From positions 1 through 62,161 of the forward strand of contig JACPAX010000014.1 of NCBI GenBank assembly GCA_016180585.1: a DNA stretch of 62,161 nucleotides. The letters are read 5' to 3'. Below are positions 1 through 62,161 of this stretch, in pieces. A program made the translations under genes and the position numbers. Origin of the DNA: Candidatus Omnitrophota bacterium (lineage in GTDB: Bacteria; Omnitrophota; Gorgyraeia; 2-02-FULL-51-18). The notes under the pieces are model-generated. The model saw only the letters and a program-made list of their open reading frames with translations. It ran no database searches and had not been told where the DNA came from. Every line of letters starts with the position of its first letter. Positions within the stretch are counted from its first letter, which is position 1.

Positions 1-53
1 AAAGGGTCAAATCTTTCCTTGACGTCATTCCTCTCTCGTGATACGATCTCCTC

Positions 54-1091
54 ATGGCCCGCCCATTAAGGATCGAATACCCCAACGCTTTCTACCACGT
101 CATGAACCGGGGTGCCGGCCGCCAAGCGATCTATCTGATCGATGACGACTACAAGATTTTCCTTGAGGTCGTTAAGGAGTCAGTGAAGTTCTTCGATATT
201 CGTATCATCTGCTACTGCCTGATGCCCAACCACTATCATCTCTTGATCCAAACCCCCAAGGCCAATCTCTCCCGTGCCATGAGGCACCTAAACGGCGTCT
301 ACACCCAGCGTTTCAACCGTCTTCATAAAAAGGACGGTCCCTTGTTCCGGGGCAGATACAAGGCCATCCTAATTCAGGAAGACGAATACCTCACACACCT
401 TATCCGTTACATCCATTTAAACCCCGTCCAGGCCAATTTAACCCAAGACCTCTCCCGATACCCCTGGACCAGCCACAAAGACTATCTAAAGGGCAAAGAC
501 GAAGCCCCCTGGCTTCATGTAAGGCTGGGCCTGGCGTTCTTCTCGAAGACCTTAAAAAGGGCCCTCCAAGACTACGGCCGATTCATGAAAGAGGGGGTGG
601 ATATGAAAACCCTGGCTTTCTACAAGAACAAGAAACGGGGCTCCATCCTTGGGGATCCCGATTTTTTGGACCATATCAAGGAAAAGTACATCCTTACCGA
701 TCGCAAGCTCTCCACCGAAATCCCCGAGCAAAGACGTATGGTGGGAGCCGCCGTTACCGAACGGATCTTGAAGGAAGTTTCACGGGCCTTCCAACAGCCC
801 AAAGAAACCCTCCTTTGCTCCAAGAGGGGAGAGCGCAACGCCGCACGCTTGACAGCGCTTTCCCTTGCCAGGGAACTTTCAGGGCTACGATTAACGGGCA
901 GGACCCCGATATCCGTCGACGCTACGCTAAGATTCATCAGGTATGTAGTCAGGAAAAGACTTGACCCCTTACCATTGACTCCTTACTTGACCCCTTACTT
1001 AACAAGCATGCAGTCAGAAAAAGACCCCTTAGGGATTACCGTACCTGGGACCCCTTACCGGGTGACCCCTTACTCTGGCAGCGCTGGATGA
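54..1091 (+). CDS. HUH/Y1 transposase (IS200-like, RAYT-like); C-terminal part degenerate and reads into a repeat array
   Basis: RIEYPNAFYHVMNRG start, HUH motif in YCLMPNHYHLLIQ and Tyr block IRYIHLNPV fit COG1943-type Y1 transposases. The last ~45 aa (PLPLTPYLTPYLT...) translate GACCCCTTAC repeats. Confidence 0.75.
   Translation: MARPLRIEYPNAFYHVMNRGAGRQAIYLIDDDYKIFLEVVKESVKFFDIRIICYCLMPNHYHLLIQTPKANLSRAMRHLNGVYTQRFNRLHKKDGPLFRGRYKAILIQEDEYLTHLIRYIHLNPVQANLTQDLSRYPWTSHKDYLKGKDEAPWLHVRLGLAFFSKTLKRALQDYGRFMKEGVDMKTLAFYKNKKRGSILGDPDFLDHIKEKYILTDRKLSTEIPEQRRMVGAAVTERILKEVSRAFQQPKETLLCSKRGERNAARLTALSLARELSGLRLTGRTPISVDATLRFIRYVVRKRLDPLPLTPYLTPYLTSMQSEKDPLGITVPGTPYRVTPYSGSAG
963..1073 (+). repeat. 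Array of six GACCCCTTA(C/G) decamers (one degenerate)
   Basis: Copies start at 963, 977 (GACTCCTTAC), 989, 1023, 1049 and 1064. A one-base-shorter inverted copy (AAGGGTCAA) lies at 2-10. Confidence 0.7.
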
Positions 1092-1243
1092 GGGCGTAGT
1101 CTCCCAGTTGTCGTTCGACGGCTTTTTTTATTCACTTCACGGTTTTTTCGTTTCCTGCAAACGGTGTCTTGTGTGCACGCCCCGGAGGTGCGGGTGGGTG
1201 TATTATCAATATTTATCAGAATTAAGCTTTTACATAGTATTTA

Positions 1244-1272
1244 TTGATTTAATTAAAATAAACATGTATAAT
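1244..1272 (+). promoter_or_regulatory. sigma70-like promoter TTGATT-17-TATAAT
   Basis: TTGATT at 1244-1249 and TATAAT at 1267-1272 with a 17-nt spacer, inside a very AT-rich stretch. The ATG at 1279 lies 6 nt after the -10. Confidence 0.5.
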
Positions 1273-1278
1273 TAAGCT

Positions 1279-2124
1279 ATGAATAGGGTCGATTTACTCC
1301 TAAGAATCGTAGCCTTGGCTTTCCTTTTTTGTGCGATGGCGCCTATCCAGGTCAGCGGAGAGGAATATACTTGTGAAGTGATGAGCCTGGAAGGGTCGGC
1401 GGTTTTGACAAAAGGGGGCATAACCCAGTCCTTAAAGGTAGGAGACCTCCTAAAGGCCGGGGACACGGTGGAGGTCCGAAGCGGCTATCTGGATCTGGCC
1501 TACGACACAGAGTGGAAAAATGTCACGAGGATTTTGGGGAAATCCAAGGTAAAGATTCGCTCGATTTATCCCACGCAAATCGGGATGGAGAGGGGCGGGA
1601 TACTGGCGAAGCTGCGCCGGCTTCCGAAGGGGTCCACTTTTGAGGTCCAGACTCCGACGGCTACGGCCGCCGTCCGGGGTTCGGAATACTTTACCGAGCA
1701 CCGGGAGGGGGTGACGCGAGTGATGAATTTTTCCCCTTCTCCCGTCATGGTCTTTGGCGCGGCCGGGAGCGGCAAGCCCGGGGACCGGACGGTGGTGGAG
1801 GAGTCCAAAAAAACGGAAGTCTCCGGCGCGGACGGGCTTCCCAAGCCCCCGGAGAAACTGTCCGGAGAAGAAGTCCGGGCGGTCAGGGTGCAGAGCGAGA
1901 GCGTGGACGCCGCCGTCGAGCAGTGTCTCAAAGAGGGCCGCGTCGGCAAGACTCAGGAGATTGACCGCGTTGAGTACGATTTGCTTCGCAAAGAGCTTGA
2001 TTTGGCAAAGTTCGACATGTCCAAGATCGAGGACAACGTGGAAAGACTGACTGCCATGGCTGCCGAAAAAGCCAGGCAGTTGAGCCGGCTGGCCGAAGAA
2101 AAGAGGAAAAAAGGCAATGCATAG
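1279..2124 (+). CDS. Secreted FecR-domain protein, paralogue 1
   Basis: Signal peptide, then GDLLKAGDTVEV ... LPKGSTFEVQTPTATAAVRGSEY, typical of the FecR (PF04773-like) fold. The tail is charged and coiled-coil-like. Confidence 0.75.
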   Translation: MNRVDLLLRIVALAFLFCAMAPIQVSGEEYTCEVMSLEGSAVLTKGGITQSLKVGDLLKAGDTVEVRSGYLDLAYDTEWKNVTRILGKSKVKIRSIYPTQIGMERGGILAKLRRLPKGSTFEVQTPTATAAVRGSEYFTEHREGVTRVMNFSPSPVMVFGAAGSGKPGDRTVVEESKKTEVSGADGLPKPPEKLSGEEVRAVRVQSESVDAAVEQCLKEGRVGKTQEIDRVEYDLLRKELDLAKFDMSKIEDNVERLTAMAAEKARQLSRLAEEKRKKGNA

Positions 2125-3385
2125 ATTCAGCGTGTTTCTCAGGATTGCAGGCCTGTCCTTTTTGCTCTTTTTAACGGCTCTCGCCCCGGCCCGCGCGGAG
2201 GAGTATACCTGCGAGGTGATGACGCTCGAGGGGTCGGCGATTTACACGAGCGCCGGCGTCTTAAAAAATCTGAAGCAGGGGGACCTCTTGAAAGCGGGGG
2301 ATGTGATCGAGGTGCGGGACGGCCATGTCGACCTTGCCTACGACAAAAACTGGAACAACGTGACGAGAGTATGGGAGAAGTCCAGGGTTAAGATTCATTC
2401 CATTTACCCTACGGGCCTGGGGCTGGATGAGGGCGGGATTTTCGCCAAGCTCCATAAACTGCCCAAGGGGTCCACTTTTGAGATTCAGACGCCGACGGCC
2501 ATTGCGGCCGTGCGAGGCTCCGAGTACCTGACCGAATACCGGGAAGGGGTCACGCGGGTGTTTAATTATTCCCCTTCGCCGGTGGAGGTGTTCAGCCTGG
2601 ATTCCATGGGCAACCTTTTGGAGCGCGCTGTCATCAGGGAATCCGAGAAAACCGAGGTGCTCAAAGCCGCCGAGCCCCCGCGTCCGCCCGAGAAGATGTC
2701 CGGGGAAGAAATGCGCCGCGCCGGGGAGCACCGCGCGGAGATTGACCGGTCCGTGGAGCTAGTGTTCGAAGCGGGCCGCATCGGTCAGACCCAGGACATC
2801 GAGGAGGTCGAAGCGATGAGGGCCAAGGAAGAAGAGGGGCGTCGCAGGGGACACCCTGAATCCGGCGACGGTCAGCATAAGCACGAAGGAACCGGACCCG
2901 GCGGTCCCGGCAGCGGTCCGGGAGAGGGCCAGGGGAACGGGAACCTCACCGAAAGTCAGCAAAATGAGCTCAAGGAAATCTTCCGGTCCAGGGGTTTGGA
3001 TGAGGAGCAGATTGAGAAAATGCGTCTGGATTCGATGCGGATGGACACCGAAGCGTTTGAGCGGATGAAGGAAAATATGCAGCAGATGACGCCGGAAGAG
3101 ATCGGGCGGATGAAGGAATCCGTGAAAGAAACCGGTGTCCGCATGCGCGAGGAGGGCGACGCGACCCGAATGGACCGCGCGGGCCAGGAGACAAAGGAAA
3201 TGCCGGTGAAAACCGTGGACCCCGACCGAGTGAGTCAGATCGAAGAGCGCGCGGGCCATGCGCAGAAAAACGTGGAGCGCGCGGTGGACAAAACCGCCGA
3301 AAAAGTAATGGACCAGATGGACCGCCAGATGACGGAAACCGAGAAGAAGATGTACGAGGACTGGTGCAAAACGCACAACTGTTAA
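2117..3385 (+). CDS. Secreted FecR-domain protein, paralogue 2
   Basis: Shares long identical blocks with paralogue 1 (EEYTCEVM, LPKGSTFE.QTPTA.AAVRGSEY, FSPSPV). Its ATG overlaps the upstream stop (ATGCATAG). The tail is long and E/K/R/M-rich. Confidence 0.75.
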   Translation: MHRFSVFLRIAGLSFLLFLTALAPARAEEYTCEVMTLEGSAIYTSAGVLKNLKQGDLLKAGDVIEVRDGHVDLAYDKNWNNVTRVWEKSRVKIHSIYPTGLGLDEGGIFAKLHKLPKGSTFEIQTPTAIAAVRGSEYLTEYREGVTRVFNYSPSPVEVFSLDSMGNLLERAVIRESEKTEVLKAAEPPRPPEKMSGEEMRRAGEHRAEIDRSVELVFEAGRIGQTQDIEEVEAMRAKEEEGRRRGHPESGDGQHKHEGTGPGGPGSGPGEGQGNGNLTESQQNELKEIFRSRGLDEEQIEKMRLDSMRMDTEAFERMKENMQQMTPEEIGRMKESVKETGVRMREEGDATRMDRAGQETKEMPVKTVDPDRVSQIEERAGHAQKNVERAVDKTAEKVMDQMDRQMTETEKKMYEDWCKTHNC

Positions 3386-3414
3386 TTTTGATTAAAATAG
3401 TTAATTTTTAATAA

Positions 3415-3443
3415 TTGATAAATGGCATTTATAAAGGTATACT
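3415..3443 (+). promoter_or_regulatory. sigma70-like promoter TTGATA-17-TATACT
   Basis: TTGATA at 3415-3420 and TATACT at 3438-3443 with a 17-nt spacer in an AT-rich intergenic region. The ATG at 3453 lies 9 nt after the -10. Confidence 0.45.
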
Positions 3444-3452
3444 TTGACTGAG

Positions 3453-4787
3453 ATGAGACGCATCGCCAGGATGGCCCAGGGGTTTTTAGTCGTTGCGGTG
3501 TGTGGGGTTTTTGCGGCAACCGCGGCGCAAGGTGAGGACTATTCCGGCGAGGTCATGACCGTCAGGGGTACGGCCTATGTCCTCAACGAAGATTCCGGCC
3601 AGAGACCTTTAAATCAGGGGGATTTGGTGAAGGCGGGCGATAGAATCGAGGTTGGCCAGTCCAGCCACGTGGACATCGCCTTCGATAAAGAATGGAACAA
3701 TATCGCCCGGGTCGGCGAGAAATCCACGGCGGAAATCCGCTCCGTTTATCCGACGGGAATAGGGCTTCCGGAAGGCGATATTTTCGCCAAGCTTCACAAG
3801 CTTCCCAAGGGAACGACTTTTGAGATCCAAACGCCTGTCGCGGTCGCCGCGGTGCGCGGCTCCGAATACTGGACCGAACACCGGGACGGCGCCACGAAAG
3901 TGCTCAATTTCTCCCCTTCGCCGGTCGAGGTGTTTGCGCTGAGCGACAAAGGAGACCTGATCGGACGGACCATCGTCCAGCAAACCGAAAGAACGGAAAT
4001 CCGGATGATGAATGAGCCTCCGGCCCCTCCGCAGAAGATGGACGCCGACGATTTGGTCCGCGCCGTCGAGCACAGCACGGGGATTGATTTATCCGTCAGA
4101 GAGGTGGTGGAGGAAGGGCGCGTGGGCAAGGTGCAGGACGTCGACTCCGTGACCGAAAAGCTTAAGGCCCGGTCCGAGGAAATGGCATCCGGCCATCGGG
4201 AGCGGGAAGAAGCCGGGACGACGGATGATCGTCAAAAAGAGAATTTAAAAGAAGAGAACGAAAAGGGCGCCGACAAAAGAAAAGAGATTGCCAAAGACGA
4301 CGCTCCGAAAGACAGGGGCCCCAGGGAAGATGGCCCGGAGGACAAAGGCCCCAGGGAGGATGACCCGAAGGGCCGGGGACCGGAGGACAACGAGCCCAGG
4401 GTAAAGGTTGAAGAGCCGAAGGTCAAGGTGGAAGAGCCGAAGATAAAGGTTGAGGAGCCCAAGATAAAAGTCGAAGAGCCGAAAATCAAAGTTGAGGAAC
4501 CCAAGATCAAAGTGGAAGAGCCCAAAATAAAAATAGACGAGCCCAAGATCAAAGTGGACGAGCCCAAGATACGAGTTGACGAACCCAAAATCCGGGTCGA
4601 CGAACCCAAGATCCGCGTGGACGAGCCCAAAATCCGGATCGAGGAGCCCAAGATCAGGGTGGACGAGCCGAAAATAAGAATTGAAGAGCCGAGGGTCCGC
4701 GCAGAAAAAATAGAAGACCGGGATCACCGCGACGGAGACCGCGACCGGGAGCATCAAGAAAAAGGACGCCATAGAGGCAGAGATTAA
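3453..4787 (+). CDS. Secreted FecR-domain protein, paralogue 3, with heptad-repeat tail
   Basis: Same FecR blocks as paralogues 1 and 2 (LPKGTTFEIQTPVAVAAVRGSEY). The ORF opens at TTG 3444; I prefer ATG 3453. The C-terminus carries 15 EPKIKVE-type repeats. Confidence 0.75.
   Translation: MRRIARMAQGFLVVAVCGVFAATAAQGEDYSGEVMTVRGTAYVLNEDSGQRPLNQGDLVKAGDRIEVGQSSHVDIAFDKEWNNIARVGEKSTAEIRSVYPTGIGLPEGDIFAKLHKLPKGTTFEIQTPVAVAAVRGSEYWTEHRDGATKVLNFSPSPVEVFALSDKGDLIGRTIVQQTERTEIRMMNEPPAPPQKMDADDLVRAVEHSTGIDLSVREVVEEGRVGKVQDVDSVTEKLKARSEEMASGHREREEAGTTDDRQKENLKEENEKGADKRKEIAKDDAPKDRGPREDGPEDKGPREDDPKGRGPEDNEPRVKVEEPKVKVEEPKIKVEEPKIKVEEPKIKVEEPKIKVEEPKIKIDEPKIKVDEPKIRVDEPKIRVDEPKIRVDEPKIRIEEPKIRVDEPKIRIEEPRVRAEKIEDRDHRDGDRDREHQEKGRHRGRD
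4392..4706 (+). repeat. 15 tandem in-frame 21-bp repeats
   Basis: Counted in the translation from EPRVKVE and EPKVKVE through EPKIRIE to EPRVRAE: 15 units x 21 nt. Confidence 0.9.
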
Positions 4788-4820
4788 CCGCCAATCTTTC
4801 CCATTTTTCTTCCTTTTTTG

Positions 4821-4849
4821 TTGATTTAAACACACCGCTTGTCTATAAT
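4821..4849 (+). promoter_or_regulatory. sigma70-like promoter TTGATT-17-TATAAT
   Basis: TTGATT at 4821-4826 and TATAAT at 4844-4849 with a 17-nt spacer, 47 nt upstream of ATG 4897. Confidence 0.5.
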
Positions 4850-4896
4850 CGCCTCAGTCCATTTTTAAGAAAAATAAAAATAGAGAGTTTGCGAAA

Positions 4897-6024
4897 ATGA
4901 GAAAGACTTTTTTTATGTTCGTCGGCGCGTTGGCCGTCGGCCTCGTGATGGGGCCGGTCCTCGGAGGGACGGCCCATGCGTTGACCGGGGAAGGCACGGC
5001 CGGCGCTTCGCTCACGGAGGAACAGAAGAACGAAAAACGCCTCCTTTTCAGCCAGTACGTGGAGGAGGAGCTCGCCCGCCGGGAAAAAAAGAAATACGAG
5101 GAACGGGCCAAGCAGCCCGAGACCCGGGACAAATTCACGCTCATCAACAAAGCCACCGCGCTTTACGGATACGACAGCAACGCAAACCTGGATTCGAGCC
5201 GCCGCGGCGACGTCTTCCACCAAGACACGGTGGAGGGCGCCTTCAAGATCGACCGGCCGGAATTCAAGCCGTTTGTCTGGCCTGGAAAAATCGGGATCAC
5301 CTGGTCGTCCGAATATCTGGATTACGACAGCAACAACTCGCTGGATTCCCACATCACCACCGTCACGGGGCTCACGGAAGAGCGGTTGAGCGACAAGTTT
5401 TCCCTGAAATTCAACTATGACTTCAGCGTGGTCCGCTACCTGAATAATGACCAGTCCAATTATTTCGGGAACAAATTAAAAACCACGCTCGCGCACAACC
5501 TGACGAATGTATTCAGCCACAGCTTCTTCGCGGCCGTCGACTCCAAAAATTTCAGGGATCGCAAGTCCTCGACCGTCGAGAACCTGCCGTCCGACGACAA
5601 CCGGCGGGACTGGGGCACCGAGATCGGCTATGGGGCGCGCCTCATTCCCCGACCGACGACGTTTATCGGCGTCACGACGGCCCTCAAGACCAACCAGTCG
5701 AGCGACTCCTACAATGATTACAATGATTACGACAGCTGGAAGCTGAACGGCTATGTCTATCACCAGTTTAACGAAAAATTTTCCGCGGTCGGGTTCAGCG
5801 GCTACGACCACAAAGCGTACGACAACCGCCGCTTCCTTAAGATCGCCGGCGACATCCGCACCGAGGAGGACGATTTTTACTACGCCGGCGGGTATCTCTA
5901 CTATGATCTCACGAAGCACTGGCAAGCGACGGTTCAGTATCTCTACAAAGAAAATCTTTCCAACGACGCCTCCCAGGAATACACGGGCTACACGCTGAAC
6001 ACGGGCCTGAGCCTCATCTTTTAA
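4897..6024 (+). CDS. Outer-membrane beta-barrel protein (putative)
   Basis: Signal peptide, alternating aromatic/polar beta-strand-like segments, YDSN motifs and a C-terminal ...NTGLSLIF with terminal Phe typical of OMPs. Confidence 0.55.
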   Translation: MRKTFFMFVGALAVGLVMGPVLGGTAHALTGEGTAGASLTEEQKNEKRLLFSQYVEEELARREKKKYEERAKQPETRDKFTLINKATALYGYDSNANLDSSRRGDVFHQDTVEGAFKIDRPEFKPFVWPGKIGITWSSEYLDYDSNNSLDSHITTVTGLTEERLSDKFSLKFNYDFSVVRYLNNDQSNYFGNKLKTTLAHNLTNVFSHSFFAAVDSKNFRDRKSSTVENLPSDDNRRDWGTEIGYGARLIPRPTTFIGVTTALKTNQSSDSYNDYNDYDSWKLNGYVYHQFNEKFSAVGFSGYDHKAYDNRRFLKIAGDIRTEEDDFYYAGGYLYYDLTKHWQATVQYLYKENLSNDASQEYTGYTLNTGLSLIF

Positions 6025-6050
6025 TCCTAAATTCAAACCACAGAGGAGAA

Positions 6051-8294
6051 ATGATGCACGCATTGACACAATTTTCACCGGGGGAAATTTTCGCGCTTTG
6101 GGCGGTGCTGGGCACGGCCGTGCTGGGGCTTCTGTACGCCGTATTTCTGATGGCGCAGGTGCTGCGCGAGGACAAGGGCACGGCGGAGATGCAGGAAATC
6201 AGCCGGTCGATCGGAGTCGGCGCCAACGCGTATCTGGTCAAGCAGTTCAAGACGATTCTTTTTTTGATTCTTCTCTTGACCGCGGCGCTGTACTTCACGG
6301 CCGGCGCCAAAAATATCGCGATCGGGCGGGCCTGCGCGTTTTTGATGGGCTCCATCTTTTCGGCGACCGTGGGTTTCGTCGGGATGAATCTTGCGGTGCG
6401 CGGCAACGTGCGCGTGGCGGCGGCCGCCAACCGCAGGAGCTTCAGCCAGGCCCTGAAGATCGCGTACCGGACCGGCACGATCACGGGGATGCTGACCGAC
6501 GGTCTCGGTCTTTTTGGGGGCACGGTGATTTTCATGATTTACGGGGAGAAGGCCTATGAGGTCCTCCTCGGTTTTGGATTCGGCGGGACGCTTCTTGCGC
6601 TTTTCATGAGGGTGGGCGGGGGGATCTTCACCAAGGCCGCGGACGTCGGGGCGGACCTGGTCGGAAAAATCGAAAAAAACATTCCGGAGGATGACCCGCG
6701 CAACGCGGCGACCATCGCGGACAACGTCGGCGACAACGTCGGGGACTGCGCCGGCATGGCCGCCGACATCTTCGAGTCTTACGAGGTGACGATCGTTTCG
6801 GCGATGATCCTGGGCTGGGCGTCGTACGGGCATAAGGGCGTTATTTTCCCTCTGCTCGTGCGCGCGGTCGGAGTCATCGCTTCCATTATAGGGACCTACG
6901 CGGTGCGCACCAAAGAAGAGGTCCGGGACGCGATGAAGGCCATCAACATCGGCTTCATTCTTTCGGCGGTCGTGTCCATCGTGGGTTTCTCGGCGATCGG
7001 TTTTTATTATTTGAAATTTCCTGGGGGGCAGTTTTCGCTGCCGTTCTGGGCGAGCCTGGGCGTCCCGGGCCTGGACCTGCGGCCCGTGCTGACGACGCTG
7101 GTGGGAATTATCCTGGCGGTCACCATCAACCGGCTCACCGAGCACTTCACGGACACGGGGAAGGACCCGGTGAAGTCCGTGGCGGAGTCCTGCCAGACGG
7201 GACATGCGACGGCCATTATCACCGGCTTTGCCGTCGGTCTTGAGAGCACGGTCTGGGCGATTTTGGTGATCGCGATTTCCATCGTGCTCTCCGCTTTTAT
7301 TTATCAGGGCGCCGGCGCGACATTTATCGCCTACGGCGTCTCGATGGCGGGCATCGGGATGCTGACGCTGACAGGCAACAACATTTCCATGGACGTCTTC
7401 GGACCGGTCTCCGACAATGCGAACGGCATCGGCGAGATGGCGCATCTTCCGAAAGAGGCCCGGCAGATTCTGGCGGACCTGGACGCCGTCGGCAACACGA
7501 CGAAGGCGATCACCAAGGGGATCGCGATCGCCTCGGCCGTCGTCGCGGCGATCTCGCTTTTTAACGCGTACATCACCAACATCAGCGCGCTGACGAATCT
7601 GACCTACGAGCAGATCGCCGGGATGCTCTCCATTTCCAACCACAACGTGTTCGTCGGGCTTCTCATCGGCGGCGCCATCCCGTTTCTTTTCAGCTCGCTC
7701 ACGATCAAGGCGGTGGGCCGGGCGGCCTTTCTCATCGTCAAGGAGGTCCGGGAGCAGCTTAAGGACAAGGACATCTGGGAGGGGAAAAAGCTTCCCGATT
7801 ACGCGCGCGTGGTGTCCATCTGCACGGCCGCCGCGCAAAGAGAGCTCATCCGGCCGGGGCTCCTGGCGATTCTGGCTCCGATTCTCGTCGGGCTTCTTCT
7901 CAAAAAAGAGGCGCTGGGCGGATTCCTGGCGGGGATGATTCTCTCGGGGCAGCTCCTGGCCGTCTTCATGGCGAACGCCGGCGGCGCCTGGGACAACGCC
8001 AAAAAACTTATCGAAGACGGCCTCTTCGGGGGCAAGGGATCGGACGCCCATAAGGCCTCGGTGACCGGCGATACCGTGGGAGATCCTCTGAAAGACACGG
8101 CGGGGCCCGCGCTCAATCCGCTGATCAAGGTCATGAACATGGTTTCGCTTCTGGCGATTCCGATCGTGATCCGTTATGAAAACTCTCCCACGGCCTTTGT
8201 CCTGGCCGCGGTGGCCGCGGTGGCGCTTGTGATGCTCGTCATTTACAAGCCCAAATCCACCCCGGAAGAGCTCGAACTCATCCGGAAAGCCTGA
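6051..8294 (+). CDS. hppA: Membrane-bound H+/Na+-translocating pyrophosphatase
   Basis: Polytopic 747-aa protein with the signature blocks GDNVGDCAGMAADIFESYEV and GDTVGDPLKDTAGPALNPLIKVMN. Confidence 0.95.
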   Translation: MMHALTQFSPGEIFALWAVLGTAVLGLLYAVFLMAQVLREDKGTAEMQEISRSIGVGANAYLVKQFKTILFLILLLTAALYFTAGAKNIAIGRACAFLMGSIFSATVGFVGMNLAVRGNVRVAAAANRRSFSQALKIAYRTGTITGMLTDGLGLFGGTVIFMIYGEKAYEVLLGFGFGGTLLALFMRVGGGIFTKAADVGADLVGKIEKNIPEDDPRNAATIADNVGDNVGDCAGMAADIFESYEVTIVSAMILGWASYGHKGVIFPLLVRAVGVIASIIGTYAVRTKEEVRDAMKAINIGFILSAVVSIVGFSAIGFYYLKFPGGQFSLPFWASLGVPGLDLRPVLTTLVGIILAVTINRLTEHFTDTGKDPVKSVAESCQTGHATAIITGFAVGLESTVWAILVIAISIVLSAFIYQGAGATFIAYGVSMAGIGMLTLTGNNISMDVFGPVSDNANGIGEMAHLPKEARQILADLDAVGNTTKAITKGIAIASAVVAAISLFNAYITNISALTNLTYEQIAGMLSISNHNVFVGLLIGGAIPFLFSSLTIKAVGRAAFLIVKEVREQLKDKDIWEGKKLPDYARVVSICTAAAQRELIRPGLLAILAPILVGLLLKKEALGGFLAGMILSGQLLAVFMANAGGAWDNAKKLIEDGLFGGKGSDAHKASVTGDTVGDPLKDTAGPALNPLIKVMNMVSLLAIPIVIRYENSPTAFVLAAVAAVALVMLVIYKPKSTPEELELIRKA

Positions 8295-8299
8295 CCGGG

Positions 8300-8923
8300 G
8301 TGCAGGAGCTTCTCTCCCTCCTTACTCATCCGGACGAGCTCATCGCCTGGGGCGGTTATCTGGGCTTGGCGCTCATCGTTTTCGCCGAGACGGGCCTCCT
8401 CGCCGGTTTCTTCCTGCCGGGGGACTCGCTTCTGGTGACCGCGGGCCTGGTCGCCTCGTGGGGGCGGCTTGATTATCTGACGCTGAACGCGCTGCTCATC
8501 TTTTGCGCGGTTGCCGGGGACACCGTGGGCTACTGGATCGGCTATTACACGGGTCCGAAGATCTTCAGGAGAGAAGACTCCTTTTTCTTCCGCAGGAGTC
8601 ATCTCGAGCGCACCCACCGTTTTTTCGAGAAGCACGGCGGCAAGACGATCATCCTGGCGCGTTTTGTGCCGATCGTAAGGACCTTCGCGCCGACCGTGGC
8701 CGGAGCGGGGAGGATGAGTTACGGAAAATTTCTCTCTTACAACGTCTTCGGCGGAATATTCTGGGTGCTCGGGATGACCTCGGTCGGGTTTTTCCTGGGC
8801 CGGTCGATTCCCGACATCGACAGGCATCTCCATCTTGTGATCGCGGTCGTTGTCGCCGTTTCGTTTCTTCCGATATTCTTCGAGTGGTTCAGGTCCCGCG
8901 GGAAAACCTCCAAAAGTGTTTGA
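8300..8923 (+). CDS. DedA/SNARE-associated family membrane protein
   Basis: FLPGDSLLVTAGL, GYWIGY..G and HGGKTIILARFVPIVRTF blocks typical of DedA. GTG start. Confidence 0.85.
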   Translation: MQELLSLLTHPDELIAWGGYLGLALIVFAETGLLAGFFLPGDSLLVTAGLVASWGRLDYLTLNALLIFCAVAGDTVGYWIGYYTGPKIFRREDSFFFRRSHLERTHRFFEKHGGKTIILARFVPIVRTFAPTVAGAGRMSYGKFLSYNVFGGIFWVLGMTSVGFFLGRSIPDIDRHLHLVIAVVVAVSFLPIFFEWFRSRGKTSKSV

Positions 8924-8972
8924 CAACCTACTTTTTTTTCATTAAGCTAATAGTTAGATAGTCAAACTAATA

Positions 8973-10709
8973 TTGCCTGGGGATGAAACTGTGGATCTAA
9001 ACCGCTTCAGCCGGCAGGTGGTCGAAATCATGCCGCTTATTTTCCGCGAATTTGTCCGGCGCGAAGACAATGAGCTCACGCGGGGCCGGATCAGCTTTCC
9101 GCAGATGGTCGCGCTGCACCACCTGGCGCGTCACGAAAAGTCGAAGATGACGGATCTGGCCAGGCTTCTCTCGGTGCGCCTGAGCACGGCGACCGTGATG
9201 GTGGACCGGCTTGTCCGCGCCGGGATGCTGCGGCGGCGGCATGACGAGGACGACCGCCGCGTGGTGTGGGTCCGGGTCACGCCGAAAGGAAAAAAGGCGG
9301 TCGGGCGGATCCTGGAGCAGAAGCGACGGAGCGTCCGCGGGATTTTCGGAAAACTCACCGGGAGGGAGCGCTCCCAGTATCTGGGGATACTTCTCAAGGT
9401 CAAGCGCGGCTTGGGAGGAGCGACGCTTCTCTTGGCCGCTTTTTTGGGGACGCTGGGTCCGGCTTCGGCCGCCGGAAAAGATTCCAAAATCCCGCCGCCG
9501 GCCCCGCTGGACCTTTCCGAGGCCTATCGGCTGGCCCTCAAGCAGAGCGAGGACGTCGCCATCCGTCAGGAGGCCCTCCAGGCCGCTCAGGGCCATTTTT
9601 ATCAGGCCTTTGAGGTGGTGTTGCCCAAGATTGACTATTCCATGACGCGCACGGATCAGGACGCCCCGGCGGGCGCGTCGGCAAGCGACAGCATTACAAG
9701 CACCTCTTTGAGGCGCTCGACCCCGCTGCGGAAATTCACGCTCAATCAGCCGCTTTTTTCCGGATTCAAGGAGTTTGCCGCCATCCAGGGCGCTGGCGCC
9801 GAGAAAAGCCAGCGCCGCCATGAGATTCGAAGGGCCAAGGAGCTTCTTTTTTTCGACGTGATGGAGGCTTTTTACGCGGCGCTTGAGGCGCAAAAAGACG
9901 CGGAGATTTTAAACTCCATTCGCAAGCTCATGAAAGACCGCCGCGCGGAGCTCATCGAGAGGGCGCGTTTGGGCCGGTCCAGGGAAAGCGAGGCGCAGAG
10001 CGCCGTTTCGGACCTCAAGCTCGTCGAGGCGGAGCTTGAAGAGGCCGCGCGCAGGCGGACGCTGGCCAGGCAGCTTCTTGAATTCTATATCGGTGAGGAG
10101 CTGAAAAACGGCCTGAAAGACACCGAGCTGCCCCTTCATCTCTTGGACGAGACCTCCGCGTCGCCTGCCCGCGCAAAGGACAGGTCGGATGTCCGGGCGG
10201 CCGAAAGCGCCAAGACGCTTGCCGAAAAGGGGGCGGTGGCGGCGCGGGCCGGACTTTTGCCCACGGTGTCTCTGGACGGCAATTACTACACCAAGCGGGT
10301 GGGCGTGCAGTCGGGGATCGACTGGGACGTCGTTCTCAAAGTCGACGTGCCCATTTTTGACCGCCTGGATACCTTCGGAGAAATCAAGGTCGCCGAGTCC
10401 GAGAGGGAAACGGCGGTGATCCACCGGAGAAAAGCCGGCCGTTTGGCCGAGCTTGAAATCAAAAATGCCGTCGAGGATTTCAGCGCGGCCAGGCGCATTC
10501 AAAGGAAACTTTGGGAGGCGACGCGCGCCTCGAAAAGAAACTATGAGCTACAGGCCAGGGAGTACCGCCTGAATCTGGTGAACAATCTCCAGGTGCTGGA
10601 GGCCCTCAGGAATTATGAGGACGTTTACCGCCGTTTCAACGAGGCGTATTATCGAATGAAACGGGCTTTTTGGGCGCTGAGAGTCGCGTTGGGGGAGGGC
10701 GTCTGGTGA
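8973..10709 (+). CDS. MarR-type wHTH region continuous in frame with a TolC-like outer-membrane efflux protein
   Basis: aa ~20-150 are MarR-like (FPQMVALHHLARHEKSKMTDLARLL...DRRVVWVRVTPKGK). A signal-peptide-like GGATLLLAAFLGTLGPASAAG and TolC/OEP repeats follow, with no stop between them. Confidence 0.7.
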   Translation: MPGDETVDLNRFSRQVVEIMPLIFREFVRREDNELTRGRISFPQMVALHHLARHEKSKMTDLARLLSVRLSTATVMVDRLVRAGMLRRRHDEDDRRVVWVRVTPKGKKAVGRILEQKRRSVRGIFGKLTGRERSQYLGILLKVKRGLGGATLLLAAFLGTLGPASAAGKDSKIPPPAPLDLSEAYRLALKQSEDVAIRQEALQAAQGHFYQAFEVVLPKIDYSMTRTDQDAPAGASASDSITSTSLRRSTPLRKFTLNQPLFSGFKEFAAIQGAGAEKSQRRHEIRRAKELLFFDVMEAFYAALEAQKDAEILNSIRKLMKDRRAELIERARLGRSRESEAQSAVSDLKLVEAELEEAARRRTLARQLLEFYIGEELKNGLKDTELPLHLLDETSASPARAKDRSDVRAAESAKTLAEKGAVAARAGLLPTVSLDGNYYTKRVGVQSGIDWDVVLKVDVPIFDRLDTFGEIKVAESERETAVIHRRKAGRLAELEIKNAVEDFSAARRIQRKLWEATRASKRNYELQAREYRLNLVNNLQVLEALRNYEDVYRRFNEAYYRMKRAFWALRVALGEGVW

Positions 10710-10725
10710 AGCGGCAGGGCCGGAC

Positions 10726-13700
10726 ATGACGCTGTCGGACATCTCCATCAAGAACCCCGTCTTCGCGTGGATGCTGATGGCGGCGCTGATCCTTTTTGGT
10801 TTTATCTCGTACGGGGGCCTCGGCGTCAGCCGGATGCCGGAGGTGGATTTCCCGGTCGTTTCCGTGCAGGTCGACTGGGAGGGGGCCGCCCCGGAGATCA
10901 TGGAGAGCGACGTCACCGACATCGTCGAGGACGCGGTGATGAGCGTCCAGGGGATCCGCGAGGTTTCTTCGACGACGCGGCAGGGCGTCTCGGAGATCAC
11001 GATCGAGTTTGACTTGTCGCGCGACATCGACGTGGCGACGCAGGAGGTGCAGGCCAAAGTCACGCAGGCCCAACGCCGGCTTCCGGTCGAGATCGATCCG
11101 CCGGTCATCACCAAGGTCAACCCGACCGATCAGCCGATCCTGTGGCTCGGCGTCTCGGGCACACGGTCGAAGCGCGACCTGATGGCCTATGTCGAGGACC
11201 ATCTCAAGAACCGGTTTCAGACCCTCCCCGGCGTCGGCGACATCATTCTGGGGGGATTTGTCGAGCGCAATCTCCGCGTGTGGGTGTCGCAGAAAAAGCT
11301 CGAGGATTATCAGCTTTCCGTCAATGACGTGATCGATTCCATCGAGGCCAATCACGTCGAGAAACCCGCCGGCCGGATCGAGACTCCCGAAAAAGAGATG
11401 AACGTCCGCGCGATGGGCGAGGCGCTGAGCGTCGGGGAATTCAAAAAAATCGTGATTTCCAAGCGCGGCGGACAGCCCGTGTACAAGCCGATTTATCTGG
11501 AGGACGTCGCCGAGATTCAGGACGACCTGGCCGATCAGCGCCGGCTGTCGCGCATCATGGGCCGCACGGCCGTGGGGCTCGGCATCCGGAAGCAGCGCGG
11601 CGCCAACGAGGTCGAGGTGGCGCGGGCGGTCAAGCGAAGGCTTAAGGAAGTGCAGAAGGAGATGCCGCGGGATCTCGAGATCGGCATCAATTTTGACCGC
11701 TCGGTCTTCGTCGAAGAATCGATCCACGAGCTTGTTTTCACGCTGGCGCTCTCGGCGCTTCTGACCGCGCTGGTGTGCTGGGTCTTTCTGGGGCACTGGA
11801 GCTCGACGCTCAATGTGCTCCTGGCGATTCCCACCTCGATTCTGGGGACGTTCATGGCGTTCAAGTTCCTGGGGTTCACGCTCAATACCTTTACGGTGCT
11901 GGGGTTGTCGCTGGTGATCGGCATCGTGGTCGATGACGCGATCATGGTGCTTGAAAATATCGTCCGACGCCGCGAAGGCGGGGAGGACCGCCGGACGGCC
12001 GCCGCGGAAGGCGCCCGGCAGATCGCCTCCGCCGCGCTCGCAACGACGCTGGCGCTTATCGCCGTGTTCCTGCCCGTCGCTTTCATGAAAGGAATCATCG
12101 GCAAATTCTTTTTTCAGTTTGGCGTGACGATCTCGGTGGCGGTGTTCCTGTCGCTTCTCGAGGCGCTGACGCTCACGCCGATGCGCGCCTCGCAGTTCCT
12201 GGACGTCGGCGAGCGCAGGACGCCGTTCGGAAGGGCCGTCGACGGCGCTTTTAAAAAACTTTCCTCGGCGTACCGGGCCGCGTTGCCCAGAGTGCTGGAC
12301 CGCAAGGGGCTGGTGATCGTCGTTTCGGTCGTGCTGTTCGCCGGGTCCCTTTTTCTCTTTAAATTCCTGCGGAAGGAATTCGTGCCGGCGCAGGACCAGA
12401 GCATGTTCATGTGCCGTTTGAAGACGCCGGTCGGTTCGTCGATCGAATTCACGAGCGACCGTTTCAAACAGGCGGAGAGCTATATCATGAGCCTGCCGGA
12501 GACGAGGCGTTACTTCGGCGCGGTCGGCGGTTTCGGCGGCGGCGAGGTGAATTCCGGCATTCTTTTCGTCACGCTCAAACCCAAGCCCGAGCGCGGCGTG
12601 CGGGAAGGCCGCCATCGGCCGATGAGTCAGGAAGAGATCATGACCGAGGCCAGAAAGGCATTGAACAAGATTCCCGATACGACGGCGAACCTGCAGGACC
12701 TTTCGACGATGGGATTCACCGCCCAACGCGGCTACCCGATCGAGTTTACGGTACGCGGGACCAACTGGGAGAAACTCGCCGAGCGTTCGGAGGAGATCAT
12801 GCGGCGGATGAAAGAGACGGGGCTGGTGGTCGACATCGACACGGATTATCTTCTGGGCGTCACGGAGATCCAGGTGGTCCCCGACCGGCAGAAGGCGCTT
12901 GCGCACGGGATCGAGATGGAAAAACTCGCGCAGGCCGTGAACGCGCTGGTCGGCGGCGTCCGCGCCGGCAAATATACGCGCGACAACCGCCGCTACGACA
13001 TCCGTGTCCGCCTGAAGGCGGAGGACCGCCTGGATCCGGAGAGGATTAAGGCGATCCAGATCTGGAACAACCGGGGGGAGATGGTGCGCCTGGGGGAGAT
13101 CGTCGAGATACGCGAAAAACCAAGTCTCATGAGCATCACTCGCCGTGGGCGAGAGCGCGCGATCGGCATCTTTTCGAACGTTGCGCCGAAGAAATCCCAG
13201 GCCGACGCGATCGAGTCCGTCCAGCGCATCGCAAGAGAGGTCCTGCCCGAGGGGTATCGCATCGTGATGAGCGGCTCGTCCAAGGAGTTTGGCGAGTCGT
13301 TCGGGTCGCTTTTTTTCGCGCTGTGGCTCGGGATCCTGATCGCCTACATGGTGCTCGCCTCGCAGTACAATAGCTACGTGCACCCCCTCACCGTGCTCCT
13401 GGCGCTGCCGTTCAGCGTGACCGGCGCGGCGCTGGCGCTCTTTTTGGCCGGGCAGTCGCTCAACATCTATAGCCTGATCGCGCTGATTCTTTTGATGGGA
13501 ATCGTGAAGAAAAATTCCATCCTGCTCGTCGAATTCGCCAACGAAATGCGGCGACGGGGCCTGGGCGCGCGGCAGGCAATCCTCGAGGCGGGGCCGGTGC
13601 GTCTGCGGCCGATCCTGATGACCTCCGTCTCCACGATCGCGGCGGCCCTCCCGCCGGCGCTGGCCCTCGGACCCGGCGCGGAGACGCGGATCCCGATGGC

Positions 13701-13815
13701 GGTCGCCGTGATCGGCGGCGTGCTCGTGTCGACGACGCTGATTTTGTTCGTCGTCCCTTGCGCGTATCTGACACTTTCAAAATGGGAACGCGCGCGTTAT
13801 ACTACAGTCCGATGA
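10726..13815 (+). CDS. RND family efflux transporter (AcrB/HAE1-like)
   Basis: 1029 aa. N-terminus is IKNPVFAWMLMAALILFGFISYGGLGVSRMPEVDFPVVSV. It has a 12-TM RND layout and the VVDDAIMVLENI block. Confidence 0.92.
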   Translation: MTLSDISIKNPVFAWMLMAALILFGFISYGGLGVSRMPEVDFPVVSVQVDWEGAAPEIMESDVTDIVEDAVMSVQGIREVSSTTRQGVSEITIEFDLSRDIDVATQEVQAKVTQAQRRLPVEIDPPVITKVNPTDQPILWLGVSGTRSKRDLMAYVEDHLKNRFQTLPGVGDIILGGFVERNLRVWVSQKKLEDYQLSVNDVIDSIEANHVEKPAGRIETPEKEMNVRAMGEALSVGEFKKIVISKRGGQPVYKPIYLEDVAEIQDDLADQRRLSRIMGRTAVGLGIRKQRGANEVEVARAVKRRLKEVQKEMPRDLEIGINFDRSVFVEESIHELVFTLALSALLTALVCWVFLGHWSSTLNVLLAIPTSILGTFMAFKFLGFTLNTFTVLGLSLVIGIVVDDAIMVLENIVRRREGGEDRRTAAAEGARQIASAALATTLALIAVFLPVAFMKGIIGKFFFQFGVTISVAVFLSLLEALTLTPMRASQFLDVGERRTPFGRAVDGAFKKLSSAYRAALPRVLDRKGLVIVVSVVLFAGSLFLFKFLRKEFVPAQDQSMFMCRLKTPVGSSIEFTSDRFKQAESYIMSLPETRRYFGAVGGFGGGEVNSGILFVTLKPKPERGVREGRHRPMSQEEIMTEARKALNKIPDTTANLQDLSTMGFTAQRGYPIEFTVRGTNWEKLAERSEEIMRRMKETGLVVDIDTDYLLGVTEIQVVPDRQKALAHGIEMEKLAQAVNALVGGVRAGKYTRDNRRYDIRVRLKAEDRLDPERIKAIQIWNNRGEMVRLGEIVEIREKPSLMSITRRGRERAIGIFSNVAPKKSQADAIESVQRIAREVLPEGYRIVMSGSSKEFGESFGSLFFALWLGILIAYMVLASQYNSYVHPLTVLLALPFSVTGAALALFLAGQSLNIYSLIALILLMGIVKKNSILLVEFANEMRRRGLGARQAILEAGPVRLRPILMTSVSTIAAALPPALALGPGAETRIPMAVAVIGGVLVSTTLILFVVPCAYLTLSKWERARYTTVR

Positions 13816-13926
13816 AAAAGCCCAATCTGCAGCGTTACTCGGTCGCTCGCTTGTGCGGCGCTATTCCCATAGCGCCTCCGCGTTCGCTTCCTCGCGCCTC
13901 GCATCTTGGGCTTTTTGATCGGACTG
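13805..13926 (+). repeat. ~122-bp nested-palindrome element, full copy
   Basis: Ends are CAGTCCGATGAAAAAGCCCAA ... TTGGGCTTTTTGATCGGACTG. The central palindrome GGCGCTAT-tccc-ATAGCGCC lies at 13857-13876. It overlaps the RND stop codon. Confidence 0.9.
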
Positions 13927-13960
13927 TTCGACTCATAGGTTTTTCAGCAGCTAAGACCCC

Positions 13961-14554
13961 ATGAAAATAGTTTGCCTGGATATGGAGGGGGTGCTGACGC
14001 CCGAGATATGGATCCGCGTGGCCGAGCGGACCGGAATCCGGGAGCTTCGCCTCACCACCCGCGACGAACCGGATTATGACCAATTGATGCGCCGGCGACT
14101 CTCCCTCTTGAGAAAGCGCGGGATCACGCTGCGGCGGATTCAGGGCATCATCGCTTCGATGCGGCCGCTCGCCGGGGCGGGCGGCTTTCTGAGCCGATTG
14201 CGGGGCAAGGTCCCGGTCGCCGTCCTCTCCGACACCTATTATGAATTCGCGATGCCGCTGATGAAGAAACTGGGTTATCCGGTTTTGTTTTGCAACGGAC
14301 TGAGCACGGACCGCCGCGGGTTTATCGCGGATTATCATCTGCGGCAGCCCAACGGCAAACGGGAGGCCGTGCTGGCGTTTAAACGCATGGGTTTCCGTGT
14401 GGCCGCCGCCGGAGACTCTTACAATGACCTGGCGATGCTCCGCGCCGCCGACCGGGGGGTGCTCTTCAACCCGCCGCCGAAGATCGCCGAGGAATGCCGC
14501 TCGCTCCGGACGACGGATTCCTACCCGGGCCTCTTGAAAGAACTGCTCCGCTGA
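13961..14554 (+). CDS. thrH: HAD-family phosphoserine phosphatase/homoserine phosphotransferase (ThrH-like)
   Basis: [38 protein letters not shown] and [12 protein letters not shown] closely recall Pseudomonas ThrH. Confidence 0.75.
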
Positions 14555-15339
14555 TGGCCTCCACGATCACGATTCTGTCCTGGAACGTCAACGGCGTCCG
14601 CGCGGTTTTCAAAAAAGATTTTCTTCCCTGGCTCGAGAAAGAGTCCCCCGACATTCTCTGCCTTCAGGAAACCAAGGCCAGGCCGGACCAGCTTCCGCCC
14701 GAGCTTTTGAATCCCGAGGGTTACCGCGCGTTTTGGAACTCGGCCGAACGCCCCGGGTACAGCGGGGTGGCGACCTTTTCACGCCGGCAGCCTCTGGCGG
14801 TGCGGCCGGGGTTGGGCGATCCGCGTTTCGATTCCGAAGGGCGGGTCCTCGGGACGGAGTTCGAGGGCTTCACTCTTTTTAATATTTATTTTCCCAACGG
14901 GAAGATGAGCGCCGAGCGTCTGAAATACAAAATGGATTTTTACGATGAGGCGCTTCGCCATTTTATGAAACTGCGTAAACAGGGCAGGCGTCTGGTCGTT
15001 TGCGGCGACGTCAATACCGCGCACCGGCCCGTCGACCTCGCCCGCCCGAAGGAAAATGAAAAAGTCTCCGGTTTCCTGCCGATCGAGCGCGCGTGGCTGG
15101 ACCAACTCGTTTCCTCCGGGTTTGTCGACACCTTCCGCGTTTTTAACCGGGACCCCGGCCATTACACCTGGTGGGACACGATGACGCGCGCGCGCGAAAG
15201 AAACGTCGGCTGGCGGATCGACTATTTTTTTATCACCGAAGACCTTCGGAAAGACCTGAAAAACGCCTTTATCCTGCCGGAGGTCATGGGGTCCGATCAT
15301 TGCCCGGTCGGCCTCACGCTGAAGGCGGTCCCTTCGTAA
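14554..15339 (+). CDS. xth: Exodeoxyribonuclease III
   Basis: [38 protein letters not shown] and SDHCPV blocks. The ATG shares one base with the thrH stop (TGATG). Confidence 0.9.
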
Positions 15340-15561
15340 CCTAATCTTAACAAATCCGAAAAAAGCCCGTTATTGACCGGGCTATCCTGTGGTTTTGGGC
15401 TTTGTCCCGGCGGTCATGCGGTAATAATGTTGACGCCGGTCGGGAATGGGTATAGAGTTTGGATATTCCATAACGGGGAAGAGAGCATAAAGAAAGGGAC
15501 GGAAATGGCGGCGCTGCAGGGGTTTTCTTCAAGAGTGGCGGGTTTTAACGGAGACCGGACG

Positions 15562-17673
15562 ATGAAAGACAGACCGACAAAAGAATCGAACATCACCAGG
15601 CTTTTTGGATCGAACGTGTTCAGTGACCGCGCGATGAAAGAAAGGCTGCCCAAGGACACTTACCGGGCGCTCCGCGAGACCATCGACAAAGGGGCGCCGC
15701 TCACCCTGGAGGTGGCCAATGTGGTCGCCAACGCGATGAAGGACTGGGCGATCGAGAAGGGCGCCACCCACTACACCCATTGGTTTCAGCCGCTGACGGG
15801 CAAGACCGCCGAGAAACACGACTCTTTCATTTCCCCTACGGTGGACGGCGGAATTGTCATGGAGTTTTCCGGCAAACAGTTGATTCAGGGCGAGCCGGAC
15901 GCCTCCTCGTTTCCGAGCGGGGGGCTGCGCGCGACGTTTGAGGCGCGCGGTTACACGGCGTGGGACTGCACGTCGCCGGCGTTTCTGAAGGAGGATGCGG
16001 CCGGCAACGTCACGCTGACGATCCCGACGGCGTTTTGTTCTTACACCGGCGAAGCCCTCGATAAAAAGACCCCGCTTTTGCGCTCCATTGAGGCGCTTTC
16101 CAAACAGGCGATCCGCGTCTTGCGCGCGCTTGGCAACACCGTGTCTATGCGCGTGACGCCGACGATGGGGCCCGAGCAGGAGTATTTTCTCATCGACAAG
16201 ACGTATTATGATCGGCGCGTCGACTTGATCACGACCGGCCGGACGCTCTTCGGCGCCCCGGCCCCGAAAGGGCAGGAGCTCGAAGACCAGTATTTCGGCG
16301 CGATCAAAGACCGGATCTCGGCGTTCATGAAAGACCTGGATACCGAACTGTGGAAGATGGGCGTCTCGGCGAAGACCAAGCACAACGAGGTGGCGCCCGC
16401 GCAGTACGAAATGGCGCCGGTGTTCTCGACGATCAATATCGCCGCCGATCACAACCAGCTTGTGATGGAGACCATGCAAAAAGTCGCTTTGCGGCATGAC
16501 CTGGTCTGCCTCCTGCATGAAAAGCCGTTTGCGGGCGTGAACGGGTCGGGCAAGCACAACAACTGGTCGATGACCACCGACGACGGGTCGAATCTTCTCG
16601 ACCCCGGCAAAACGCCGCATGAAAACGAGCAGTTCCTGCTTTTCCTGTCGGCGTTGATCGTGACGGTCGACCGCCATGCGGATAAATTAAGGGCAGGGGC
16701 GGCCAACACCGGTAATGACCTGCGCTTGGGCGCCAACGAAGCCCCTCCGGCGATCATCTCGATTTTTATGGGCGAGGAGCTTACCGATATTTTGAATGAT
16801 CTGGCCAAGAGCAGAAAAGCCTCGGGCAAGGGTCAGCACTACCTGCATATCGGCGCCGACACCCTGCCGCAACTGCCCAAGGACAACACCGACCGTAACC
16901 GCACTTCGCCGTTCGCGTTCACCGGAAATAAATTTGAGTTTCGCATGGTCGCTTCCTCGGCCTCCATCTCCGGCCCGAACATCGTGCTCAATACGATCGT
17001 CGCCGAGGCGCTGGATGAGATCGCGACCCGCCTCGAAAAGGCCAAGGACGTCAACAAGGAGGCCGCGGCCATCGTGCGCGACGCGGTGAATCAGCACGGC
17101 CGGGTGATCTACAACGGCAACAATTACACCGAGGCATGGGTGAAGGAAGCCAAGAAGCGCGGTCTCCCGAACATCTCCTCGACCGTCGAGGCGCTGAAAA
17201 CGATGGCGACCCCCGAGGCCGAGAAGCTTTTCTCGAAATACAAGGTGCTTTCGAAGGAAGAGCTGCATTCGCGTTTCGAGGTCTACCTCGAGAAATACGC
17301 CAAAGACATCAACATCGAGGCGCAAGCCGCGATCTATATGGTCAAGCGTCTCTATGTCCCGGCGGTGATCCGTTTCGTCGATGAGCTGGCGGAGACCTGC
17401 GGTCGGCCAAAATCCTTGGGGACCACCCAAAAGTCCCTGCTTTCCAAGGCGCAGAGACTGCTGGATTCAGCGACCAAGCGCCTGGAGGAGCTGGAGACGG
17501 TGCTTGAGAAGGCCCAAGGAGTCCATGAGGCCTTGAAGCGCGCCGAAACCTATCGGGACAAGGTTGTTCCGGCGATGGCCGTGCTTCGCGGGGACATCGA
17601 TGCGCTTGAGACGATTACCCCGTCTGAGCTGTGGCCGGTGCCTTCTTACGCGGACATGCTGTTCAAGCTTTAA
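15562..17673 (+). CDS. glnN: Glutamine synthetase type III
   Basis: [24 protein letters not shown]...[11 protein letters not shown] and a length above 700 aa fit GlnN. The start is uncertain (ATG 15562 preferred, ATG 15505 possible; the ORF opens at 15373). Confidence 0.88.
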
Positions 17674-17778
17674 CAGTCCGATGAAAAAGCCCAATCTGCA
17701 GCGTTACTCGGTCGCTCGCTTGTGCGGCGCTATTCCCATAGCGCCTCCGCGCTCGCTTCCTCGCGCCTCGCATCTTGG
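17674..17778 (+). repeat. Nested-palindrome element, right end truncated
   Basis: Nearly identical to 13805-13909 and starts directly after the glnN stop. It diverges after ...GCATCTTGG, so the right terminal arm is missing. Confidence 0.9.
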
Positions 17779-17967
17779 CGGCCCCTCCGCCTGCAGGACG
17801 GGCGAAGGGGCTTGTTTTCACCCGGTTTTTTAAAAGGTTCCTAATGTCTTTTTTCATTTTTTTATTTCTTTTGGCGGCGAGGGAGTTATAATCGGATAGA
17901 TTGCCGAATCGTTTTATAAAGCACGCGGACTATAAATAAAGCAACACCTTTAACTTGAAGGAATTCC

Positions 17968-19194
17968 ATGGCCTATAGGGCCCTATACAAGAGCGACCAT
18001 CTCACCGACCGGGAGAGGAAAAACATCATTCTGCTGGATGTGATCCGCCGTAATGGACCCATCGCGAAGACGGACATTTCCCGGATCACCCAGTTTAATA
18101 TCGTCACCGTCTCCAATTACGTCGAGCATTATATCGAGCAGAAACTTGTCTTGGAAAAAGGGCTCGATATTTCCAGCGGCGGCCGGCGGCCGGAGCTTGT
18201 GGAGCTGAATGCCGATTGGGGGCGCATTATCGGCGTCGAGATCGGCCCCGCGCAGATCCTGGCGATCGTCGCCAATCTCGCCCCGATGATTCTTCACCGG
18301 GTGAAGGTGCAGAGGCCCGAGGGCCACATGGAAGTGGTGATTGCCGAGGCCGTGAAGCTTGTGCACCGGGTGATCGGCGAGTCGAAGATCCCGCTCGATA
18401 AAATCAAGGGGATCGGACTCGGCATCTCCGGCGTGATCGACCGGGGCGCCGGGACCATCCGCGACACCGATCCTTTGCGCGGACGCACGGTCGGGAGTTT
18501 CGCGACGGCCAAGTCCATCCTGGAAAAAGAATTTCGCGTGCCGGTCTCGGTCGGCAACGACGCGAGCTTGGCCGCGCTCGCCGAAAAAAAATTGAGCCTC
18601 AGAATCGACGATGAAAACGTGATTTATTTTTATTCGGACGTCGGCAGCGGCATCATCGCCAACAATGACTTGTTTTGGGGGTCAAGCTGGAGCGCGGGCG
18701 AGACCCAGCTCAATCTGGATGAGGCCGGGGATCTCGGCCTGGGGCCCTGGGTGTTCAGGACGGATTTCTTCAAATCCGAGGGGTTGGACCTGGGGATTGT
18801 CCGCCGCGCCAAAGAATCTTTGAAAAAACCGGGCGCCAAATCCAAGATCCTCGAGATGGCCAAGGACGTGGAAAAGATCGATGCGGGCCTGGTGTATGAG
18901 GCGGCCAAAAAAGGCGACGCGACGGCGGTGGGGCTTGTCGAGGAGGCCAGCACGCGGCTGGGCCTCAAAGTGGCGTATTTGACGAATTTTTTTAACCCCG
19001 AGGTCGTCGTGCTGGGCGGGGGCGTCGAGCAGGGCGGCGAGATCGTGCTCAACGTCGTGCGGCGCGTGGTCAAGCAGCTTGTCATGGAAGAGTGCGCGGG
19101 AGTGGTGAAAATTATTTTATCGCGCCTCGGCGAAGACGCGGTGGCCTTTGGCGCCGTGTGTCTTGTCACGCAGGAGCTTTTCGCGGAGGTATAG
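17968..19194 (+). CDS. ROK family transcriptional regulator
   Basis: N-terminal wHTH (ILLDVIRRNGPIAKTDISRITQFNIVTVSNYV), then a ROK sugar-kinase-like fold (GIGISGVID, VGNDASLAALAE). Confidence 0.85.
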   Translation: MAYRALYKSDHLTDRERKNIILLDVIRRNGPIAKTDISRITQFNIVTVSNYVEHYIEQKLVLEKGLDISSGGRRPELVELNADWGRIIGVEIGPAQILAIVANLAPMILHRVKVQRPEGHMEVVIAEAVKLVHRVIGESKIPLDKIKGIGLGISGVIDRGAGTIRDTDPLRGRTVGSFATAKSILEKEFRVPVSVGNDASLAALAEKKLSLRIDDENVIYFYSDVGSGIIANNDLFWGSSWSAGETQLNLDEAGDLGLGPWVFRTDFFKSEGLDLGIVRRAKESLKKPGAKSKILEMAKDVEKIDAGLVYEAAKKGDATAVGLVEEASTRLGLKVAYLTNFFNPEVVVLGGGVEQGGEIVLNVVRRVVKQLVMEECAGVVKIILSRLGEDAVAFGAVCLVTQELFAEV

Positions 19195-19196
19195 CC

Positions 19197-20435
19197 ATGC
19201 CCCTCTCAAAGCGGCGGCTTTTGGACCAGATGGAACTCAACGATCACGAGAAAAAAAATCTCCAGATCCTCGATACGATCCGCAAAAAAGGGCCGATCGC
19301 CCGGGCCGAGATCTCCCGCCTCATCGGGCTCAATATCGTGACGGTCACCAGCTACGTCGACCAATACATCAAAAAGGACGTGATCAAGGAAGTGGGGATC
19401 GACGTGTCGAGCGGCGGCCGGAAGCCGACCCTCGTCGACCTGAACCCCGAGGCGATTCACCTGATCGGCGTCGGTCTCAATCTCGTGGACATGATCGCGG
19501 TGCTGTGCAATCTCAAGGGAGATGTCGTTTTTCGCGTGCGAAAGGATCGCCCGCTCCAGTCCGGCGAGGGGCTGGTGATGGCGATGGTGTCGCTCGTCGA
19601 GGAGCTGATCCAAAAATCCAAGGTCGACGTCACAAAAGTCCACGGGATCGGGATCGGGAGCCCGGGTATTTTTAGCCGCGACGCCAGCTCCGTGCGCTGG
19701 CCCTCGGGGTTCCTTCACACCACCCCTTCGAAGGGGCCGCTCTCCATTTCGGTCTCCATCCATGGGATCTTCGAGGAAAAGTTCAAGATCCCCACGATCG
19801 TCGACAACGACGCGAACGCGGCGGTATTCGGCGAGGAATGGTACAGCAAAGGACTCGGCGTGCAGCACGCGATTTACCTGTATTCGGCGTGCGGATGCGG
19901 GTTTATCATCAACGGCCAGATCTACCGCGGCGCCAACGGCTCGGCCGGAGAATGGATTTTTGACAGGAAAGAGGACGACCTCCTGCCGGCGCTCATCGAG
20001 TCCTACAACTCGGGGAATTGGGAGAACGACATGGGCATCGCGCTGACGGCCCAGGTGTTGCACAGGGAAAACCCCGATTCACGGATCTATGAGCTGGTCC
20101 ATGGCGACGTCAAGAAAATCACGCTCTTCACCGTCATCAAAGCGGCGGAGGCGGGCGACGCGCTGGCCAACCGCCTGCTGAGGGAGGCCGGCGCGCGGCT
20201 GGGGAGAAAAACCGCGCTGCTGGTGAATTTGATCGATCCGGAAATCATCATCATCGGCGGGGGGGTCGAGGCCGCCGGCGTGCCCTTTATGGATGCGGTC
20301 AAGGAAGTCGTCAAGCAGATGGCCGCGCCGGAGGCCACCGAAAAGCTGCGCATCATCCCCTCGGCGCTCGGCGAGAACGGGGTGCCGCTGGGCGCGGCTG
20401 CGCTCGTCGCGCAAAACTATTTCATCAGCGCTTAG
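19197..20435 (+). CDS. ROK family transcriptional regulator, tandem paralogue
   Basis: Same architecture (ILDTIRKKGPIARAEISRLIGLNIVTVTSYV; VDNDANAAVFGE). ATG 19197 lies just after the upstream stop; the ORF opens earlier at 19092. Confidence 0.85.
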   Translation: MPLSKRRLLDQMELNDHEKKNLQILDTIRKKGPIARAEISRLIGLNIVTVTSYVDQYIKKDVIKEVGIDVSSGGRKPTLVDLNPEAIHLIGVGLNLVDMIAVLCNLKGDVVFRVRKDRPLQSGEGLVMAMVSLVEELIQKSKVDVTKVHGIGIGSPGIFSRDASSVRWPSGFLHTTPSKGPLSISVSIHGIFEEKFKIPTIVDNDANAAVFGEEWYSKGLGVQHAIYLYSACGCGFIINGQIYRGANGSAGEWIFDRKEDDLLPALIESYNSGNWENDMGIALTAQVLHRENPDSRIYELVHGDVKKITLFTVIKAAEAGDALANRLLREAGARLGRKTALLVNLIDPEIIIIGGGVEAAGVPFMDAVKEVVKQMAAPEATEKLRIIPSALGENGVPLGAAALVAQNYFISA

Positions 20436-20438
20436 CCA

Positions 20439-20459
20439 TCCGATGAAAAAGCCCAATCT
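20439..20459 (+). repeat. Fragment of the element's left arm
   Basis: TCCGATGAAAAAGCCCAATCT matches the left arm of the 122-bp element and lies directly after the ROK stop codon. Confidence 0.7.
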
Positions 20460-20472
20460 CCGCTTACTGTAA

Positions 20473-20844
20473 ATGGAAACGCGCGTTTGTATTTATTGCA
20501 GTATCTCGTTTCTGCCGAACAAGTACTCCACTCGCCAGAAAGTCTGCTCCAGCCCCGTCTGCCAGAAAAAGAGACAGCAGGAGAGCATGCGCGCCTGGCG
20601 CCAGAAAAATCCGAATTATTTCAAATACGACGAGTCCAAGGGCCCGGTCTGGCTCGAAACCCAGCGCAAAAGATCCAGGGTTTGGCGCGAGAAAAATCCC
20701 GAAAAAATCAAGCTCTACCGTCACACCCATCAAGCGGAATACCGCCGGTACATGAAGGAATACATGCGCCGTTACCGCGAAACAAAGAAGGTCTCCGTCA
20801 AAAAACCCCCCAGCCCGCCGCCGGCGCCGCCCCCGCAATTGTAA
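20473..20844 (+). CDS. Small basic zinc-ribbon-like protein, unknown function
   Basis: CIYC...C....C at the N-terminus, an internal WR.KNP duplication (AWRQKNPNYFKY / VWREKNPEKIKLY) and a Pro-rich tail. I recognise no family. Confidence 0.5.
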   Translation: METRVCIYCSISFLPNKYSTRQKVCSSPVCQKKRQQESMRAWRQKNPNYFKYDESKGPVWLETQRKRSRVWREKNPEKIKLYRHTHQAEYRRYMKEYMRRYRETKKVSVKKPPSPPPAPPPQL

Positions 20845-20871
20845 ACCAAAAGACGTTTGTTTGGTTGACGG
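20839..20871 (+). promoter_or_regulatory. BirA operator-like inverted repeat upstream of bioB
   Basis: TTGTAAACC-N15-GGTTGACGG, compared with the remembered proteobacterial bioO form TTGTAAACC-N14-16-GGTTTACAA. A TATAAT lies at 20883-20888. Confidence 0.45.
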
Positions 20872-20908
20872 TGGGGTTATGTTATAATCCTTCCAAAGAC
20901 GAGGGGCC

Positions 20909-21916
20909 ATGCTTGATCTGATTTTGAAAGTCAGGGAAACTATTTTGTCGGGGGGTGAGATCGCTTACGAGGAGGCGCTCACGCTGACGGAGGCCTCCCC
21001 GGAGGAGATCCCGTATCTGGCCGCCGTCGCCAATGAGGTGCGCCGTAAGTTCGCGGGATCCCGCGTCGAATCCTGCGCCCTTTCCAATATCAAGAGCGGC
21101 GGCTGCAGCGAGGACTGCAAGTTTTGCGCCCAGTCCGCACATTACAAGACCGACAGCCCCGTTTATCCTCAGATCGGCGTCGAGGAGATCGTGGCGCAGG
21201 CGAAGGCCGCCGAGGCGATGGGCGCCACCGAATTTTGTCTTGTCTCGAGCGGCTGGGGAGTGACCAGCGACAAGGAATTTCAGACCGTGCTCGAGGCCGT
21301 GCGCCGGATCTCGACCGAGACCGGTCTTTTTGCGGACTGCTCGCTGGGGTTCATGACCGACGGGCAGATGAAGGCGCTCAAAGACGCGGGGCTTTACCGC
21401 AACAACCACAATCTGGAGGCGTCCAGGGATTATTTCGGCAAGGTCTGCACGACGCATCCCTATCAAAATCGCGTCAACCACGTGCGGATGGCCGCGGACG
21501 CGGGGGTCCATCCCTGCTCCGGCGGGATCTTGGGAATGGGCGAGAGCCCAAAAGACAGGGTCGACCTCGCCTTTGAACTCAAAAGACTCCACGTCGACTG
21601 CGTGCCGGTGAATGTCCTCAACCCGAGGCGAGGGACCCCGCTGGGGGAGGTGGGGCCAATCCCGCCGATGGAAATCATCAAGACCGTCGCCATCTACCGC
21701 CTGATCCTGCCGAAGAGCACCTTGAAGATCGCCGGCGGCCGGGAAGTGAACCTGCGCGATCTGCAGGCGATGGCCATGCAGGCGGGGGCCAACGGGCTGA
21801 TCCTGGGGAACTATCTCACGACGATGGGAAGAAGCCCGGAACAGGACATTCAGATGCTCAAAGACCTGGGTTTCGAGGTGACGTCTCCGGTTGGAATTTC
21901 TTCAGAACGAGCTTGA
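20909..21916 (+). CDS. bioB: Biotin synthase
   Basis: Radical-SAM CSEDCKFCAQS cluster motif and biotin synthase blocks (YRNNHNLE, GGILGMGES). Confidence 0.95.
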   Translation: MLDLILKVRETILSGGEIAYEEALTLTEASPEEIPYLAAVANEVRRKFAGSRVESCALSNIKSGGCSEDCKFCAQSAHYKTDSPVYPQIGVEEIVAQAKAAEAMGATEFCLVSSGWGVTSDKEFQTVLEAVRRISTETGLFADCSLGFMTDGQMKALKDAGLYRNNHNLEASRDYFGKVCTTHPYQNRVNHVRMAADAGVHPCSGGILGMGESPKDRVDLAFELKRLHVDCVPVNVLNPRRGTPLGEVGPIPPMEIIKTVAIYRLILPKSTLKIAGGREVNLRDLQAMAMQAGANGLILGNYLTTMGRSPEQDIQMLKDLGFEVTSPVGISSERA

Positions 21917-23048
21917 CGAACTGAAACGCAAAAAGATTTGCCGCCTCCTTGAGACGGTCGCTTGCTCGGGTCCGGCGCGGATCCGCGCCGCCGGGGACCG
22001 GCTTCTCGACTTTTCCTCCAATAACTATCTGGGTTTGACCGCCCATCCCCGCGTCTTGCGGGAATCCGCCCTCGCGATCCGGCGATGGGGAACCGGGAGC
22101 GGGGCGTCCCGCCTGCTTTCGGGAAATCTCAAGATTCACGAAGATCTGGAGGCGAAGATCGCCGCGTTCAAAGGCGAAGAGGCGGCGGCTGTTTTTTCTT
22201 CGGGGTATATGGCCGCTCTCGGAGCGGTGACCTCGCTTGTCGGGGAAAAAGACGCGGTGCTCGTCGACCGACTGAATCACGCCAGCCTCATCGATGCGGC
22301 CAGGCTCTCCAGGGCCAAGTTTTGGGTGTATCCGCACCGTGACGCGGCGGCTCTCGACGATCTCCTCGGGAGGGCCAAGGGATACCGACGGCGCCTGGTG
22401 GTCACCGATTCTTATTTCAGCATGGACGGAGACATCGCCCCGCTCGGACGGATCGCGGAGGTCTGCCGCCGGCGCGGGGCGCTTCTGATGGTGGACGAGG
22501 CGCACGCGACCGGGGTCTTCGGAAAAAGGGGGAGCGGGCTTACCGAGCATTTCGGTCTGACGGGCACGATAGACGTCGTGATGGGCACTTTGAGCAAAGC
22601 CCTGGCGAGTGTCGGCGGATACGTGGCCGGAAAGGCCGTGCTGAAGCGGTATCTGGTCACCCGATCGCGCCAGTTCATTTACACGACCGCGCCGTCTCCG
22701 GCGGCCTCCGGGGCCGCTTATGGGGCGATCGGCGTGATTGAAAAGCACCCGGAAATACGGGAGCGTTACTGGGAGAAGATCCGGCGGACACGCGGGTCCC
22801 TGGAGGCGCTGGGTTTCGACCTGATGGATTCCGAAGGACCGGTCGTCCCGGTCCTTATCGGGGACACGGCGCGCGCGGTCCGCGCCGCGGCATTCCTGAG
22901 GAGACACGGGATTTTCGCGCCGGCGATCCGCCCGCCGACGGTGCCGAATCGGACGGACCGGATTCGCCTGTCCCTCACCGCCGCCCACACGGAGGAGGAC
23001 CTTGGCCGTCTGATCGCGGCGCTCCAAAAAATGAGGAAACGCCTTTGA
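21891..23048 (+). CDS. bioF: 8-amino-7-oxononanoate synthase
   Basis: PLP class II aminotransferase blocks (SNNYLGL, DEAHATGVFG, GTLSKALAS) in the bio operon. TTG start overlapping bioB. Confidence 0.9.
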   Translation: MEFLQNELDELKRKKICRLLETVACSGPARIRAAGDRLLDFSSNNYLGLTAHPRVLRESALAIRRWGTGSGASRLLSGNLKIHEDLEAKIAAFKGEEAAAVFSSGYMAALGAVTSLVGEKDAVLVDRLNHASLIDAARLSRAKFWVYPHRDAAALDDLLGRAKGYRRRLVVTDSYFSMDGDIAPLGRIAEVCRRRGALLMVDEAHATGVFGKRGSGLTEHFGLTGTIDVVMGTLSKALASVGGYVAGKAVLKRYLVTRSRQFIYTTAPSPAASGAAYGAIGVIEKHPEIRERYWEKIRRTRGSLEALGFDLMDSEGPVVPVLIGDTARAVRAAAFLRRHGIFAPAIRPPTVPNRTDRIRLSLTAAHTEEDLGRLIAALQKMRKRL

Positions 23049-24412
23049 CGCGGGCCCGGACAAAAAAACTGATCGCCTGGGACAAAAAATACGTCTGGCA
23101 CCCCTTCACTCAGATGAAGGAATGGGGACGGGGCGCGGACGGCCAGCCGATCGCCGTGATCGAGAAGGGAAAGGGCAATGCCCTTGTGGACACCGACGGC
23201 CGCCGCTATCTCGACGGCGTCTCCTCGCTCTGGTGCAACGTCCACGGCCATCGGGTCGCCAAAATCGACCGGGCGCTTGAAAGACAACTCGGCCTGATCG
23301 CGCATTCGACGTTTCTGGGGCTCTCCAGCGTCCCCGCCGTCCGGCTGGCGAAGAAGCTCGTCGAAATAGCCCCGAAAGGCCTGACCAAAGTTTTTTATTC
23401 CGATTCCGGATCCGCGGCGGTGGAGGTGGCCATGAAGATGGCGTTTCAGTATTGGCGGCTTGGGGGCCGCCGCAAAAAAAACACCTTCTTGAACCTGAAA
23501 AACGCCTACCACGGGGACACGCTGGGATCGGTGAGCGTCGGCGGGATCGATCTTTTTCACGAAATTTTCAGGCCGCTCCTCTTCAAGACCTACCGGGTCG
23601 ACGCCCCCTATTTCTACAGGGACGGATTCCGGGGAAACCCGGGCGGGTACGCGCGCTTTTGCGCCCAAAAGGTGGAGTCGGTCCTGAAGAAACATCACTC
23701 CCGGATCGCGGCGGTTATCGTAGAACCCCTGATGCAGGGCGCGGCCGGGATGCTGAACCAGCCCCCGGGTTATCTGGCCCGGGTGAGACGGCTCGCAAAA
23801 AAGTACGGGGCGCTTTTTATCGCCGATGAAGTGGCGACGGGTTTTGGACGCACCGGGAGGATGTTCGCCTGCGAGTGGGAGGGGGTCACCCCCGATTTTC
23901 TTTGTCTGGCCAAAGGGATCACCGGGGGTTATCTGCCGCTTTCGGCGACGCTGACCACGGAGAAAGTCTACCGGGCTTTTTGGGGAGAGTACGGCGAGCT
24001 CAAAGCTTTTTTTCATGGGCATACGTATTCGGCCAATCCGCTGGCCTGCGCCGCGGCGCTCGCGAATCTCGAAATTTTTGAAAAAGAAAAAGTCATCCGG
24101 AAATTACAGCCGAAGATCAGGCTGCTCGCCGAAGCGCTCGGGAAGATCCGCGGGCTGGAGCATGTCGGCGACGTGCGGCAGACGGGGCTCATGGTCGGGA
24201 TAGAGCTTGTGAAGGACAGGGAGACCCAAGCGCCCTACCCGACGGAGGAAAAGCGGGGATACCGCGTCACGTCTCTGGCCAGAACATACGGCGTGATGCT
24301 GCGGCCGCTCGGAAACGTCGTGGTCCTCATGCCGCCGCTGTCGATCACGAAAGACCAGATCCTCAGGCTTTGCCGCGTCGTGGGCAGGTGCATTCGGGAA
24401 ACCACGGAATGA
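23045..24412 (+). CDS. bioA: Adenosylmethionine-8-amino-7-oxononanoate aminotransferase
   Basis: Class III aminotransferase blocks ([44 protein letters not shown]). Confidence 0.92.
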
Positions 24413-25083
24413 TGAAATCGATTTTTGTGGCCGGAACGGACACGGGGGTGGGGAAGACGACGGTGGCCGGGGCGTTGGCGGCGGCGATGAGGTTTAAGGG
24501 TCTGCGCGTCGGCGTGATGAAGCCGGTTTCCTGCGGGGGCCTTGAGGATGTCCGGTTTCTGATGGAACGCGCGGGGGCGCGTGAGCCGATGGAGAAGGCC
24601 GCGCCGATCGTTTTGAAGCGCCCGTTTTCTCCCAATGTCGCGGCAAAGATGGAGAGGCGAAAAATCAGCCTGGAGGCGATAGGCGATTCGCTGGAGTATT
24701 TCGAAAAGCGCTGTGATTATCTTTTGATCGAAGGCTGCGGCGGCCTGCTGGTCCCGGTCACCGACAGGCTCTATGTAATAGACCTGATCGCTCTCACCCG
24801 CTCCCGAACCATTCTGGTCTCGCGGTCCGGACTCGGGACGATCAACCATTCGCTCTTGAGCATCGAGGCCCTGAAAAAGAGAGGGATTGAGCCGGTCGGG
24901 GTCGTCTATAACCGCCTGAGCGGCGGGCCGCTTTCGGTTCCGGAAAAAACCAGTCCCGCGGTCGTCTTTGACCGGTCGGGAGTGCGCTCGCTCGGCGTTT
25001 TTCCGTTTATGAAAAACAGTTCGGCGGACCGCGCCCGAAAAGCGTTCCTGAAACATGTAGCGCTCGGAAAAATTCTGTGTTAG
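24409..25083 (+). CDS. bioD: Dethiobiotin synthetase
   Basis: [20 protein letters not shown]-loop and EGCGGLLVP. The ATG overlaps the bioA stop (ATGA). Confidence 0.9.
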   Translation: MMKSIFVAGTDTGVGKTTVAGALAAAMRFKGLRVGVMKPVSCGGLEDVRFLMERAGAREPMEKAAPIVLKRPFSPNVAAKMERRKISLEAIGDSLEYFEKRCDYLLIEGCGGLLVPVTDRLYVIDLIALTRSRTILVSRSGLGTINHSLLSIEALKKRGIEPVGVVYNRLSGGPLSVPEKTSPAVVFDRSGVRSLGVFPFMKNSSADRARKAFLKHVALGKILC

Positions 25084-25116
25084 ATTAGCACTCTGCTGAA
25101 AAACTTATAAGCCGAA

Positions 25117-25164
25117 CCGTCCGATCAAAAAGCCCAAGAGGCATTGGGCTTTTTCATCAGACTG
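25117..25164 (+). terminator. Minimal element copy (arms only), a terminator-like hairpin after bioD
   Basis: AAAAAGCCCAA-gaggca-TTGGGCTTTTT forms a perfect 11-bp stem flanked by the GTCCGATC/CATCAGAC arm sequences. The stem ends in a T run. Confidence 0.6.
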
Positions 25165-25172
25165 TTGGCGGA

Positions 25173-26330
25173 ATGGTTTTGACCCGATTTCCGGACGATT
25201 TTGAAGCCCGAATGGCCCTTTTGCAGGAAGCGCATTCGTTACAAAAAACCCCGCTCTACGACCGGCATGTCGCGCTCGGCGGCAAGATGGTGGACTTTGC
25301 CGGATGGCTCATGCCCGTTTATTACACGGGGATTATCGCCGAGCACCTCTGGACGCGCAAGTCCTGCGGGGTGTTTGACGTCTCCCACCTCGGGGAGATC
25401 CAGGTCAAAGGACCCGGGGCCCTTGACTTTCTCCAGTATCGCCTCACGAACGATCTGAATAAAATCAACGACGGCCAAATCCTCTACAACCTTCTCTGCG
25501 ACGAGGGCGGTTTCGCGCTGGATGACGTGCTGGCCTATCGTTCCGGAGCGGAGGATTTTTACCTCATCGTAAACGCCGCCAATATCGGGCGCGACTATGA
25601 GGCGCTCTCCCGCTACGCGCCGGCGTCGGTGTCGCTTGTCGACCGCAGCGATTCGACGGCCTGCGTGGCGATCCAGGGTCCGCGGTCCGAGGGAATTCTC
25701 GAACGTCTCTTCGGTTTTCGTCTTGAGGGCCTGCGTTATTATCATTTCGGGAAAGAAACGCTTGCGGGGCGGCCCGTCTGGATTTCCCGAAGCGGTTACA
25801 CCGGCGAGGATGGGTTCGAAATCTTTTCGGAGCCGGCGGCCGTGGGGCAGATCTGGGACAAACTGATCGGGGAGGGCCGTTCCTTGGGAACGCTGCCGGC
25901 CGGTTTGGGGGCCAGAAACACGCTCCGCCTGGAGGCGGGAAACGCCCTTTATGGCAGCGACATGGATCGCGCCACGACCCCGCTCGAGGCCGGGCTTGGC
26001 TGGGCCGTCTCGTTCGACAAGGGCCGCTTTGTCGGCCGCGACGGGCTTCTCAAACAGAAAGAACACGGCCCCCGACGCCGCCTCGTCGGGTTCAAGATGC
26101 TCGACAAGCCGATCGCCAGAGAAGGGTATCCTATTTTCAAAGCAGGCAGAAAGATTGGCGTGGTGACCAGCGGTTCTTACGGGCCAAGTGCCGGCTACAA
26201 TATCGGACTCGGGTTCGTGGAGGCGCAGTCGGCGGTTCGCGGGACGGGGATTGAAATCGAGGTGCACGGGAGGTCCGTCAGGGCCGAAATCGCGAAGCTC
26301 CCGTTCGTGCCTTCCCAACACAAGAAATAA
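25173..26330 (+). CDS. gcvT: Glycine cleavage system T protein (aminomethyltransferase)
   Basis: TPLYDRHVALGGKMVDFAGWLMPVYY, FDVSHLGEI and SRSGYTGEDGFEI blocks. ATG 25212 is an alternative start. Confidence 0.92.
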   Translation: MVLTRFPDDFEARMALLQEAHSLQKTPLYDRHVALGGKMVDFAGWLMPVYYTGIIAEHLWTRKSCGVFDVSHLGEIQVKGPGALDFLQYRLTNDLNKINDGQILYNLLCDEGGFALDDVLAYRSGAEDFYLIVNAANIGRDYEALSRYAPASVSLVDRSDSTACVAIQGPRSEGILERLFGFRLEGLRYYHFGKETLAGRPVWISRSGYTGEDGFEIFSEPAAVGQIWDKLIGEGRSLGTLPAGLGARNTLRLEAGNALYGSDMDRATTPLEAGLGWAVSFDKGRFVGRDGLLKQKEHGPRRRLVGFKMLDKPIAREGYPIFKAGRKIGVVTSGSYGPSAGYNIGLGFVEAQSAVRGTGIEIEVHGRSVRAEIAKLPFVPSQHKK

Positions 26331-26356
26331 CATTCCAGCAGGAGAGGTTTTAAGCC

Positions 26357-26746
26357 ATGAGCGATTCAACGGGGTTGAGATATCTTGAGACGCACGAATG
26401 GGTCCGCCTGGAAGGAAAAATCGCGACGGTCGGCATCAGCGATCACGCGCAAAAAGAAATCTCCGATGTGGTCTTCGTGGAGCTTCCGAAGCCCGACAGG
26501 ACGGTGAAGCAAAAAGAAAGCGTCCTGGTCATCGAATCCGTCAAGGCCGCCTTTGATATCTACGCGCCGATGTCGGGCAAGGTGATCCGGGTGAACGAAA
26601 CCCTCAAGACCAAGCCGGATCTCGTGAACCGGTCTCCCTACGGCGAGGGCTGGCTTTTTCAGGTGGAATGTTCGGACCTGAAAGAAGCGGAGGCCCTGAT
26701 GGACGAGTCCCGCTACAAGAGCCTCGGGCACGCGGCAGGGCACTAA
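26357..26746 (+). CDS. gcvH: Glycine cleavage system H protein
   Basis: Lipoyl-lysine block ESVKAAFDIYAPMSGKV and HEWVR near the N-terminus. Confidence 0.93.
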   Translation: MSDSTGLRYLETHEWVRLEGKIATVGISDHAQKEISDVVFVELPKPDRTVKQKESVLVIESVKAAFDIYAPMSGKVIRVNETLKTKPDLVNRSPYGEGWLFQVECSDLKEAEALMDESRYKSLGHAAGH

Positions 26747-26763
26747 AGGCCTTTCGACGCGCG

Positions 26764-28098
26764 ATGCAGTACCTCTCCAACGCCGAAAGCGACAAGGCCG
26801 AAATGCTAAAGGCCATCGGCGTGTCCTCGTTCGATCGCCTGACGGCGTCCGTCCCTCCGGGGCTCAAGCGCTTCGATTGGAAAATTCCGCAGGGAATCTC
26901 GGAGCTCGAGCTGATGCGCCAGATGGTGGAGCTGGGCCGCCAGAACAGGCATTTTCACCATTTTGCCTCGTATCTGGGCGCCGGAAACTACGACCACTTC
27001 ATTCCCGGCGTCGTCGGACAACTCGCGGGCCGCGGGGAATTCCTCACCGCCTACACCCCTTATCAGGGCGAGGCCAGCCAGGGCACGCTTCAGAGTATTT
27101 ACGAGTACCAGAGCCTCGTCTGCGAATTGACAGCGATGGATTATTCCAACGCGTCCATGTATGACGGCGCGTCCAGTCTGGCGGAGGCCGCGCTTTTGGC
27201 CCTGCGTTCCAGCGGCCGAAAAAAAATTCTTCTCCCCGCGACCCTTCATCCGGAATACCGGCGCGTCGTCCAAACCTATCTTTCATGCCTTGACGCGGAG
27301 ACGGTCACGGTTCCGATGAAGGAGGGCGTGATCGATGAGGCGGCCCTGGGTCGCCTGTTGGACGCCGGGACGGCCGCCGTGGTCGTGCAGCACCCGAATT
27401 TTTTCGGATTGTTTGAGGAGACACGCCGGGTCTCCTCGATGGCGCGCGAGGCCGGGGCGCTGGTCATCGCCTGCGTGAATCCTATTTCGCTCGGGATCCT
27501 GGAGCCGCCGGGGGAATACGGCGCCGATATCGCGGTCGGGGAGGGACAGCCGCTCGGCAACCCCGCGTCGTTCGGCGGGCCGCATTTCGGCTTTTTCACG
27601 GTGAAGGCGGAATTCCTGAGGAGAATTCCGGGCCGCATCGCGGGGATGGCCCTCGACAAGGTCGGCCGTCGTTCGTTTGTGCTGACGCTTCAGGCCCGCG
27701 AGCAGCATATCCGCCGCGAAAAAGCGACCTCCAATATCTGCACCAATCACTCCCTCTGCGCTCTAAAGGGCGCGATTTATCTGAGCCTCCTGGGCAAAAA
27801 GGGGATAAGGAAGCTCGCGCTTCTCAACCTCAAAAATGCCCACGACACCCACGAGAGGCTTCTTCAGATTCCCGGGGTCAGGGAATTTTCGAAGAAACCT
27901 TTTTTCAACGAATTCGCGCTGAAGGTGGACAGAGACCCCGCGACCCTGAGAAAGAAACTGCGAGAAAACAGGATCCTCGGGCCGCTGGCCCTCAAAGAAT
28001 TTTATCCCGAGTTTCCATCGGCCTACCTTTTTGCCGTAACCGAAAACAGGACGCCGGAGGACCTGGCGCGCTTGGCCGGGGCGCTGGAGTCGTCGTGA
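26764..28098 (+). CDS. gcvPA: Glycine dehydrogenase (decarboxylating) subunit 1
   Basis: MQYLSNAESDKAEMLKAIGV start and TAYTPYQGEASQGTLQSIYEYQ block. ATG 26764 chosen inside the longer ORF. Confidence 0.92.
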   Translation: MQYLSNAESDKAEMLKAIGVSSFDRLTASVPPGLKRFDWKIPQGISELELMRQMVELGRQNRHFHHFASYLGAGNYDHFIPGVVGQLAGRGEFLTAYTPYQGEASQGTLQSIYEYQSLVCELTAMDYSNASMYDGASSLAEAALLALRSSGRKKILLPATLHPEYRRVVQTYLSCLDAETVTVPMKEGVIDEAALGRLLDAGTAAVVVQHPNFFGLFEETRRVSSMAREAGALVIACVNPISLGILEPPGEYGADIAVGEGQPLGNPASFGGPHFGFFTVKAEFLRRIPGRIAGMALDKVGRRSFVLTLQAREQHIRREKATSNICTNHSLCALKGAIYLSLLGKKGIRKLALLNLKNAHDTHERLLQIPGVREFSKKPFFNEFALKVDRDPATLRKKLRENRILGPLALKEFYPEFPSAYLFAVTENRTPEDLARLAGALESS

Positions 28099-29558
28099 GC
28101 GGGCTTCTCTTTGAAAGGCATTCCCTGAACGAGGCGTCGTGGCTCCCCGATCTCGGGGAACCCGAGGAAAAAACGCTGGCGCTGCTGCCCAAAGACGTCC
28201 TTCGCCAAAAGGGTCCCGAGCTGCCCTCTCTTTCCGAGCTGGACGTCGTGAGACATTTTACCCGTCTTTCCCAAAAAAACTTTTGCGTGGACGTCAATTT
28301 TTATCCGCTCGGGTCCTGCACGATGAAATACAACCCAAAAGCCCTCGACGCCATCGCGGCGATCGACTCATTCTCGCTGATCCATCCTTATCAGGAGGAA
28401 GAGGACGCGCAGGGCGCGCTGAAGGTCCTTTATGAGATGCAGTCTTTTTTGTCCGAGATCACCGGGATGGATGACTTTACGCTCGAGCCGGCCGCCGGCG
28501 CGCACGGCGAACTTTGCGGGCTTCTGATGATCGGCGCGTATCACCGTTCGAAGAAGCAAAAAAGGACGAAGGTCTTGATCCCGGACTCGGCCCACGGCAC
28601 CAATCCCGCGTCGGCCGCGCTCTGCGGGTACGAGGTGGCGCAGATCCGCACCGATGCAAAAGGCCACGTGGATGTCGCGGATTTAAAATCCAAACTGGAC
28701 GGTTCGGTCGCGTGTCTGATGATGACCAACCCCAACACGCTCGGTCTTTTTGAGGAGGAGATTCTCGGTATCGCCCGGTCGGCGCATGAGGCCGGGGCGC
28801 TCGTCTATTACGACGGCGCCAACATGAACGCCCTCCTCGGAATCTGCCGGCCGGGGGACATGGGTTTTGATGTCGTGCATCTGAATCTCCACAAGACCTT
28901 CGCGGTGCCGCACGGGTCCGGCGGGCCGGGCTCCGGCCCCGTCGGCGTAAAAAAAGAGCTCGTCCCGTTTCTGCCGTCGCCGCGGCTTGTCAAAAAAGGC
29001 GACGGCTACCGTTGGGAGAAAAACCTTCCTTGCTCCATCGGAAAACTTCGCGCGTACTACGGCAATTTCGGCGCGATCATCCGCTCCTACGGCTACATCA
29101 AGGCGCTGGGCGGAGAGGGGCTGCGCGCGGCGGCCGAGCACGCGATCTTAAACGCCAATTACCTCAAGGCGCGGCTCAAGGATTCTTTTGAGGTGCCTTA
29201 TGACGGTCTTTGCATGCACGAGTTCGTGATGTCCGCCGCCAGGCAGAAGAAAAAAGGGGTACGAGCGATCGACATCGCCAAGCGTCTTCTGGATTTCGGG
29301 ATTCACGCGCCGACGGTTTATTTTCCGCTGATCGTCGAGGAGGCGATGATGATTGAGCCCACCGAGACCGAATCCAAAGAGACCCTGGATGAGTTTGTCC
29401 GGGCGCTCGAGGCCATCGACAGGGAAATCGAAGAGGACCCCGAAAAAGTATTGGGGGCGCCGCACACGACTCCGGTAAGCCGGATTGACGAGGTCACCGC
29501 CGCGCGACAGCCGAATCTGCGTTATCGTCCCGAAGGGAAGGCCGGCGCGGGTCTTTGA
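28095..29558 (+). CDS. gcvPB: Glycine dehydrogenase (decarboxylating) subunit 2
   Basis: YPLGSCTMKYNPK and HLNLHKTFAVPHGSGGPGSGPVGV (PLP lysine block). Overlaps the gcvPA stop. Confidence 0.92.
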   Translation: MSGLLFERHSLNEASWLPDLGEPEEKTLALLPKDVLRQKGPELPSLSELDVVRHFTRLSQKNFCVDVNFYPLGSCTMKYNPKALDAIAAIDSFSLIHPYQEEEDAQGALKVLYEMQSFLSEITGMDDFTLEPAAGAHGELCGLLMIGAYHRSKKQKRTKVLIPDSAHGTNPASAALCGYEVAQIRTDAKGHVDVADLKSKLDGSVACLMMTNPNTLGLFEEEILGIARSAHEAGALVYYDGANMNALLGICRPGDMGFDVVHLNLHKTFAVPHGSGGPGSGPVGVKKELVPFLPSPRLVKKGDGYRWEKNLPCSIGKLRAYYGNFGAIIRSYGYIKALGGEGLRAAAEHAILNANYLKARLKDSFEVPYDGLCMHEFVMSAARQKKKGVRAIDIAKRLLDFGIHAPTVYFPLIVEEAMMIEPTETESKETLDEFVRALEAIDREIEEDPEKVLGAPHTTPVSRIDEVTAARQPNLRYRPEGKAGAGL

Positions 29559-30283
29559 TGGAGAGCGCGTCTTCCGTTTTCCGCCTGATTATCGATCCGC
29601 CGCGGCCGGCCGCGCTGAACATGGCCATCGACGAGATCCTGATGGATGCGCAGAAAACCCCCGCCGCGTTACCCTCGCTGAGATTTTATTCCTGGTCGTC
29701 TCCGGCGTACTCCCTCGGCTACTTTCAGGACGTCAGAGAGGTCGCCGCGCGTCGTCGCGCCGCGGGGAAAAATATTCCCGTTGTCCGGCGGATCACCGGA
29801 GGCGGGATGGTGCTTCACGGCAAGGACCTCACTTTTTCCCTGACGCTCAAATCCACGGCGCCTTTCCTGCCGAGGGAGGTCAAAGGCTCTTACCTTCGGA
29901 TTAATGAGGCGCTAAGGTCGGGGCTGGCGGAGCTTCTGCCGGAGATTGATTACGCCAGCTGTAAAGACGTTCCCTCGGGAAGGGCCGACGGCGAGCGCGT
30001 GTGTTTTGAGGCGCCAAGTTGTTACGACCTGTTGCTCGGGAGAAAAAAGGTGGTCGGATCCAGCCAGCGTCGTAAAGACGGCGCAGTGCTCCATCAGGCC
30101 TCGCTTTTTTTTGATCTCGACAGAGAAACAATGATTGACCGGATCTCTCGTGGTTTTGAGAAACAATGGGGGATTTTCTTCCGAGAAATTCCTCTAAGCG
30201 ACGAGGAACTGCTCCGGGCGGAGCAGCGCGCGGAAGAACGGTACGCCTCTCCCGAGTGGGCCTATCAACCGCTAACAGTCTGA
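29555..30283 (+). CDS. Lipoate-protein ligase / octanoyltransferase family protein
   Basis: BPL/LplA-LipB-type blocks (LNMAIDEILM, FYSWSSPAYSLGYFQ, VVRRITGGGMVLHG) in gcv operon context. Its stop codon lies inside the following repeat. Confidence 0.8.
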   Translation: MMESASSVFRLIIDPPRPAALNMAIDEILMDAQKTPAALPSLRFYSWSSPAYSLGYFQDVREVAARRRAAGKNIPVVRRITGGGMVLHGKDLTFSLTLKSTAPFLPREVKGSYLRINEALRSGLAELLPEIDYASCKDVPSGRADGERVCFEAPSCYDLLLGRKKVVGSSQRRKDGAVLHQASLFFDLDRETMIDRISRGFEKQWGIFFREIPLSDEELLRAEQRAEERYASPEWAYQPLTV

Positions 30284-30398
30284 TGAAAAAGCCTCATCTG
30301 CTGCGTTGCACGCTGCGCTCCCTTGTGCGGCGCTATTCCCATAGCGCCTCCGCGGTCGCTTGCATGCGCCTTGCATCTGAGGCTTTTTGATCAGACTG
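30276..30398 (+). repeat. ~122-bp nested-palindrome element, full copy (variant arms)
   Basis: CAGTCTGATGAAAAAGCCTCA ... TGAGGCTTTTTGATCAGACTG with the same central GGCGCTATTCCCATAGCGCC. An extra arm fragment lies at ~30408-30424. Confidence 0.9.
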
Positions 30399-30424
30399 TT
30401 TGGGCTGGGTTTTTCGGCAGACTG

Positions 30425-30583
30425 TTAAGGCTTCGTTTGTTTAGCGCGGGCTTTCGCGGCTTCTTTTTTTTGGTAACAATCGGGACAGTTGTAAAGAGGC
30501 TTGGCGAGCGTGCGGTCGTAGTCTTTGTCGACGACGACGCGCCGGACTTCCCGGACTTCTTTGCCGCAGGTGTCGCATTTCAT
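30425..30583 (-). CDS. Small zinc-ribbon protein (52 aa), absent from the supplied ORF track
   Basis: My translation is MKCDTCGKEVREVRRVVVDKDYDRTLAKPLYNCPDCYQKKEAAKARAKQTKP*. It has two CxxC pairs and fits exactly between flanking features. Confidence 0.5.
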   Translation of the reverse strand: MKCDTCGKEVREVRRVVVDKDYDRTLAKPLYNCPDCYQKKEAAKARAKQTKP

Positions 30584-30605
30584 AAGCTAAAGATAGTATA
30601 ACCAT

Positions 30606-31739
30606 ATGAAGGAATGGGTTCAAAGAATTTTTCTTGTCCTCATCTCGATTTTATTTTGTTTTCTCTTTTTGGAATTTATTTTCAAAACTCTTGCCTGGCT
30701 GCAGCCCAGCCAAGCTGGTCCAACGCCGATTGCCGGCCTTCCCTATGAAAATACGCCGGACGCGCGATTTTGGAGATATGACCCGGAAGCGGGTCTGAAT
30801 TATTACGAACATAATTCGTTCGGCATGAGGGGATCCGCAACAACGTTTGAAAAACCGCCGGGAATCTTTCGAATTGCGTTTATCGGCGATTCGGTGGCGC
30901 ACGGAGGCAATGTGTCCCAAGGGCAGACCACGGCGGATTATCTTGGGCTATTTTTGGGTGATAGGCAGGACGGCAGAAAATACGAGGTGTTGAATTTTGG
31001 CGTGGCCAGTTTTGGGTTGAGGGAGTATTCGATACTGCTTGAGAAAAAAGCGTTTTTGTTCTCGCCCGATTTGGTGTTGGTGGGCTTGTGTCTCAACGAC
31101 TACTACATTCGAGGCGCTGAAGATCTCAAGATGGAGGACAAAAATGATCCCAGAGGCCGTCTGAGGGAACGATATGCCAATCTTTTCAAGTCGCATTTCT
31201 TGGAATACTTGCGAGACATAGTCCCGTCTTTGAATCCTCGCTACACGTTTGGCGGGTCAGAAAAGGTTGAAGATCAAGCCACGCGGAAGCTTGGGGCTTT
31301 GAAGGGGATCACGGATGGAAAAAAAAAAGCGCTGCGCGATTTTTCCAGACAAAAGCATCTCCCGCTCGCTTCATTCATGAAGCTTGTGGTCAACTATATC
31401 CCCGAGTATCGGAATCCCGAGGCGTGGATCAAGAATGAGGCATATATCCAATCGATTATCCGTGCCTGCGAAGCGAGAAAAGTTCCGGTTTATTTTTTCG
31501 TTTATCCGTTGAACGAGCAGATCTTCCCCGGTTTTGATGATCCGATGCCTCAGCCTTTCATTCAAAAACTTGTCGAAAGAAACGGTGGCCAATACGTGGA
31601 AGTGCTCCGTAACGTGAAAGATTATCAGCAATCGAATTCGCGCCAAAAACTGTATACGCGTCTTGACCACATGCATCTTTTAAGCGCCGGACATCGTCTG
31701 ATCGCGCGGCTTTTGGCCGAAGCGCTTGAGCGAGGTTAG
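30606..31739 (+). CDS. SGNH/GDSL hydrolase family protein, membrane anchored
   Basis: N-terminal TM helix, block I IAFIGDSVAHGG and block V-like RLDHMHL (DxxH). Confidence 0.65.
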   Translation: MKEWVQRIFLVLISILFCFLFLEFIFKTLAWLQPSQAGPTPIAGLPYENTPDARFWRYDPEAGLNYYEHNSFGMRGSATTFEKPPGIFRIAFIGDSVAHGGNVSQGQTTADYLGLFLGDRQDGRKYEVLNFGVASFGLREYSILLEKKAFLFSPDLVLVGLCLNDYYIRGAEDLKMEDKNDPRGRLRERYANLFKSHFLEYLRDIVPSLNPRYTFGGSEKVEDQATRKLGALKGITDGKKKALRDFSRQKHLPLASFMKLVVNYIPEYRNPEAWIKNEAYIQSIIRACEARKVPVYFFVYPLNEQIFPGFDDPMPQPFIQKLVERNGGQYVEVLRNVKDYQQSNSRQKLYTRLDHMHLLSAGHRLIARLLAEALERG

Positions 31740-31784
31740 AAAGCCATAGAAAAGCTACCAAAAGCCATAAAAGCCATATTTACG

Positions 31785-31813
31785 TTGACTTTGAAATTGC
31801 GGGTGCGTATATT
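31785..31813 (+). promoter_or_regulatory. sigma70-like promoter TTGACT-17-TATATT
   Basis: TTGACT at 31785-31790 and TATATT at 31808-31813 with a 17-nt spacer, preceded by three AAGCCATA repeats. Confidence 0.45.
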
Positions 31814-31869
31814 AAGATTGTGTTGTTGAATTTTGCGTATTTTATTTGGTTTTTGAGCGGAGAGGATTG

Positions 31870-32493
31870 ATGGTTTCCCCACAGCAGCAACCGGGCGGAG
31901 TTCAAAACGGCGTTGCGTCGCTTCAGGACCGTCTGAACACGGGCCAACCGCTTCTTGTCCCCAAGAAAATGTTTTTCACCAAAGGCGTCGGCTCCCACAA
32001 ACACGAGCTGCGCTCGTTTGAGCTGTCGCTTCGTGACGCCGGCATCGAGAAATGCAACATCGTGCACGTCTCGAGCATCTTCCCCCCCAACTGCGAATTG
32101 ATTTCGAGAAATGAGGGCCAAAAGTACATCACTCCGGGGATGATCACGTTCGCGGTGACGGCCCGCACCTCTTCGAGCGAGGCGCGCCGCCTGATCGCGG
32201 CGTCGATCGGCTGCGCGATCCCTTCGGATTCCAGCACTTATGGCTACCTGAGCGAGTATTACGCGTACGGTGAGACGGAGAAAGAGGCCGGGGACACGGC
32301 CGAAGATCTGGCGGCGGCGATGCTGGCCTCCACGCTGGGCATTGAGCTGGATGAGGACAAAAGCTGGGACGAGAAAGAAGAAATTTTCAGAATTTCCGAT
32401 AAAATCGTCAAGACCACCAATGTGACTCAGTCGGCCATCGTGGAAAAGGGGGGTTATACGACTGTCGTCGCGGCCGGCGTCTTTCTTTTTTAA
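31870..32493 (+). CDS. pdaD: Pyruvoyl-dependent arginine decarboxylase
   Basis: [39 protein letters not shown] matches the PdaD self-processing region. ATG 31870 has a GGAGAGGA SD. Confidence 0.85.
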
Positions 32494-32586
32494 GCGTTTT
32501 CCGGCGGGTTAGACCCCCGTTTGTCGCCCTCCCGGCCAGGTCTTTTGGCCTTTGCCGTAATTCTCTTGTGGTTTATAATATTTCTT

Positions 32587-33363
32587 ATGCGGAAACGGGT
32601 AAAAAGGACGCCTCGAAAGATGAAAAAGACGGCCGTCAAAAAAACGGCGTCGAGACGTCCGCGTGCCCGTTTGAAAAAATCCCCCCTGCCCTTCGTCGAT
32701 CCCGCCGGACAAAACGGGCTCAACCCGGAGCCTCCCCGCGCTATTTTTCTCGAACAGCCGGCGGTCTATCCGGGAACAGCCCCGAAGGCCCCGGGGTTTG
32801 AGCTTCCCCCGGATTACGGTGATACAAAAATCGCCTTGTTCGCGAAAGACCCCTGGTGGCTTTATGCCTATTGGGAAGTGGCGGAGCCCGACAAGGCGAG
32901 GGAGGCGATACGCGGTCTTGGACTCGCCGTGCAGAGAACTGTTTTGAGAGTCTATGAGCTCGCGACGGATTCCCGCGCCGCGGAACGGGTTTCGTTTTTC
33001 GACATCCTCGTCGGATCCACGACGGGCGACTGGTTCATCGATGTCGGGCAGCCCGATAAATGCTGGATGACCGAGCTTGGATTCGTGGCCGACAACGGGC
33101 GTTTTTTCGCTTTGGTCGGGTCGGAGGCGGTCCGGACCCCGCGGTTTGGGGTCTCGGACGTCGTGGATGAGGAGTGGTCGTTTTCCAGCGAACTTTTCTG
33201 GAAGATTTATCGCGCGTCCGGCCGGATCGGCGCGGGGGCGAGCTCCTATGACGTCCGCGCGGTCGTCATCGAATCCTGGCAGGAATCGGCCGCGCTCCAA
33301 AAAAAACAGCTTCTCTTGAAAGGCGAAGGCCCTTCGAGTTTTCAAAGTCGCGGATCGGCGTAG
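32587..33363 (+). CDS. DUF4912 domain protein
   Basis: Basic N-terminus, then PPDYGDTKIALFAKDPWWLYAYWEV, the DUF4912 hallmark. It commonly sits next to GH57 genes. Start uncertain (TTG 32521 or ATG 32587). Confidence 0.7.
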   Translation: MRKRVKRTPRKMKKTAVKKTASRRPRARLKKSPLPFVDPAGQNGLNPEPPRAIFLEQPAVYPGTAPKAPGFELPPDYGDTKIALFAKDPWWLYAYWEVAEPDKAREAIRGLGLAVQRTVLRVYELATDSRAAERVSFFDILVGSTTGDWFIDVGQPDKCWMTELGFVADNGRFFALVGSEAVRTPRFGVSDVVDEEWSFSSELFWKIYRASGRIGAGASSYDVRAVVIESWQESAALQKKQLLLKGEGPSSFQSRGSA

Positions 33364-33369
33364 AAGAAC

Positions 33370-34959
33370 ATGCCCAAAGGATATCTCTCGATCATCCTGC
33401 ACGCCCACCTGCCTTATGTCCGTCATCCCGAGCACGCGCGTTTTCTGGAAGAGGAGTGGTTTTACGAGGCTGTCACCGAGACCTACGTCCCCCTGATCAA
33501 GGTCTTCACCGCGCTCGTCAGGGACGGCGTCGATTTCCGGCTGACGATGTCGCTGACGCCGACGCTCCTTTCGATGATGCGCGACCCTCTGCTCCAGTCC
33601 CGCTGCGCGGAGCATCTGGACCGCCTGATCCGGCTCTCGGAGGCGGAGATCGAGCGGACCAGGCATGACGGCGCGTTTCATTGCCTGGCGCGGATGTACC
33701 ACGGGTTCTTTACGGAGGCGCGCGGGATCCTCCGTGATCGCTATCAAAACGATCTGACACGCGCCTTCAAGGAATTTCAGGATGCGGGCAAGCTCGAGAT
33801 TATCACCTGCGCGGCCACGCACGGGTATCTTCCTCTGCTCGCGGTCCAGCGGGAAGCGATCCGGGCCCAGATCCGCGTGGCGGTCGAGACGCATACCCGG
33901 ATCCTCGGAAGAAAACCGAGGGGGATCTGGTTGCCGGAATGCGGCTATATCCCGGGTCTCGACGAAATCCTGCGCGACGAGGGAATCCGTTTTTTTATTT
34001 TGGACACTCACGGGGTTCTTTTCGGTTCGCCGCGGCCCAAGTACGGCGTTTTTGCGCCGGTGCATTGTCCGTCGGGAGTCGCCGCGTTCGGCCGCGACGG
34101 CGAGTCCTCCAAAAACGTCTGGAGTTCGGTCGAAGGCTACCCCGGCGATTATTGGTACAGGGAATTTTACCGGGACATCGGATTTGATCTGGACTATGGG
34201 TACATCCGCCCCTATCTGAACGGGGACGGGACCCGGATCAATACGGGGATCAAGTATTACCGTATCACCGGGCAGGGTGTCCACAAACAGCCTTATGAGG
34301 AGGAGCGCGGCCGGCAAAAGGCGGCCGAGCACGCCGGCAACTTTATGTTTAACCGCCAGAAACAAATCGAGTATCTGGCCGGCTTTTTCGACCGCCCCCC
34401 GCTGGTGGTTTCCCCGTACGACGCCGAGCTTTTCGGACACTGGTGGTTTGAGGGGCCGCTCTGGCTTGAGTTTTTGCTGCGAAAGATCCATTTCGACCAG
34501 GACACTTTGAAGACGATCACGCCCGCCGAATATTTGGAAAAATTTCCATGGAACCAGACCGTCACGCCTTCGATGTCGAGTTGGGGGTATGAGGGATATT
34601 CCGAGGTCTGGCTCAACCCATCCAACCACTGGATTTACCGCCATCTCCACAAGGCCGCCGAGCGGATGATCGGGGCGGCCAACGCGCATCCGGAGGCGGA
34701 AGGAATTCAGAGGAGGGCGCTCAACCAGATGGCGCGGGAGCTCTTGCTCGCCCAGTCCAGCGACTGGGCCTTTATCATGAAGACCGGCACTCACACGTCC
34801 TACGCGGTCAAGCGCACCAAAGACCATCTGGAGCGGTTTGGCCGGCTGTGGGATCAAATCGGCAAAAATTCTATAGACAGCTCCGCTCTCGAAAGCATAG
34901 AATCGGGGGATAATATTTTTCCCGAAATCGACTACAGGGTGTACGCGTCGTTATCGTAA
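33370..34959 (+). CDS. GH57 family 1,4-alpha-glucan branching enzyme
   Basis: MPKGYLSIILHAHLPYVRHPE, ITCAATHGYLPLL, WLPECGY and SPYDAELFGHWWFEGP blocks. Confidence 0.9.
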   Translation: MPKGYLSIILHAHLPYVRHPEHARFLEEEWFYEAVTETYVPLIKVFTALVRDGVDFRLTMSLTPTLLSMMRDPLLQSRCAEHLDRLIRLSEAEIERTRHDGAFHCLARMYHGFFTEARGILRDRYQNDLTRAFKEFQDAGKLEIITCAATHGYLPLLAVQREAIRAQIRVAVETHTRILGRKPRGIWLPECGYIPGLDEILRDEGIRFFILDTHGVLFGSPRPKYGVFAPVHCPSGVAAFGRDGESSKNVWSSVEGYPGDYWYREFYRDIGFDLDYGYIRPYLNGDGTRINTGIKYYRITGQGVHKQPYEEERGRQKAAEHAGNFMFNRQKQIEYLAGFFDRPPLVVSPYDAELFGHWWFEGPLWLEFLLRKIHFDQDTLKTITPAEYLEKFPWNQTVTPSMSSWGYEGYSEVWLNPSNHWIYRHLHKAAERMIGAANAHPEAEGIQRRALNQMARELLLAQSSDWAFIMKTGTHTSYAVKRTKDHLERFGRLWDQIGKNSIDSSALESIESGDNIFPEIDYRVYASLS

Positions 34960-34988
34960 AAATCTTAAAACAAGGAGGGTTCTTCAAG

Positions 34989-35303
34989 ATGTCTAGAAAT
35001 GTCTGGGGATGGCTTCTCGTGGCAGGCGCTTTGACGGCCGCCGGTTGCGCGACGGGCAGGGATTATCAGGCGGATATCGACGCGTTGAATTCGAAGGTGA
35101 CCGCGCTCCAGGGGTTGATTTCCCAGAAGGACGAGGAGATCGAGAAACTCAAGAACGAGACCAGGGAAGAATCCGCCGCCCGGATGCAGGCGGAGAATGA
35201 GCGTCGCCGGTTATCCGAAAAACTGGGCGCGGCGCTCGCCGAGCTCGAAGAGAGAAACAGGCCCGCCTCAAGGCCACAGATCCCGGATTCCGATCTCAAG
35301 TAA
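34989..35303 (+). CDS. Small coiled-coil lipoprotein (putative)
   Basis: Signal peptide ending in the lipobox-like LTAAGC, then a heptad-like charged helix. Confidence 0.55.
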   Translation: MSRNVWGWLLVAGALTAAGCATGRDYQADIDALNSKVTALQGLISQKDEEIEKLKNETREESAARMQAENERRRLSEKLGAALAELEERNRPASRPQIPDSDLK

Positions 35304-35325
35304 TGTTCCTTCCGCGCCGGCCGCT

Positions 35326-36726
<1,401 letters not shown>

Positions 36727-36796
36727 GCGGGCGTTGATTTTAAAAAGCAATGATGGCAGAATAAAGCGCTAAAAGAAAGGCAAAAGGACCGGGCAA

Positions 36797-37936
36797 ATGG
36801 TCGAACAAAGCGTGTTTTCAAAAGGGCTCGAGGACATCGTCGCGGCGGAAAGCTCCATCTGCTCGATTGACGGCAAGAATTCCAAGCTTTTGTACCGTGG
36901 GTATGAGATCCACGATCTGGTCGAGAATTCCAATTTTGAAGAAACGACGTACCTGCTTCTCTTTGGCGAGCTGCCGAAAGCGGATGAGCTGGCGGATTTC
37001 AAGAGAAAAGTCGCCGCGGAGAGAGAGCTTCCGCGCGGCGTGCTGGATCTGATCCGGTTGGCGCCCAAAGAGGCCAACCCGATGACCGTGCTCCGCACGG
37101 CGGTGTCCTGCCTGGCCTTGTTCGATCCCGAGGCGGATGACAAGTCTCCCGAGGCCAATGTGCGCAAGGCGTTTCGCCTGATCGCCAAGGTCCCGCTCAT
37201 CGTCGCCGCCTTTGAGAGGGTCCGGAAGGGGTGGGAAATCCTCCCCGCCAAACAAGAGGCCTCGGTCTCGACCGCCGAGAATTTCCTTTATCTGCTGAAG
37301 GGAAAAGAGGCCGCGCCCCTGGAGAGTCGGATGCTCGACCGCTACTTTATTCTTCTCACCGAGCACGACCTCAACGCGTCCACTTTTGCGGCGCGGACCG
37401 CCGCCTCCACGCTCTCCGACATCTACTCGGCGATGACGGCCGCGATCGGCACGCTGAAAGGCGATCTCCACGGATCGGCGAATACGCGCACGATGGAGAG
37501 CCTTCTGGCGATCGGGGATGCGCGCAACGTCGAGAAATTCGTCGAAGAGGCCATCGGGCAGAAGAAAAAATTCATGGGCTTCGGCCACCGGGTTTACAAG
37601 GGACCCGATCCTCGCGCGCATGATCTCAAGCGGATGTCCAAGGCCCTCGCCGACGCCTTTCCCGCGCAGGCGAAGTGGTACGCCATCTCGGAAAAGCTTG
37701 AGCAGGCCGTCTGGGAGAAGAAAAAACTGAACTGCAACGTCGATTTTTATTCCGCGTCGGTTCTCTACACCGTCGGCATCCCCACCGACCTTTTTACGCC
37801 GATGTTCGCCGTGAGCCGGACCGCCGGGTGGGCGGCCCATATTCTCGAGCAGTACAAGGACAACCGGTTGATACGCCCGGTCTCCCAGTATACCGGCGCG
37901 CCCCAGCGGCCTTACCTGCCCATCGGAAAGCGCTAA
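36797..37936 (+). CDS. gltA: Citrate synthase
   Basis: GFGHRVYKGPDPRA signature, TEHDLNASTFAART and the C-terminal RPVSQYTG. Confidence 0.92.
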   Translation: MVEQSVFSKGLEDIVAAESSICSIDGKNSKLLYRGYEIHDLVENSNFEETTYLLLFGELPKADELADFKRKVAAERELPRGVLDLIRLAPKEANPMTVLRTAVSCLALFDPEADDKSPEANVRKAFRLIAKVPLIVAAFERVRKGWEILPAKQEASVSTAENFLYLLKGKEAAPLESRMLDRYFILLTEHDLNASTFAARTAASTLSDIYSAMTAAIGTLKGDLHGSANTRTMESLLAIGDARNVEKFVEEAIGQKKKFMGFGHRVYKGPDPRAHDLKRMSKALADAFPAQAKWYAISEKLEQAVWEKKKLNCNVDFYSASVLYTVGIPTDLFTPMFAVSRTAGWAAHILEQYKDNRLIRPVSQYTGAPQRPYLPIGKR

Positions 37937-38021
37937 GCATATATTTTAAAATAGTTTCAAGCGGAAGCGGCGGTCCGCCAAACATCGCGTCGGACTCGCT
38001 GCAAGATGATATAAAGAATCA

Positions 38022-38103
38022 GCGGAAGTGGCGGAATTGGCATACGCGCAGGTCTCAGAAGCCTGTGCCGCAAGGCTTGAGGGTTCGACTCCCTCCTTCC
38101 GCA
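38022..38103 (+). tRNA. tRNA-Leu (anticodon CAG), long variable arm
   Basis: Hand-folded. Acceptor GCGGAAG/CTTCCGC+A; anticodon stem CAGGT/GCCTG with loop CTCAGAA; variable arm GCC-GCAA-GGC; T arm GAGGG-TTCGACT-CCCTC. CCA is not encoded. Confidence 0.9.
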
Positions 38104-38109
38104 TATTTA

Positions 38110-38745
38110 TTATTTCTTCTCTTCGAGTCCGAGATAGGGCTCCAGCGCCGCCCAAGTGCCGAGCCCTACTTTTCCGTCCACCTCCAGGCCGCGTGAAGCC
38201 TGAAACGTTCGGATGGCCGCAAGCGTGGCCGGCCCGATTTTTCCGTCGACGCGTCCCGTGTAGAGTCCCGCGTTTTTGAGGGCGGTCTGGATTTTTTCTG
38301 CGCCCACCGCCGCTCGGGAAGGCGCGGGCGCGGCTACCTCCTCATCCGGGATCGCCGCCGGAGCGCTGTCGGGGTCCCTGATTCTCTGAATTCCAAGAAA
38401 GGCCGTTTCGTTGGAGGGGTTGATGTCGAGCGCGTTGAGAAAGGCATTTTCGGCCCGGCCCAAATCCCCGAGGATCATGTAAGCGTGTCCCATGTTGGAA
38501 TAGGCGATATCGTCGTCGGGTTCAAGGAGAATGATCTCGGAATAGGTCTCGACGGCGCTGCGGAACCGGTTGAGGACGATGAACTCCTCCGCCTGCTTGT
38601 GAAGCCGGCTGAGGGTCTCGATCTTTGTTTGGTCTGCGGAGGTCCAGCTTCCGTCCGGGGACGGAGCTTCTTCCGCCGCCGGGGAAGCGGAGGGCAGGAC
38701 GGCGATCGCCAGAAAAACAAAAAGAAGAATGGGCGCCGGTTTCAT
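38110..38745 (-). CDS. Secreted TPR protein with C-terminal peptidoglycan-binding domain
   Basis: Signal peptide, TPR-like AYSNMGHAYMILGDLGRAENAF, and a PG_binding_1-like IQTALKNAGLYTGRVDGKIGPATLAAIRTFQ. Confidence 0.75.
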   Translation of the reverse strand: MKPAPILLFVFLAIAVLPSASPAAEEAPSPDGSWTSADQTKIETLSRLHKQAEEFIVLNRFRSAVETYSEIILLEPDDDIAYSNMGHAYMILGDLGRAENAFLNALDINPSNETAFLGIQRIRDPDSAPAAIPDEEVAAPAPSRAAVGAEKIQTALKNAGLYTGRVDGKIGPATLAAIRTFQASRGLEVDGKVGLGTWAALEPYLGLEEKK

Positions 38746-38774
38746 AAGTCGAAGGCTTGTGCTATATTAGCACC

Positions 38775-39248
38775 GTGAAAGAGAAAAAAGAAGCGCCGCC
38801 GGTTGTCACTCACCGCCAGGCAAGGCGGGATTATCTCATCCTCGAGAGCTTCGAGGCCGGGATCGCGCTGGTGGGCTGCGAGGTGAAGTCCCTTCGGGAG
38901 GGCCAGGCCAGCCTTGCCGGGAGTTTCGCGCGGGTTGAAGGGGGAGAAGTCTTCCTGTATAATCTCTACATTCCTCCCTACACCATGGGCGGCCGAGAGA
39001 GTCCGGACCCCCGGCGCAAAAGAAAGCTTCTCCTGCACCGGTCGCAGATCCACAAACTCAAGGCCAAGACCGATGAAAAGGGTCTGGTGCTCATTCCGCT
39101 GAAGATGTATTTCAGCGACCGGGGAATCGCGAAGGTGGAGCTCGGCGTCGGCAAGGGAAAAAAGTTTCACGACAAGCGTTCGGACATCAAGAAGCTCTCC
39201 GTCCGGCGCGAGATAGACCGCGCGATCAAGAATAGAAACAGGAAGTGA
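38775..39248 (+). CDS. smpB: SsrA-binding protein
   Basis: RQARRDYLILESFEAGIALVGCEVKSLR and LLLHRSQIHKL blocks, with a GTG start at 38775. Lies directly upstream of the tmRNA. Confidence 0.92.
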   Translation: MKEKKEAPPVVTHRQARRDYLILESFEAGIALVGCEVKSLREGQASLAGSFARVEGGEVFLYNLYIPPYTMGGRESPDPRRKRKLLLHRSQIHKLKAKTDEKGLVLIPLKMYFSDRGIAKVELGVGKGKKFHDKRSDIKKLSVRREIDRAIKNRNRK

Positions 39249-39261
39249 ACGCTGACAAATT

Positions 39262-39645
39262 GGGGGCGACAGGCATCGATCCAGCCCTTGATCTGCTAGT
39301 GGCATGCGGAGGTGGTCAGGAGGCCTCCTTAAACACCTGGCACAAATCAAACGCCAAACACACGAACAATGTGCATGTGCCCTTCGCGGGGTATATGGCG
39401 TTACCGTTAGCCGCCTAAACACGGCTACCGTCCGCTCATCTCTAGTCTGCGGGATGAGGCCGGGCGTCGAATGCAGACTGGTCTTATCCGCGCGCCTTTG
39501 GCGGGTTTGACGAGAGCGACAGAAGGCTTACCCTTTAAAATTGTGTCCGCTCAAGTTTAAAAGGGGAAAACAAAAAACGGACTAAGCATGTAGAGGCTAC
39601 AGACCTCAAAGGTTGGAGACGCGGGTTCAATTCCCGCCGCCTCCA
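39262..39645 (+). ncRNA. ssrA: tmRNA (ssrA)
   Basis: 5' GGGGGCGACAGGCATCGA pairs with the 3' ...CGCCTCCA acceptor (G3:U). T arm is GCGGG-TTCAATT-CCCGC. An internal tag ORF ends ...GCC GCC TAA. Confidence 0.9.
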
Positions 39646-39682
39646 CTCCTTCGCCCGCTATAAAAAAAAGCGGGCGAAGGAG
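39646..39682 (+). terminator. 13-bp perfect hairpin directly after the tmRNA
   Basis: CTCCTTCGCCCGC-tataaaaaaaa-GCGGGCGAAGGAG. No U tract follows, so its role (termination or 3' processing) is uncertain. Confidence 0.5.
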
Positions 39683-39784
39683 TGGCCTCCGAAGCTCCTT
39701 TGGCGTGTGTGTTGGAGCGTATTTGAAATTTGAAAAATACTTAAAATCAGGATCAGGAATTGCGTTCTCCAAGAAAAGACTAAT

Positions 39785-40351
39785 ATGAAACAAAAACGCG
39801 ACAGGCTGGTCTGGCTTGACCTGGAGATGACGGGTCTGGATCCGAAGGCCTGCACGATTCTTGAGATCGGGACCGTGGTGACGGACAACCGCCTGGACAT
39901 TATCGCCGAAGGACCCGTCATCGCGATTCATCACGGCGAAAAGGTTTTGTCCTCGATGGAGGAATGGAGCCGGTATCACCATCAGAAGTCCGGGCTGACC
40001 GAGGAGTGCCGGGCGTCAAAGGTCTCGCTCAAGCAAGCCGAGGAGCGGACGCTTGCGTTTATCAAAGCTCACTGCAAAGAAAGAACGGCCCCGCTTTGCG
40101 GCAACACGATTTGGCAGGATCGGCGGTTTCTCGTGAAGTATATGCCCCGGCTCGAAGGTTATCTGCATTACCGCATGATTGACGTCAGCTCCGTGAAGGA
40201 GCTTGTCGGGCGATGGTATGCCGGCGACCACAAGATGCCCCGCGCCAAGCGCCAGACGCATCGCGTGATGAACGATATCCTCGAGTCGATCGAGGAGCTT
40301 CGACACTACCGCGAAAAGGTGTTTGTCCCCGCCGCCGCGCCAGCGTCGTGA
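39785..40351 (+). CDS. orn: Oligoribonuclease
   Basis: LVWLDLEMTGLDP, ILEIGTVVTD, GNTIWQDRRFL and HYRMIDVSS (DEDDh) blocks. Confidence 0.9.
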   Translation: MKQKRDRLVWLDLEMTGLDPKACTILEIGTVVTDNRLDIIAEGPVIAIHHGEKVLSSMEEWSRYHHQKSGLTEECRASKVSLKQAEERTLAFIKAHCKERTAPLCGNTIWQDRRFLVKYMPRLEGYLHYRMIDVSSVKELVGRWYAGDHKMPRAKRQTHRVMNDILESIEELRHYREKVFVPAAAPAS

Positions 40352-40761
40352 CGCTCTATCCCGTCTCCGAAAAAAAGGTCCTTGCGCTCAGACAAAAAAT
40401 GGAAAAGCTCGGCCTGCGCGAGTCTGATTTTGAGGAGACGTTCGTGCGATCCCCGGGCGCCGGCGGGCAGAATGTCAATAAAGTTTCAAGCTGCGTGGCG
40501 CTGAGGCACCGTCCGACGGGGCTGGAGGTCAAGTGCCGGCGCGAGCGCTCTCAGGCGCTCAACCGGTATCTTGCCAGGCGGATCCTCGTGGAGAAGATTG
40601 AGACGCTTTTTCTCGGCAAGGCCTCCGAGGAGCGCCGCCGTATCGAGAAAATCCGCCGTCAAAAAAGAAAAAGGTCGAGGCGCGCCAAGGAAAAGATGCT
40701 GGAGGAAAAGCATCGCCGCTCGGAGAAAAAGATCTGGCGCGGCAAGGTGAGAGAGGATTGA
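40348..40761 (+). CDS. GGQ-domain peptidyl-tRNA hydrolase (ArfB-like / RF-1 domain protein)
   Basis: GAGGQNVNKVSS motif, ERSQALNR and a strongly basic C-tail. GTG 40348 overlaps the orn stop (GTGA). Confidence 0.78.
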   Translation: MTLYPVSEKKVLALRQKMEKLGLRESDFEETFVRSPGAGGQNVNKVSSCVALRHRPTGLEVKCRRERSQALNRYLARRILVEKIETLFLGKASEERRRIEKIRRQKRKRSRRAKEKMLEEKHRRSEKKIWRGKVRED

Positions 40762-40884
40762 CAGTCTGCTGAAAAAGCATCAGATGCAAGGTGCCTAGGA
40801 AGCGAGCGCGGAGGCGCTATGGGAATAGCGCCGCACAAGCGAGCGACCGAGCAACGCAGCAGGTGAGGCTTTTTCAGCAGACTG
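40762..40884 (-). repeat. ~122-bp nested-palindrome element, inverted copy
   Basis: The reverse complement aligns with the other copies, including the central GGCGCTATTCCCATAGCGCC. It fills the gap between two convergent stop codons exactly. Confidence 0.9.
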
Positions 40885-41802
40885 TTACTGATTTCCGGGG
40901 GAGTCCGACTTGAGCTCCGCGATCAGGCGCATTCCTTCGAGGGCCCGTTCGTTTTTCGGATTGATCGCCAGCGCGTCCCGGTAGGCCTCTTGGGCCTTCA
41001 GCACGTCCCCGATGATGAGATAGGCGTATCCCAGATTGCCGTGGGCCCTGTCATCGTCGGGATTTCGAAACACGATGTTTTGATAAAATGGCGTGATCTC
41101 CTCGGCGTTTTGAGGGTCGATGTGGACGGCGTTTTGGAAGGCCTGCTCCGCCTTTTCGTACCGGCCGCTTAAAAGATAGCAGTGCCCCATGATCACATAG
41201 GCCTGGTCGTCATCGGGGTTCGAGAGCACGAGGTCCTCGTAGATCTTGACGGCCTTGTCGAGTTTCTGCTCGGCGACCAGCCGGAGGGCCCGCTCGTGCA
41301 TCCGGTCCGGGGTCTCCGCGACCGGGGGCGGGAGCGGCGGTTGTTTCGGGGCGGGCCGATCGACGGAAATCGGCGCGGGAGAGGGCGAAGGCGCCGCAAG
41401 AGCCGTGGCGATGGCCGGCGGAGAAACCCGCCGTGGCGGTGGCGCTATCCGTCTTTTGGCGACCTGTTCGACCGTTGTCTTCAGAAGCAGGTCTTTGATG
41501 AATTCCTGCGCCTCTTCCCGCGCCGTGAGCGCCGCCCGGAGCTTTTTGGATTCTTCGCTGAGCGCTTTGATTTTGTAGCGGGAGTTTTCCAATTGCCGGG
41601 CAAGGGCGTCGGTCATCCGGGCCGCCGAGTCCTGTTTGAGTTTCATGAGCTCGAGCTCGTATTCGGCCAGAAGCGAGCGGTTGATCGCCAGAGTTTTGAG
41701 GAGCGCCTCGTTGGGGGAGGGGCCTTCTTCCGCGACCCACGCAGGGCCGTTTACAAGGGCTCCCAGACATGAGAAAATAAGGATGGCCAACAATTTTTTC
41801 AT
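40885..41802 (-). CDS. Secreted TPR-repeat protein
   Basis: Signal peptide, coiled-coil, Pro-rich linker, then TPR units (AYVIMGHCYLLSGRYEKAEQAF; HGNLGYAYLIIGDVLKAQEAY). Confidence 0.7.
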   Translation of the reverse strand: MKKLLAILIFSCLGALVNGPAWVAEEGPSPNEALLKTLAINRSLLAEYELELMKLKQDSAARMTDALARQLENSRYKIKALSEESKKLRAALTAREEAQEFIKDLLLKTTVEQVAKRRIAPPPRRVSPPAIATALAAPSPSPAPISVDRPAPKQPPLPPPVAETPDRMHERALRLVAEQKLDKAVKIYEDLVLSNPDDDQAYVIMGHCYLLSGRYEKAEQAFQNAVHIDPQNAEEITPFYQNIVFRNPDDDRAHGNLGYAYLIIGDVLKAQEAYRDALAINPKNERALEGMRLIAELKSDSPGNQ

Positions 41803-41848
41803 GGCCTTATTTTAACCAAACAGAGACCGGGAGGGTAGCGTTTCTTTC

Positions 41849-42076
41849 ATGATGACGCCCGATGAAGTCAGACAAATGATCGCGGCCGGCCTTCCGGATG
41901 CCCGGGTCGAGGTCCGAGACATGACGGGGACCGGCGACCACTTTGAGATCACGGTGAGCTCGGCCGGGTTCAAAGGCAAGACGCTTGTCGAGCAGCACCG
42001 GATGGTTTTCTCGCTTCTCGGCGATGAAATGGACCGCCGGATTCACGCCGTGCAGCTCAAGACCAAACCACTTTAG
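41849..42076 (+). CDS. BolA family protein
   Basis: 75 aa; VRDMTGTGDHFEITVSSAGFKGKTLVEQHRMV...IHAVQLKT matches the BolA pattern. Confidence 0.85.
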   Translation: MMTPDEVRQMIAAGLPDARVEVRDMTGTGDHFEITVSSAGFKGKTLVEQHRMVFSLLGDEMDRRIHAVQLKTKPL

Positions 42077-42094
42077 GAAAAAGAGGAGACCCCG

Positions 42095-42409
42095 ATGGAA
42101 AACCCGACGACGGAGCGGATCGAAAAGGAAATCAAGTCGCACAAGGTCGTGCTGTTTGTGAAGGGCACCCCGGAGGCGCCTCAGTGCGGGTTCTCGGCGT
42201 CGACGATGGAGCTTTTCAGAAAGCTCGACGTCCCTTTTCACACGGTCGACGTGATCGCCAACCCCGACATCCGAAGGACGCTTCCGCAGATCTCCAACTG
42301 GCCGACGTTTCCGCAGGTATTCATCGACGGCAAGCTGGTCGGCGGTTGCGATCTGGTGCACGAGATGCACGAGAACGGCCAGCTCCGGGAGCTCCTAAGA
42401 TCTGCCTGA
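42095..42409 (+). CDS. grxD: Monothiol glutaredoxin (Grx4 family)
   Basis: VVLFVKGTPEAPQCGFS active site and WPTFPQVFIDGKLVGGCD. Confidence 0.92.
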   Translation: MENPTTERIEKEIKSHKVVLFVKGTPEAPQCGFSASTMELFRKLDVPFHTVDVIANPDIRRTLPQISNWPTFPQVFIDGKLVGGCDLVHEMHENGQLRELLRSA

Positions 42410-42423
42410 GGGGGCTTCGCGCC

Positions 42424-44394
42424 TTACCTGTTTCTCAACTGGCGTTCGGCGTCGACGAGGTCGCGGTTGATTTTCTGCGCCGCGCCGGCGGCGGTCTGCC
42501 TCAGCCGGTCGGGGACCTGCGGCGCTTGTTTGAGCTGCCTTAGAAGCTGCACCACCATCCGGAAATAACGGATGATCTCGCCCTCGTCGGCGCCGGTATG
42601 CCGCCCGAGATCGCCGAACGCGCATCCGCCGATCCAGGCCTCCATTGCGCGCGCCAGGTGAAAGTACGCAGGCTTGGTCGGGGGATAGATCTTATGGCCG
42701 GCCTCTTTGGCCTGGATGATCCGGAGGGTCTTGGAGGCCTTTCTCTCAATCCAAACCAGGTGAGACGGCAGCTCTTTGGCGAGCTCGTTTCGCCGCGGCT
42801 CAAACACCAGCGCCGACAAAAGGACGGAAAGGGAAGTCCCGTTCAGCGAGTTCAGCGTTCTGTCCTCGAACATCTCGGAGAGAAGCAGCTCATACCCGTA
42901 CATCCAGGAGGCGAATTCGCCCTTGGCCGTGAGGCCTTGCTCGCCGAGATATCCCAGCTCTTTTAGGAGATTCAGCTTTTTCTCGATCGCCCAGGCCCCT
43001 TTTTCGCGCCCTTTTTTGTTGGACTGAAAGTAATGGAAGGACCTCGGGTAGATCTCCATGAGTTTTGAGCCGAACTGCGCGTAGAGATTCAGAAGCGTCG
43101 CGTAGCAGGAGTTGAACTGGCTCTCGATCGGTTCGGGGCTGCCGTGAATCATCCGCTGGACGGTCGGATAAGAGACCTGATGGGGATTGACCCGGCAGTA
43201 CACGTACCCCTCTTTGTCCATCCCGCGTCGTCCCGCGCGGCCGGCCATCTGGAAATAATCCCGCGTTCTCAGGAATGCGAAATGCGTCCCGTAAAATTTC
43301 CGCAGCTCGTCGAAGACGACCGTCTTGGCAGGCATGTTGATTCCCAATGCGAAGGTCTCGGTCGTAAAAATGAGCTTGATGAGCTTGGAGGTAAAAAGTT
43401 GCTCGATCACCTCCTTTAGAGTGGGCAGCATCCCCGCGTGGTGAAACGCGATCCCGCGCAGCACAAGCCTTTTCATCTCGACCGCGGCGGACTCGTGGGC
43501 CAGGTCAAAGCGCCTGCAGAGGTTCGTGTAAAGCGTCGCGACTTGGTTTTTCTCCTCCGGGGCCAAGAGATCGAATTTTTCCTGTTCCCACGCCAGCTCT
43601 TCCGCGCGTTTGCGGCCGAACGCGAAATAAATGCAGGGCAGACGTTTTTCGGCGACGAGGTGCCGGACGAGATCGTCCGTGCGGTTCGGTTTGGCCCGAA
43701 GGAAGCGGCCGTAGGACTGCCTTGAGAAACGTTCGCGGCGTCCGCGGTGAAAACGGTTGTCGCCGGAGGGCCAGTGCTCGCGGTCCAGGTAGCCGTCTTT
43801 TTTGAGAAGCCGCATGTCGGCCAGGACGTTTCCCTGGCATTGAAACAAGTGGACAAGCGGCACGGGACGGTGGGTCTCGATGATGACCTCGATCGGGTGG
43901 TCCAGGATCCCGCGTATCCACTGGGCGAGCTCCTCGATATTGGGGGCCGTAGCCGAGAGCGCGAGGAACCGCACATGCGCCGGCGAAAACATGATGGCCT
44001 CCTCCCACACGGTGCCGCGCTCGATGTCGTCCAGGTAGTGGACTTCGTCAAAGATCACCCAGGAGGTGTTTTTGAGGCGCGCGGGGTCCTCAAAGAGCTG
44101 GTTCCGGTAGATCTCGGTGGTCATGATGACGACGGGGGCATGGGGGTTGAGGCTCACGTCCCCGGTCAGAAGTCCCACCTGCCCGGGGTAACGCGCCGAA
44201 AAGTCCCGGTATTTCTGATTGCTGAGCGCCTTGATCGGGGCGGTGTAGATCACGCGCTCCTGCCGCGAAAGCGCTTTGTCGATCGCGTACTCGGCGATCG
44301 CGGTCTTGCCGGATCCGGTGGGCGCCGAGACGAGCACGGATTTTTCAAGGTCAATCGCCTCGATGGATTTTTTTTGAAAAGGGTCGTATTCCAT
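42424..44394 (-). CDS. Ski2-like DEAD/DEAH box (superfamily 2) helicase
   Basis: SAPTGSGKTAIAEY (motif I), FDEVHYL (motif II), SAT, and HHAGMLP...TETFALGINMPA. ATG 44394 chosen; the upstream part of the ORF looks like noncoding read-through. Confidence 0.85.
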   Translation of the reverse strand: MEYDPFQKKSIEAIDLEKSVLVSAPTGSGKTAIAEYAIDKALSRQERVIYTAPIKALSNQKYRDFSARYPGQVGLLTGDVSLNPHAPVVIMTTEIYRNQLFEDPARLKNTSWVIFDEVHYLDDIERGTVWEEAIMFSPAHVRFLALSATAPNIEELAQWIRGILDHPIEVIIETHRPVPLVHLFQCQGNVLADMRLLKKDGYLDREHWPSGDNRFHRGRRERFSRQSYGRFLRAKPNRTDDLVRHLVAEKRLPCIYFAFGRKRAEELAWEQEKFDLLAPEEKNQVATLYTNLCRRFDLAHESAAVEMKRLVLRGIAFHHAGMLPTLKEVIEQLFTSKLIKLIFTTETFALGINMPAKTVVFDELRKFYGTHFAFLRTRDYFQMAGRAGRRGMDKEGYVYCRVNPHQVSYPTVQRMIHGSPEPIESQFNSCYATLLNLYAQFGSKLMEIYPRSFHYFQSNKKGREKGAWAIEKKLNLLKELGYLGEQGLTAKGEFASWMYGYELLLSEMFEDRTLNSLNGTSLSVLLSALVFEPRRNELAKELPSHLVWIERKASKTLRIIQAKEAGHKIYPPTKPAYFHLARAMEAWIGGCAFGDLGRHTGADEGEIIRYFRMVVQLLRQLKQAPQVPDRLRQTAAGAAQKINRDLVDAERQLRNR

Positions 44395-44455
44395 CGGGGT
44401 ATTATACCCCACGCCATTTGTCATGGAAGCGGAAAATGTGGTATAAAAGCCCATC

Positions 44456-45472
44456 ATGAGGCGCTTTTGGGGTTTGGCGACGACAGGTTTTGCGGCGTCG
44501 CTTGTGGTGGTTTTCGCGACGACGGCCTTTCCCCGGGAGAGCGCCCAGGGCCCGTATTTTTCTCTCCGGCAACTTGCGACGGACCGGGGCCTGGATTTCG
44601 TCTGGGACCCCGTCGCGCGCAACGCCACGCTCTCGGGCCCGCTGGGTTTCGCGCGTTTTCATGCCGGGAGCGAATATTTTTTAAGTGAAGGGAGACTTCA
44701 ACGGCTTCCGGAAAAGGTCCTTTTCTCAGGGGGGGAGGTGCTCGCTCCGCGGGAGGCCTTGACGACGCTCAAGGGTCTGTCAAAACCTCTGCGCGTGATG
44801 ATTGACCCGGGGCATGGCGGTCGGGACTTTGGCGCCATCACCGGCGCGTCGCGCGAAAAAGAAATTACGCTCCAGGTTGCGCGGGACCTGGCCTCGGAAC
44901 TCAAAGCCAACGGCGTGCGGGTGCGGCTCACGCGCAATTCCGACAGCGCCCTCACGCTCGCCGACCGGGTCTCGCTCGTCAACCGGAGCAGGCCGGACCT
45001 CTTCGTCAGCGTCCACGCCAACGCCTCGGCCACGCGATCGCTCGAGGGTTTTGAGGTTTATTATTTGTCCCCCGAAACGGATGATTATCTTTTGGCTGAC
45101 GGCCGCGCCGACAAACCAATCCCCGGCGAGGAGGCCTTTCTGTGGTCCGGCGCTTCCCGCCAGACGCGGGCCATTTATTGGGACCTGCGGCAGGCGGACA
45201 ACCGCCGCCAATCCCTCCGTTTGGCCAAGGAGGTGGTGGAGAGTGTGCGCCAGGCGATCGGGAGCGGCTCTCCCTTCCGGATCCGCGGCGCGCGGTTCTA
45301 TGTGCTCAAGTGGACCGAGTGTCCGGCAGTGCTCGTCGAGATCGGCTACCTCACCAATCGCCGGGAGGAGAAAAAGCTCAAGCACTCCGTTTACCGGAAA
45401 AAATTAATTAAGGCCGTCGCCGAAGGTTTGATAAACTATGCTTATGAAAGAAAAACCGATCGGAATTTTTGA
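44456..45472 (+). CDS. N-acetylmuramoyl-L-alanine amidase (Amidase_3)
   Basis: VMIDPGHGGRDFGA, LFVSVHANA and VLVEIGYLTN blocks, with a signal peptide. Confidence 0.88.
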   Translation: MRRFWGLATTGFAASLVVVFATTAFPRESAQGPYFSLRQLATDRGLDFVWDPVARNATLSGPLGFARFHAGSEYFLSEGRLQRLPEKVLFSGGEVLAPREALTTLKGLSKPLRVMIDPGHGGRDFGAITGASREKEITLQVARDLASELKANGVRVRLTRNSDSALTLADRVSLVNRSRPDLFVSVHANASATRSLEGFEVYYLSPETDDYLLADGRADKPIPGEEAFLWSGASRQTRAIYWDLRQADNRRQSLRLAKEVVESVRQAIGSGSPFRIRGARFYVLKWTECPAVLVEIGYLTNRREEKKLKHSVYRKKLIKAVAEGLINYAYERKTDRNF

Positions 45473-46295
45473 CTCGGGGATCGGGGGCCTGACGGTGCTT
45501 CGCCAGGTGCGCCGGGAAGTCCCGAAGGAAGACATCGTCTATTTCGGCGATACCGCGCACGTCCCCTATGGGACGAAGTCCAAAGAGACCATCACAAAGT
45601 TTTCCGTCGAAAATGTGAAGTTCTTGCAGACCTTTGAGGTGAAGGCCGTGGTTGTCGCCTGCAATACGGCCTCCTCGCTCAGTTTGGACGCCCTCAAGGC
45701 GATGTTTTCGATCCCCATCATCGGCGTGATTGAGCCGGGCGCCAAGCGCGCGCTCGAGACGACCAAAAACGGTCGCGTTGGCGTGATCGGGACCAAGGCG
45801 ACGATCCACAGCGGCTCCTACGAGGCCTGCTTGAAACAGCTCGACCCGTCGGTGAAGGTGTTCAGCGGCGCCTGCCCGCTCTTTGTGCCGTTGGTGGAGG
45901 AGGGATGGCTCGATGGCCCCGTGGTCTCGAAGGTCGCCCATGTGTACCTGGACCAGCTCAAGTCTTTTAAGATTGATACCCTGATCCTGGGGTGCACGCA
46001 TTACCCGCTTCTGGCCGAGACCATCCAGAAAACCATCGGCCCGAGGGTCAGGCTTGTCAACTCGGCGGAGGAGACCGCCCGGCAAACCCGCGTGATGCTC
46101 GACAGGCTGGGTCTCTCGGACCGCCGAAAAGACCAGCAGGTAGAGCTTCAAAAAATGCGCCGCCGAAAAGACCAGCAGTCCACCACCTTTTATGTCTCCG
46201 ACGAACCCGAGCAGTTTCGCATGCTTGGGGAACGGTTTTTGGGGCAATCCATCCAGTCCGTCGCGAAAGTGGGGGACTGCTTCTCGTATGTATGA
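45438..46295 (+). CDS. murI: Glutamate racemase
   Basis: IGIFDSGIGGLTVL, VVACNTAS and LGCTHYPLL catalytic blocks. An in-frame duplicated segment lies near the C-terminus. Confidence 0.92.
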   Translation: MLMKEKPIGIFDSGIGGLTVLRQVRREVPKEDIVYFGDTAHVPYGTKSKETITKFSVENVKFLQTFEVKAVVVACNTASSLSLDALKAMFSIPIIGVIEPGAKRALETTKNGRVGVIGTKATIHSGSYEACLKQLDPSVKVFSGACPLFVPLVEEGWLDGPVVSKVAHVYLDQLKSFKIDTLILGCTHYPLLAETIQKTIGPRVRLVNSAEETARQTRVMLDRLGLSDRRKDQQVELQKMRRRKDQQSTTFYVSDEPEQFRMLGERFLGQSIQSVAKVGDCFSYV

Positions 46296-46337
46296 AGTCA
46301 TCGTTACGAGAGAATTCCTATAAGTCAGGACCAGACA

Positions 46338-46718
46338 ATGTATGAGATTAGCATCGAGGATGAATTTTCTGCGGCACATTTTTTGAAGCTCTACGACGGA
46401 AGCTGGGAGCGCCGGCACGGGCACAACTGGAAGGTCTCCGTGGTTGTCCGGTCCGACACGCTTGATTCGATGGAGGTGGTGGTGGATTTCGAGGCCCTGA
46501 AGCCGAATTTGAAAAAAGTCCTCTCCGAGTTCGCGCACATCTGCTTCAACGATCACCCGGAATTCAAAGGCGGCAGGAAAAACCCGTCCACGGAAAACAT
46601 CGCCAAGCTGATTCACGATCGGCTGAAGGTAAACTTTAAATCCAAAACCGCGCGGCTCGTCAAGGTCACCGTCTGCGAGACCCCCGACGCCTGTGCAAGC
46701 TATTATCCGAACCGGTGA
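46338..46718 (+). CDS. queD: 6-carboxy-5,6,7,8-tetrahydropterin synthase
   Basis: FSAAHFL...HGHNWKV and CETP blocks of the PTPS/QueD family. Confidence 0.9.
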   Translation: MYEISIEDEFSAAHFLKLYDGSWERRHGHNWKVSVVVRSDTLDSMEVVVDFEALKPNLKKVLSEFAHICFNDHPEFKGGRKNPSTENIAKLIHDRLKVNFKSKTARLVKVTVCETPDACASYYPNR

Positions 46719-46839
46719 GCTTATTCGCGGGTCTTGTTTCGCTCTCCATCACGGGATTTTTGTAGGCGACGAGATTTAGGCGGACTGAAGTCCGCCCTAC
46801 GTTAGTGGCGTTTGTCTGTTAGCGGGGAAGGGGGTCCGG

Positions 46840-47562
46840 TTGAAATTATCGGATAAAAATCTTGAGACGGAGGTCAGTGAAGTTTTTTCTTCGCTGCAGG
46901 GGGAGGGGCCGTATCTCGGCGTGAAGCAGATTTTCGTGCGTTTCGGCCGCTGCAACATGCGCTGCGGCTACTGCGACGAGATCGAGAAGATGAAGGAGGA
47001 GAGCTTCTCGGTTTATCCCCTGGAAAAACTTATCGGCGAAGTGGACCGGCTTGAGGCGGAGAAGGGCCCGCACCATTCGGTCTCGCTCACCGGCGGCGAG
47101 CCGCTCTTTTATGCGTGTTTTCTGGGAAATTTCCTGCCGAGGCTCAAGGAAAAAGGGCTCTCGGCGTATCTCGAGACCAACGGGACGCTCCCGCGCGAGC
47201 TGGCGCAGGTGATCAAGTGGTGCGACGTGATCGCGATGGACATGAAGCCCGCCTCGAGCGCCGGAGACCGCGCGTTTCTGAAGGAGCACGAGGCCTTTCT
47301 CAAAGTCGCGATCCAAAAAGAGCTCTTCGTGAAGGTCGTGATCACGCCGGACACCTTGGCCCGGGAGATAGGGGAGTGCGTGGACCTTGTGGCGGCCGTG
47401 AACCCCAAAATCCCCTTTATCTTCCAGCCGCTCAGCGAGCCCTTCGGCATCAACGGCCGGTCCCTCGCGCTGATCGAAAAAGAGCTTTTCGCCATCGCCA
47501 GCCAAAAACTCCTCGACGTCCGCGTCATCCCCCAGATGCACAAAATCTGGGGTGTACGGTAA
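46840..47562 (+). CDS. queE: 7-carboxy-7-deazaguanine synthase (radical SAM)
   Basis: EVFSSLQGEGPYLGVKQIFVRFGRCNMRCGYCD and SLTGGEPL. TTG start; adjacent to queD. Confidence 0.88.
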   Translation: MKLSDKNLETEVSEVFSSLQGEGPYLGVKQIFVRFGRCNMRCGYCDEIEKMKEESFSVYPLEKLIGEVDRLEAEKGPHHSVSLTGGEPLFYACFLGNFLPRLKEKGLSAYLETNGTLPRELAQVIKWCDVIAMDMKPASSAGDRAFLKEHEAFLKVAIQKELFVKVVITPDTLAREIGECVDLVAAVNPKIPFIFQPLSEPFGINGRSLALIEKELFAIASQKLLDVRVIPQMHKIWGVR

Positions 47563-47620
47563 GCTAAGTCGTTTGTTTTCAATAGGCAAGCCCTCCTTGA
47601 AAGTGTCGAAAAACAGCTTC

Positions 47621-47641
47621 GGATACAACTGGGATACAGTC
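47621..47641 (+). repeat. Direct repeat, left copy (putative attL core)
   Basis: GGATACAACTGGGATACAGTC. It contains GGATACA twice and matches 59484-59504 at 20 of 21 positions. Confidence 0.6.
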
Positions 47642-47755
47642 CAAAACACTCTAGCCATTTTTCCGAACCCGTAAAGCTTATATATAATCCCTAAGATTTT
47701 CGTGCCAAGGGCTTGCTCTTGTCCTCTAGGTACTGTCGGCAACAAGGAGGTGCCG

Positions 47756-47995
47756 ATGAAATATCCAATTATCGTTATTGGGAATGTTCGATATGCGCCG
47801 TATGCGCTAATGGAGATAAGGGGAGACGCGGTCGTATCATTCAAACCACTCAACAGACTGAATGAACCGCAAGAACAGTCAATAAAACATTGGTTTAAAA
47901 AGCTGATAGCGTGTGTGAAAGGTAGTGTGCCTAAGAGGAGGACATTACCATGTCACGAAAGCACTTTAGAGCACTTGCGGAACAGATTGCGTTAA
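47756..47995 (+). CDS. Hypothetical protein (79 aa)
   Basis: ATG preceded by AAGGAGG at good spacing. I recognise no family. Overlaps the next small gene. Confidence 0.4.
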   Translation: MKYPIIVIGNVRYAPYALMEIRGDAVVSFKPLNRLNEPQEQSIKHWFKKLIACVKGSVPKRRTLPCHESTLEHLRNRLR

Positions 47996-48111
47996 TACCT
48001 GATCTATCTATGAGGATAACTGCGGCTTATGCCGTAGCAAAGGCGTGTCACCGGCTCAACCCACGCTTTAAGCTGGAAAGATTTCTCCGCGCTTGTTGCG
48101 CTGAGGAATAG
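47950..48111 (+). CDS. Small hypothetical protein (53 aa), absent from the supplied ORF track
   Basis: My translation is MSRKHFRALAEQIALIPDLSMRITAAYAVAKACHRLNPRFKLERFLRACCAEE*. AGGAGG lies 8 nt upstream. It recalls small phage/plasmid proteins ending ...NP.F...RF...C. Confidence 0.5.
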   Translation: MSRKHFRALAEQIALIPDLSMRITAAYAVAKACHRLNPRFKLERFLRACCAEE

Positions 48112-48322
48112 GTAGAAAAAATCTCAAGCGACGACCCCCCCTTGAGGCCCCCACAGATACCCCTACCCACCATCACCTCCATAGTAGTTTGACGCGAAGT
48201 CGGGCAGCCCAGAAACACGGTTTTGCCCATGTTTTTAGATGGTTGGAAGGATGCGTGGATTGCACTGCCAAAAAGCGGTATAATGTCCAAAAAATTAAGA
48301 CGAACTAAGAGTTAGGTAAATT

Positions 48323-49516
48323 ATGTCTTGTCTTGCTTTCTTTCCCTGGTTGGAAGTCAAAAGCCGCATCCAGTTTGGCGATTTAGCACTTACTCCCTTT
48401 GAGCGCAATAAGTCGCCTTTTGGAGCCGGTTCTCCAGATCAAAGCACTTGCGACGGTGTTCTTGAGCCATACCATGATGGAAAGCACCCTGTTCAAAAAG
48501 CAACTTTGCTTGAGCACGGTGGCGTTTTTTTTGGCGATGTCAGCCAGGAAGCGGCGGGGGAATACTTTGTTTTCCGGGATATTGTGGCCTGCTCATCTCT
48601 CGGGAAGCGCGAGTTTTTTGGTTTTGGCTTTCCCTACTGGAACTCTGGTCATTTTGAAATGGTGATACAAAACTTTGTCGATCCCCACGGCTCTATCGCT
48701 GTAACATCCCGTCGTCGCGATGGAAAGACCACCCATCACATGACCCGCGAGGACTATTTTTTTCGTCGGCCCTTTCAAGTTAGCGCAAACGTAGGTATCG
48801 ATTTTGATCGAAATCTAGTAACGGCTTTGTTGGCCGCGAAAGACAAGAGCCCCGTCTGGCACGAATACTATGACGCGATCTCTAACTTTAATCAGGCTAA
48901 TACCGACAGCGATCAAAGGACGGAAGCCGAGGAAGCCGTCATGTTGATAGGGGCGTTTCAACGTTTATTACGTTGCACTGCTAGCGGGGAGGATGACCTT
49001 ACGGCTCGGCTCACAAAGGTGCTCAACCCGTTCATCCACTTAGAAATAGAAAATTGTGAAAAAATCCAGAACTTCACCCACTACAAGGTCAAGGCATCAA
49101 CCGTAACCGAAGCATGGATTTCAGATTTTTTTAAGCTTAGAGGTGAAAACGCTCATGGTAAACGGCTACCCCGCGGCCCGCTTGTCTGGGCCAGTATGGA
49201 GCATCTCTTGTTAGCATCGTTTCTTTTCCCGCACTTATTGAAACTTCAATTGCAGGAGGACGGTTATTATAAGCTGACGGACGATGATGAAGCTGATTTG
49301 ATGGCGTTTGAGCCTTTATTGGCTGCGAAGTGCTTAGAAAAAACTGCAGATGGAAAGGGCTGGATATGGAGCGAGGTCTTTCGTAAGGTTCGGTCTGACT
49401 ATCTATTAAAAAAATGTATGGAGCCCATCCTGGCCGAGTTTTTCAAACAAAAGCTCGACGGGCCTGACGTTGTAGCTGAAAACCCTAAACCTGAGCCGAC
49501 CAAGGGGGCTGACTAA
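48323..49516 (+). CDS. Hypothetical protein with Rx4H (HEPN-like) motif
   Basis: 397 aa with no family recognised. FFKLRGENAHGK (nt 49139-49156) fits the HEPN Rx4-6H signature. Its stop overlaps the next ATG (TAATG). Confidence 0.7.
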   Translation: MSCLAFFPWLEVKSRIQFGDLALTPFERNKSPFGAGSPDQSTCDGVLEPYHDGKHPVQKATLLEHGGVFFGDVSQEAAGEYFVFRDIVACSSLGKREFFGFGFPYWNSGHFEMVIQNFVDPHGSIAVTSRRRDGKTTHHMTREDYFFRRPFQVSANVGIDFDRNLVTALLAAKDKSPVWHEYYDAISNFNQANTDSDQRTEAEEAVMLIGAFQRLLRCTASGEDDLTARLTKVLNPFIHLEIENCEKIQNFTHYKVKASTVTEAWISDFFKLRGENAHGKRLPRGPLVWASMEHLLLASFLFPHLLKLQLQEDGYYKLTDDDEADLMAFEPLLAAKCLEKTADGKGWIWSEVFRKVRSDYLLKKCMEPILAEFFKQKLDGPDVVAENPKPEPTKGAD

Positions 49517-52500
49517 TGCCGCTCACAGGTGGACCAGCCGATAAGTTGGGGAACCGTTACGAACTCTGGTGGACGGTTCTTCAATTTGTTCGTATGCTTC
49601 ATGGAAAAGCAGAGAGAATACGTATTGAAGACCCAAACGTAACAAAAGCGGAGTTTGTGATAGTTCATAATGGGCACCGGGAACTTCATCAAGCCAAGCG
49701 AAGTCACCAGAGCGGCAAATGGAGCAATGCTTCTCTCGCTAGCTCCGATATGCAACTTCTGCAGGGTATGTTCGACCAGCTTTTGGGGAATGATAATCGA
49801 TTCGTTTTCGTGTCCGGCAGTGCTGCTGAGGAGCTAAAAGAGCTTGCGCACCGTGCCGAAAAGGCAGAAACCGTGGAGGAATTCGAATCAAAGTTTCTTG
49901 AGGCAGAGATTCAGAAGGTTAGGTTTGATACGCTGAAGAAGAAATACTGGAAAAATACTGACACGACAACTGCCTACGAGATTCTACGACGAATCGAGGT
50001 TAAGACGGTTGATGAGAAGAGTCTTGAAGAGCAGGTTCATTGGGGTATTCGAGCTTTATTTCTCGCTGATCCCAACATTGTATGTGCCGAGTTACGATGT
50101 ATTGCAGAAGATTCTATTCATCAGACCATCACGCGCGAAGCACTTATTGAGCGTCTTGCTCAGCGCGGTTTTATGCTGCGTCGTCTCGCTAAGCTTGACT
50201 CGGCCGCAGCCTTGGTTGGTGAAGCTACAGAGCGTTATCTCGCCGTCGTACGAAAGAAACTAATCCGGAAGTCACTGATTCCCCGAGCGGCAACGCAGAC
50301 ACTTCTTGAACAACTTATAGGGGCTGCACATGGACGTGATCTGGCGCTAACTGGTAGAGCAGGTGTTGGCAAAACAGGTTGCGTGATTGAGTTGGTCGAG
50401 GCGCTGCGAGCGCGCAATATCCCCGTCTTGGCTTTTCGACTCGACCGTCTCAAACTAGTTTCAACAACAGTGGAGTTAGGGCAACAGCTTGGGCTTGAGG
50501 AATCACCTGCGCTCGTGCTTGCCGCTATGGCTGCAGGCCGGGAAGCTGTCTTAGTAGTCGATCAGCTTGACGCGGTGAGCACTGCTTCGGGGCGAAGTTC
50601 AGATTTCCTTGAAGCCGTGGAGGGAATCTTGGCTGAAACTCGTGGCTTGCGCGACAAACTAAAGCTGCACGTTGTTGTTGTTTGTAGAGCATTTGATTGG
50701 GAAAACGACCATAGGTTACGTCGACTGCTTTCAGAGCAACAAACCAAAGTGGAAGTTGTCGAGTTTTCGATTGATGAAGTGAAAGCCGTTCTTTCCGCCG
50801 ATGGTTTCCGTACGGAACTTCTCCAAAAGAATCAGTTAGAGTTGCTCAGACTTCCACAAAACCTCTCGTTGTTTCTTGAAGCAAGTTTTGCGAAAGCTGG
50901 AGCGCCAACGTTCAACACTGCAAAAGAACTTTTTGACCGGTATTGGGACGAGAAACGCCGAGCAGTCAAAGCGCGGGCTAATTATTCACAAGAACAGTGG
51001 GCGGAAGTGATTGGGTTCATTTGTGAAAAAATGACCCAAACTCAACAGCTTTTCGCCTCGCGCGAGAGTCTTGATCAATTTGATAGCGATTACATCGCGG
51101 CAATGGCTTCGGAAGGCGTACTAACTTTCGAGAATCAGAGATATGGATTTGGTCATGAAAGTTTTTTCGATTATTGCTTTGCGCGTGCTTTCATCCCTAA
51201 AGAAAAACCGCTGACCGAATTTCTCACCGCTTCTGAGCAGCACCTCTTCAGGCGGGCGCAAGTGAGGCAAGTTCTTACCTACCTACGGGATGCTGACCGA
51301 GATCGCTACTGCAAGGAGCTACGTGAACTTTTAGCAGACAGCCGAATTCGTGCTCATATCAAAGACCTTGCCATCGCTTTGGTCGTAGCCGCGCCTGATC
51401 CTGGCGATGATGAATGGGCTGTACTAGAGCCGTGGTTGAATTCCAACCTTGCGATTTTTGAGAATAGCCAGAAGAGCCCAGACAAGCTTTCTTCCATGGT
51501 GTGGCAACATTTCTTTCCTTCGGTCTCTTGGTTTTATTTTATTGAAAGGCGAGGCTTCATTAAGAACTGGCTTGGATCTGGAAAGAAGAGCCTCATCGAT
51601 ATGGCAGTGAATTACCTGCGACTTCACCAGCGACATGCAGCCGATACGGTGGCAGAATTGCTAGAACCCTATATTGGGCAGACTGGTGATTGGCCGCAAC
51701 GACTTCGTTTCGTGATGCAATGGGCCGATTTGGGGGACAGTCGCAGATTTTTTGATTTATTTTTGCGGCTCATTGATGATGGAACTCTCGACAATGCACG
51801 CGGGCCGATAGCAGTCAATAGTACATTCTGGAGCATGTTTCATGGACTGGCAAAGACACAGGCCGCATGGGTAGCGGAAATTCTTGCACATTGGCTTCGC
51901 AGAAGGTTTGTGTTGGTTTCACATCCGACGGTAGAAGGTGAGGAGCCGAATTGGCACGACCTTTTCAACAACGACGAATTTGGAAAAGATCATTTACATG
52001 ATGCTGCAACCAAAGCACCGGGAGCGTTCGTTGATCACGTTCTCCCCGTTGTCTTAGAAATTTCAGATGCCACCATCTATAGTGAAAATAATTCACCGAA
52101 GCGAGATGCCGTCTGGTCGATAGCGCTATTCGATAATGAGTATGAATCGGCTGAAGATGCTTGCAGAAATACGCTTGCCACCGCATTGCAGACGGTTGCA
52201 AAAGATAAGCCAAAAAAACTCAGCGATGTTGTAGCCGAACTTCAACGTCGTGATACTTATATGGCAAACTTCCTCCTTTTAAATCTCTTCGCTGCTGGAG
52301 CGGCGCATTTTGCCGATCCAGCTGTTACCCTTTTGTGTGACCAGCCGTGGCGTTTTTACTGTGGATTTTCAGAAAGCCCTCACTGGATTGCGATGCAGCT
52401 TATTAAGGCAGTTGTTTCAATCTGTTCGCCGGAAAACCGGACGAAATTGGAAAAAACGATCATGAGTTATTCTCCGGATTACGAACGCAGCGCCAAAGGG

Positions 52501-54060
52501 CACAAAATCGCGGGAAGAGCCTCCTTTGCGTTGCTGTCCGCTATTACACCAGAATATCGCAGTGGTCACGCTCAAGCACGCTACAAAGAGCTCGAACGAA
52601 AGTTCGGGAAACCAGACGGCCCGCCACTTGGAGTTCATGGTGGGTTCGTTGGATCCCCAATTAAGAAAGAAGCAGCCGAACAAATGACTGATGAACAGTG
52701 GTTGAAGGCAATTGCAAAATATGATTCAGAAGAACGTGAGGATCGTTGGAATGATTTCTTGAAGGGTGGCGCCAGAGAACTTGCCAGGATGCTGCGTGAT
52801 TTTGTTCACAATGAACCGGAACGTTTTTCTCAACTGAGTTTACGATTTCCCGATGGTACCAATCCAGTCTACATTGATCGAGTGATCGACGGGTTAAAAG
52901 GTACCAATGTGTCTACCAAGCTGAAGCTCGCCGTCTGTCGTAAAGCTTATAGTGAATCTCGTGAGGAATGTGGAAGGGCAATTTCCGACCTACTTGGAGG
53001 CATCCAGGAATCGCTACCGGAAGACGCTGTTCAGATGCTCGATTGGATAGCTACTCAGCACTCTGATCCAGAAAAAGATTTATGGAACGTAGAAGCCACA
53101 GCAGGTAAACCCTACTATGGTGGAGATATCCACAGCCACGGTATCAATACGACACGTGGGAGAGCCGCCGAAGCAATTCACAATCTTATCCGCACCGATG
53201 TTGGATATGTCGCACGTTTTGGATCTACACTCAACCACCTTGTTAGTGATGAGAACCTTTCAGTACGCTCGTGCGCTGCTTCGACGTTGCTCGCTGTCGC
53301 TCGACATAACACACCTTTGGCGTTAGAGCTTTTCAAGAAGCTCGCCGAAGCAGACGACCGTTTACTCGCAACTCCTTATGTGGACCGCTTTATCTACTAC
53401 AGCTTGCACAAGAATTTCATCCAAGTCCGGCCTTATGTGGAGCGGATGCTGCGGTCAAAAGAACCTAAAGTGAGTGAAGTTGGCGCTCGGCTCGCCGGTG
53501 TGGCGGCTCTCTATCACGAAGATGCTGCAGATTTGGTAAATAAAGCAATGTCCGGAAGTCCTTCGCAGCGACTCGGGGTTGTCCAGGTAGCGTCAGCCAA
53601 TATCGCTCGTGCAGATTGTCGAACGTGGTGCGAAAATTGTTTATTGGTACTTTTTAATGATGACGATAACAAGGTCCGTCGCGAAGCCACATCATGTTTT
53701 CATCATCTTAAGAGCGAACCTTTGGAGAACTACGAGAACCTTATCAGGGCATTTTGTGACAGCTTGGCCTACCAAGAGGGTTCATTTCCAGTTCTTCACG
53801 TGCTGGAGGATTCGTTGCTCCGCTTGCCGGGTATCACACATGTCGTGTGCGAGAAGTTTCTCATGCGTTTTAGTGATGAAGCAAAAGACATCCAAACTTC
53901 TCGCGCCGGGGATGTTCATACTGTTGCCAAACTGATATTCCGAACTTATCATCAACATCAACGCGATCAATGGGCTCCTCGATGTCTCGACCTAATTGAC
54001 AAGATGTGCCTAGAAGGCATCCGCGATACAAGAAGTGAACTGGATGAATACGAACGATGA
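49516..54060 (+). CDS. Large STAND-type P-loop NTPase with an N-terminal nuclease-like domain and C-terminal HEAT-like repeats
   Basis: N-terminus has IRIED...HQAK (D...QxK). Walker A is GRAGVGKT (50353-50376) and Walker B is VLVVDQLD (50548-50571). It also has a NACHT-like FGHESFFDYCFARAF and ~900 aa of helical repeats. Confidence 0.85.
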   Translation: MPLTGGPADKLGNRYELWWTVLQFVRMLHGKAERIRIEDPNVTKAEFVIVHNGHRELHQAKRSHQSGKWSNASLASSDMQLLQGMFDQLLGNDNRFVFVSGSAAEELKELAHRAEKAETVEEFESKFLEAEIQKVRFDTLKKKYWKNTDTTTAYEILRRIEVKTVDEKSLEEQVHWGIRALFLADPNIVCAELRCIAEDSIHQTITREALIERLAQRGFMLRRLAKLDSAAALVGEATERYLAVVRKKLIRKSLIPRAATQTLLEQLIGAAHGRDLALTGRAGVGKTGCVIELVEALRARNIPVLAFRLDRLKLVSTTVELGQQLGLEESPALVLAAMAAGREAVLVVDQLDAVSTASGRSSDFLEAVEGILAETRGLRDKLKLHVVVVCRAFDWENDHRLRRLLSEQQTKVEVVEFSIDEVKAVLSADGFRTELLQKNQLELLRLPQNLSLFLEASFAKAGAPTFNTAKELFDRYWDEKRRAVKARANYSQEQWAEVIGFICEKMTQTQQLFASRESLDQFDSDYIAAMASEGVLTFENQRYGFGHESFFDYCFARAFIPKEKPLTEFLTASEQHLFRRAQVRQVLTYLRDADRDRYCKELRELLADSRIRAHIKDLAIALVVAAPDPGDDEWAVLEPWLNSNLAIFENSQKSPDKLSSMVWQHFFPSVSWFYFIERRGFIKNWLGSGKKSLIDMAVNYLRLHQRHAADTVAELLEPYIGQTGDWPQRLRFVMQWADLGDSRRFFDLFLRLIDDGTLDNARGPIAVNSTFWSMFHGLAKTQAAWVAEILAHWLRRRFVLVSHPTVEGEEPNWHDLFNNDEFGKDHLHDAATKAPGAFVDHVLPVVLEISDATIYSENNSPKRDAVWSIALFDNEYESAEDACRNTLATALQTVAKDKPKKLSDVVAELQRRDTYMANFLLLNLFAAGAAHFADPAVTLLCDQPWRFYCGFSESPHWIAMQLIKAVVSICSPENRTKLEKTIMSYSPDYERSAKGHKIAGRASFALLSAITPEYRSGHAQARYKELERKFGKPDGPPLGVHGGFVGSPIKKEAAEQMTDEQWLKAIAKYDSEEREDRWNDFLKGGARELARMLRDFVHNEPERFSQLSLRFPDGTNPVYIDRVIDGLKGTNVSTKLKLAVCRKAYSESREECGRAISDLLGGIQESLPEDAVQMLDWIATQHSDPEKDLWNVEATAGKPYYGGDIHSHGINTTRGRAAEAIHNLIRTDVGYVARFGSTLNHLVSDENLSVRSCAASTLLAVARHNTPLALELFKKLAEADDRLLATPYVDRFIYYSLHKNFIQVRPYVERMLRSKEPKVSEVGARLAGVAALYHEDAADLVNKAMSGSPSQRLGVVQVASANIARADCRTWCENCLLVLFNDDDNKVRREATSCFHHLKSEPLENYENLIRAFCDSLAYQEGSFPVLHVLEDSLLRLPGITHVVCEKFLMRFSDEAKDIQTSRAGDVHTVAKLIFRTYHQHQRDQWAPRCLDLIDKMCLEGIRDTRSELDEYER

Positions 54061-54083
54061 TAAAATTTTAGAAAGGTATTTGG

Positions 54084-54308
54084 CTAGTCTTTGAACTGCA
54101 AAAGTTTCCAGGCAGGAACTTTAAAAGCTTTGGCGAGCTTTTCTATACTTGATAGGCAAATATCGTCAGGCTTCCGACTTTCCAAGTTTTGCACGTGTTT
54201 ATAATCCAACCCTGAAAGTTCTGACAATTCGAGTTGAGTTAAGCCCTTCTTAGTCCGTAGACTTTTTATACGTTTTGCCAACTTAATGTTGATTTGGGAG
54301 GTGGCCAT
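54084..54308 (-). CDS. XRE-family HTH transcriptional regulator
   Basis: KRIKSLRTKKGLTQLELSELSGLDYKHVQNLESRK is a classic HTH_3 pattern. Confidence 0.85.
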   Translation of the reverse strand: MATSQINIKLAKRIKSLRTKKGLTQLELSELSGLDYKHVQNLESRKPDDICLSSIEKLAKAFKVPAWKLLQFKD

Positions 54309-54390
54309 TAAGGGCCATTATGTGGTAATTCTTCTCTTGTATAAACCGGCTATAGACGGTGTATAATTAAGTTATTAAGAGGAGCCGCCC

Positions 54391-54780
54391 ATGAAAAAAC
54401 TGGTATCTTTATTTTTCCTTTCCCTGATTGTCGCTTTATCAATTTCTGACACAGCCTTAGCTGAATATGTTCGTGGACACTATCGAAAGAATGGTTCCTA
54501 CGTCAGCGGTTATCACCGATCAAACTCCAATAGCACCGTTACTGATAATTATTCATTCAAAGGTAATGTCAATCCTTATACTGGCGCGATAGGAACGAAT
54601 TATTATCGGAATAGCCCTTCGAGTCCTTATTTTGGGTCTAGTCCGTCAAGAGGCTGGAGCAACCCGGCTACGACCTTTTCGGGCAATTCATCAACGGGGG
54701 TTTGGGAAAGTCCCTCAACTGGGGTATGGAGTAGTCCTTCAACGGGCATCGGAAGCGGATCTTCCAGTTGGGACGATTGA
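54391..54780 (+). CDS. Small secreted Ser/Gly/Tyr-rich protein
   Basis: Good SD (AGAGGAG), signal peptide ...DTALA-EY, YVRGHYRKNGSYVSGYHRSN motif and a repetitive STGVW tail. Confidence 0.6.
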   Translation: MKKLVSLFFLSLIVALSISDTALAEYVRGHYRKNGSYVSGYHRSNSNSTVTDNYSFKGNVNPYTGAIGTNYYRNSPSSPYFGSSPSRGWSNPATTFSGNSSTGVWESPSTGVWSSPSTGIGSGSSSWDD

Positions 54781-54799
54781 GGTCAAAGGTAGGGTAGGT

Positions 54800-55327
54800 A
54801 TGGGGATGCAGAAAAACAAAGTCAGACTTTTTACTCTCTTAATGGCAGTACTTTGCTGTAGTGGCTGTGCCACTGGTTCTTATTACTACAAGTACCAAGG
54901 GGCTGCCGGTGGTTTTAGTGAGGTTAAGATCCAAGATGACTTATTCAAGGTAGCGTATTCTGAGAATCAATTTGTTAGTCCTGAAACAGCAGAGGATTTT
55001 GCATTACTTCGATCGGCGGATGTCGCAATTCAGAACGGCTATAAATACTTCGTGATTCTCGAACAAAAATCTGATGTGCAAAAGACGTCAGTAGATATGC
55101 CCAGCTACTCGACCACGATGGCGTCGGGCTCGATATATCCAGCGACCTATTCAGGAAGCATGATCGGCAACACCATCAATTACGGTGGCGGCACGTATGT
55201 TTATTCTAGGCCGAGTACCTCTAATATGATCAAGTGCTTTAAAGAAAAGCCTGAGAATTTACCCACGATCATTTATGACGCAGTGCAGGTCAGAGATAGT
55301 ATAAAAACCAAGCACTCTATTAGATGA
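54800..55327 (+). CDS. Putative lipoprotein
   Basis: MGMQKNKVRLFTLLMAVLCCSGCATG is a signal peptide with a lipobox-like SGC. ATG 54800 chosen inside the longer ORF. Confidence 0.6.
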   Translation: MGMQKNKVRLFTLLMAVLCCSGCATGSYYYKYQGAAGGFSEVKIQDDLFKVAYSENQFVSPETAEDFALLRSADVAIQNGYKYFVILEQKSDVQKTSVDMPSYSTTMASGSIYPATYSGSMIGNTINYGGGTYVYSRPSTSNMIKCFKEKPENLPTIIYDAVQVRDSIKTKHSIR

Positions 55328-55800
55328 ATCGCTTAGTTAAAGTTCTCACCATTGCGTTAGTTTTTTCAGCCCTCTATTCTTCTTTCGATATGGCTGAGAG
55401 TACCAGTGTTACGAAAGAATATCTCAAGAGAATTACAGAAGATAAACGCAAAAGCCGAGAGGCGATGGCGCAATTAGGGGATAAGGCGGCGCTCATGGAG
55501 TTACAGCACCGGCAGGACCTCGAACTCCAACAGCGCCAATTCGATCATGAAAAAGATTTGATGTATCAGAAAAAAATTGCCGATCAACAGGAGTTTAATG
55601 CGCATCACACTCGGTGCATGGGCGCATTGGTGCGACGACATCCAGAAATGTTTGACGATGAGGGAGGATATTTATCAGACAGCCCAAAAGGAAGAATTTG
55701 GGAACGCGTAGCTGTGGAGCATCCCGAGTACGCTTCCCAAATTGGCGGACTTTGCATGGCGATGGAAGAAATGGAGCGGATTCTCCGTGATGAAATATAA
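55324..55800 (+). CDS. Hypothetical signal-anchored protein
   Basis: N-terminal hydrophobic segment and a helical charged body. Its start overlaps the upstream stop (ATGA). Confidence 0.55.
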   Translation: MNRLVKVLTIALVFSALYSSFDMAESTSVTKEYLKRITEDKRKSREAMAQLGDKAALMELQHRQDLELQQRQFDHEKDLMYQKKIADQQEFNAHHTRCMGALVRRHPEMFDDEGGYLSDSPKGRIWERVAVEHPEYASQIGGLCMAMEEMERILRDEI

Positions 55801-55851
55801 TCTAGAACACATCAAAATATCTTTTTACTGGCTATTTTTGGTGCTCGTAAC

Positions 55852-55879
55852 TTGACCACAGAGAATCGTGTGATATAAT
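55852..55879 (+). promoter_or_regulatory. sigma70-like promoter with extended -10 (TTGACC-16-TGaTATAAT)
   Basis: TTGACC at 55852-55857, TG at 55871-55872 and TATAAT at 55874-55879. No ORF follows for ~290 nt. Confidence 0.5.
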
Positions 55880-56109
55880 AAAAATTGAGAGAGACAATCT
55901 GTTAGGTTGTGGTGCTCTCAAAATTGCCGAAGTAGCCAGTTGTAAACGGCTGGTCAACGATGTTGAGCCAAGCAATTCAATGTCGGCCCGAATAGCGAAA
56001 GTAGGGCGAGCGGACGCGCTTAAATGCTAGGCATAATTGAGCTGTCTTTAACGCAATAAAGATGAGCCCAAGCAGGTGAAGTATACCCTTGTTTGGGCCG
56101 TTTCATTTT

Positions 56110-56142
56110 AGGGCCTGCGGGGTTTCCTGCGGGCCTATTTTT
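56110..56142 (+). terminator. Rho-independent terminator-like hairpin
   Basis: AGGGCCTGCGGG-gttt-CCTGCGGGCCT folds into about 10 pairs (one mismatch, one bulge, one G:U) and is followed by ATTTTT. Confidence 0.45.
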
Positions 56143-56170
56143 ATTGCATAGAAAAGACAAGGAGAGAAAA

Positions 56171-56398
56171 ATGAGACAGCTCACACCAATTAAAGCTATC
56201 CGTAAGACCTGCCTAGACTGCTGTAGTGGTTCCCCCAAATCTGTAAAGCTTTGCTCTGACACCGAGTGCCCCCTGCATATCTATCGCTTTGGCAAGAACC
56301 CCCGCAGGAAGGGTATCGCTCCGAATAAGCACCTATTCCAGAAAAATCCCACCGTTGTGTCGAGAGATTTCTCAAAAGAAAGGGCTTCCAATGAGTGA
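56171..56398 (+). CDS. Small Cys-rich (zinc-binding) phage/ICE-type protein
   Basis: AAGGAGAG SD. MRQLTPIKAIRKTCLDCCSGSPKSVKLCSDTECPLHIYRFGKNP recalls a small family common in mobile elements. Confidence 0.55.
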   Translation: MRQLTPIKAIRKTCLDCCSGSPKSVKLCSDTECPLHIYRFGKNPRRKGIAPNKHLFQKNPTVVSRDFSKERASNE

Positions 56399-56618
56399 GT
56401 CACAGTATTCAACCCAGAACCTGTATGAGGCTGCTTTCTGCCTCTGCAAGGGATTCAAACTGGCTGGCAAGCGACGAGAAGGAGCTAAGGTCGTTATTCT
56501 CTTTGAAGGGGAAAACGTACAACAAGAGGCTCTTGGTTTCTATAACGGGTCCAAGGTGCCCGCTAAGGACTACGCAGATTCGTATAGAACCTTAAAGGAT
56601 TTCATTTTTGAGAGATAG
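56391..56618 (+). CDS. DUF5659-like protein
   Basis: YSTQNLYEAAFCLCKGFKLAGKRREGAKVVILFEG fits the DUF5659 pattern as I remember it. The start overlaps the upstream stop. Confidence 0.6.
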   Translation: MSESQYSTQNLYEAAFCLCKGFKLAGKRREGAKVVILFEGENVQQEALGFYNGSKVPAKDYADSYRTLKDFIFER

Positions 56619-56641
56619 GAGAAAAAGATGAGGATAAAAAA

Positions 56642-56986
56642 ATGGGCCGCCATAAAAGCTACCGACTTCCACCATTTGTCCCACTAGATAAACGAATGCT
56701 TCTTCACTCTCCGGAGTGGAGAGATTTAGGATCGTCTGCCAAAGTTCTGTATATGCAGATTAAAGCCAAACACACCGGCAGTAACAATGGACAAATACGC
56801 CTTTATTACAGCGAGCTAAAAGGCATGATGGCCGACAAGACGATAAGCAGAGCATTTAAGCAACTGGAAGCCAAGGGTTGGATCTGCCGCGAGAAAATCG
56901 GGGGAGAGCATCGCTGGGTAAATGATATACGTTTGACCGGTAAATACGACGCGACTGTGAAAGATTGTGTTTGGTTGCGGCAATAA
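56642..56986 (+). CDS. Winged-helix-like protein of mobile-element backbone
   Basis: ...SSAKVLYMQIKAKHTGSNNGQIRLYYSELKG...ISRAFKQLEAKGWI is a wHTH-like pattern. Function unknown. Confidence 0.5.
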   Translation: MGRHKSYRLPPFVPLDKRMLLHSPEWRDLGSSAKVLYMQIKAKHTGSNNGQIRLYYSELKGMMADKTISRAFKQLEAKGWICREKIGGEHRWVNDIRLTGKYDATVKDCVWLRQ

Positions 56987-57171
56987 AAAACAGCGCTATA
57001 TTTTACAGTGTCAGTGTGCACTTTTTACGGTGTCGGCGATGATTGGAAATGCTCCACTCAGTAAATAATGCTGAGTCGTGCTATAGAGCGATCAAAATCG
57101 ACCCGTTAAAAAATACAGTCTTTATATATTATGCCATCCATAGGTGCTTAATTTAACAAAGGGGGAGTGTC

Positions 57172-57360
57172 ATGATAAGTAGGGCACGTTTGATACGTCA
57201 AAAAGTAGAAATCGTAAGTCAAGATCCGTTCGTGGTGAGGTGCTTGGGGTGTGGTCTGGCTTGGCAACCTTTGCTTAGAAGCGGAGGGCGATTACCAAAG
57301 GGGTTCTCCGAACGCCCAAACGGTTGTGTGGGAAACGAATGTACAGAAATTAACCGATAA
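57172..57360 (+). CDS. Small hypothetical protein with CxxC...CxxxxC
   Basis: GGGGGAG SD at good spacing; 62 aa; RCLGCG and NGCVGNEC. Confidence 0.4.
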   Translation: MISRARLIRQKVEIVSQDPFVVRCLGCGLAWQPLLRSGGRLPKGFSERPNGCVGNECTEINR

Positions 57361-57649
57361 GTGGGTAAAAAAGGGGTGGTGGGGGCGATAAGGGGCGGCC
57401 GTACGACACGCTTCTGTACAGATTTGGAGAAACATACGCTGAAAACGTACAGAGCACCGCCGTACGTCGGTCAGGAACGAGGCGTACATCCACTCGACTG
57501 AAAATAGCGTTTACCGTATAGCGAAATGAGGCAAAAAAGACCGCTGGCGTAGGCGCTATTTAGCGGGTTTAGGGGTTTGAGCTTGGAGGAAATAAGGGGT
57601 CATTCCGAAGATTTTTTGACGTGTAGCACAGTTTCAGGAGGATAGGTCA

Positions 57650-57844
57650 ATGGATGAAAATAATCGGTTATTATCGTGCAAGGATCTGGCGAAATTCTTA
57701 GGCGTATCGTCTTGGACGATTTACGGATGGGTCAGCCAGAAAAGGATTCCGCACGTCAAGATCGGCCGACTTGTACGTTTTGATGAGGCTGAGATTTTGG
57801 GGTGGTTGGAAAAACAAAGGGTAAAGCCGTTTCATAGCATTTAG
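57650..57844 (+). CDS. Excisionase/AlpA-type HTH (HTH_17) DNA-binding protein
   Basis: LSCKDLAKFLGVSSWTIYGWVSQKRIPHVKIGRLVRFDEAEILGWL is the classic excisionase-family pattern. Confidence 0.8.
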   Translation: MDENNRLLSCKDLAKFLGVSSWTIYGWVSQKRIPHVKIGRLVRFDEAEILGWLEKQRVKPFHSI

Positions 57845-58117
57845 GAAGCAATACCGAGGTACAAATGAAAGAAGTTATTCAAAGCCTATTTTAGTTTATC
57901 GTATCGCCCGGTTAGTACCGGCCAACGAGCGGCCGGAATAGCGGGGATTAGCGTCTCCGTTCCGTTGATGCAATAAGTTCTGACTTTGGTCTGCCTTAGC
58001 GGGTAGTCAAAGCGCACCGGGGATAAACAAGCCGAGCTGAGTCGCGCCAGTAGGGGCCTAACCTGGAACAAATCCGGGCTAGGCATCGTGTGCCTACCCG
58101 GTTGAGGGCGGGCAAAC

Positions 58118-58342
58118 ATGGACGGTCAAGACAATCAAAAGTGGGTAGACGCGAAAAAGTTGGCTGAGATCTTGGGGGTGAAACAGGGGTGGATACGGCA
58201 AAACATGAAAATAATACCGCACAAAAAGTTGCGGCGGCTCGTTCGTTTCAATCCTGTCGAAGTTATGGAGCGCTTTAAGCCGAAGGATGAAGCCCAAACA
58301 AAGGTAGATTCTCTTAGCAAGGGGGCGAGAATATGGGCTTAA
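58118..58342 (+). CDS. Second excisionase-like HTH protein
   Basis: VDAKKLAEILGVKQGWIRQNMKIIPHKKLRRLVRFNPVEVMERF is a diverged HTH_17 pattern. Overlaps the integrase start. Confidence 0.65.
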   Translation: MDGQDNQKWVDAKKLAEILGVKQGWIRQNMKIIPHKKLRRLVRFNPVEVMERFKPKDEAQTKVDSLSKGARIWA

Positions 58343-59538
58343 TCAGGCGCTGTTCGGTTTGCAGAAAGCAGGGCGCTCGGTATAGTGCGCAAGGCTTAAA
58401 ATGCACCCACAAAGAAGCGACCTGGGCCGTAAAATTTCTTGTCGGCAGCAAACAGATTTTTAAGACCTTTGGGCCGAACAAGAGGGAGGCGGAGCGTTTT
58501 CTGACCAAAATCAAATCAGAGATTGCCTCCGGTGGTACGTTTGAACAAATAAAGCCTATTCTCTTCAAAGAGCTCGCCGAGAAGTGGCTTAATAACCATC
58601 GTCAGAGCGCCAATCCGAAACCTGGGACAATTTGGGCGTATGATTCTCGGCTCACTCACCACATATTGCCACTCATGGGTCATAAGGTCGTTAATCAGAT
58701 CACCGCTTACGATATTGAGACCATAAAACAAAAAGTCCGTGAAAAACTAAGGGCTCGATCAACTAACCAAGTTCTGGTTGAGATAGGCACGATTCTAAAA
58801 TATGGATGGACGCTCGGGTTTTGTAAATCCAATCCCGCGCAGTTGGTCAAAAAGTACGGCATCGAAAGGGGGCCGGGCCGAACTCTCACGAAAGAGGAGG
58901 CCGCAATTCTGCTGAGATACGCGACCGAGCCGTATCGAACGATTTTATTTGCTCTACTCTGCACTGGCGCAAGGATCGGAGAAATATCGGCTCTAAAATG
59001 GACGGACGTGGATTTTAAGAACAATCTGATCACGATTCAGCGCAATGTGTTTCACGCGCCGAAAGGGAAGTACGGCATGGGAGACAAGTCGTGGATATTT
59101 GGAACCCCGAAATCGAAGGAATCAACGCGCAAGGTCTTTATGATTCCAGCGCTCAAAACCGCGCTGGTCAGGCATTGTGAGCAGAGCGGAGGCAATCAGC
59201 ATGGCCTTGTATTCTCTACGAAGTTCGGCGAGCCCTATGATCGCTCAACGTTAAGGGTGAAACTTGTCTCTATTACGAAAGCCGCCGGGTTGAAACATGT
59301 TCGACTGCATGACCTGCGGCACACAAACGCGACATGGCTGCTGGCGGAGGGGGTCAATCTCGCCTATGTCTCAAAGCATCTCGGGCACTCAGGAGTTGCG
59401 ATTACGGGCGATACCTACCATCACGTTCTCCCTAAAGAACACGAGCGAGGAATGAAACTCTTGGACGGCATCTTTCCAATTTGGGATACAATTGGGATAC
59501 AGTCGCTGCCTCCACCAGACGAAATCAAACGAAAGTAG
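58333..59538 (+). CDS. Tyrosine recombinase / phage-type integrase
   Basis: ARIGEISALKWTDVDF (Arg), HDLRHTNATWLL (HxxR) and LGHSGVAITGDTYHHV (His...Tyr). Confidence 0.92.
   Translation: MGLIRRCSVCRKQGARYSAQGLKCTHKEATWAVKFLVGSKQIFKTFGPNKREAERFLTKIKSEIASGGTFEQIKPILFKELAEKWLNNHRQSANPKPGTIWAYDSRLTHHILPLMGHKVVNQITAYDIETIKQKVREKLRARSTNQVLVEIGTILKYGWTLGFCKSNPAQLVKKYGIERGPGRTLTKEEAAILLRYATEPYRTILFALLCTGARIGEISALKWTDVDFKNNLITIQRNVFHAPKGKYGMGDKSWIFGTPKSKESTRKVFMIPALKTALVRHCEQSGGNQHGLVFSTKFGEPYDRSTLRVKLVSITKAAGLKHVRLHDLRHTNATWLLAEGVNLAYVSKHLGHSGVAITGDTYHHVLPKEHERGMKLLDGIFPIWDTIGIQSLPPPDEIKRK
59484..59504 (+). repeat. Direct repeat, right copy (putative attR core), inside the integrase 3' end
   Basis: GGATACAATTGGGATACAGTC, 20/21 identical to 47621-47641. 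Confidence 0.6.
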
Positions 59539-59739
59539 CCGAATGGACTTTACGAAGTTTGATTGTCGTAACCTCTGTAGACTCGTATAATAATGCAACT
59601 ATGCGAATCCCCACGCAAATAGGCGAAAAAGAAAAATTACCCCAAGAGCACAAGCACAAAATCTGGGGTCAGTGAACGGTTTTATTTTCCCTGTGATAAA
59701 ATAATAAAAAAGGTTTAAATAAATCAAGGAGGAGACCCG

Positions 59740-60306
59740 ATGAGCGGATCCGGAATGAAGGTCCTGGGGGTTTTGGCGGGGGCGGCGCTTTGTTTGGCGT
59801 TTTCAGGCATGACGACCAAGGAGGCCTGGGCCGCGACGGCCGCGGAGATCGACGCCCGCGTGGACAGGACTCTCGAGCGCTTTTACGGCGAGGCGAGGGA
59901 CGGGAGGAAACTCGTCCAGGACGCCAAGGGCGTGCTTGTTTTTCCGAGCGTTTATAAGGCAGGGCTTGGAATCGGCGGCTCGTTTGGCGAAGGCGCTCTG
60001 AGGATCGGGGGCAAGACCGTCGATTATTACAGCACCGTCATGGGTTCGATCGGCCTTCAAATCGGGGTCGAGAAAAAATCGATCCTCCTTCTTTTCATGG
60101 AGAAGGACGTGCTCGACCGTCTTCGCTCAAGCTCCAACTGGAAGGTCGGCGCGGACGCCTCCGTGACTTTAGTGACCGTCGGCGCGGACGGGTCCATCGA
60201 TACCCAAAAGACCAATCAGCCCATCCTCGGGTTCGTGATCGGGCAAAAGGGCCTGATGTACAACCTGACCCTGGAAGGCACCAAGTTCACCAAGCTGAAA
60301 AAATAG
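59740..60306 (+). CDS. SYLF (Ysc84/DUF500) domain protein, secreted
   Basis: Signal peptide, GVLVFPSVYKAGLGIGGSFGEGAL and WKVGADASVTLVTVGADGS blocks. High-GC codon usage like the core genome. Confidence 0.8.
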   Translation: MSGSGMKVLGVLAGAALCLAFSGMTTKEAWAATAAEIDARVDRTLERFYGEARDGRKLVQDAKGVLVFPSVYKAGLGIGGSFGEGALRIGGKTVDYYSTVMGSIGLQIGVEKKSILLLFMEKDVLDRLRSSSNWKVGADASVTLVTVGADGSIDTQKTNQPILGFVIGQKGLMYNLTLEGTKFTKLKK

Positions 60307-60329
60307 TTGTAGTGCGAGTAGTTCAAGGC

Positions 60330-60374
60330 TTGACATTGGGAGCCCGGTAGGGTAATATTCCTAACAGGAATATT
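60330..60374 (+). promoter_or_regulatory. Promoter (TTGACA-17-TAATAT) overlapped by a perfect 9-bp inverted repeat
   Basis: TTGACA at 60330-60335 and TAATAT at 60353-60358. The repeat AATATTCCT-aac-AGGAATATT spans 60354-60374. Confidence 0.55.
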
Positions 60375-60401
60375 TAGTTCAATGGGTGTGGTGTCCATAT
60401 A

Positions 60402-60679
60402 ATGGCTGATTGGCAATTAGAGCACACGGACAAGTATTTGAGGGATTATGCTTATTTTAAAAAAAAGCGACCCGATGAATTGGCCGCCGTGTTAGACAAC
60501 TTAGACACCTACTTCAAAGCATTAAGCAAATTGAAAGATTGTACGTCTATCCGGATACCAAGATGACGGTATTGCACGTTTTAGCGATAGGGGATAAAAC
60601 CGCGCAAAAAAGCGATATCGAGGCGTGTCGCGGTTTTGTTAAAAAACTCAAGGAGGGGCGGGATGCGAAAACTGTATAA
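60402..60679 (+). pseudogene. Degraded HigB/Gp49-like (RelE superfamily) toxin gene
   Basis: Frame 1 gives MADWQLEHTDKYLRDYAYFKKKRPDELAAVLDNLDTYFKALSKLKD... and stops at 60566. Another frame from 60539 gives LYVYPDTKMTVLHVLAIGDKTAQKSDIEACRGFVKKL. Confidence 0.6.
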
Positions 60680-61223
60680 AAGCGTCAAGGAAATGGCGCG
60701 CGATATTTCCAAGGACGCTTCGTTTGAAAGTAGGCTGTCCAAAGAGATAGATGAAAAACGGATAGCGAAGTTCCTTTTTTATTTACGTTGCAAAAACAAT
60801 CTTACGCAAAAACAGATTGCCGAAAAGATTGGATGCACGCAAAGCAAGGTTTCAAAAATTGAAAGCGCCTACAATCATGAGCTTTCTGTGCAGGATTTGC
60901 TGGATTACGGGAAGGCCATGAATCTCAAGCTTGAACTGGGTTACAGGCACCCGTCGATGCGAATAGTCGACATGATCAAGTATCATGCTTTTAAAATTAA
61001 GCGTTTATTGGGTCAATTGACCGATTTGGCGAAGGATGATAAGGAGATGAATGACGCAATCGCCCGCTTCCACGTGGAGGCTTTTGTCAATATTGAGAAA
61101 ATAATCAAGGGAAGCTTCGTGAACTTGGCGATTTTTAGGAAGAAACTGCCCATGGAAAAAGCGAGCGTGCATATTTCTGCTCCCATAGAAAGTTCCAACA
61201 TCCAAAAAGTGGCAAGCACCTAA
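60663..61223 (+). CDS. XRE-type HTH protein (HigA-like antitoxin candidate)
   Basis: AAGGAGGGG SD and an HTH at LTQKQIAEKIGCTQSKVSKIESAY. Overlaps the end of the toxin remnant. Confidence 0.7.
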   Translation: MRKLYKSVKEMARDISKDASFESRLSKEIDEKRIAKFLFYLRCKNNLTQKQIAEKIGCTQSKVSKIESAYNHELSVQDLLDYGKAMNLKLELGYRHPSMRIVDMIKYHAFKIKRLLGQLTDLAKDDKEMNDAIARFHVEAFVNIEKIIKGSFVNLAIFRKKLPMEKASVHISAPIESSNIQKVAST

Positions 61224-61416
61224 AAGACACAACAGGCGGGTCCGCTTAAAAGCGCTTAAGATTTGCGAAGTATAAATAGTATTTGATACGAATGCTTGGA
61301 AAATATTTTTCATATTTTTTCGCCCGATCTCTTGTCATTCTGGGATTCATCGTGTAGACTTCCCCCATAACACGAAAAGGTCCCATGGCACGGGTTTCTT
61401 CCCAACGAGTTTATCG

Positions 61417-62161
61417 ATGAAAGAAAATCGCCCCATCCTGAGGGCTGTCGCTTTCGTTCTCCTTCAGGTTTTTTTTCTCCAGGAGCTCGGCTTCGCCGCT
61501 CCGGATATCAGGCCCGTTTCCTGGGATCCAAGGGGCGATGACAAGGCCTGGGCCAGGTCCGTGCTTCCGAATATTCCGGCGTCCGTGGCCACCCTCGAAG
61601 ACGCCTGGAAAGCCGCTCGTTCCCCACGACCCACGACGATTATTCTCCTCCAAGACGCCCACACCAATCCCTCGGGACAATTTAATCTCTCGAAAACGCT
61701 GGATCGTCTTCTTGCGCACGACAAGAACCTCAAGCACGTCTTTGTAGAGGCCGGACTGGACGACAACTCGCTCTCCTCTTTCCGGCAATACGGCGCCCGG
61801 GACCAGAGAAAACAAATCGCCGAGCGGTATCTTCGATCGGGAGAGCTCCACGGCGAGGAGTACCTGGACCTCACCTCGGACCGCGATTTCACCATCTGGG
61901 GAGTGGAAGACATCGATCTCTACCGGAAGGCCCTCGGGGACTACAGGGCCGTGGCCCGGGACCGGGAAAGATTCCAGGCCTACCTCTCGAAGATCCGGAC
62001 GACGATCGAGGTCTTGAAGCCCCGGATCTACGGCCCCGCTCTCTCGGCCTTCGTCGGCCATTATGAAAAATACGGGAAAGGCGAGCTTCCCGTCACGGAG
62101 TACTTTGAGATCCTCCATGCCTTTGCCGGGCGGACAGGCGCGGCGATCTCCCGGTACCCGT
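61417..62161 (+). CDS. Hypothetical secreted protein, 5' partial view (runs off the window); absent from the ORF track
   Basis: My translation is MKENRPILRAVAFVLLQVFFLQELGFAAPDIRPVSWDP...ILLQDAHTNPSGQFNLSKTL..., open to the last base with core-like codon usage. The listed minus-strand ORF is its antisense. Confidence 0.6.
   Translation, partial: MKENRPILRAVAFVLLQVFFLQELGFAAPDIRPVSWDPRGDDKAWARSVLPNIPASVATLEDAWKAARSPRPTTIILLQDAHTNPSGQFNLSKTLDRLLAHDKNLKHVFVEAGLDDNSLSSFRQYGARDQRKQIAERYLRSGELHGEEYLDLTSDRDFTIWGVEDIDLYRKALGDYRAVARDRERFQAYLSKIRTTIEVLKPRIYGPALSAFVGHYEKYGKGELPVTEYFEILHAFAGRTGAAISRYP

Follow-up and report, generated by a model that had tools for sequence, protein, structure and literature searches.

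A MITE lying at stop codons in an uncultured Omnitrophota genome, and the insertion sequences that share its ends

Several nested palindromes lie at gene 3′ ends in the window analysed here, a stretch of 62,161 nt from the genome of a Candidatus Omnitrophota bacterium. The initial annotation likened them to MITE, REP/BIME or Correia-like elements, and the locus raises the question of which kind of element this is and why it is found exactly at stop codons. The repeats are genuine copies of a small non-autonomous transposon (MITE) that has spread in this uncultured genome: they are short (under ~400 bp) and without a transposase ORF, bear terminal inverted repeats (TIRs) and a target-site duplication, are dispersed in many copies and show presence/absence differences (the definition of MITEs is described, together with TA-flanked ERIC-type elements, in PMC3184786). 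Landing on stop codons or next to them, the element leaves the genes intact and is thus ordinary in kind, though its phylum has been little studied.

The initial annotation had proposed to search the genome and its relatives for further copies, and these were found in both. A search of the 1.57-Mb assembly with nhmmer, using a model built from four window copies, gave ~44 loci on at least 30 contigs, 28 of them full length, with a mean identity among own-genome copies of 0.88 (core 0.925, arms 0.82). The arm motif occurs 219 times in the genome and 21 times in a shuffled genome. Other genera contain from 1 to more than 20 copies per genome, and the same-genus genome G001 contains none. The element is hairpin-forming DNA of ~125–150 bp without coding capacity; its sole open frame is a read-through frame of ~42 codons, the length of a reverse-strand mini-ORF is not conserved, and no promoter-like site was found in the elements. 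Its outer ends are 19–21 bp long, ACAGTCTGMTGAAAAAGCC, and in composite copies the left arm is followed by the core, an internal right arm (R1), a spacer of 6–10 nt and a second right arm (R2). The arms measure 27–28 nt and are 89% complementary within each window copy, perfectly complementary arms being present in several copies outside the window, and their sequence differs from copy to copy with complementarity kept. Full copies fold with z of −7.7 to −8.7 against shuffled sequence, and in 55 of 61 copies the better folder is the strand that is antisense to the upstream gene. The element is a mosaic: at fixed points adjoining CGCTT or CT, it has taken up small GC hairpin modules. Related modules of this kind also nest in the loops of other hairpins in the genome.

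Of the copies in the window, three are full, one is truncated on the right, one is without core and one is an arm fragment; every copy of the nested-palindrome family that had been listed is really present. The boundaries first given were nearly right, but the palindrome extends 2–3 nt further, on the left to TAA/TAG and on the right to TTA/CTA. The composite 'type 1' copy at 13803..13953 (plus strand, element proper 13805-13951) starts with TA (13803-04) and the left TIR or arm from 13805, followed by the ~80-nt core with its apical hairpin GGCGCTAT-TCCC-ATAGCGCC, R1 to ~13927, a 10-nt spacer, R2 at 13938-13951 with a 5-nt deletion, and TA (13952-53). This copy, which folds at −62.6 kcal/mol (z −7.7), supplies the TGA stop (13813-13815) of an AcrB-family gene (10726-13815). 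The other composite 'type 1' copy, 30273..30427 on the plus strand (element proper 30275-30425), comprises TA (30273-74), left arm, core, R1 to 30400, spacer, R2 at 30407-30425 and TA (30426-27), and folds at −68.2 kcal/mol (z −8.7); a lipoate-protein ligase gene (29555-30283) is ended by the element's own TGA (30281-30283), and its right flank, TAAGGCTT, agrees with the sequence around the stop codon in the G001 orthologue. The arm-like relics described at ~13938-13951 and ~30407-30425 are present, but they are R2, the true right end of composites. The third full copy is symmetric ('type 2', 40759..40887, minus strand, element proper 40761-40885) and lies between convergent genes, flanked by TG (a mutated TA) on one side and TA on the other. 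At its junctions, TGA 40759-40761 ends an RF-1-domain gene (40213-40761) and TTA 40885-40887 is the TAA stop of a minus-strand TPR gene (40885-41802).

The right-truncated copy (17671..17778, plus strand) corresponds to model positions 1-108, its right arm being replaced by an unrelated GC hairpin and T-run (17779-17830), and its first triplet, TAA 17671-17673, is the stop codon of a type III glutamine synthetase gene (15373-17673). The left-arm fragment CCATCCGATGAAAAAGCCCAATCT (20433..20461, plus strand; arm 20436-20461), which has lost core and right arm, lies directly 3′ of the TAG stop (20433-20435) of a ROK-family gene (19092-20435). On the minus strand, the core-less composite copy 25086..25168 has the layout R2′, spacer, R1′, loop of 4–6 nt and left arm, and is located between an AAA_26 ATPase-domain gene (Pfam PF13500, to 25083) and a glycine-cleavage T-protein (aminomethyltransferase) gene (from 25173); 50 nt of it are 90% complementary to 13901-13950, and it folds with z −6.4 against shuffles. 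A further supposed relic at 25093-25104 exists as well, but it is R2 of this reverse-oriented copy.

Similarity between copies ends at the TA junctions, and TA is found at both junctions in most of them. In own-genome copies, the left TA is preceded by Y in 20 of 22 cases and the right TA is followed by R in 12 of 13. Flanks of the form Y-TA...TA-R are common to the MITE copies and the full-length insertion sequences (IS) described below, and point to a YTAR target in which TA is duplicated. Both a target-site duplication and empty sites, for which the initial annotation had suggested looking, were thus detected: the orthologues of sites 13802, 30273 and 40759 are empty and ~123–130 bp shorter in G001, a congener with 76–83% identity and not an isogenic empty allele. 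Removal of the element and one TA from site 40759 leaves GGATTACTGA, which matches the G001 sequence GGATTATTGA in 9 of 10 bases; the reconstructed site reads ...GAT TAC TGA (D Y stop) and that of G001 GAT TAT TGA. Sites 13802 and 30273 are consistent with the G001 empty state.

The claimed position at stop codons holds for the window copies at 17671, 13803, 30273 and, on both sides, 40759. A well-scoring ORF ends at the first triplet or at the TGA of the element (+8/+11) in ~20 of 27 full copies, and the same arrangement is seen in at least 16 copies of other genomes; of the non-coding YTAR sites, no more than 13.5% share bases with a called stop codon. To call the copies always intergenic was inexact, since stop codons are overlapped and the last codons of the upstream gene come from the element in two window copies. 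Three copies outside the window are fused in frame to upstream ORFs. As YTAR comprises the triplets TAA and TAG, and the first base of the element is A and its last is T, insertion in a stop codon would recreate TAA on both strands: the left junction would again read TAA, and the right junction TTA, a TAA on the opposite strand. For insertions a few codons upstream of the stop, the TGA that the element carries at +8 or +11 would close the frame. Insertions at or near stop codons should be nearly harmless and hence would be the surviving ones, which would explain why the copies lie exactly at stop codons.

A metagenome scan with the 19-nt arm matched 79 loci, and in nine of them a second, inverted arm lies 0.57–1.35 kb away. 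The paired arms enclose ORFs of 361–386 aa, or truncated versions, with the Pfam domains DUF772 and DDE_Tnp_1 (above cut-off for the L167 type). The L167-type ORF reached 248 bits on NCBIfam transpos_IS5_4 (NF033581, cut-off 140); for the L140-type ORF the best model was IS1182, at 227 bits below the 270-bit cut-off, and its family is less certain. Full-length IS of 1.27–1.36 kb, located on environmental contigs, have TIRs identical to the 19–21-bp ends of the MITE, and all eight distinct IS elements have Y-TA...TA-R flanks. Each IS has one end AAAAAGCC and the other end AAAAACC, and the composite MITE shows the same asymmetry between its left arm and R2. Different arm variants match different IS variants, TAGCAGTTTGCCGAAAAAG, for example, being found in MITE copies on the own-genome contigs C8 and C55 and in the IS derivative L096. 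The 1.3-kb IS, derivatives of 791 bp and 586 bp and the MITE form a size series by deletion. Environmental contigs with the IS also carry MITEs with the same ends and different cores.

As a candidate for the autonomous partner that the initial annotation had suggested looking for, full-length IS5-family elements with the same TIRs were found on environmental contigs, but none in the own assembly. An IS5-type transposase gene was not found by tblastn in this 81%-complete assembly, nor in 41 relatives and 151 class-wide genomes except for distant matches of 27–36%. Proteins flanking the full-length IS are only 29–43% identical to those of the own genome, and an Omnitrophota-like contig (60% identity) carries only a 791-bp deleted IS derivative. 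Movement of the MITE copies would depend on a DDE transposase from this IS family that acts in trans. As the gene was not found in the assembly or the sampled relatives, and the full IS lie on contigs with dissimilar flanking proteins, transposase action on the MITE ends is only inferred. The best explanation overall, which we consider quite probable, is an IS5-ended MITE moved in trans, surviving at stop codons and enclosing a captured structured core.

The inner arm, GCCYCA...TGRGGC, is preceded by A5 and followed by T5 on both strands. In a transcript that carries the element as its 3′ trailer, a long hairpin with interruptions is expected to form, in which the inner arm gives the order A5, GC stem and T5; this predicted layout would be that of a bidirectional intrinsic terminator or 3′-end stabiliser, in line with the putative terminator role that the initial annotation suggested. 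The 'loop' of the inner arm is the structured insert of ~80 nt, and a simple terminator scan (loop of 3–8 nt) makes no call.

A different origin would be that of REP/BIME/REPIN repeats, which RAYT-like Y1 (HUH) transposases, for example the one encoded at 54-1091, would mobilise in the form of single-stranded hairpins. Like such repeats, the copies are hairpins at gene 3′ ends in intergenic position, the genome has six Y1_Tnp matches, and the mosaic of GC hairpin modules next to CGCTT or CT, the variable yet complementary arms and the strand-asymmetric folding all speak for this origin. The gene 54-1091 is itself RAYT-like (Y1_Tnp 48 bits), but its 73 bits on NF047646 are below the 80-bit cut-off, and the element flanks none of the six Y1 genes. 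Co-occurrence was not observed among 41 relatives either: Y1 genes are present in 31 of them, including the element-free G001, G002 and G005, and no Y1 match was found in G029, which has seven element matches. REP units, in the definition given in PMC3733652, are palindromic units of 20–40 nt with a GTAG or CGTC tag at one end; here the arms begin (T)A-[AG]CAGT, this tag is absent, and a TA duplication and DDE-type IS ends are found instead. As the TA duplication and the ends identical to IS5-family TIRs provide a simpler account, we regard mobilisation by Y1 transposases as very improbable. The caution of the initial annotation about the gene 54-1091 was right, no link to the element having been found, and of the classes that it offered MITE proved correct (copies, TA duplication, empty sites), but REP/BIME with RAYT fails on its defining features. 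The analysis found no link of the element to IS630 or DUF559. Hardly any credit can be given to the idea that the copies are what is left of a single duplicated gene tail or of segmental duplication, the outcome that was to refute the family: some copies do contribute the last codons of upstream genes, but the flanking genes are mutually unrelated (AcrB-family pump, type III glutamine synthetase, lipoate ligase, RF-1-domain, TPR), similarity stops at the TA junctions and the orthologous G001 sites are empty. Integron attC/VCR-type cassette sites were also rejected, the flanks being scattered housekeeping genes on many contigs, with no cassette arrays.

Transposition accounts neither for the core nor for the copies that have unrelated arms and are linked to tRNAs, nor for the unequal folding of the two strands. 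A covariance model detected the core in 17 of 151 genomes of a class-wide sample, belonging to at least six families. With unrelated arms, it recurs across the class immediately 3′ of tRNA genes in one orientation throughout; at least 19 such copies directly follow tRNA genes, which are of many specificities; strand and orientation are the same in all of them, and some stand between tRNAs. The arms of the Leu-CAA tRNA copies in two genomes are recognisably homologous, and the low-copy, near-complete genomes G016 and G024 have only or mainly tRNA-linked copies. Compensatory changes were observed in 33 of 43 predicted pairs, a kind of count that relatedness of copies inflates; after a weak helix was dropped, standard pairs occupied 94.2% of the cells of the remaining 40 pairs vs 78% in shuffles, none of 500 shuffles being as high. 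Between families the apical stem changes from GCTAT/ATAGC to GTACA/TGTAC with the flanking motifs unchanged. The core is older than the ends and not IS-derived, and the best reading of the MITE is that IS ends took up a conserved structured module which already existed.

Compatible with this explanation, and concerned with the purpose of the core, is the reading that the core is a functional structured nucleic acid of the Omnitrophota class and the MITE copies a secondary, IS-assisted amplification. It could be a candidate 3′-end processing, termination or stability element, or a protein-binding site, acting at tRNA/mRNA 3′ ends or on the opposite strand. The occurrence in several families, the uniform tRNA-linked copies (those of Leu-CAA, G016 and G024 included), the covarying and standard pairs and the switch of the apical stem argue for it. 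However, the element is missing from most class genomes and from G001, and is thus dispensable; the sense strand, co-transcribed with the upstream gene, is the poorer folder; the covariation counts are inflated; and Rfam families gave no match to the element, only tmRNA and a tRNA being matched in the window at gathering threshold and only a spurious lncRNA (10.5 bits) by one copy at E up to 10. A function of this kind is possible, though rather doubtful. We consider it unlikely that the core is a class-wide functional element whose active fold arises from the antisense strand with respect to the upstream tRNA or gene (antisense transcript or single-stranded DNA). If this were true, the core would have been long kept at tRNA 3′ ends, the IS5-type capture would be secondary, and the related GC hairpin modules nested in the loops of other hairpins would share one hairpin-dependent process.

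Comparison with known systems revealed that the IS5 family and its MITE derivatives share the identical 19–21-bp TIRs and the YTAR target context, and the IS427 group of this family, as tabulated in PMC3281130, the 2-bp duplication (TA here); unlike in IS5-family MITEs, the core is an independent older structured module and no IS remnant. ERIC/IRU sequences of Enterobacteriaceae are similarly imperfect palindromes of ~127 bp with TIRs and TA at both termini, located in transcribed regions at gene 3′ ends, and have RNA-level effects (PMC3184786). No sequence relationship to them was found, the host phylum differs, and ERIC is without identified partner IS; in the Omnitrophota element the terminal triplets double as stop codons, and one subclass is tRNA-linked. 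Longer ERIC variants are said, by Wilson and Sharp in 2006, to arise by insertions at fixed internal sites. Correia repeat-enclosed elements of Neisseria resemble the element in their location next to genes, their long RNA hairpins and their size variants. They have a TA duplication. They are also MITEs, of ~104–157 bp with TIRs of ~26 bp (PMC3184786). However, there is no relationship in sequence or host; promoters and an IHF site are present in Correia elements, whereas no promoter-like site was found in the Omnitrophota element, and Correia elements are often 5′ of genes and not at 3′ ends. Finally, SPRITE is an interspersed repeat with an intrinsic-terminator-like predicted fold downstream of genes, according to the summary in PMC3184786, citing Croucher 2011. 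That summary reports no TIR/IS relationship for SPRITE, its sequence is unrelated, and the terminator-like stem of the Omnitrophota element, unlike that of SPRITE, encloses the structured insert of ~80 nt.

The copies of a palindromic repeat that the initial annotation had placed in the window were all present there. Full copies were located at 13802–13929 and 30273–30402, both of the form designated type 1, and at 40759–40887 in reverse orientation, and the other positions corresponded to a copy without the right arm (17671–17778), a copy lacking the core (25086–25168) and a left-arm fragment (20436–20461). A repeat search of the window gave arms of 27–28 nt, 89% complementary inside each copy, and the folding energies of the full copies lay between −62 and −69 kcal/mol; relative to shuffled sequence, their z-scores ranged from −7.7 to −8.7. 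In the place of the right arm of copy 17671–17778, an unrelated GC hairpin with T-runs (GGCCCCTCCGCC...GGGCGAAGGGGC TTGTTTTCACCCGGTTTTTT; 17779–17830) was observed, which looks like a conventional terminator. The genome-wide search proposed initially was done with an nhmmer profile of four window copies and yielded around 44 element loci, 28 of them full length, in the own assembly (1.57 Mb in 94 contigs, 81% complete, 57.7% GC). The mean pairwise identity of these copies was 0.88, being 0.925 at the core and 0.82 at the arms.

The palindrome of the element reaches out to TAA or TAG at the left and to TTA or CTA at the right. Type 2 is a symmetric arm-core-arm form, while type 1, represented by 10 of the 28 full copies including 13802 and 30273, carries a second right arm, R2 (GGTTTTTCAGCAGACTGT-TA), placed 6–10 nt past the internal right arm R1. 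The sequences initially described as arm-like relics correspond to R2. The core is a mosaic in which an apical hairpin module (GTGCGGCGCTATTCCCATAGCGCCTCCGCGCT), missing from one copy, is flanked by direct CGCTT repeats, and eight copies contain at fixed points additional GC-rich hairpin modules of ~52 and ~69 nt, one or two per copy. One extra core module was also found elsewhere in the genome, inside an unrelated hairpin repeat, at its loop. Module B, a ~69-nt GC hairpin (CCGCCACAAAGC...GGACCCGTCC... or CCGCCACAAAGC...GGATCCGTCC...GGCGG), was identified at C30:15266 and C69:3690 and compared with C28:17150; it occupies precisely the loop of a different hairpin repeat (TCCGATTTTCCTC|GGAGGGGAAAATCGGA), of which empty versions exist as well, and it is nested inside some element cores too. 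From these sites, it looks as if small hairpins insert into hairpin loops. Two functional readings of the sequence were rejected. The CUGAUGA of the left arm recalls a hammerhead ribozyme, but the helix II/GAAA partner is absent and the motif is confined to Y=T variants; likewise, as a candidate for peptide coding, a reverse-strand GGAGG-N4-ATG starts a frame of 11–15 codons, but its length and frame vary between copies. No promoter was detected in the elements by a simple promoter and terminator scan, which is blind to long-loop hairpins, and no Rfam family matched.

The search for an autonomous partner, suggested in the initial annotation, was successful in part: insertion sequences (IS) with the same ends are present on environmental contigs, but their transposase gene is absent from the own assembly. 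A metagenome scan with a 19-nt arm gave 79 loci. Twenty were ordinary copies, and the contigs carrying them encode proteins 56–80% identical to those of the own genome; nine bore a second, inverted arm 0.57–1.35 kb away. Six of these nine were elements of 1.23–1.36 kb, with a frame of 361–397 codons that is intact in five and broken in the sixth (L132), and the remaining ones were derivatives of 791 and 586 bp with an internal deletion. The partner proteins contain DUF772 and DDE_Tnp_1 domains; the L167 type scored 248 bits on the NCBIfam IS5 model (cut-off 140), and the best model for the L140 type was IS1182, with a score under the cut-off of that model. The IS and the element share the end sequence ACAGTCTGMTGAAAAAGCC, with arm variants including CAGTTTGCCG, and in every IS-type element one end is AAAAAGCC and the other AAAAACC, the very arrangement of type 1 copies. 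Moreover, arm variants of the own genome reappear as IS end variants (e.g., TAGCAGTTTGCCGAAAAAG), which accounts in a conventional manner for both arms of a copy changing together. Other short elements on the IS contigs have the same ends with different cores. Y-TA...TA-R flanks were found on all eight distinct IS-type elements, and 2-bp duplications are described in the IS5 family (PMC3281130). The repeat is an IS5-family-derived MITE family in Omnitrophota. Since no partner transposase gene was found in the own assembly or, distant matches aside, in the sampled relatives, we infer that the element would be moved in trans by an IS-encoded transposase. The only IS-type element on an Omnitrophota-like contig was the 791-bp derivative.

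Other partners and origins were considered. The initial annotation could not link the repeat to the RAYT-like Y1 transposase gene at 54–1091, and indeed no link was found: neither this gene nor its five paralogues adjoin a copy, and the two did not co-occur among 41 genomes. The TA duplication and CAGT ends prompted an IS630/Tc1-type candidate, but its DDE_3 domain was not found in the own genome and occurred in one of 41 relatives. Concerning a DUF559 nuclease, the sole gene of this kind (C42, 1026–1340) is flanked by unrelated BoxC-like hairpins. It was also conceivable that the core inserts into pre-existing terminator palindromes; however, the own genome contains one or two arms-only palindromes against around 35 with a core, and this reading is unnecessary because the arms are the terminal inverted repeats of the IS. 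As separate observations, the Y1 ORF encodes 345 aa with an N-terminal Y1_Tnp/RAYT-like domain (NF047646, 73 bits, under the 80-bit cut-off), its 3′ end (963–1073) contains GACCCCTTAC four times, a sequence not seen anywhere else in the genome, and four of the six Y1 genes lie at contig starts. The DUF559 gene encodes 119 aa, and the surrounding region (C42:800–1480) presents BoxC-like hairpins (CCTCCCCTTCGTAAGGGGAGG, TCCCCTCCTTGCGAAGGAGGGGA) and GGGGAACGGGGAGGTTAAGCAC repeats on both sides; this hairpin family is unrelated to the MITE.

Empty sites, another expectation of the initial annotation, were found in G001, a syntenic genome of the same genus that lacks the element and is ~123–130 bp shorter at the orthologues of sites 13802, 30273 and 40759. 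The expected target-site duplication proved to be the TA of a YTAR motif. Removal of ACAGTC...GACTGT and one TA from site 40759 gives GGATTACTGA, G001 having GGATTATTGA, and both sequences encode ...Asp-Tyr-stop, overlapping the TAA of a convergent gene. At site 30273, the right junction TA-AGGCTT corresponds to the region around the TAA stop in the G001 orthologue. At site 13802, the element was inserted nine bases upstream of the old stop, the reconstructed pre-insertion gene ending in ...RYTKTP-TGA with an ATGA overlap with the next gene, and the frame is now closed by the TGA of the element; the exact empty allele was not found in metagenomes. The genes at this site, encoding an AcrB-family protein and a downstream HAD hydrolase, are now 145 nt apart with the MITE between them. 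From a comparison of window 13950–13964 with G001 contig C18 ~656–744, they probably overlapped by ATGA before the insertion, which suggests translational coupling. In the own genome, a pyrimidine precedes the left TA in 20 of 22 copies and a purine follows the right TA in 12 of 13.

Five genes of the window have the first triplet of the element, or its internal TGA, as their stop codon; they encode an AcrB-family pump, a type III glutamine synthetase, a lipoate ligase, an RF-1-domain protein and, on the opposite strand, a TPR protein. Across the own genome, about 20 full copies out of 27 have a well-scoring ORF terminating at element offset 0, +8 or +11, three 5′-truncated copies are joined in frame to upstream ORFs, and the same pattern appears in at least 16 copies of other genomes. 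The model strand was the sense strand of the upstream gene at 27 of 38 loci in the own genome and in 16 cases against 6 elsewhere, so this orientation is preferred, not obligatory. The target YTAR includes TAA and TAG and, as the element starts with A and finishes with T, insertion in the TA of a stop codon would generate TAA at the left junction and TTA at the right one. Two reading frames out of three are stopped no more than 13 nt into the element. In a compact genome, silent insertion of this type explains why such elements accumulate "exactly at gene ends", and it is a clean example of how target preference and terminal bases can make insertion into stop codons silent. In the own genome, a called stop codon is overlapped by just 13.5% of the non-coding YTAR sites, compared with at least half of the full copies. 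Target preference alone is therefore insufficient, and either the survival of harmless insertions or an advantage at 3′ ends has to contribute as well.

A core-pattern scan of one genome per species gave 43 loci, all in MAGs labelled Candidatus Omnitrophota/Omnitrophica or "uncultured Planctomycetia", and viral contigs contained no core match. By BLAST, the element was present in 13 of 24 genera of the own family and in 4 of 6 sister-family genomes, and absent from G001. Out of 151 genomes drawn from across the class, a covariance model built on 49 diverse copies detected the element in 17, belonging to at least six families, with 1 to >20 copies each. No description of the element was found in the Omnitrophota literature searched, nor any mention of MITEs, palindromes or terminators in one recent complete-genome paper on this phylum; no earlier repeat family seems to have been characterised in Omnitrophota.

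The core is 80–89% identical in other genera, where the arms can differ entirely. At least 19 copies lie 0–3 nt from the 3′ ends of tRNA genes (Leu, Gly, Asn, Arg, Lys, His, Met, Thr and Tyr), all on the same strand as the tRNA and some between tRNAs. Retention of the core with different arms and next to tRNAs indicates that it is older than its association with IS ends. Compensatory changes were found at 33 of 43 predicted core pairs; standard pairs occupied 94.2% of cells over 40 pairs (one weak helix left out), against 78% in shuffled data and 34–47% with partners slid, and between families the apical stem changes from GCTAT/ATAGC to GTACA/TGTAC. This covariation shows that the core is structurally constrained. 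Two further arrangements were noted. In G024, a 100%-complete genome, copies were detected only at C22:20543–20919, in the order tRNA-Thr, element, tRNA-Tyr, element, with different arms on the two cores. In the own genome, a copy at C73:9408–9529 adjoins the 5′ end of tRNA-Ile, followed by tRNA-Ala, and is antisense to both; this tRNA pair is typical of the 16S-23S spacer.

In 67 copies, read in the same sense as the upstream gene or tRNA, there were 128 A·C mismatches versus 35 G·U pairs, A·C being in excess in 45 sequences and G·U in two. A·C on this strand is G·U on the other. Of 61 copies, 55 folded more stably on the reverse strand, with a difference of 7.1 kcal/mol as RNA. Part of the excess comes from a few inherited positions, such as pair 64/83, and distinct positions are less skewed (~22 versus 16). 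Known mutational asymmetries predict the opposite bias. In a test of replication direction, GC skew correlated with gene strand (r = 0.91), and because of this confounding it does not separate replication from transcription. With its covarying stems, fixed post-tRNA orientation and more stable fold on the antisense strand, the core gives a concrete lead that can be tested, pointing to a possible functional structure of RNA or DNA in a phylum without cultured members.

Several contigs of the own genome begin or finish within a copy, so the element breaks MAG assemblies; it also changes the C-termini of annotated proteins, and its copies may be misread as terminators or as genes for small RNAs. 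Other repeats were noted. A further dispersed family of long palindromes (CCCGGCAAGCTTTGTCCTCAACCGG...CCGGGTGAGGATAAAGCTTGCCGGG) is present in the own genome at C28:17061, C79:5982, C44:8037, C62:13896 and C66:28. In the window, ORF 3444–4787, one of three FecR-like paralogues, contains at 4348–4725 at least 12 tandem 21-nt units giving an EPKIKVD-like repeat of seven residues. Finally, a 30-nt inverted repeat (46140–46169 and 46365–46394), 93% complementary and with its halves 195 nt apart, straddles the junction of ORFs 45438–46295 and 46338–46718.

Follow-up and report, generated by a model that had tools for sequence, protein, structure and literature searches.

In phage lambda, as is generally known, a tyrosine integrase with an extra N-terminal domain acts on an attP in which a core of inverted half-sites around a 7-bp spacer is accompanied by separate direct-repeat, arm-type sites in both arms, together with a small excisionase. 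An inverted repeat around a short spacer is the usual core layout of tyrosine recombinases. Protein-coding 3' ends are used as targets by phage 21 and e14 (icd) and by ICESt1 and ICESt3 (fda). The principle that the incoming element restores its target gene is stated for the tDNA islands catalogued by Islander (PMC4383910). CIMEs and the tandem accretion of elements have also been described (PMC7563491). In the Mx8 IntP and SSV types, it is the crossover that lies within the integrase ORF, so that the gene is altered or split by integration (PMC6070905; PMC7253208).

The element between queE and the SYLF gene in the window (the whole 62,161-nt stretch analyzed here) is very probably an ordinary mobile island with a lambda-type integrase, inserted into the last queE codons. 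An earlier note on this DNA had placed a low-GC integrative island between these two genes and an integrase of the tyrosine type at the right end of that island, and both descriptions agree with the present results. The GC content is 0.473 in the island versus 0.585 to its left, and GC3 is 0.45 to 0.56 in the island genes versus 0.74 to 0.79 in queD, queE, and SYLF, which confirms the compositional shift between island and flanks. The corrected borders of the island are 47538/47554 and 59653/59669, giving an integrative island of 12,116 bp (~12.1 kb) with the following features.

46338 to 46718, +: queD, 6-pyruvoyl-tetrahydropterin synthase family, host gene upstream of queE (PF01242, E 2.2e-32)
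46840 to 47562, +: queE-like radical SAM gene, the integration target (PF04055, E 6e-12)
47530 to 47552, +: attL core, read directly from the sequence: CCCCAGAT (47530-47537), spacer GCACAAA (47538-47544), ATCTGGGG (47545-47552)
47538 to 47553, +: attL identity block, left copy of the 16-nt repeat (two copies in the genome)
47554 to 47620, +: P' arm spacer, in which the new queE tail (GTACGGTAA) is accompanied by ~60 nt of conserved sequence
47621 to 47641, +: P'-arm tandem motif, the left 21-mer (2 x GGATACA, 11-bp period), candidate pair of arm-type integrase sites
48323 to 54060, +: cargo, a 397-aa protein and an overlapping 1514-aa protein with AAA-type NTPase and HEAT-repeat matches (weak Pfam AAA/HEAT)
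54084 to 54308, -: XRE/Cro-type HTH regulator of the island (PF01381, E 1.6e-7; PHROG transcriptional regulator families)
54391 to 55800, +: three small cargo genes
54632 to 55327, +: one of these three, a CC0125/CC1285-family lipoprotein (NF047637, E 3.5e-25)
56289 to 56618, +: DUF5659 gene, element backbone
56642 to 56986, +: small HTH_36/replication-initiator-like gene, element backbone
57650 to 57844, +: candidate excisionase, HTH_17/AlpA-like, 64 aa (PF12728, E 5.9e-14; phrog_66, E 2.3e-12)
58333 to 59538, +: tyrosine integrase, 401 aa, wholly inside the island (PF00589, E 3.6e-24; PF22022)
59484 to 59504, +: P-arm tandem motif, the right 21-mer, inside the integrase 3' end
59505 to 59653, +: P-arm spacer, ~150 nt, conserved at the DNA level (alignments)
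59654 to 59669, +: attR identity block, right copy of the 16-nt repeat
59670 to 59739, +: B' flank, comprising what is left of the original queE tail, now decayed, and then the SYLF leader
59740 to 60306, +: BPSL1445-family SYLF lipoprotein gene, host, which directly follows queE in the empty site (NF049970, E 1.5e-61)

The island borders, the position of the core, and the attP architecture in relatives are demonstrated here by sequence comparison. An exact 16-nt outer direct repeat, GCACAAAATCTGGGGT, which the earlier note missed, has its only two copies in the 1.57-Mb genome at 47538-47553, in the last queE codons, and at 59654-59669, 115 nt past the integrase stop. The stretch CCCCAGAT-GCACAAA-ATCTGGGG, encoded in the host by the queE codons PQMHKIWG, forms a perfect 8-7-8 inverted repeat around the putative 7-bp overlap region, and the identity between attL and attR begins exactly at 47538, the left edge of this spacer. 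As in lambda, inverted half-sites flank an overlap of 7 bp, within the range of 6 to 8 bp, that is common to attL and attR. The integrase would have recombined an element-borne attP with this host site, and we infer that the exact cleavage points, and with them the strand exchange, fall within GCACAAA.

The best NCBIfam matches of the queE-like gene are QueE models, all under their cut-offs, and the racemase-queD-queE order is also found in the relative L072. The target is a very conserved stretch, with the ending ...HKIWGVR-stop present in 20/20 queE homologs examined from relatives; in the window, the island provides the final codons, from 47554 onward (...VR-stop). As in gene-restoring islands and prophages that insert at 3' ends, the element's own copy of the queE tail (...GVR-stop) keeps queE intact at attL, and the original tail has been displaced to attR, where the fragment marks the far border. 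Unlike the icd, fda, and tRNA-gene examples, the target here is queE, and unlike that of lambda, it is a protein-coding 3' end. No paper describing queE as an att site was found, the full-text search being uninformative.

Empty sites for comparison were taken from relatives. In L046, the TAA codon of queE is followed by 25 nt and the ATG of a SYLF gene 86% identical to that of the window, with no 60-nt block and no 21-mer, and nine further relatives' queE loci without the island block after queE also contain no 21-mer. The G012 site is the empty counterpart of a related island in L069, whose attR is identical to it at 140/140 positions from GCACAAA rightwards and at 10/40 positions immediately to the left of GCACAAA. 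The queE-SYLF adjacency for which the earlier note proposed to search relatives was found, whereas the single 21-mer expected in an empty site is absent from L046, and the proposed intergenic target is not supported, the left copy of the outer repeat and the L069/G012 junction both lying in the queE 3' end. The P' arm spacer, absent from empty sites, was compared over 14 att sites representing more than 10 genera. Twelve of these align without gaps, and the remaining two, which are remnant arms, have 11 nt missing inside the tandem motif.

The direct repeat of the target 3' end and the displaced tail at the far border are both present, the tail being intact in L066, L069, and L073 (still GVR-stop in L066 and L073) and decayed in the window, where it reads CAGTGAACGG versus AGTGCGGTAA in the L046 empty site. 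The empty site deduced for the window would give ...GQ-stop, not the universal ...GVR-stop, which hints at long residence or loss of mobility. That the island is a fixed remnant, with att features that are relics and an integrase that no longer excises it, is possible but rather unlikely: in addition to the decayed tail, the primase/helicase gene of relatives (RepB_primase, VapE, PIF1) is missing here, and decayed integrase-less relatives are common, but the integrase retains its full length and every catalytic residue, the two 16-nt cores do not differ, each tandem motif is perfect, and the excisionase candidate is intact. Under the preferred reading of a mobile island, the window's copy may still be active.

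The 21-mer GGATACAA(C/T)TGGGATACAGTC, on which the earlier note centered, occurs at 47621-47641 and 59484-59504, with 20/21 positions identical (22/24 when extended) and GGATACA twice per copy, 11 bp apart. The two copies in the window are the only ones in the 1.57-Mb genome, shuffles of the window yielded no 21-mer match, and of the five exact GGATACA heptamers that the 62-kb window contains, four belong to the pair, so that the near-identical pair reported earlier is real. The right copy corresponds to integrase codons 384-391 (WDTIGIQS), downstream of the catalytic Tyr362, as had also been reported. From these observations, the earlier note took the 21-mer as the att core in an intergenic target, with excision giving the integrase an alternative C terminus. 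The repeat is far beyond chance, beyond the left copy the frame does end in a stop after three codons, and an attP inside an integrase gene has a precedent in phage Mx8 (PMC6070905), whose IntP would be the parallel for such an alternative C terminus, but this reading is scarcely credible, as relatives' empty sites lack the 21-mer, the junction of the related island maps to GCACAAA, the 21-mer is a direct tandem repeat, unlike the inverted-repeat, palindromic queE site, and the queE tail, 60 nt, and motif block move as a unit in tandem arrays of relatives.

A circular relative also argues against a core in the 21-mer. The L074 element was assembled as a circle, as indicated by the 141-nt terminal overlap of its contig in a k=141 assembly, and contains, in order, int, tandem motif, ~150 nt, queE-tail core, ~60 nt, and tandem motif; two motif copies thereby flank the queE-tail mimic, and int is intact upstream of the core. 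For integration and excision by such elements, this circular contig of a relative gives indirect support. The attP deduced for the window aligns to L074 with a single 1-nt internal gap, located in one of the other rows. It would span ~275 to 300 bp, comprising the tandem motif in the int 3' end, ~150 nt, the core, ~67 nt, and the second tandem motif, and in this, as in the small HTH excisionase candidate, it resembles lambda. As for the proposed swap of the integrase 3' end on excision, the frame GIQS-KTL-stop is correct as sequence, but the ORF at 58333-59538 lies wholly inside the island. The integrase is complete in both the integrated and excised states without any fusion, because its ORF ends inside the right border at 59654-59669, and the crossover lies outside the ORF. 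This integrase shares with the Mx8 IntP and SSV types an overlap between att-related DNA and its own coding sequence; unlike in those, the overlap is limited to arm sites, the crossover lies another 150 nt beyond them, and the gene stays the same throughout. The idea of a C-terminus-swapping integrase, appealing but unsupported, was removed.

Judged from sequence, putative arm-type sites distinct from the core are present in both the P and P' arms, and the two 21-mers are most likely these integrase sites and not the crossover point. They lie 149 nt to the left and 67 nt to the right of the 16-nt identity block, like the direct-repeat sites of lambda in both arms (roughly -150 and +70 here), and alignments of different elements show almost no indels in their spacing to the core. 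In L069 and L073, the equivalent P-arm motif is found 1.4 to 1.9 kb downstream of the integrase gene, outside called genes, and within the int gene of the window the motif is read in two different frames, indicating that it acts at the DNA level. The motif copy in the int 3' end has degenerated in G009 and G004, so retention of the P-arm sites is not universal among members. The location of the P-arm sites inside the integrase coding region (codons 384-401, the C-terminal tail) differs from lambda. A promoter scan revealed a promoter-like TTGTCG-17-TATAAT at 59563-59591 in the P-arm spacer, pointing toward the core; P-arm sites beside this outward promoter could let Int binding regulate int and the downstream host gene.

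The integrase has the R..H-x-x-R..H..Y arrangement of the tyrosine recombinase catalytic domain, with R214, H326, R329, H352, and Y362 invariant in 21 homologs. Its predicted model has a pLDDT of 79, falling below 50 in the tail (384-401), and Foldseek matched it to Tn1549 Int (2e-13) and lambda Int (1e-12), with full-length lambda Int aligning over 363 to 385 columns at 15 to 17% identity. A lambda Int profile match begins at residue 83, corresponding to residue 77 of lambda Int, and residues 1-67 are predicted to form strands at 2-6, 30-37, and 40-47 and a helix at 50-67. Unlike lambda Int, this N-terminal domain carries an invariant CxxC...CxH motif. No relative above 31% identity is present in IMG/VR, and the Pfam Arm-DNA-bind_2 match is below threshold (E 0.064).

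By analogy with lambda, the N-terminal domain most likely binds the 21-mers and bridges them to the core. It is improbable that, with the same borders and core, an accessory protein (the HTH_17 excisionase, the XRE regulator, or a host bending protein) is what binds them. Binding to tandem direct repeats is common among excisionases, two HTH_17 proteins (one clear, one weak) are encoded in the island, and the N-terminal domain alone gives no significant structural match, with the arm-binding domains 3ju0, 3rmp, and 3jtz appearing only at E 2 to 5. However, the motif is present in both arms in the same orientation, like the arm-type sites of lambda, whose Xis sites are in one arm only; the integrase has an extra N-terminal sheet-plus-helix domain placed as in lambda Int; and variation in the motif follows the different elements and their integrases. 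The likely excisionase is the HTH_17 protein at 57650-57844, whose family, phrog_66, is annotated as "excisionase and transcriptional regulator."

The tandem motif occurs in about five sequence variants, GGATACA, GTGATACA, TGATAAC, GGATACC, and TGYTACYCC. The window and L073 have GGATACA, L072 has TGATAAC, and L074 has TG(C/T)TACYCC, and in these four elements, where both arms are readable, the variant is the same in both. P-O-P' junctions and integrase-less remnants keeping their att arms occur in G009, G005, G021, L068, and L075, and these arrays match the accretion of ICEs, IMEs, and CIMEs, from which the family differs in that no conjugation or mobilization genes were seen. It is tentatively proposed, as a somewhat doubtful generalization, that elements targeting queE make up a family widespread in this uncultured lineage (probably Omnitrophota), in which arm-site specificity diversified into the ~5 variants and the core stayed fixed on the invariant PQMHKIWG codons. 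If the choice of arm site sets which integrase excises which element, several elements could stack in tandem without cross-excision. The covarying motifs provide a natural series for studies of arm-site specificity. A complete attP/attB architecture (core, overlap, and both arms) is documented here by sequence comparison alone in a phylum without genetics, and the compact int-attP pair (~1.5 kb) with its 23-bp coding target is a possible integration tool.

The biology of the element is that of a conventional lambda-type island. Among the island ORFs tested, neither a conjugation module (relaxase, T4SS) nor phage structural genes had a Pfam or PHROG match, and the 397-aa and 1514-aa cargo proteins had no PADLOC or NCBIfam match. 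In relatives, the element backbone consists of DUF5659, primase, xis, and int. DUF5659 is also encoded upstream of the integrase in L066 and L074, and a similar minus-strand HTH gene of the PF01381 family lies upstream of the integrase in L066, L068, and L073.

The island between queE and the SYLF gene is a real integrative element, as the earlier note had proposed from a 21-mer repeat and a shift in composition and codon usage, both of which are borne out here. The 21-mer, GGATACAA(C/T)TGGGATACAGTC, is present at 47621-47641 and 59484-59504 and nowhere else in the window; 0 of 100 shuffles gave a match, and the 1.57-Mb assembly (94 contigs) holds no extra copy. Within each copy, GGATACA occurs twice in tandem with a period of 11 bp, and the two copies account for four of the window's five exact instances of this heptamer. 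The stretch between them is compositionally foreign, with a GC content of 0.473 in the island versus 0.585 on its left side and GC3 values of 0.45 to 0.56 in island genes versus 0.74 to 0.79 in queD, queE, and the SYLF gene. The right copy does lie in the integrase ORF past the catalytic tyrosine, where it codes for residues 384 to 391, downstream of Tyr362. The genes concerned are as follows.

46840-47562, queE-like radical SAM protein, preceded by a queD gene; the best NCBIfam matches are QueE models, under the cut-off
48323-54060, cargo pair, a 397-aa protein and a 1514-aa protein with weak AAA-type NTPase and HEAT-repeat matches
57650-57844, excisionase candidate of the HTH_17/AlpA type
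58333-59538, tyrosine integrase with SAM-like, central, and catalytic domains
59740-60306, BPSL1445-family SYLF lipoprotein

The reading frames of the two large cargo proteins overlap by one base, and neither protein has a match in PADLOC or NCBIfam. Homologues of the SYLF protein carry names that point to a host within Candidatus Omnitrophota. A second low-GC patch (60330-61500; GC, 0.44 to 0.46), which includes an HTH_3 protein (60636-61223), lies downstream of SYLF and is not part of the island as delimited here.

A repeat scan revealed an exact 16-mer, GCACAAAATCTGGGGT, at 47538-47553 and 59654-59669, the only two copies genome-wide. The left copy falls within the last codons of queE (…PQMHKIWGVR-stop), and the right copy, 115 nt beyond the integrase stop, reads …HKIWGQ-stop, resembling a displaced gene tail. 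The repeat pairs are nested (16-mer, 21-mer … 21-mer, 16-mer), as they should be with the 16-mer as the core and the 21-mers in the P' arm, after the queE tail, and the P arm, on the integrase side. The queE site, CCCCAGAT-GCACAAA-ATCTGGGG, is a perfect 8-bp inverted repeat with a 7-bp spacer, as is standard for the core sites of tyrosine recombinases, whereas the 21-mer is a direct tandem repeat. Identity between the left and right island ends starts at the very first base of this spacer. The core lies within the 3' end of queE. The displaced queE tail (59670-59690) has decayed, reading GGGGTCAGTGAACGG where a relative's empty site has GGGGAGTGCGGTAA, and in the inferred empty site of the window, after precise excision, queE would end in …GQ-stop and not in the universal …GVR-stop. 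On the host side of attR in two related elements, L066 and L073, GVR-stop is retained as GGGGTGTGCG(T/C)T(A/G)(G/A).

In the groundwater contig L046, an empty site whose SYLF protein is 86% identical to that of the window, queE ends in …CAGATGCACAAAATCTGGGGAGTGCGGTAA, with the start codon of SYLF 25 nt further on; this site contains neither the 21-mer nor the 60-nt block preceding the 21-mer in the window. The related island L069, with an integrase 69% identical to that of the window, has a right junction that agrees with the queE-downstream region of an empty-site genome (G012) at 140 of 140 bases from GCACAAA rightward, versus 10 of 40 bases to the left of this heptamer. The junction thus maps to the left edge of the 7-bp spacer, exactly where the window 16-mer starts. 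The related locus L047 encodes a SYLF protein identical to that of L046 but has a different upstream sequence with a phosphatase-like ORF, and the two loci match only from about TGGG(G/A)AGTGCGGTAA onward, indicating that another element occupies the queE site in that species. This other element, which has a metallophosphatase-like ORF at its end, is seen at positions 1-240 of L047, in the same queE 3'-end site that is empty in L046.

The related contig L074 (8627 nt), the integrase of which is 70% identical to that of the window, has a 141-nt terminal overlap that equals the k of its assembly (k = 141), so that it closes into an 8486-bp circle. Besides the integrase and a complete attP, it encodes DUF5659, a RepB-type primase, and an HTH_17 protein. 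The circle represents either a family member in excised or replicating form or a tandem duplication that the assembler collapsed. The order around the circle is integrase, tandem TGTGCTACCCC x 2, about 150 nt, CACAAGCATAAGATTTGGGGGGTGCGTTGA (a mimic of the queE tail), about 60 nt, CATGCTACTCC-TGTGTTACCC, and cargo. The right end of the window island (59470-59653) joined to its left end (47538-47660) gives an inferred attP of 307 nt, which aligns to the attP of L074 and to the P-O-P' junctions of L075 and G005, with a single internal gap of 1 nt in the L075 row. The excised window element would carry the attP junction …CACAAGCACAAAATCTGGGGTGTACGGTAAGC…, with both 21-mers about 240 nt apart, and its excision would leave the attB junction …CCCCAGATGCACAAAATCTGGGGTCAGTGAACGG…. 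The earlier note had taken the 21-mer as the crossover core, in an intergenic target, with the integrase 3' end changed on excision. A crossover at the tandem motif would leave one motif copy in the circle; L074 has two, which, together with the empty site of L046 and the L069/G012 junction at GCACAAA, argues against that core. The target instead proved to be the coding 3' end of queE, and the integrase gene, intact and ending before the core, is never rearranged.

A shared block of about 60 nt follows the queE stop in 10 of 20 queE loci of related genera and in the genome G009, with the tandem motif at a fixed distance; nine other queE loci have unrelated sequence beyond the stop. When 14 such att sites were aligned, 12 were gap-free, and the other two, both remnant arms, were without 11 nt inside the tandem motif. 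The P arm (tandem motif, about 150 nt, and core) is conserved in the window, L066, L073, L075, L069, and integrase-less remnants in the genomes G021 and G005. Both att arms are carried by the element and are conserved. The tandem motif has at least five variants (GGATACA, GTGATACA, TGATAAC, GGATACC, and TG(C/T)TACYCC), its two halves vary together, and the same variant occurs in both arms of the elements for which both are available (the window, L073, L072, and L074). The P-arm motif persists in L069 and L073 even though it is located there 1.4 to 1.9 kb beyond the integrase gene and within no called gene, and in the window integrase, the halves are in different reading frames (tGG-GAT-ACA, then GGG-ATA-CAg), which indicates that the constraint acts on DNA. 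The main alternative for what binds this DNA is an excisionase, for which the island has a candidate gene, or another factor; given the architecture, however, the 21-mers are probably arm-type sites of the integrase. Lambda-type integrases use a core together with arm sites, and we ascribe the same mechanism to the window island. No convincing match to the IHF consensus was found in the P' spacer.

A promoter-like sequence, TTGTCG-17-TATAAT, at 59563-59591 is kept in at least five related P arms and faces outward from the island, reading across the core in the direction of SYLF. This promoter might restore the expression of the downstream gene cut off from queE by the insertion. A 24-codon ORF (59602-59676) follows it and spans the core in the same frame as queE, with a peptide that is not conserved among relatives. 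This ORF was rejected as a real gene, as the changes between relatives are mostly nonsynonymous and the frame survives only because indels are absent.

The integrase N terminus has about 75 extra residues, predicted to form a three-stranded sheet and a helix, in which C7, C10, C24, and H26 are invariant. The CxxC…CxH pattern lies at the start of this domain (residues 1 to 26; 58333-58410) and suggests a zinc-binding element in a putative arm-binding domain. Lambda Int is matched by sequence profile from lambda residue 77 onward, and full-length lambda Int structures align with the integrase over 363 to 385 columns; searched by fold on its own, the N-terminal domain had no significant match, with known arm-binding domains at E values of 2 to 5 only. 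The tail encoded at the right 21-mer (residues 384 to 401) is predicted to be disordered (pLDDT <50). Among the viral contigs scanned with the integrase, nothing exceeded 31% identity, G009 was the sole close relative among the genome contigs, and the metagenome contigs scanned with the integrase alignment gave one close match, the truncated L048.

An intact integrase with its catalytic residues, two identical cores, and two perfect tandem motifs favor activity of the island, whereas the decay of the displaced queE tail and the absence from the window island of the primase/helicase gene of its relatives speak against it. Phage 21 and e14 in icd and ICESt1 in fda integrate at the 3' end of a protein-coding gene, which they restore, as the window island does at queE. 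A passage of the Islander work on tDNA islands (PMC4383910) describes a parallel principle of target-gene restoration. The integrase 3'-end exchange envisaged in the earlier note corresponds to IntP of Mx8, in which int contains attP and acquires a new 3' end upon integration (PMC6070905), or to the SSV-type integrases (PMC7253208); their defining feature, a crossover inside int with the gene altered by integration, was looked for in the window and is absent from it. The tandem arrays and integrase-less remnants of the relatives match the accretion of integrative elements and the CIMEs described previously (PMC7563491). Such arrays at queE occur in L027 (G009:C32), L031 (G005:C52; 15222-15530), L030 (G021:C45; 8280-8500), and L068 (about 11100-11500), and they include P-O-P' junctions, integrase-less remnants in which both arms are retained, and neighboring arms with motifs of different types.

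What the first reader, a model, noticed from the sequence alone, without database searches (positions are those of the whole stretch)
48323..54060. Candidate antiviral system: HEPN-motif protein translationally coupled to a nuclease-STAND NTPase-HEAT repeat giant
This gene pair is the main cargo of the island. The two genes are translationally coupled: the TAA of gene 1 shares a base with the ATG of gene 2 (TAATG at 49514-49518).

Gene 2 (1514 aa) has three parts from N to C:
- aa 1 to ~230 contain GG..LGNRYELWW, IRIED (D39) and HQAK (Q59-x-K61). This is a D...QxK restriction-endonuclease-like arrangement reminiscent of Cap4/DUF4297-type effector nucleases.
- A P-loop NTPase follows, with Walker A GRAGVGKT (K286) and Walker B VLVVDQLD. 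After it comes YGFGHESFFDYCFARAF, which resembles the NACHT/STAND winged-helix signature.
- About 900 aa of helical repeats complete the protein, with HEAT-like units (SVRSCAASTLLAVARHN, KVSEVGARLAGVAAL, KVRREATSCFHHL).

This effector-switch-sensor logic matches Avs/bNACHT-type antiphage STAND proteins.

Gene 1 (397 aa) matches no family I know. It carries FFKLRGENAHGK, an Rx4H motif of the kind that defines HEPN RNases.

I cannot place a dedicated HEPN-like partner fused by translational coupling to a nuclease-STAND protein in any named defence system.
Basis: partly seen in the sequence, partly recalled or inferred. Interest (0 to 1): 0.85.

Follow-up and report, generated by a model that had tools for sequence, protein, structure and literature searches.

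The report
Avs7 antiphage sensor beside HEPN-like gene
The large gene is a member of the recently published Avs7 family of bacterial antiviral receptors, and the small gene fused to it belongs to a widespread uncharacterised HEPN-like family that is not its regular partner, so this is two independent defence genes side by side and not a new two-gene system.

Summary
The sequence observation holds. Two ORFs (397 aa and 1514 aa) overlap in TAATG, and every quoted motif is at the stated position.

Gene 2 is not new. Its N-terminal model matches Cap4/DUF4297 nucleases (HamA, LmuA, Cap4, Avs3). Its NTPase is STAND-type. The whole protein aligns collinearly with Salmonella Avs7 (PDB 9N00, E=3.5e-30). 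Avs7 is a published receptor that senses phage major capsid protein, tetramerises and cuts DNA.

Gene 1 belongs to a large uncharacterised family: 1611 cluster representatives, about 380 aa. Only E204, R273 and H278 are invariant across diverse members. The fold and profile evidence for HEPN is weak but consistent.

The pairing is not conserved:
- 0 of 82 gene-2 loci carry a gene-1 relative.
- 0 of 41 informative gene-1 loci carry gene 2.

Each gene sits on its own in defence islands, often embedded in Hma/DUF499 or type I R-M operons. Gene-2 relatives are also start/stop-coupled to unrelated upstream genes.

Verdict: two independent single-gene defence modules on a roughly 12 kb integrative island. 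Gene 1 is a reasonable untested defence candidate.

The parts
48323..49516 (+). Gene 1 (397 aa; GenBank MBI2094928.1). It belongs to a widespread uncharacterised family of about 380 aa.
   Evidence: ORF and accession. The family has 1611 representatives at E<=1e-3. The AF2 model has pLDDT 86.5.
48323..48802 (+). Gene 1 N-terminal alpha/beta domain (aa 1-160). It carries the conserved FFPW, YxN and RRRDG motifs. No structural relative was found, so a sensor or regulatory role is only a proposal.
   Evidence: Secondary structure. Conservation. No significant Foldseek or PDB profile hit.
48809..49456 (+). Gene 1 C-terminal helical domain (aa 163-378), HEPN-like.
   Evidence: The best partial Foldseek matches are HEPN proteins: 2hsb (prob 0.84, TMt 0.61), 4nqf, 1ylm and 7bxo. 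None is significant. HEPN_Apea is the only recurrent Pfam hit: 2/16 and 4/56 members, best E 4.7e-4, below threshold.
49139..49156 (+). R273-x4-H278 motif (RGENAH), the putative HEPN catalytic motif.
   Evidence: R273 and H278, with E204, are the only invariant columns in 56 diverse family members. Coordinates were read.
49514..49518 (+). TAATG stop/start overlap between gene 1 and gene 2.
49516..54060 (+). Gene 2 (1514 aa; MBI2094929.1), an Avs7-family antiviral STAND protein.
   Evidence: phmmer against SeAvs7 (PDB 9N00) gives E=3.5e-30. The family profile gives E=4.1e-36. The matches are collinear in the NTPase and in two sensor segments.
49516..50265 (+). Cap4/DUF4297-type PD-(D/E)xK nuclease effector domain (aa 1-250).
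   Evidence: The AF2 model has pLDDT 86.9. Foldseek against PDB gives 21 hits at E<=1e-3, all Cap4-type nucleases: HamA 8zue 3.6e-7, LmuA, Cap4, and Avs3 8dgc 2e-5. Pfam Cap4_nuclease hits 4/32 fragments weakly.
50284..51375 (+). STAND NTPase module (about aa 257-620; NBD, HD1 and winged helix).
   Evidence: Across the family, Pfam gives AAA_16 21/24, NACHT 19/24, nSTAND_NTPase5 18/24 and nSTAND1 12/24. PADLOC PDC-M54A matches at E 2e-19 when this region is scanned alone. It aligns with SeAvs7 residues 261-645.
50353..50376 (+). Walker A motif GRAGVGKT (K286 aligns with SeAvs7 K292).
   Evidence: G280, G283, G285 and K286 are invariant.
50548..50571 (+). Walker B motif VLVVDQLD (D349 aligns with SeAvs7 D358).
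   Evidence: D349 and D352 are invariant.
51142..51192 (+). Winged-helix signature YGFGHESFFDYCFARAF (H547 aligns with SeAvs7 H545).
   Evidence: F545, G546, H547 and E548 are invariant. SeAvs7 His545 is highlighted in the paper.
51376..54057 (+). C-terminal helical-repeat sensor (about aa 621-1514). It is proposed to bind a phage protein, by analogy the major capsid protein.
   Evidence: Pfam HEAT, HEAT_2, Adaptin_N and Cnd1 hits. Segments 1006-1108 and 1208-1336 align with SeAvs7 985-1087 and 1201-1332.
47533..47553 (.). Left copy of a 21-nt imperfect direct repeat at the 3' end of queE. It is the probable left junction of the island.
   Evidence: 90% identity to the copy at 59649-59669. The G+C drop begins here. 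L006 shows the same queE-proximal site holding a gene-1 homolog in a related genome.
59649..59669 (.). Right copy of the 21-nt repeat. It is the probable right junction of the island, held with low confidence.
   Evidence: Two-copy short repeats can arise by chance.
58333..59538 (+). Tyrosine-recombinase-like integrase of the island, assigned from its translated sequence. Two small AlpA/Xis-like HTH ORFs lie upstream of it at 57650-57844 and 58118-58342.
   Evidence: ORF translations, with the RLHDLRHT...GH...Y catalytic signature read directly. No profile search was run on these ORFs.

Best explanation
The region holds two independent single-gene defence modules. They are carried next to each other, and co-transcribed, on a roughly 12 kb integrative island inserted at the 3' end of queE in a Candidatus Omnitrophota genome.

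Gene 2 is an Avs7-family antiviral STAND protein. In SeAvs7 the mechanism is established:
- In the resting state it is an ADP-bound, autoinhibited monomer.
- Its bilobed helical sensor clamps a newly made phage protein, the HK97-fold major capsid protein. Host EF-Tu helps in one clade.
- This releases the NTPase, ATP binding drives tetramerisation, and the assembled Cap4 nuclease domains cut double-stranded DNA. Phage replication is aborted.

For gene 2 itself, homology, domain folds and catalytic residues are shown here. The trigger and the nuclease activity are inferred.

Gene 1 is a member of a large uncharacterised family. It has a novel N-terminal alpha/beta domain and a C-terminal HEPN-like helical domain with an invariant E...Rx4H signature. 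The most likely function is a self-contained, infection-activated RNase of the abortive-infection type, like ApeA, DARNA or HEC-08. In that model the N-terminal domain would act as sensor or autoinhibitor. This function is inferred, not shown.

The TAATG overlap reflects operon packing of embedded defence genes. It does not indicate a dedicated partnership.
For: Gene 2:
- Foldseek hits of the N-terminal model are exclusively Cap4/DUF4297 defence nucleases, including Avs3.
- STAND-family Pfam hits recur across the family.
- The only solved relative is SeAvs7. It has nearly the same length (1523 vs 1514 aa) and aligns collinearly in the NTPase and two sensor segments, at E=3.5e-30 and 4.1e-36.
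- The SeAvs7 ATP-site and winged-helix residues K292, D358, R395 and H545 align with the invariant K286, D349, R391 and H547.
- The Avs7 mechanism comes from Lee et al..
- The family occurs in at least 400 species genomes across many phyla. It has no conserved neighbour. It sits among type I R-M (12/79 loci), Hma/DUF499 (about 14/79), type IIG and DrmMI genes.

Gene 1:
- The family has 1611 representatives.
- Only E204, R273 and H278 are invariant.
- HEPN is the only recurring fold or profile signal.
- Hma components are present in 14/67 loci, and the gene is often embedded directly after HmaA.
- Other neighbours are AbiE, type I and type III R-M, DruE-like and PDC-S06 genes.
- It stands alone beside an integrase on plasmid pMOL28.
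- Embedding in Hma predicts defence function with a high hit rate (Payne et al. 2024).

Independence of the two genes:
- 0/82 gene-2 loci have gene 1, by tblastn and six-frame HMM.
- 0/41 informative gene-1 loci have gene 2.
- The 77%-identical gene-1 homolog is coupled to two membrane proteins instead.
- The 75%- and 70%-identical gene-2 homologs follow type I R-M genes and HEPN_Swt1-HmaC respectively.
- Other gene-2 homologs are start/stop-coupled to hsdS, DrmMI or a TPR protein.
Against: - Identity to SeAvs7 is low. Only about 250 of roughly 900 sensor residues align significantly, so the trigger could differ from the capsid protein.
- I could not verify that the authors list this protein as Avs7, because their Table S7 is truncated in the held copy.
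- The sensor fold was not modelled here.
- For gene 1, no HEPN match reaches significance: Foldseek E is about 1 and Pfam hits are below the gathering score. The N-terminal domain has no known relative, and no member of the family has been tested.
- The two genes are physically coupled here and both families recur next to Hma systems. One gene-1 homolog lies 123 nt downstream of a different STAND protein, PDC-M54A-like. A loose functional affinity between gene 1 and STAND or Hma systems is therefore not excluded.
- The locus L006, at the same chromosomal site in a related genome, ends in a scaffold gap right after gene 1. The nearest relative of the island is therefore uninformative.
Confidence: 0.75

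Rival explanations
1. Gene 1 and gene 2 form a dedicated two-gene defence system. The HEPN-like protein would be a second effector or regulator that depends on the STAND protein, or the reverse.
For: - The genes share a stop/start overlap and are co-oriented in one island.
- Both families recur beside Hma/DUF499 systems.
- In L092 a gene-1 homolog lies just downstream of another STAND protein, PDC-M54A-like.
- In L089 a gene-2 homolog directly follows a HEPN_Swt1-fused HmaC. HEPN and STAND neighbours therefore recur loosely.
Against: - No co-occurrence was found in 82 gene-2 loci or 41 informative gene-1 loci, even with six-frame profile searches.
- The closest homologs of each gene have other neighbours.
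- SeAvs7 is fully active as a single gene.
- A gene-1 homolog stands alone on pMOL28.
- In L092 the two genes are separated by an AT-rich 123-nt spacer with its own ribosome-binding site.
Confidence: 0.07
2. Gene 1 is a general auxiliary or back-up RNase effector. It would plug into whichever neighbouring defence system it is embedded in (Hma/BREX-related, R-M, Avs) and fire when the primary system is overwhelmed or inhibited.
For: - It is frequently embedded inside Hma operons directly after HmaA.
- The BREX-related survey reports standalone HEPN modules as auxiliary effectors, and HEPN fused to DUF499 in 1370 taxa.
- It is operonically coupled to varied neighbours.
Against: - It also occurs with no defence neighbour, for example on pMOL28 beside an integrase.
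- It occurs with unrelated neighbours such as AbiE and membrane proteins.
- Embedded genes tested so far act autonomously.
- No specific partner family recurs in most loci.
Confidence: 0.15
3. Gene 1 is not a HEPN RNase or a defence gene. It would be a different helical enzyme, or a mobile-element maintenance or toxin-type gene that merely travels in variable genomic islands.
For: - No HEPN match is statistically significant.
- There are no PADLOC or NCBIfam hits.
- The N-terminal domain is of unknown fold.
- The gene is found next to integrases and resolvases.
Against: - Rx4H plus a glutamate are the only invariant residues in a diverse family.
- HEPN is the only recurrent signal in three independent methods.
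- The motif sits at the end of a core helix followed by a loop and a long helix, as in HepT and ApeA.
- The defence-system context is strong.
- The family is absent from the phage collections searched.
Confidence: 0.2
4. Gene 2 shares the Avs7 NTPase clade and the Cap4 effector, but its sensor has diverged to recognise a phage protein other than the major capsid protein.
For: - Only two sensor segments align with SeAvs7, and overall identity is low.
- The paper shows that related STAND clades sense many different phage proteins.
- The family forms a tight, distinct subgroup: 55-75% identity across phyla.
Against: - The proteins are equal in length and the sensor matches sit at equivalent positions.
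- No other solved Avs protein is hit at E<=1.
- The paper reports the Avs7 sensor as conserved across STAND clades and MCP recognition as a shared property of that sensor.
Confidence: 0.25

Closest known systems
Avs7 (antiviral STAND family 7; SeAvs7, PDB 9N00/9N01/9YIX; Lee et al., Nature 2026, PMC13581612)
   Same: - Length: 1514 vs 1523 aa.
- Order of domains: Cap4 PD-(D/E)xK nuclease, STAND NTPase (NBD-HD1-WHD), large helical sensor.
- Sequence homology is collinear, at E=3.5e-30.
- The Walker A Lys, Walker B Asp, sensor Arg and winged-helix His are conserved.
- It is a single-gene system with extensive horizontal spread in defence islands.
   Different: - Identity is low, and only parts of the sensor align.
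- The source is an uncultured Omnitrophota MAG.
- The trigger, EF-Tu dependence and nuclease activity are untested. 3 of the 5 SeAvs7 EF-Tu-interface residues are identical in my reading of the alignment.
- Here it is translationally coupled to an unrelated upstream gene.
Avs3 (SeAvs3, PDB 8DGC; Gao et al. 2022) and other Cap4-nuclease effectors (CBASS Cap4, Lamassu LmuA, Hachiman HamA, HerA-DUF4297)
   Same: The N-terminal nuclease domain has the same fold. Foldseek E values run from 3.6e-7 to 6e-4 over about 220-260 aligned columns. Avs3 also shares the nuclease-STAND-helical sensor logic.
   Different: - There is no detectable sequence similarity of the NTPase or sensor to Avs3. Avs3 is not hit at E<=1 with the family profile.
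- No PADLOC Avs models match.
- Avs3 senses the terminase.
PADLOC candidate PDC-M54A
   Same: The NTPase region, and in some homologs part of the N-terminal region, matches the PDC-M54A models at E of about 1e-19 to 1e-26.
   Different: - Only model positions of about 127-687 out of 1621-1657 are matched.
- The sensor is not matched.
- A true PDC-M54A-like protein (L092) is not hit by the gene-2 family profile and does not hit SeAvs7.
- The candidate is multi-gene and, as far as I could find, undescribed in the literature.
Single-gene HEPN defence proteins: ApeA (Gao 2020; Juozapaitis et al. 2026 preprint), DARNA, HEC-08
   Same: - Gene 1 shares the logic of a non-catalytic N-terminal region followed by a C-terminal HEPN-type domain with Rx4-6H.
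- It has weak Pfam HEPN_Apea hits and one weak DUF3644 hit.
- It has the same defence-island or Hma-embedded context as HEC-08.
   Different: - PADLOC reported no ApeA or HEC-08 hit for the six members scanned (gene 1 at E<=1; five others at E<=0.001).
- Gene 1 is about 380 aa with a beta-rich N-terminal domain. ApeA is about 580 aa and nearly all helical with three domains. HEC-08 has the HEPN domain at the N-terminus and zinc fingers at the C-terminus.
- Gene 1 has no experimental data.
Hma / DUF499-centred BREX-related systems with embedded or auxiliary effectors
   Same: Both gene families recur inside or next to these systems. This matches the reported embedding of independent defence genes and of auxiliary HEPN effectors.
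   Different: The window contains no HmaA, HmaB or HmaC. Here the two genes ride on an integrase-bearing island instead.

Membership tests
Avs7 (antiviral STAND 7) | STAND NTPase with Walker A Lys, Walker B Asp, sensor Arg and winged-helix His that coordinate the nucleotide | tested here: met
   K286, D349, R391 and H547 are invariant in the family. They align with SeAvs7 K292, D358, R395 and H545. Pfam NACHT, nSTAND5 and AAA_16 hits recur across the family.
Avs7 (antiviral STAND 7) | Avs7-type C-terminal bilobed helical sensor, homologous to the SeAvs7 and Dsr1 sensor | tested here: inconclusive
   Two collinear sensor segments match SeAvs7: 1006-1113 with 981-1088, and 1209-1351 with 1198-1340. 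Domain E values are 2e-4 and 6e-6 with the profile, and 1.4e-6 with the single sequence.
Avs7 (antiviral STAND 7) | N-terminal effector domain (Cap4 nuclease in SeAvs7; at least 20 alternatives in the family) | tested here: met
   Foldseek of the aa 1-260 model gives only Cap4/DUF4297 nucleases at E<=1e-3.
Avs7 (antiviral STAND 7) | Activation by phage major capsid protein, with trigger-dependent tetramerisation and dsDNA cleavage | not testable with these tools
   This needs co-expression toxicity, plaque and nuclease assays, or AlphaFold3 co-folding.
Avs7 (antiviral STAND 7) | Listed among the 3,272 curated Avs7 homologs (Supplementary Table 7 of Lee et al.) | not testable with these tools
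   The held copy of the table is truncated, and the accessions MBI2094929, MCI0621772 and MCM2356603 were not found in the held text.
Cap4/DUF4297 PD-(D/E)xK nuclease | Alpha-beta-beta-beta-alpha-beta core with acidic residues and a (D/E/Q)xK on strand 3 | tested here: met
   The model has helix 14-28 and strands 34-37, 47-51, 54-61 and 95-100. E16, E38, E46 and Q59 are invariant, and K61 is at least 90% conserved. Pfam Cap4_nuclease is only weak: 4/32, best E 5.8e-4.
HEPN superfamily (gene 1) | Conserved Rx4-6H motif | tested here: met
   R273 and H278 are invariant in 16 close and 56 diverse members.
HEPN superfamily (gene 1) | Four-helix up-down HEPN core fold with the motif at the catalytic helix | tested here: inconclusive
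   The top partial Foldseek matches are HEPN proteins, but with E of about 1 (2hsb prob 0.84, TMt 0.61). No PDB profile hit was found. Pfam HEPN_Apea is sub-threshold in 4/56 members. Model coordinates could not be inspected.
ApeA / HEC-08 (named HEPN defence systems) | Match to the family's PADLOC or Pfam model at a trusted score | tested here: not met
   PADLOC returned no ApeA or HEC-08 hit for gene 1 or for five other members. HEPN_Apea is below its gathering score.
   0/82 gene-2 loci and 0/41 informative gene-1 loci hold the other family.
PADLOC PDC-M54 | Full-length match to the PDC-M54A model | tested here: not met
   Only the NTPase and part of the N-terminal region match, at model positions of about 127-687 out of about 1640. 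The full-length query returned nothing. PDC-M54B was not examined.

The most novel reading that the evidence does not exclude
Gene 1 represents a new, widespread, single-gene abortive-infection defence family. It would be a HEPN-type RNase controlled by a structurally novel N-terminal alpha/beta sensor domain with an invariant RRRDG patch, and it habitually embeds in Hma/BREX-related and other defence operons. In this island it would be co-transcribed with an Avs7 DNase receptor, giving a compact RNase-plus-DNase two-layer cassette.
Probability: 0.45. Interest if true: 0.5.

Novelty: new member of a known kind. Interest (0 to 1): 0.3.

Why it matters
- It removes a false lead. The apparent new HEPN plus nuclease-STAND two-gene system is a chance juxtaposition of two autonomous modules, and the giant protein belongs to the already solved Avs7 family.
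- It extends Avs7-type capsid sensors to Omnitrophota and many other uncultured phyla. This tight subfamily, 55-75% identical across phyla, points to very active horizontal transfer.
- It flags gene 1's family as a sizeable, untested defence candidate. The family has about 1600 50%-identity clusters, an invariant E...Rx4H signature, an unknown N-terminal fold and no relatives in PDB.
- It illustrates that translational coupling alone is poor evidence for a functional partnership in defence islands.

Tried and rejected
- The full-length PADLOC, Pfam and NCBIfam scans of both proteins gave nothing usable. The PADLOC miss for gene 2 seems to be a filter artefact, because the NTPase fragment and 23/24 homologs hit PDC-M54A.
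- The word-based homolog search suggested gene 1 was rare, with 16 hits. The exhaustive profile search overturned this with 1611 representatives.
- The N-terminal-domain homolog search returned only fragments of the same family and no new architectures.
- Gene 1 showed no relatives in IMG/VR viral contigs or GenBank phages.
- Foldseek against BFVD was uninformative.
- PDB profile searches for gene 1 were empty.
- hhalign of the gene-1 profile against a single HEPN_Swt1 sequence was uninformative.
- The promoter and terminator scan was no better than shuffles.
- Rfam found only the tmRNA and a tRNA elsewhere in the window.
- I considered that the roughly 400-aa gene coupled upstream of gene-2 homologs in 11 loci might be a divergent gene 1. 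It is HsdS by sequence and sits with HsdM.
- I considered that the roughly 1620-aa neighbours might be PDC-M54A paralogs. They are type IIG R-M or DrmMI proteins.
- L006, the same chromosomal site in a related genome, could not show what follows gene 1 because of a scaffold gap.
- The authors' Avs7 list could not be checked because the supplement is truncated.
- 'PDC-M54' is not mentioned in any searchable paper.

Full report
**Observation**

The window encodes two same-strand ORFs. Gene 1 is 48323..49516 (397 aa) and gene 2 is 49516..54060 (1514 aa). Stop and start share one base, giving TAATG at 49514-49518. A purine-rich AAGGGGG lies just upstream of the gene-2 ATG.

G+C falls from 0.585 to about 0.47 between roughly 47.55 kb and 59.67 kb. 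That stretch is bounded by an imperfect 21-nt direct repeat: 47533-47553, inside the 3' end of queE, and 59649-59669. It ends with a tyrosine-recombinase-like ORF (58333-59538), preceded by two small AlpA/Xis-like HTH ORFs. The pair therefore sits on a probable integrative island of about 12 kb. The right border is less certain than the left. The record is a Candidatus Omnitrophica MAG, and the proteins are MBI2094928.1 and MBI2094929.1.

**Gene 2, domain by domain**

Direct profile scans of the full protein gave only sub-threshold AAA, AAA_16 and NACHT hits and one HEAT repeat. PADLOC gave nothing. Family-level evidence is clearer.

- *Family size.* The protein has more than 1272 relatives. 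Many are full-length at 55-75% identity across unrelated phyla. A scan of species-representative genomes found 400 encoding loci.
- *NTPase.* Across 24 members, Pfam gives HEAT 22/24, AAA_16 21/24, NACHT 19/24, nSTAND_NTPase5 18/24 and nSTAND1 12/24.
- *N-terminal domain.* An AlphaFold2 model of residues 1-260 (pLDDT 86.9) has the alpha-beta-beta-beta-alpha-beta core of PD-(D/E)xK nucleases. All 21 of its Foldseek hits at E<=1e-3 are Cap4/DUF4297-type nucleases of defence systems: Hachiman HamA 8zue 3.6e-7, Lamassu LmuA, CBASS Cap4, and Avs3 8dgc 2e-5 over 241 columns.
- *Catalytic residues.* The conserved residues are E16, E38, E46, H58, Q59 and K61.

The decisive result concerns the whole protein. 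The family profile hits exactly one solved protein at high significance. This is PDB 9N00/9N01/9YIX, a 1523-aa 'AAA family ATPase', at E=4.1e-36. The matches are collinear: 59-652 with 60-644, 1006-1113 with 981-1088, and 1209-1351 with 1198-1340. The window protein alone gives E=3.5e-30.

These entries are Salmonella enterica Avs7, described in Lee et al. (bioRxiv 10.64898/2026.01.04.697583; Nature 2026, PMC13581612). According to that paper:
- SeAvs7 is a Cap4 nuclease, a STAND NTPase and a bilobed TPR-like sensor.
- It senses the HK97-fold major capsid protein and incorporates EF-Tu.
- It forms an asymmetric tetramer that cleaves dsDNA.
- The family carries at least 20 alternative effectors and shows extensive horizontal transfer.

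The SeAvs7 nucleotide-site residues K292, D358 and R395 and the winged-helix H545 align with K286, D349, R391 and H547. These are invariant in the gene-2 family.

I therefore assign gene 2 to the Avs7 family, or at least to its immediate relatives. Three caveats apply. Only part of the sensor aligns. The sensor fold was not modelled. The authors' homolog table could not be checked.

PADLOC's candidate PDC-M54A matches only the NTPase and N-proximal region. It is a more distant relative.

**Gene 1**

The first homolog search found 16 relatives. The exhaustive profile search found 1611 cluster representatives at E<=1e-3, of which 660 are at E<=1e-30. Nearly all are 350-410 aa and aligned end to end. 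The family is therefore large and has a fixed architecture.

An AlphaFold2 model (pLDDT 86.5, pTM 0.85) shows two domains. Residues 1-160 form an alpha/beta domain, and residues 163-378 form a helical domain. In an alignment of 56 diverse members only three columns are invariant: E204, R273 and H278. Near-invariant positions include P8/W9 of the FFPW motif, R130-R132 and G134 of the RRRDG patch, N193/D195 and H294.

The evidence for HEPN is consistent but weak.
- The only Foldseek partial matches with appreciable probability are HEPN proteins: 2hsb (prob 0.84, TMt 0.61), 4nqf, 1ylm and 7bxo. Their E values are about 1.
- The only recurrent Pfam family is HEPN_Apea, in 2/16 and 4/56 members with best E 4.7e-4, below threshold.
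- The motif lies at the end of a core helix, followed by a loop and a long helix. This is as described for HepT and ApeA.
- No PDB sequence relative exists. PADLOC reported no ApeA or HEC-08 hit for gene 1 (at E<=1) or for five other members (at E<=0.001).

I rate a HEPN-type RNase fold at roughly two in three.

**Is the pair a system?**

No. Three lines of evidence agree.

- *Gene-2 loci.* None of 79 genome loci with 8-kb flanks contains a gene-1 relative. The same holds for the loci of the 75%-, 70%- and 69%-identical metagenomic homologs. The searches were tblastn (L009-L087), ORF-level HMM and six-frame HMM on all 82 loci. At least 74 loci have 1.3 kb or more of upstream sequence.
- *Gene-1 loci.* None of 67 loci contains gene 2 by tblastn or profile search. 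41 of them have at least 600 nt downstream.
- *Closest homologs.* The 77%-identical gene-1 homolog is stop/start-coupled to two membrane proteins instead. The 75%-identical gene-2 homolog sits inside a type I R-M operon next to an MNT/HepT pair. The 70%-identical one directly follows HmaB and a HEPN_Swt1-HmaC fusion.

No neighbour family is shared by more than 11 of 79 gene-2 loci. The commonest are HsdS and HsdM. Gene-2 homologs are start/stop-coupled to HsdS, a DrmMI methylase or a TPR protein. Coupling is therefore a generic feature of embedded defence genes.

**Context of each family**

*Gene-2 loci* carry type I R-M (12/79), Hma-like genes (about 14/79), type IIG R-M, DrmMI and ABC/OLD-like ATPases.

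*Gene-1 loci* carry the following:
- Hma components in 14/67 loci, despite many short contigs. The gene is often inserted directly after HmaA.
- AbiEi/AbiEii in 4 loci.
- Type III and type I R-M, a DruE-like helicase, and a PDC-S06/LmuB-like ATPase.
- Once, a PDC-M54A-like STAND protein 123 nt upstream.

On the Cupriavidus plasmid pMOL28, a gene-1 homolog (WP_011239922.1) stands alone next to an integrase.

Hma equals the DUF499-centred BREX-related systems. Standalone or fused HEPN auxiliary effectors have been reported for these. Genes embedded in Hma have a high validated rate of being autonomous defence systems, including the HEPN protein HEC-08.

**Mechanism**

For gene 2, homology, folds and catalytic residues are shown here. 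The rest follows from SeAvs7 and is inferred for this protein:
1. The protein rests as an ADP-bound, autoinhibited monomer.
2. The sensor binds a phage structural protein, most likely the major capsid protein.
3. ATP binding drives tetramerisation.
4. The Cap4 domains cleave dsDNA.

For gene 1, I infer an infection-activated HEPN RNase. Its N-terminal domain, with a conserved basic RRRDG patch, would sense a ligand or hold the enzyme inactive. This is by analogy with ApeA, which is activated by deoxydinucleotides and cleaves tRNA anticodons, and with DARNA. Nothing here shows that the two proteins communicate.

**Novelty and score**

Gene 2 is a new member of a published, structurally solved family. 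Gene 1 is an unnamed family inside a known functional class. The two-gene system is not supported. Interest is modest at 0.3. Its main value is clearing a false lead and nominating gene 1's family for testing.

Noticed in passing
window 47533-59669: Probable integrative island of about 12.1 kb at the 3' end of queE. It has imperfect 21-nt and 24-nt direct repeats near both ends, a tyrosine-recombinase-like ORF (58333-59538), and two AlpA/Xis-like HTH ORFs (57650-57844, 58118-58342). Its G+C is 0.47 against 0.585 upstream. The two repeat pairs are in opposite order at the two ends, so only one pair can be the att core.
   Followed up: partly
window 54391-55800: Three small ORFs in the island, just downstream of gene 2. 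The first is a Ser/Gly-rich protein with a signal-peptide-like N-terminus (129 aa). The second is a lipoprotein-like protein (231 aa; its start overlaps the first ORF). The third is a 158-aa protein with a hydrophobic N-terminus. None of them was analysed further.
   Followed up: no
window 38022-38103 and 39262-39648: A tRNA-Leu(CAG) and a tmRNA (tag AKHTNNVHVPFAGYMALPLAA) lie about 8-10 kb upstream. The island does not use either as its integration site.
   Followed up: partly
gene 2 aa 1006-1108 (window 52531-52839): The sensor segment best conserved with SeAvs7 (985-1087) covers the EF-Tu interface described for SeAvs7. In my reading of the alignment, Q999, K1044 and D1059 are identical (Q1020, K1064, D1080). 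D1003 and H1048 are both Lys here. EF-Tu use may therefore be partly conserved.
   Followed up: partly
window 49516-54057 (PADLOC scans): The full-length gene-2 protein gave zero PADLOC hits even at E<=1. Its NTPase fragment hits PDC-M54A at 2e-19, and 23/24 homologs hit it. This looks like an HMMER filter or bias artefact, and it could make automated annotation miss this gene.
   Followed up: partly
L008/L091 1209-3103: The closest gene-1 homolog (77% identity) overlaps the start of a 380-aa protein with transmembrane segments. A 241-aa multi-pass membrane protein follows. This is a different possible cassette built on the same HEPN-like gene.
   Followed up: no
L092 440-5034: A gene-1 homolog (40% identity) lies 123 nt downstream of a PDC-M54A-like STAND protein that is truncated by the contig start. 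This is the only other case of a gene-1 relative next to a STAND protein. That STAND protein is not detectably related to the gene-2 sensor or to SeAvs7.
   Followed up: partly
L089 689-12548: The 70%-identical gene-2 homolog follows HmaB and an HmaC carrying an N-terminal HEPN_Swt1 domain. Elsewhere (L001, L125, L131) gene-1 homologs sit between HmaA and HmaB. Both families are recurrent passengers of Hma/DUF499 BREX-related systems.
   Followed up: partly
L150 (Cupriavidus metallidurans CH34 plasmid pMOL28, record 127143-128279): A gene-1 family member (WP_011239922.1, annotated hypothetical) stands alone beside an integrase-domain gene on a conjugative plasmid of a cultivable strain. It would be a convenient entry point for experiments.
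   Followed up: partly
L006 5226-6567: A related genome has the same helicase-murI-queD-queE synteny, with a 67%-identical gene-1 homolog at the same site. The scaffold has a run of N right after it, so what follows is unknown.
   Followed up: yes
L061 5073-6287 and L058/L087 6178-8004: Other gene-2 homologs are start/stop-coupled to an unrelated 404-aa protein with no PADLOC hit, or to a roughly 608-aa TPR-containing protein. These may be further embedded candidates.
   Followed up: no
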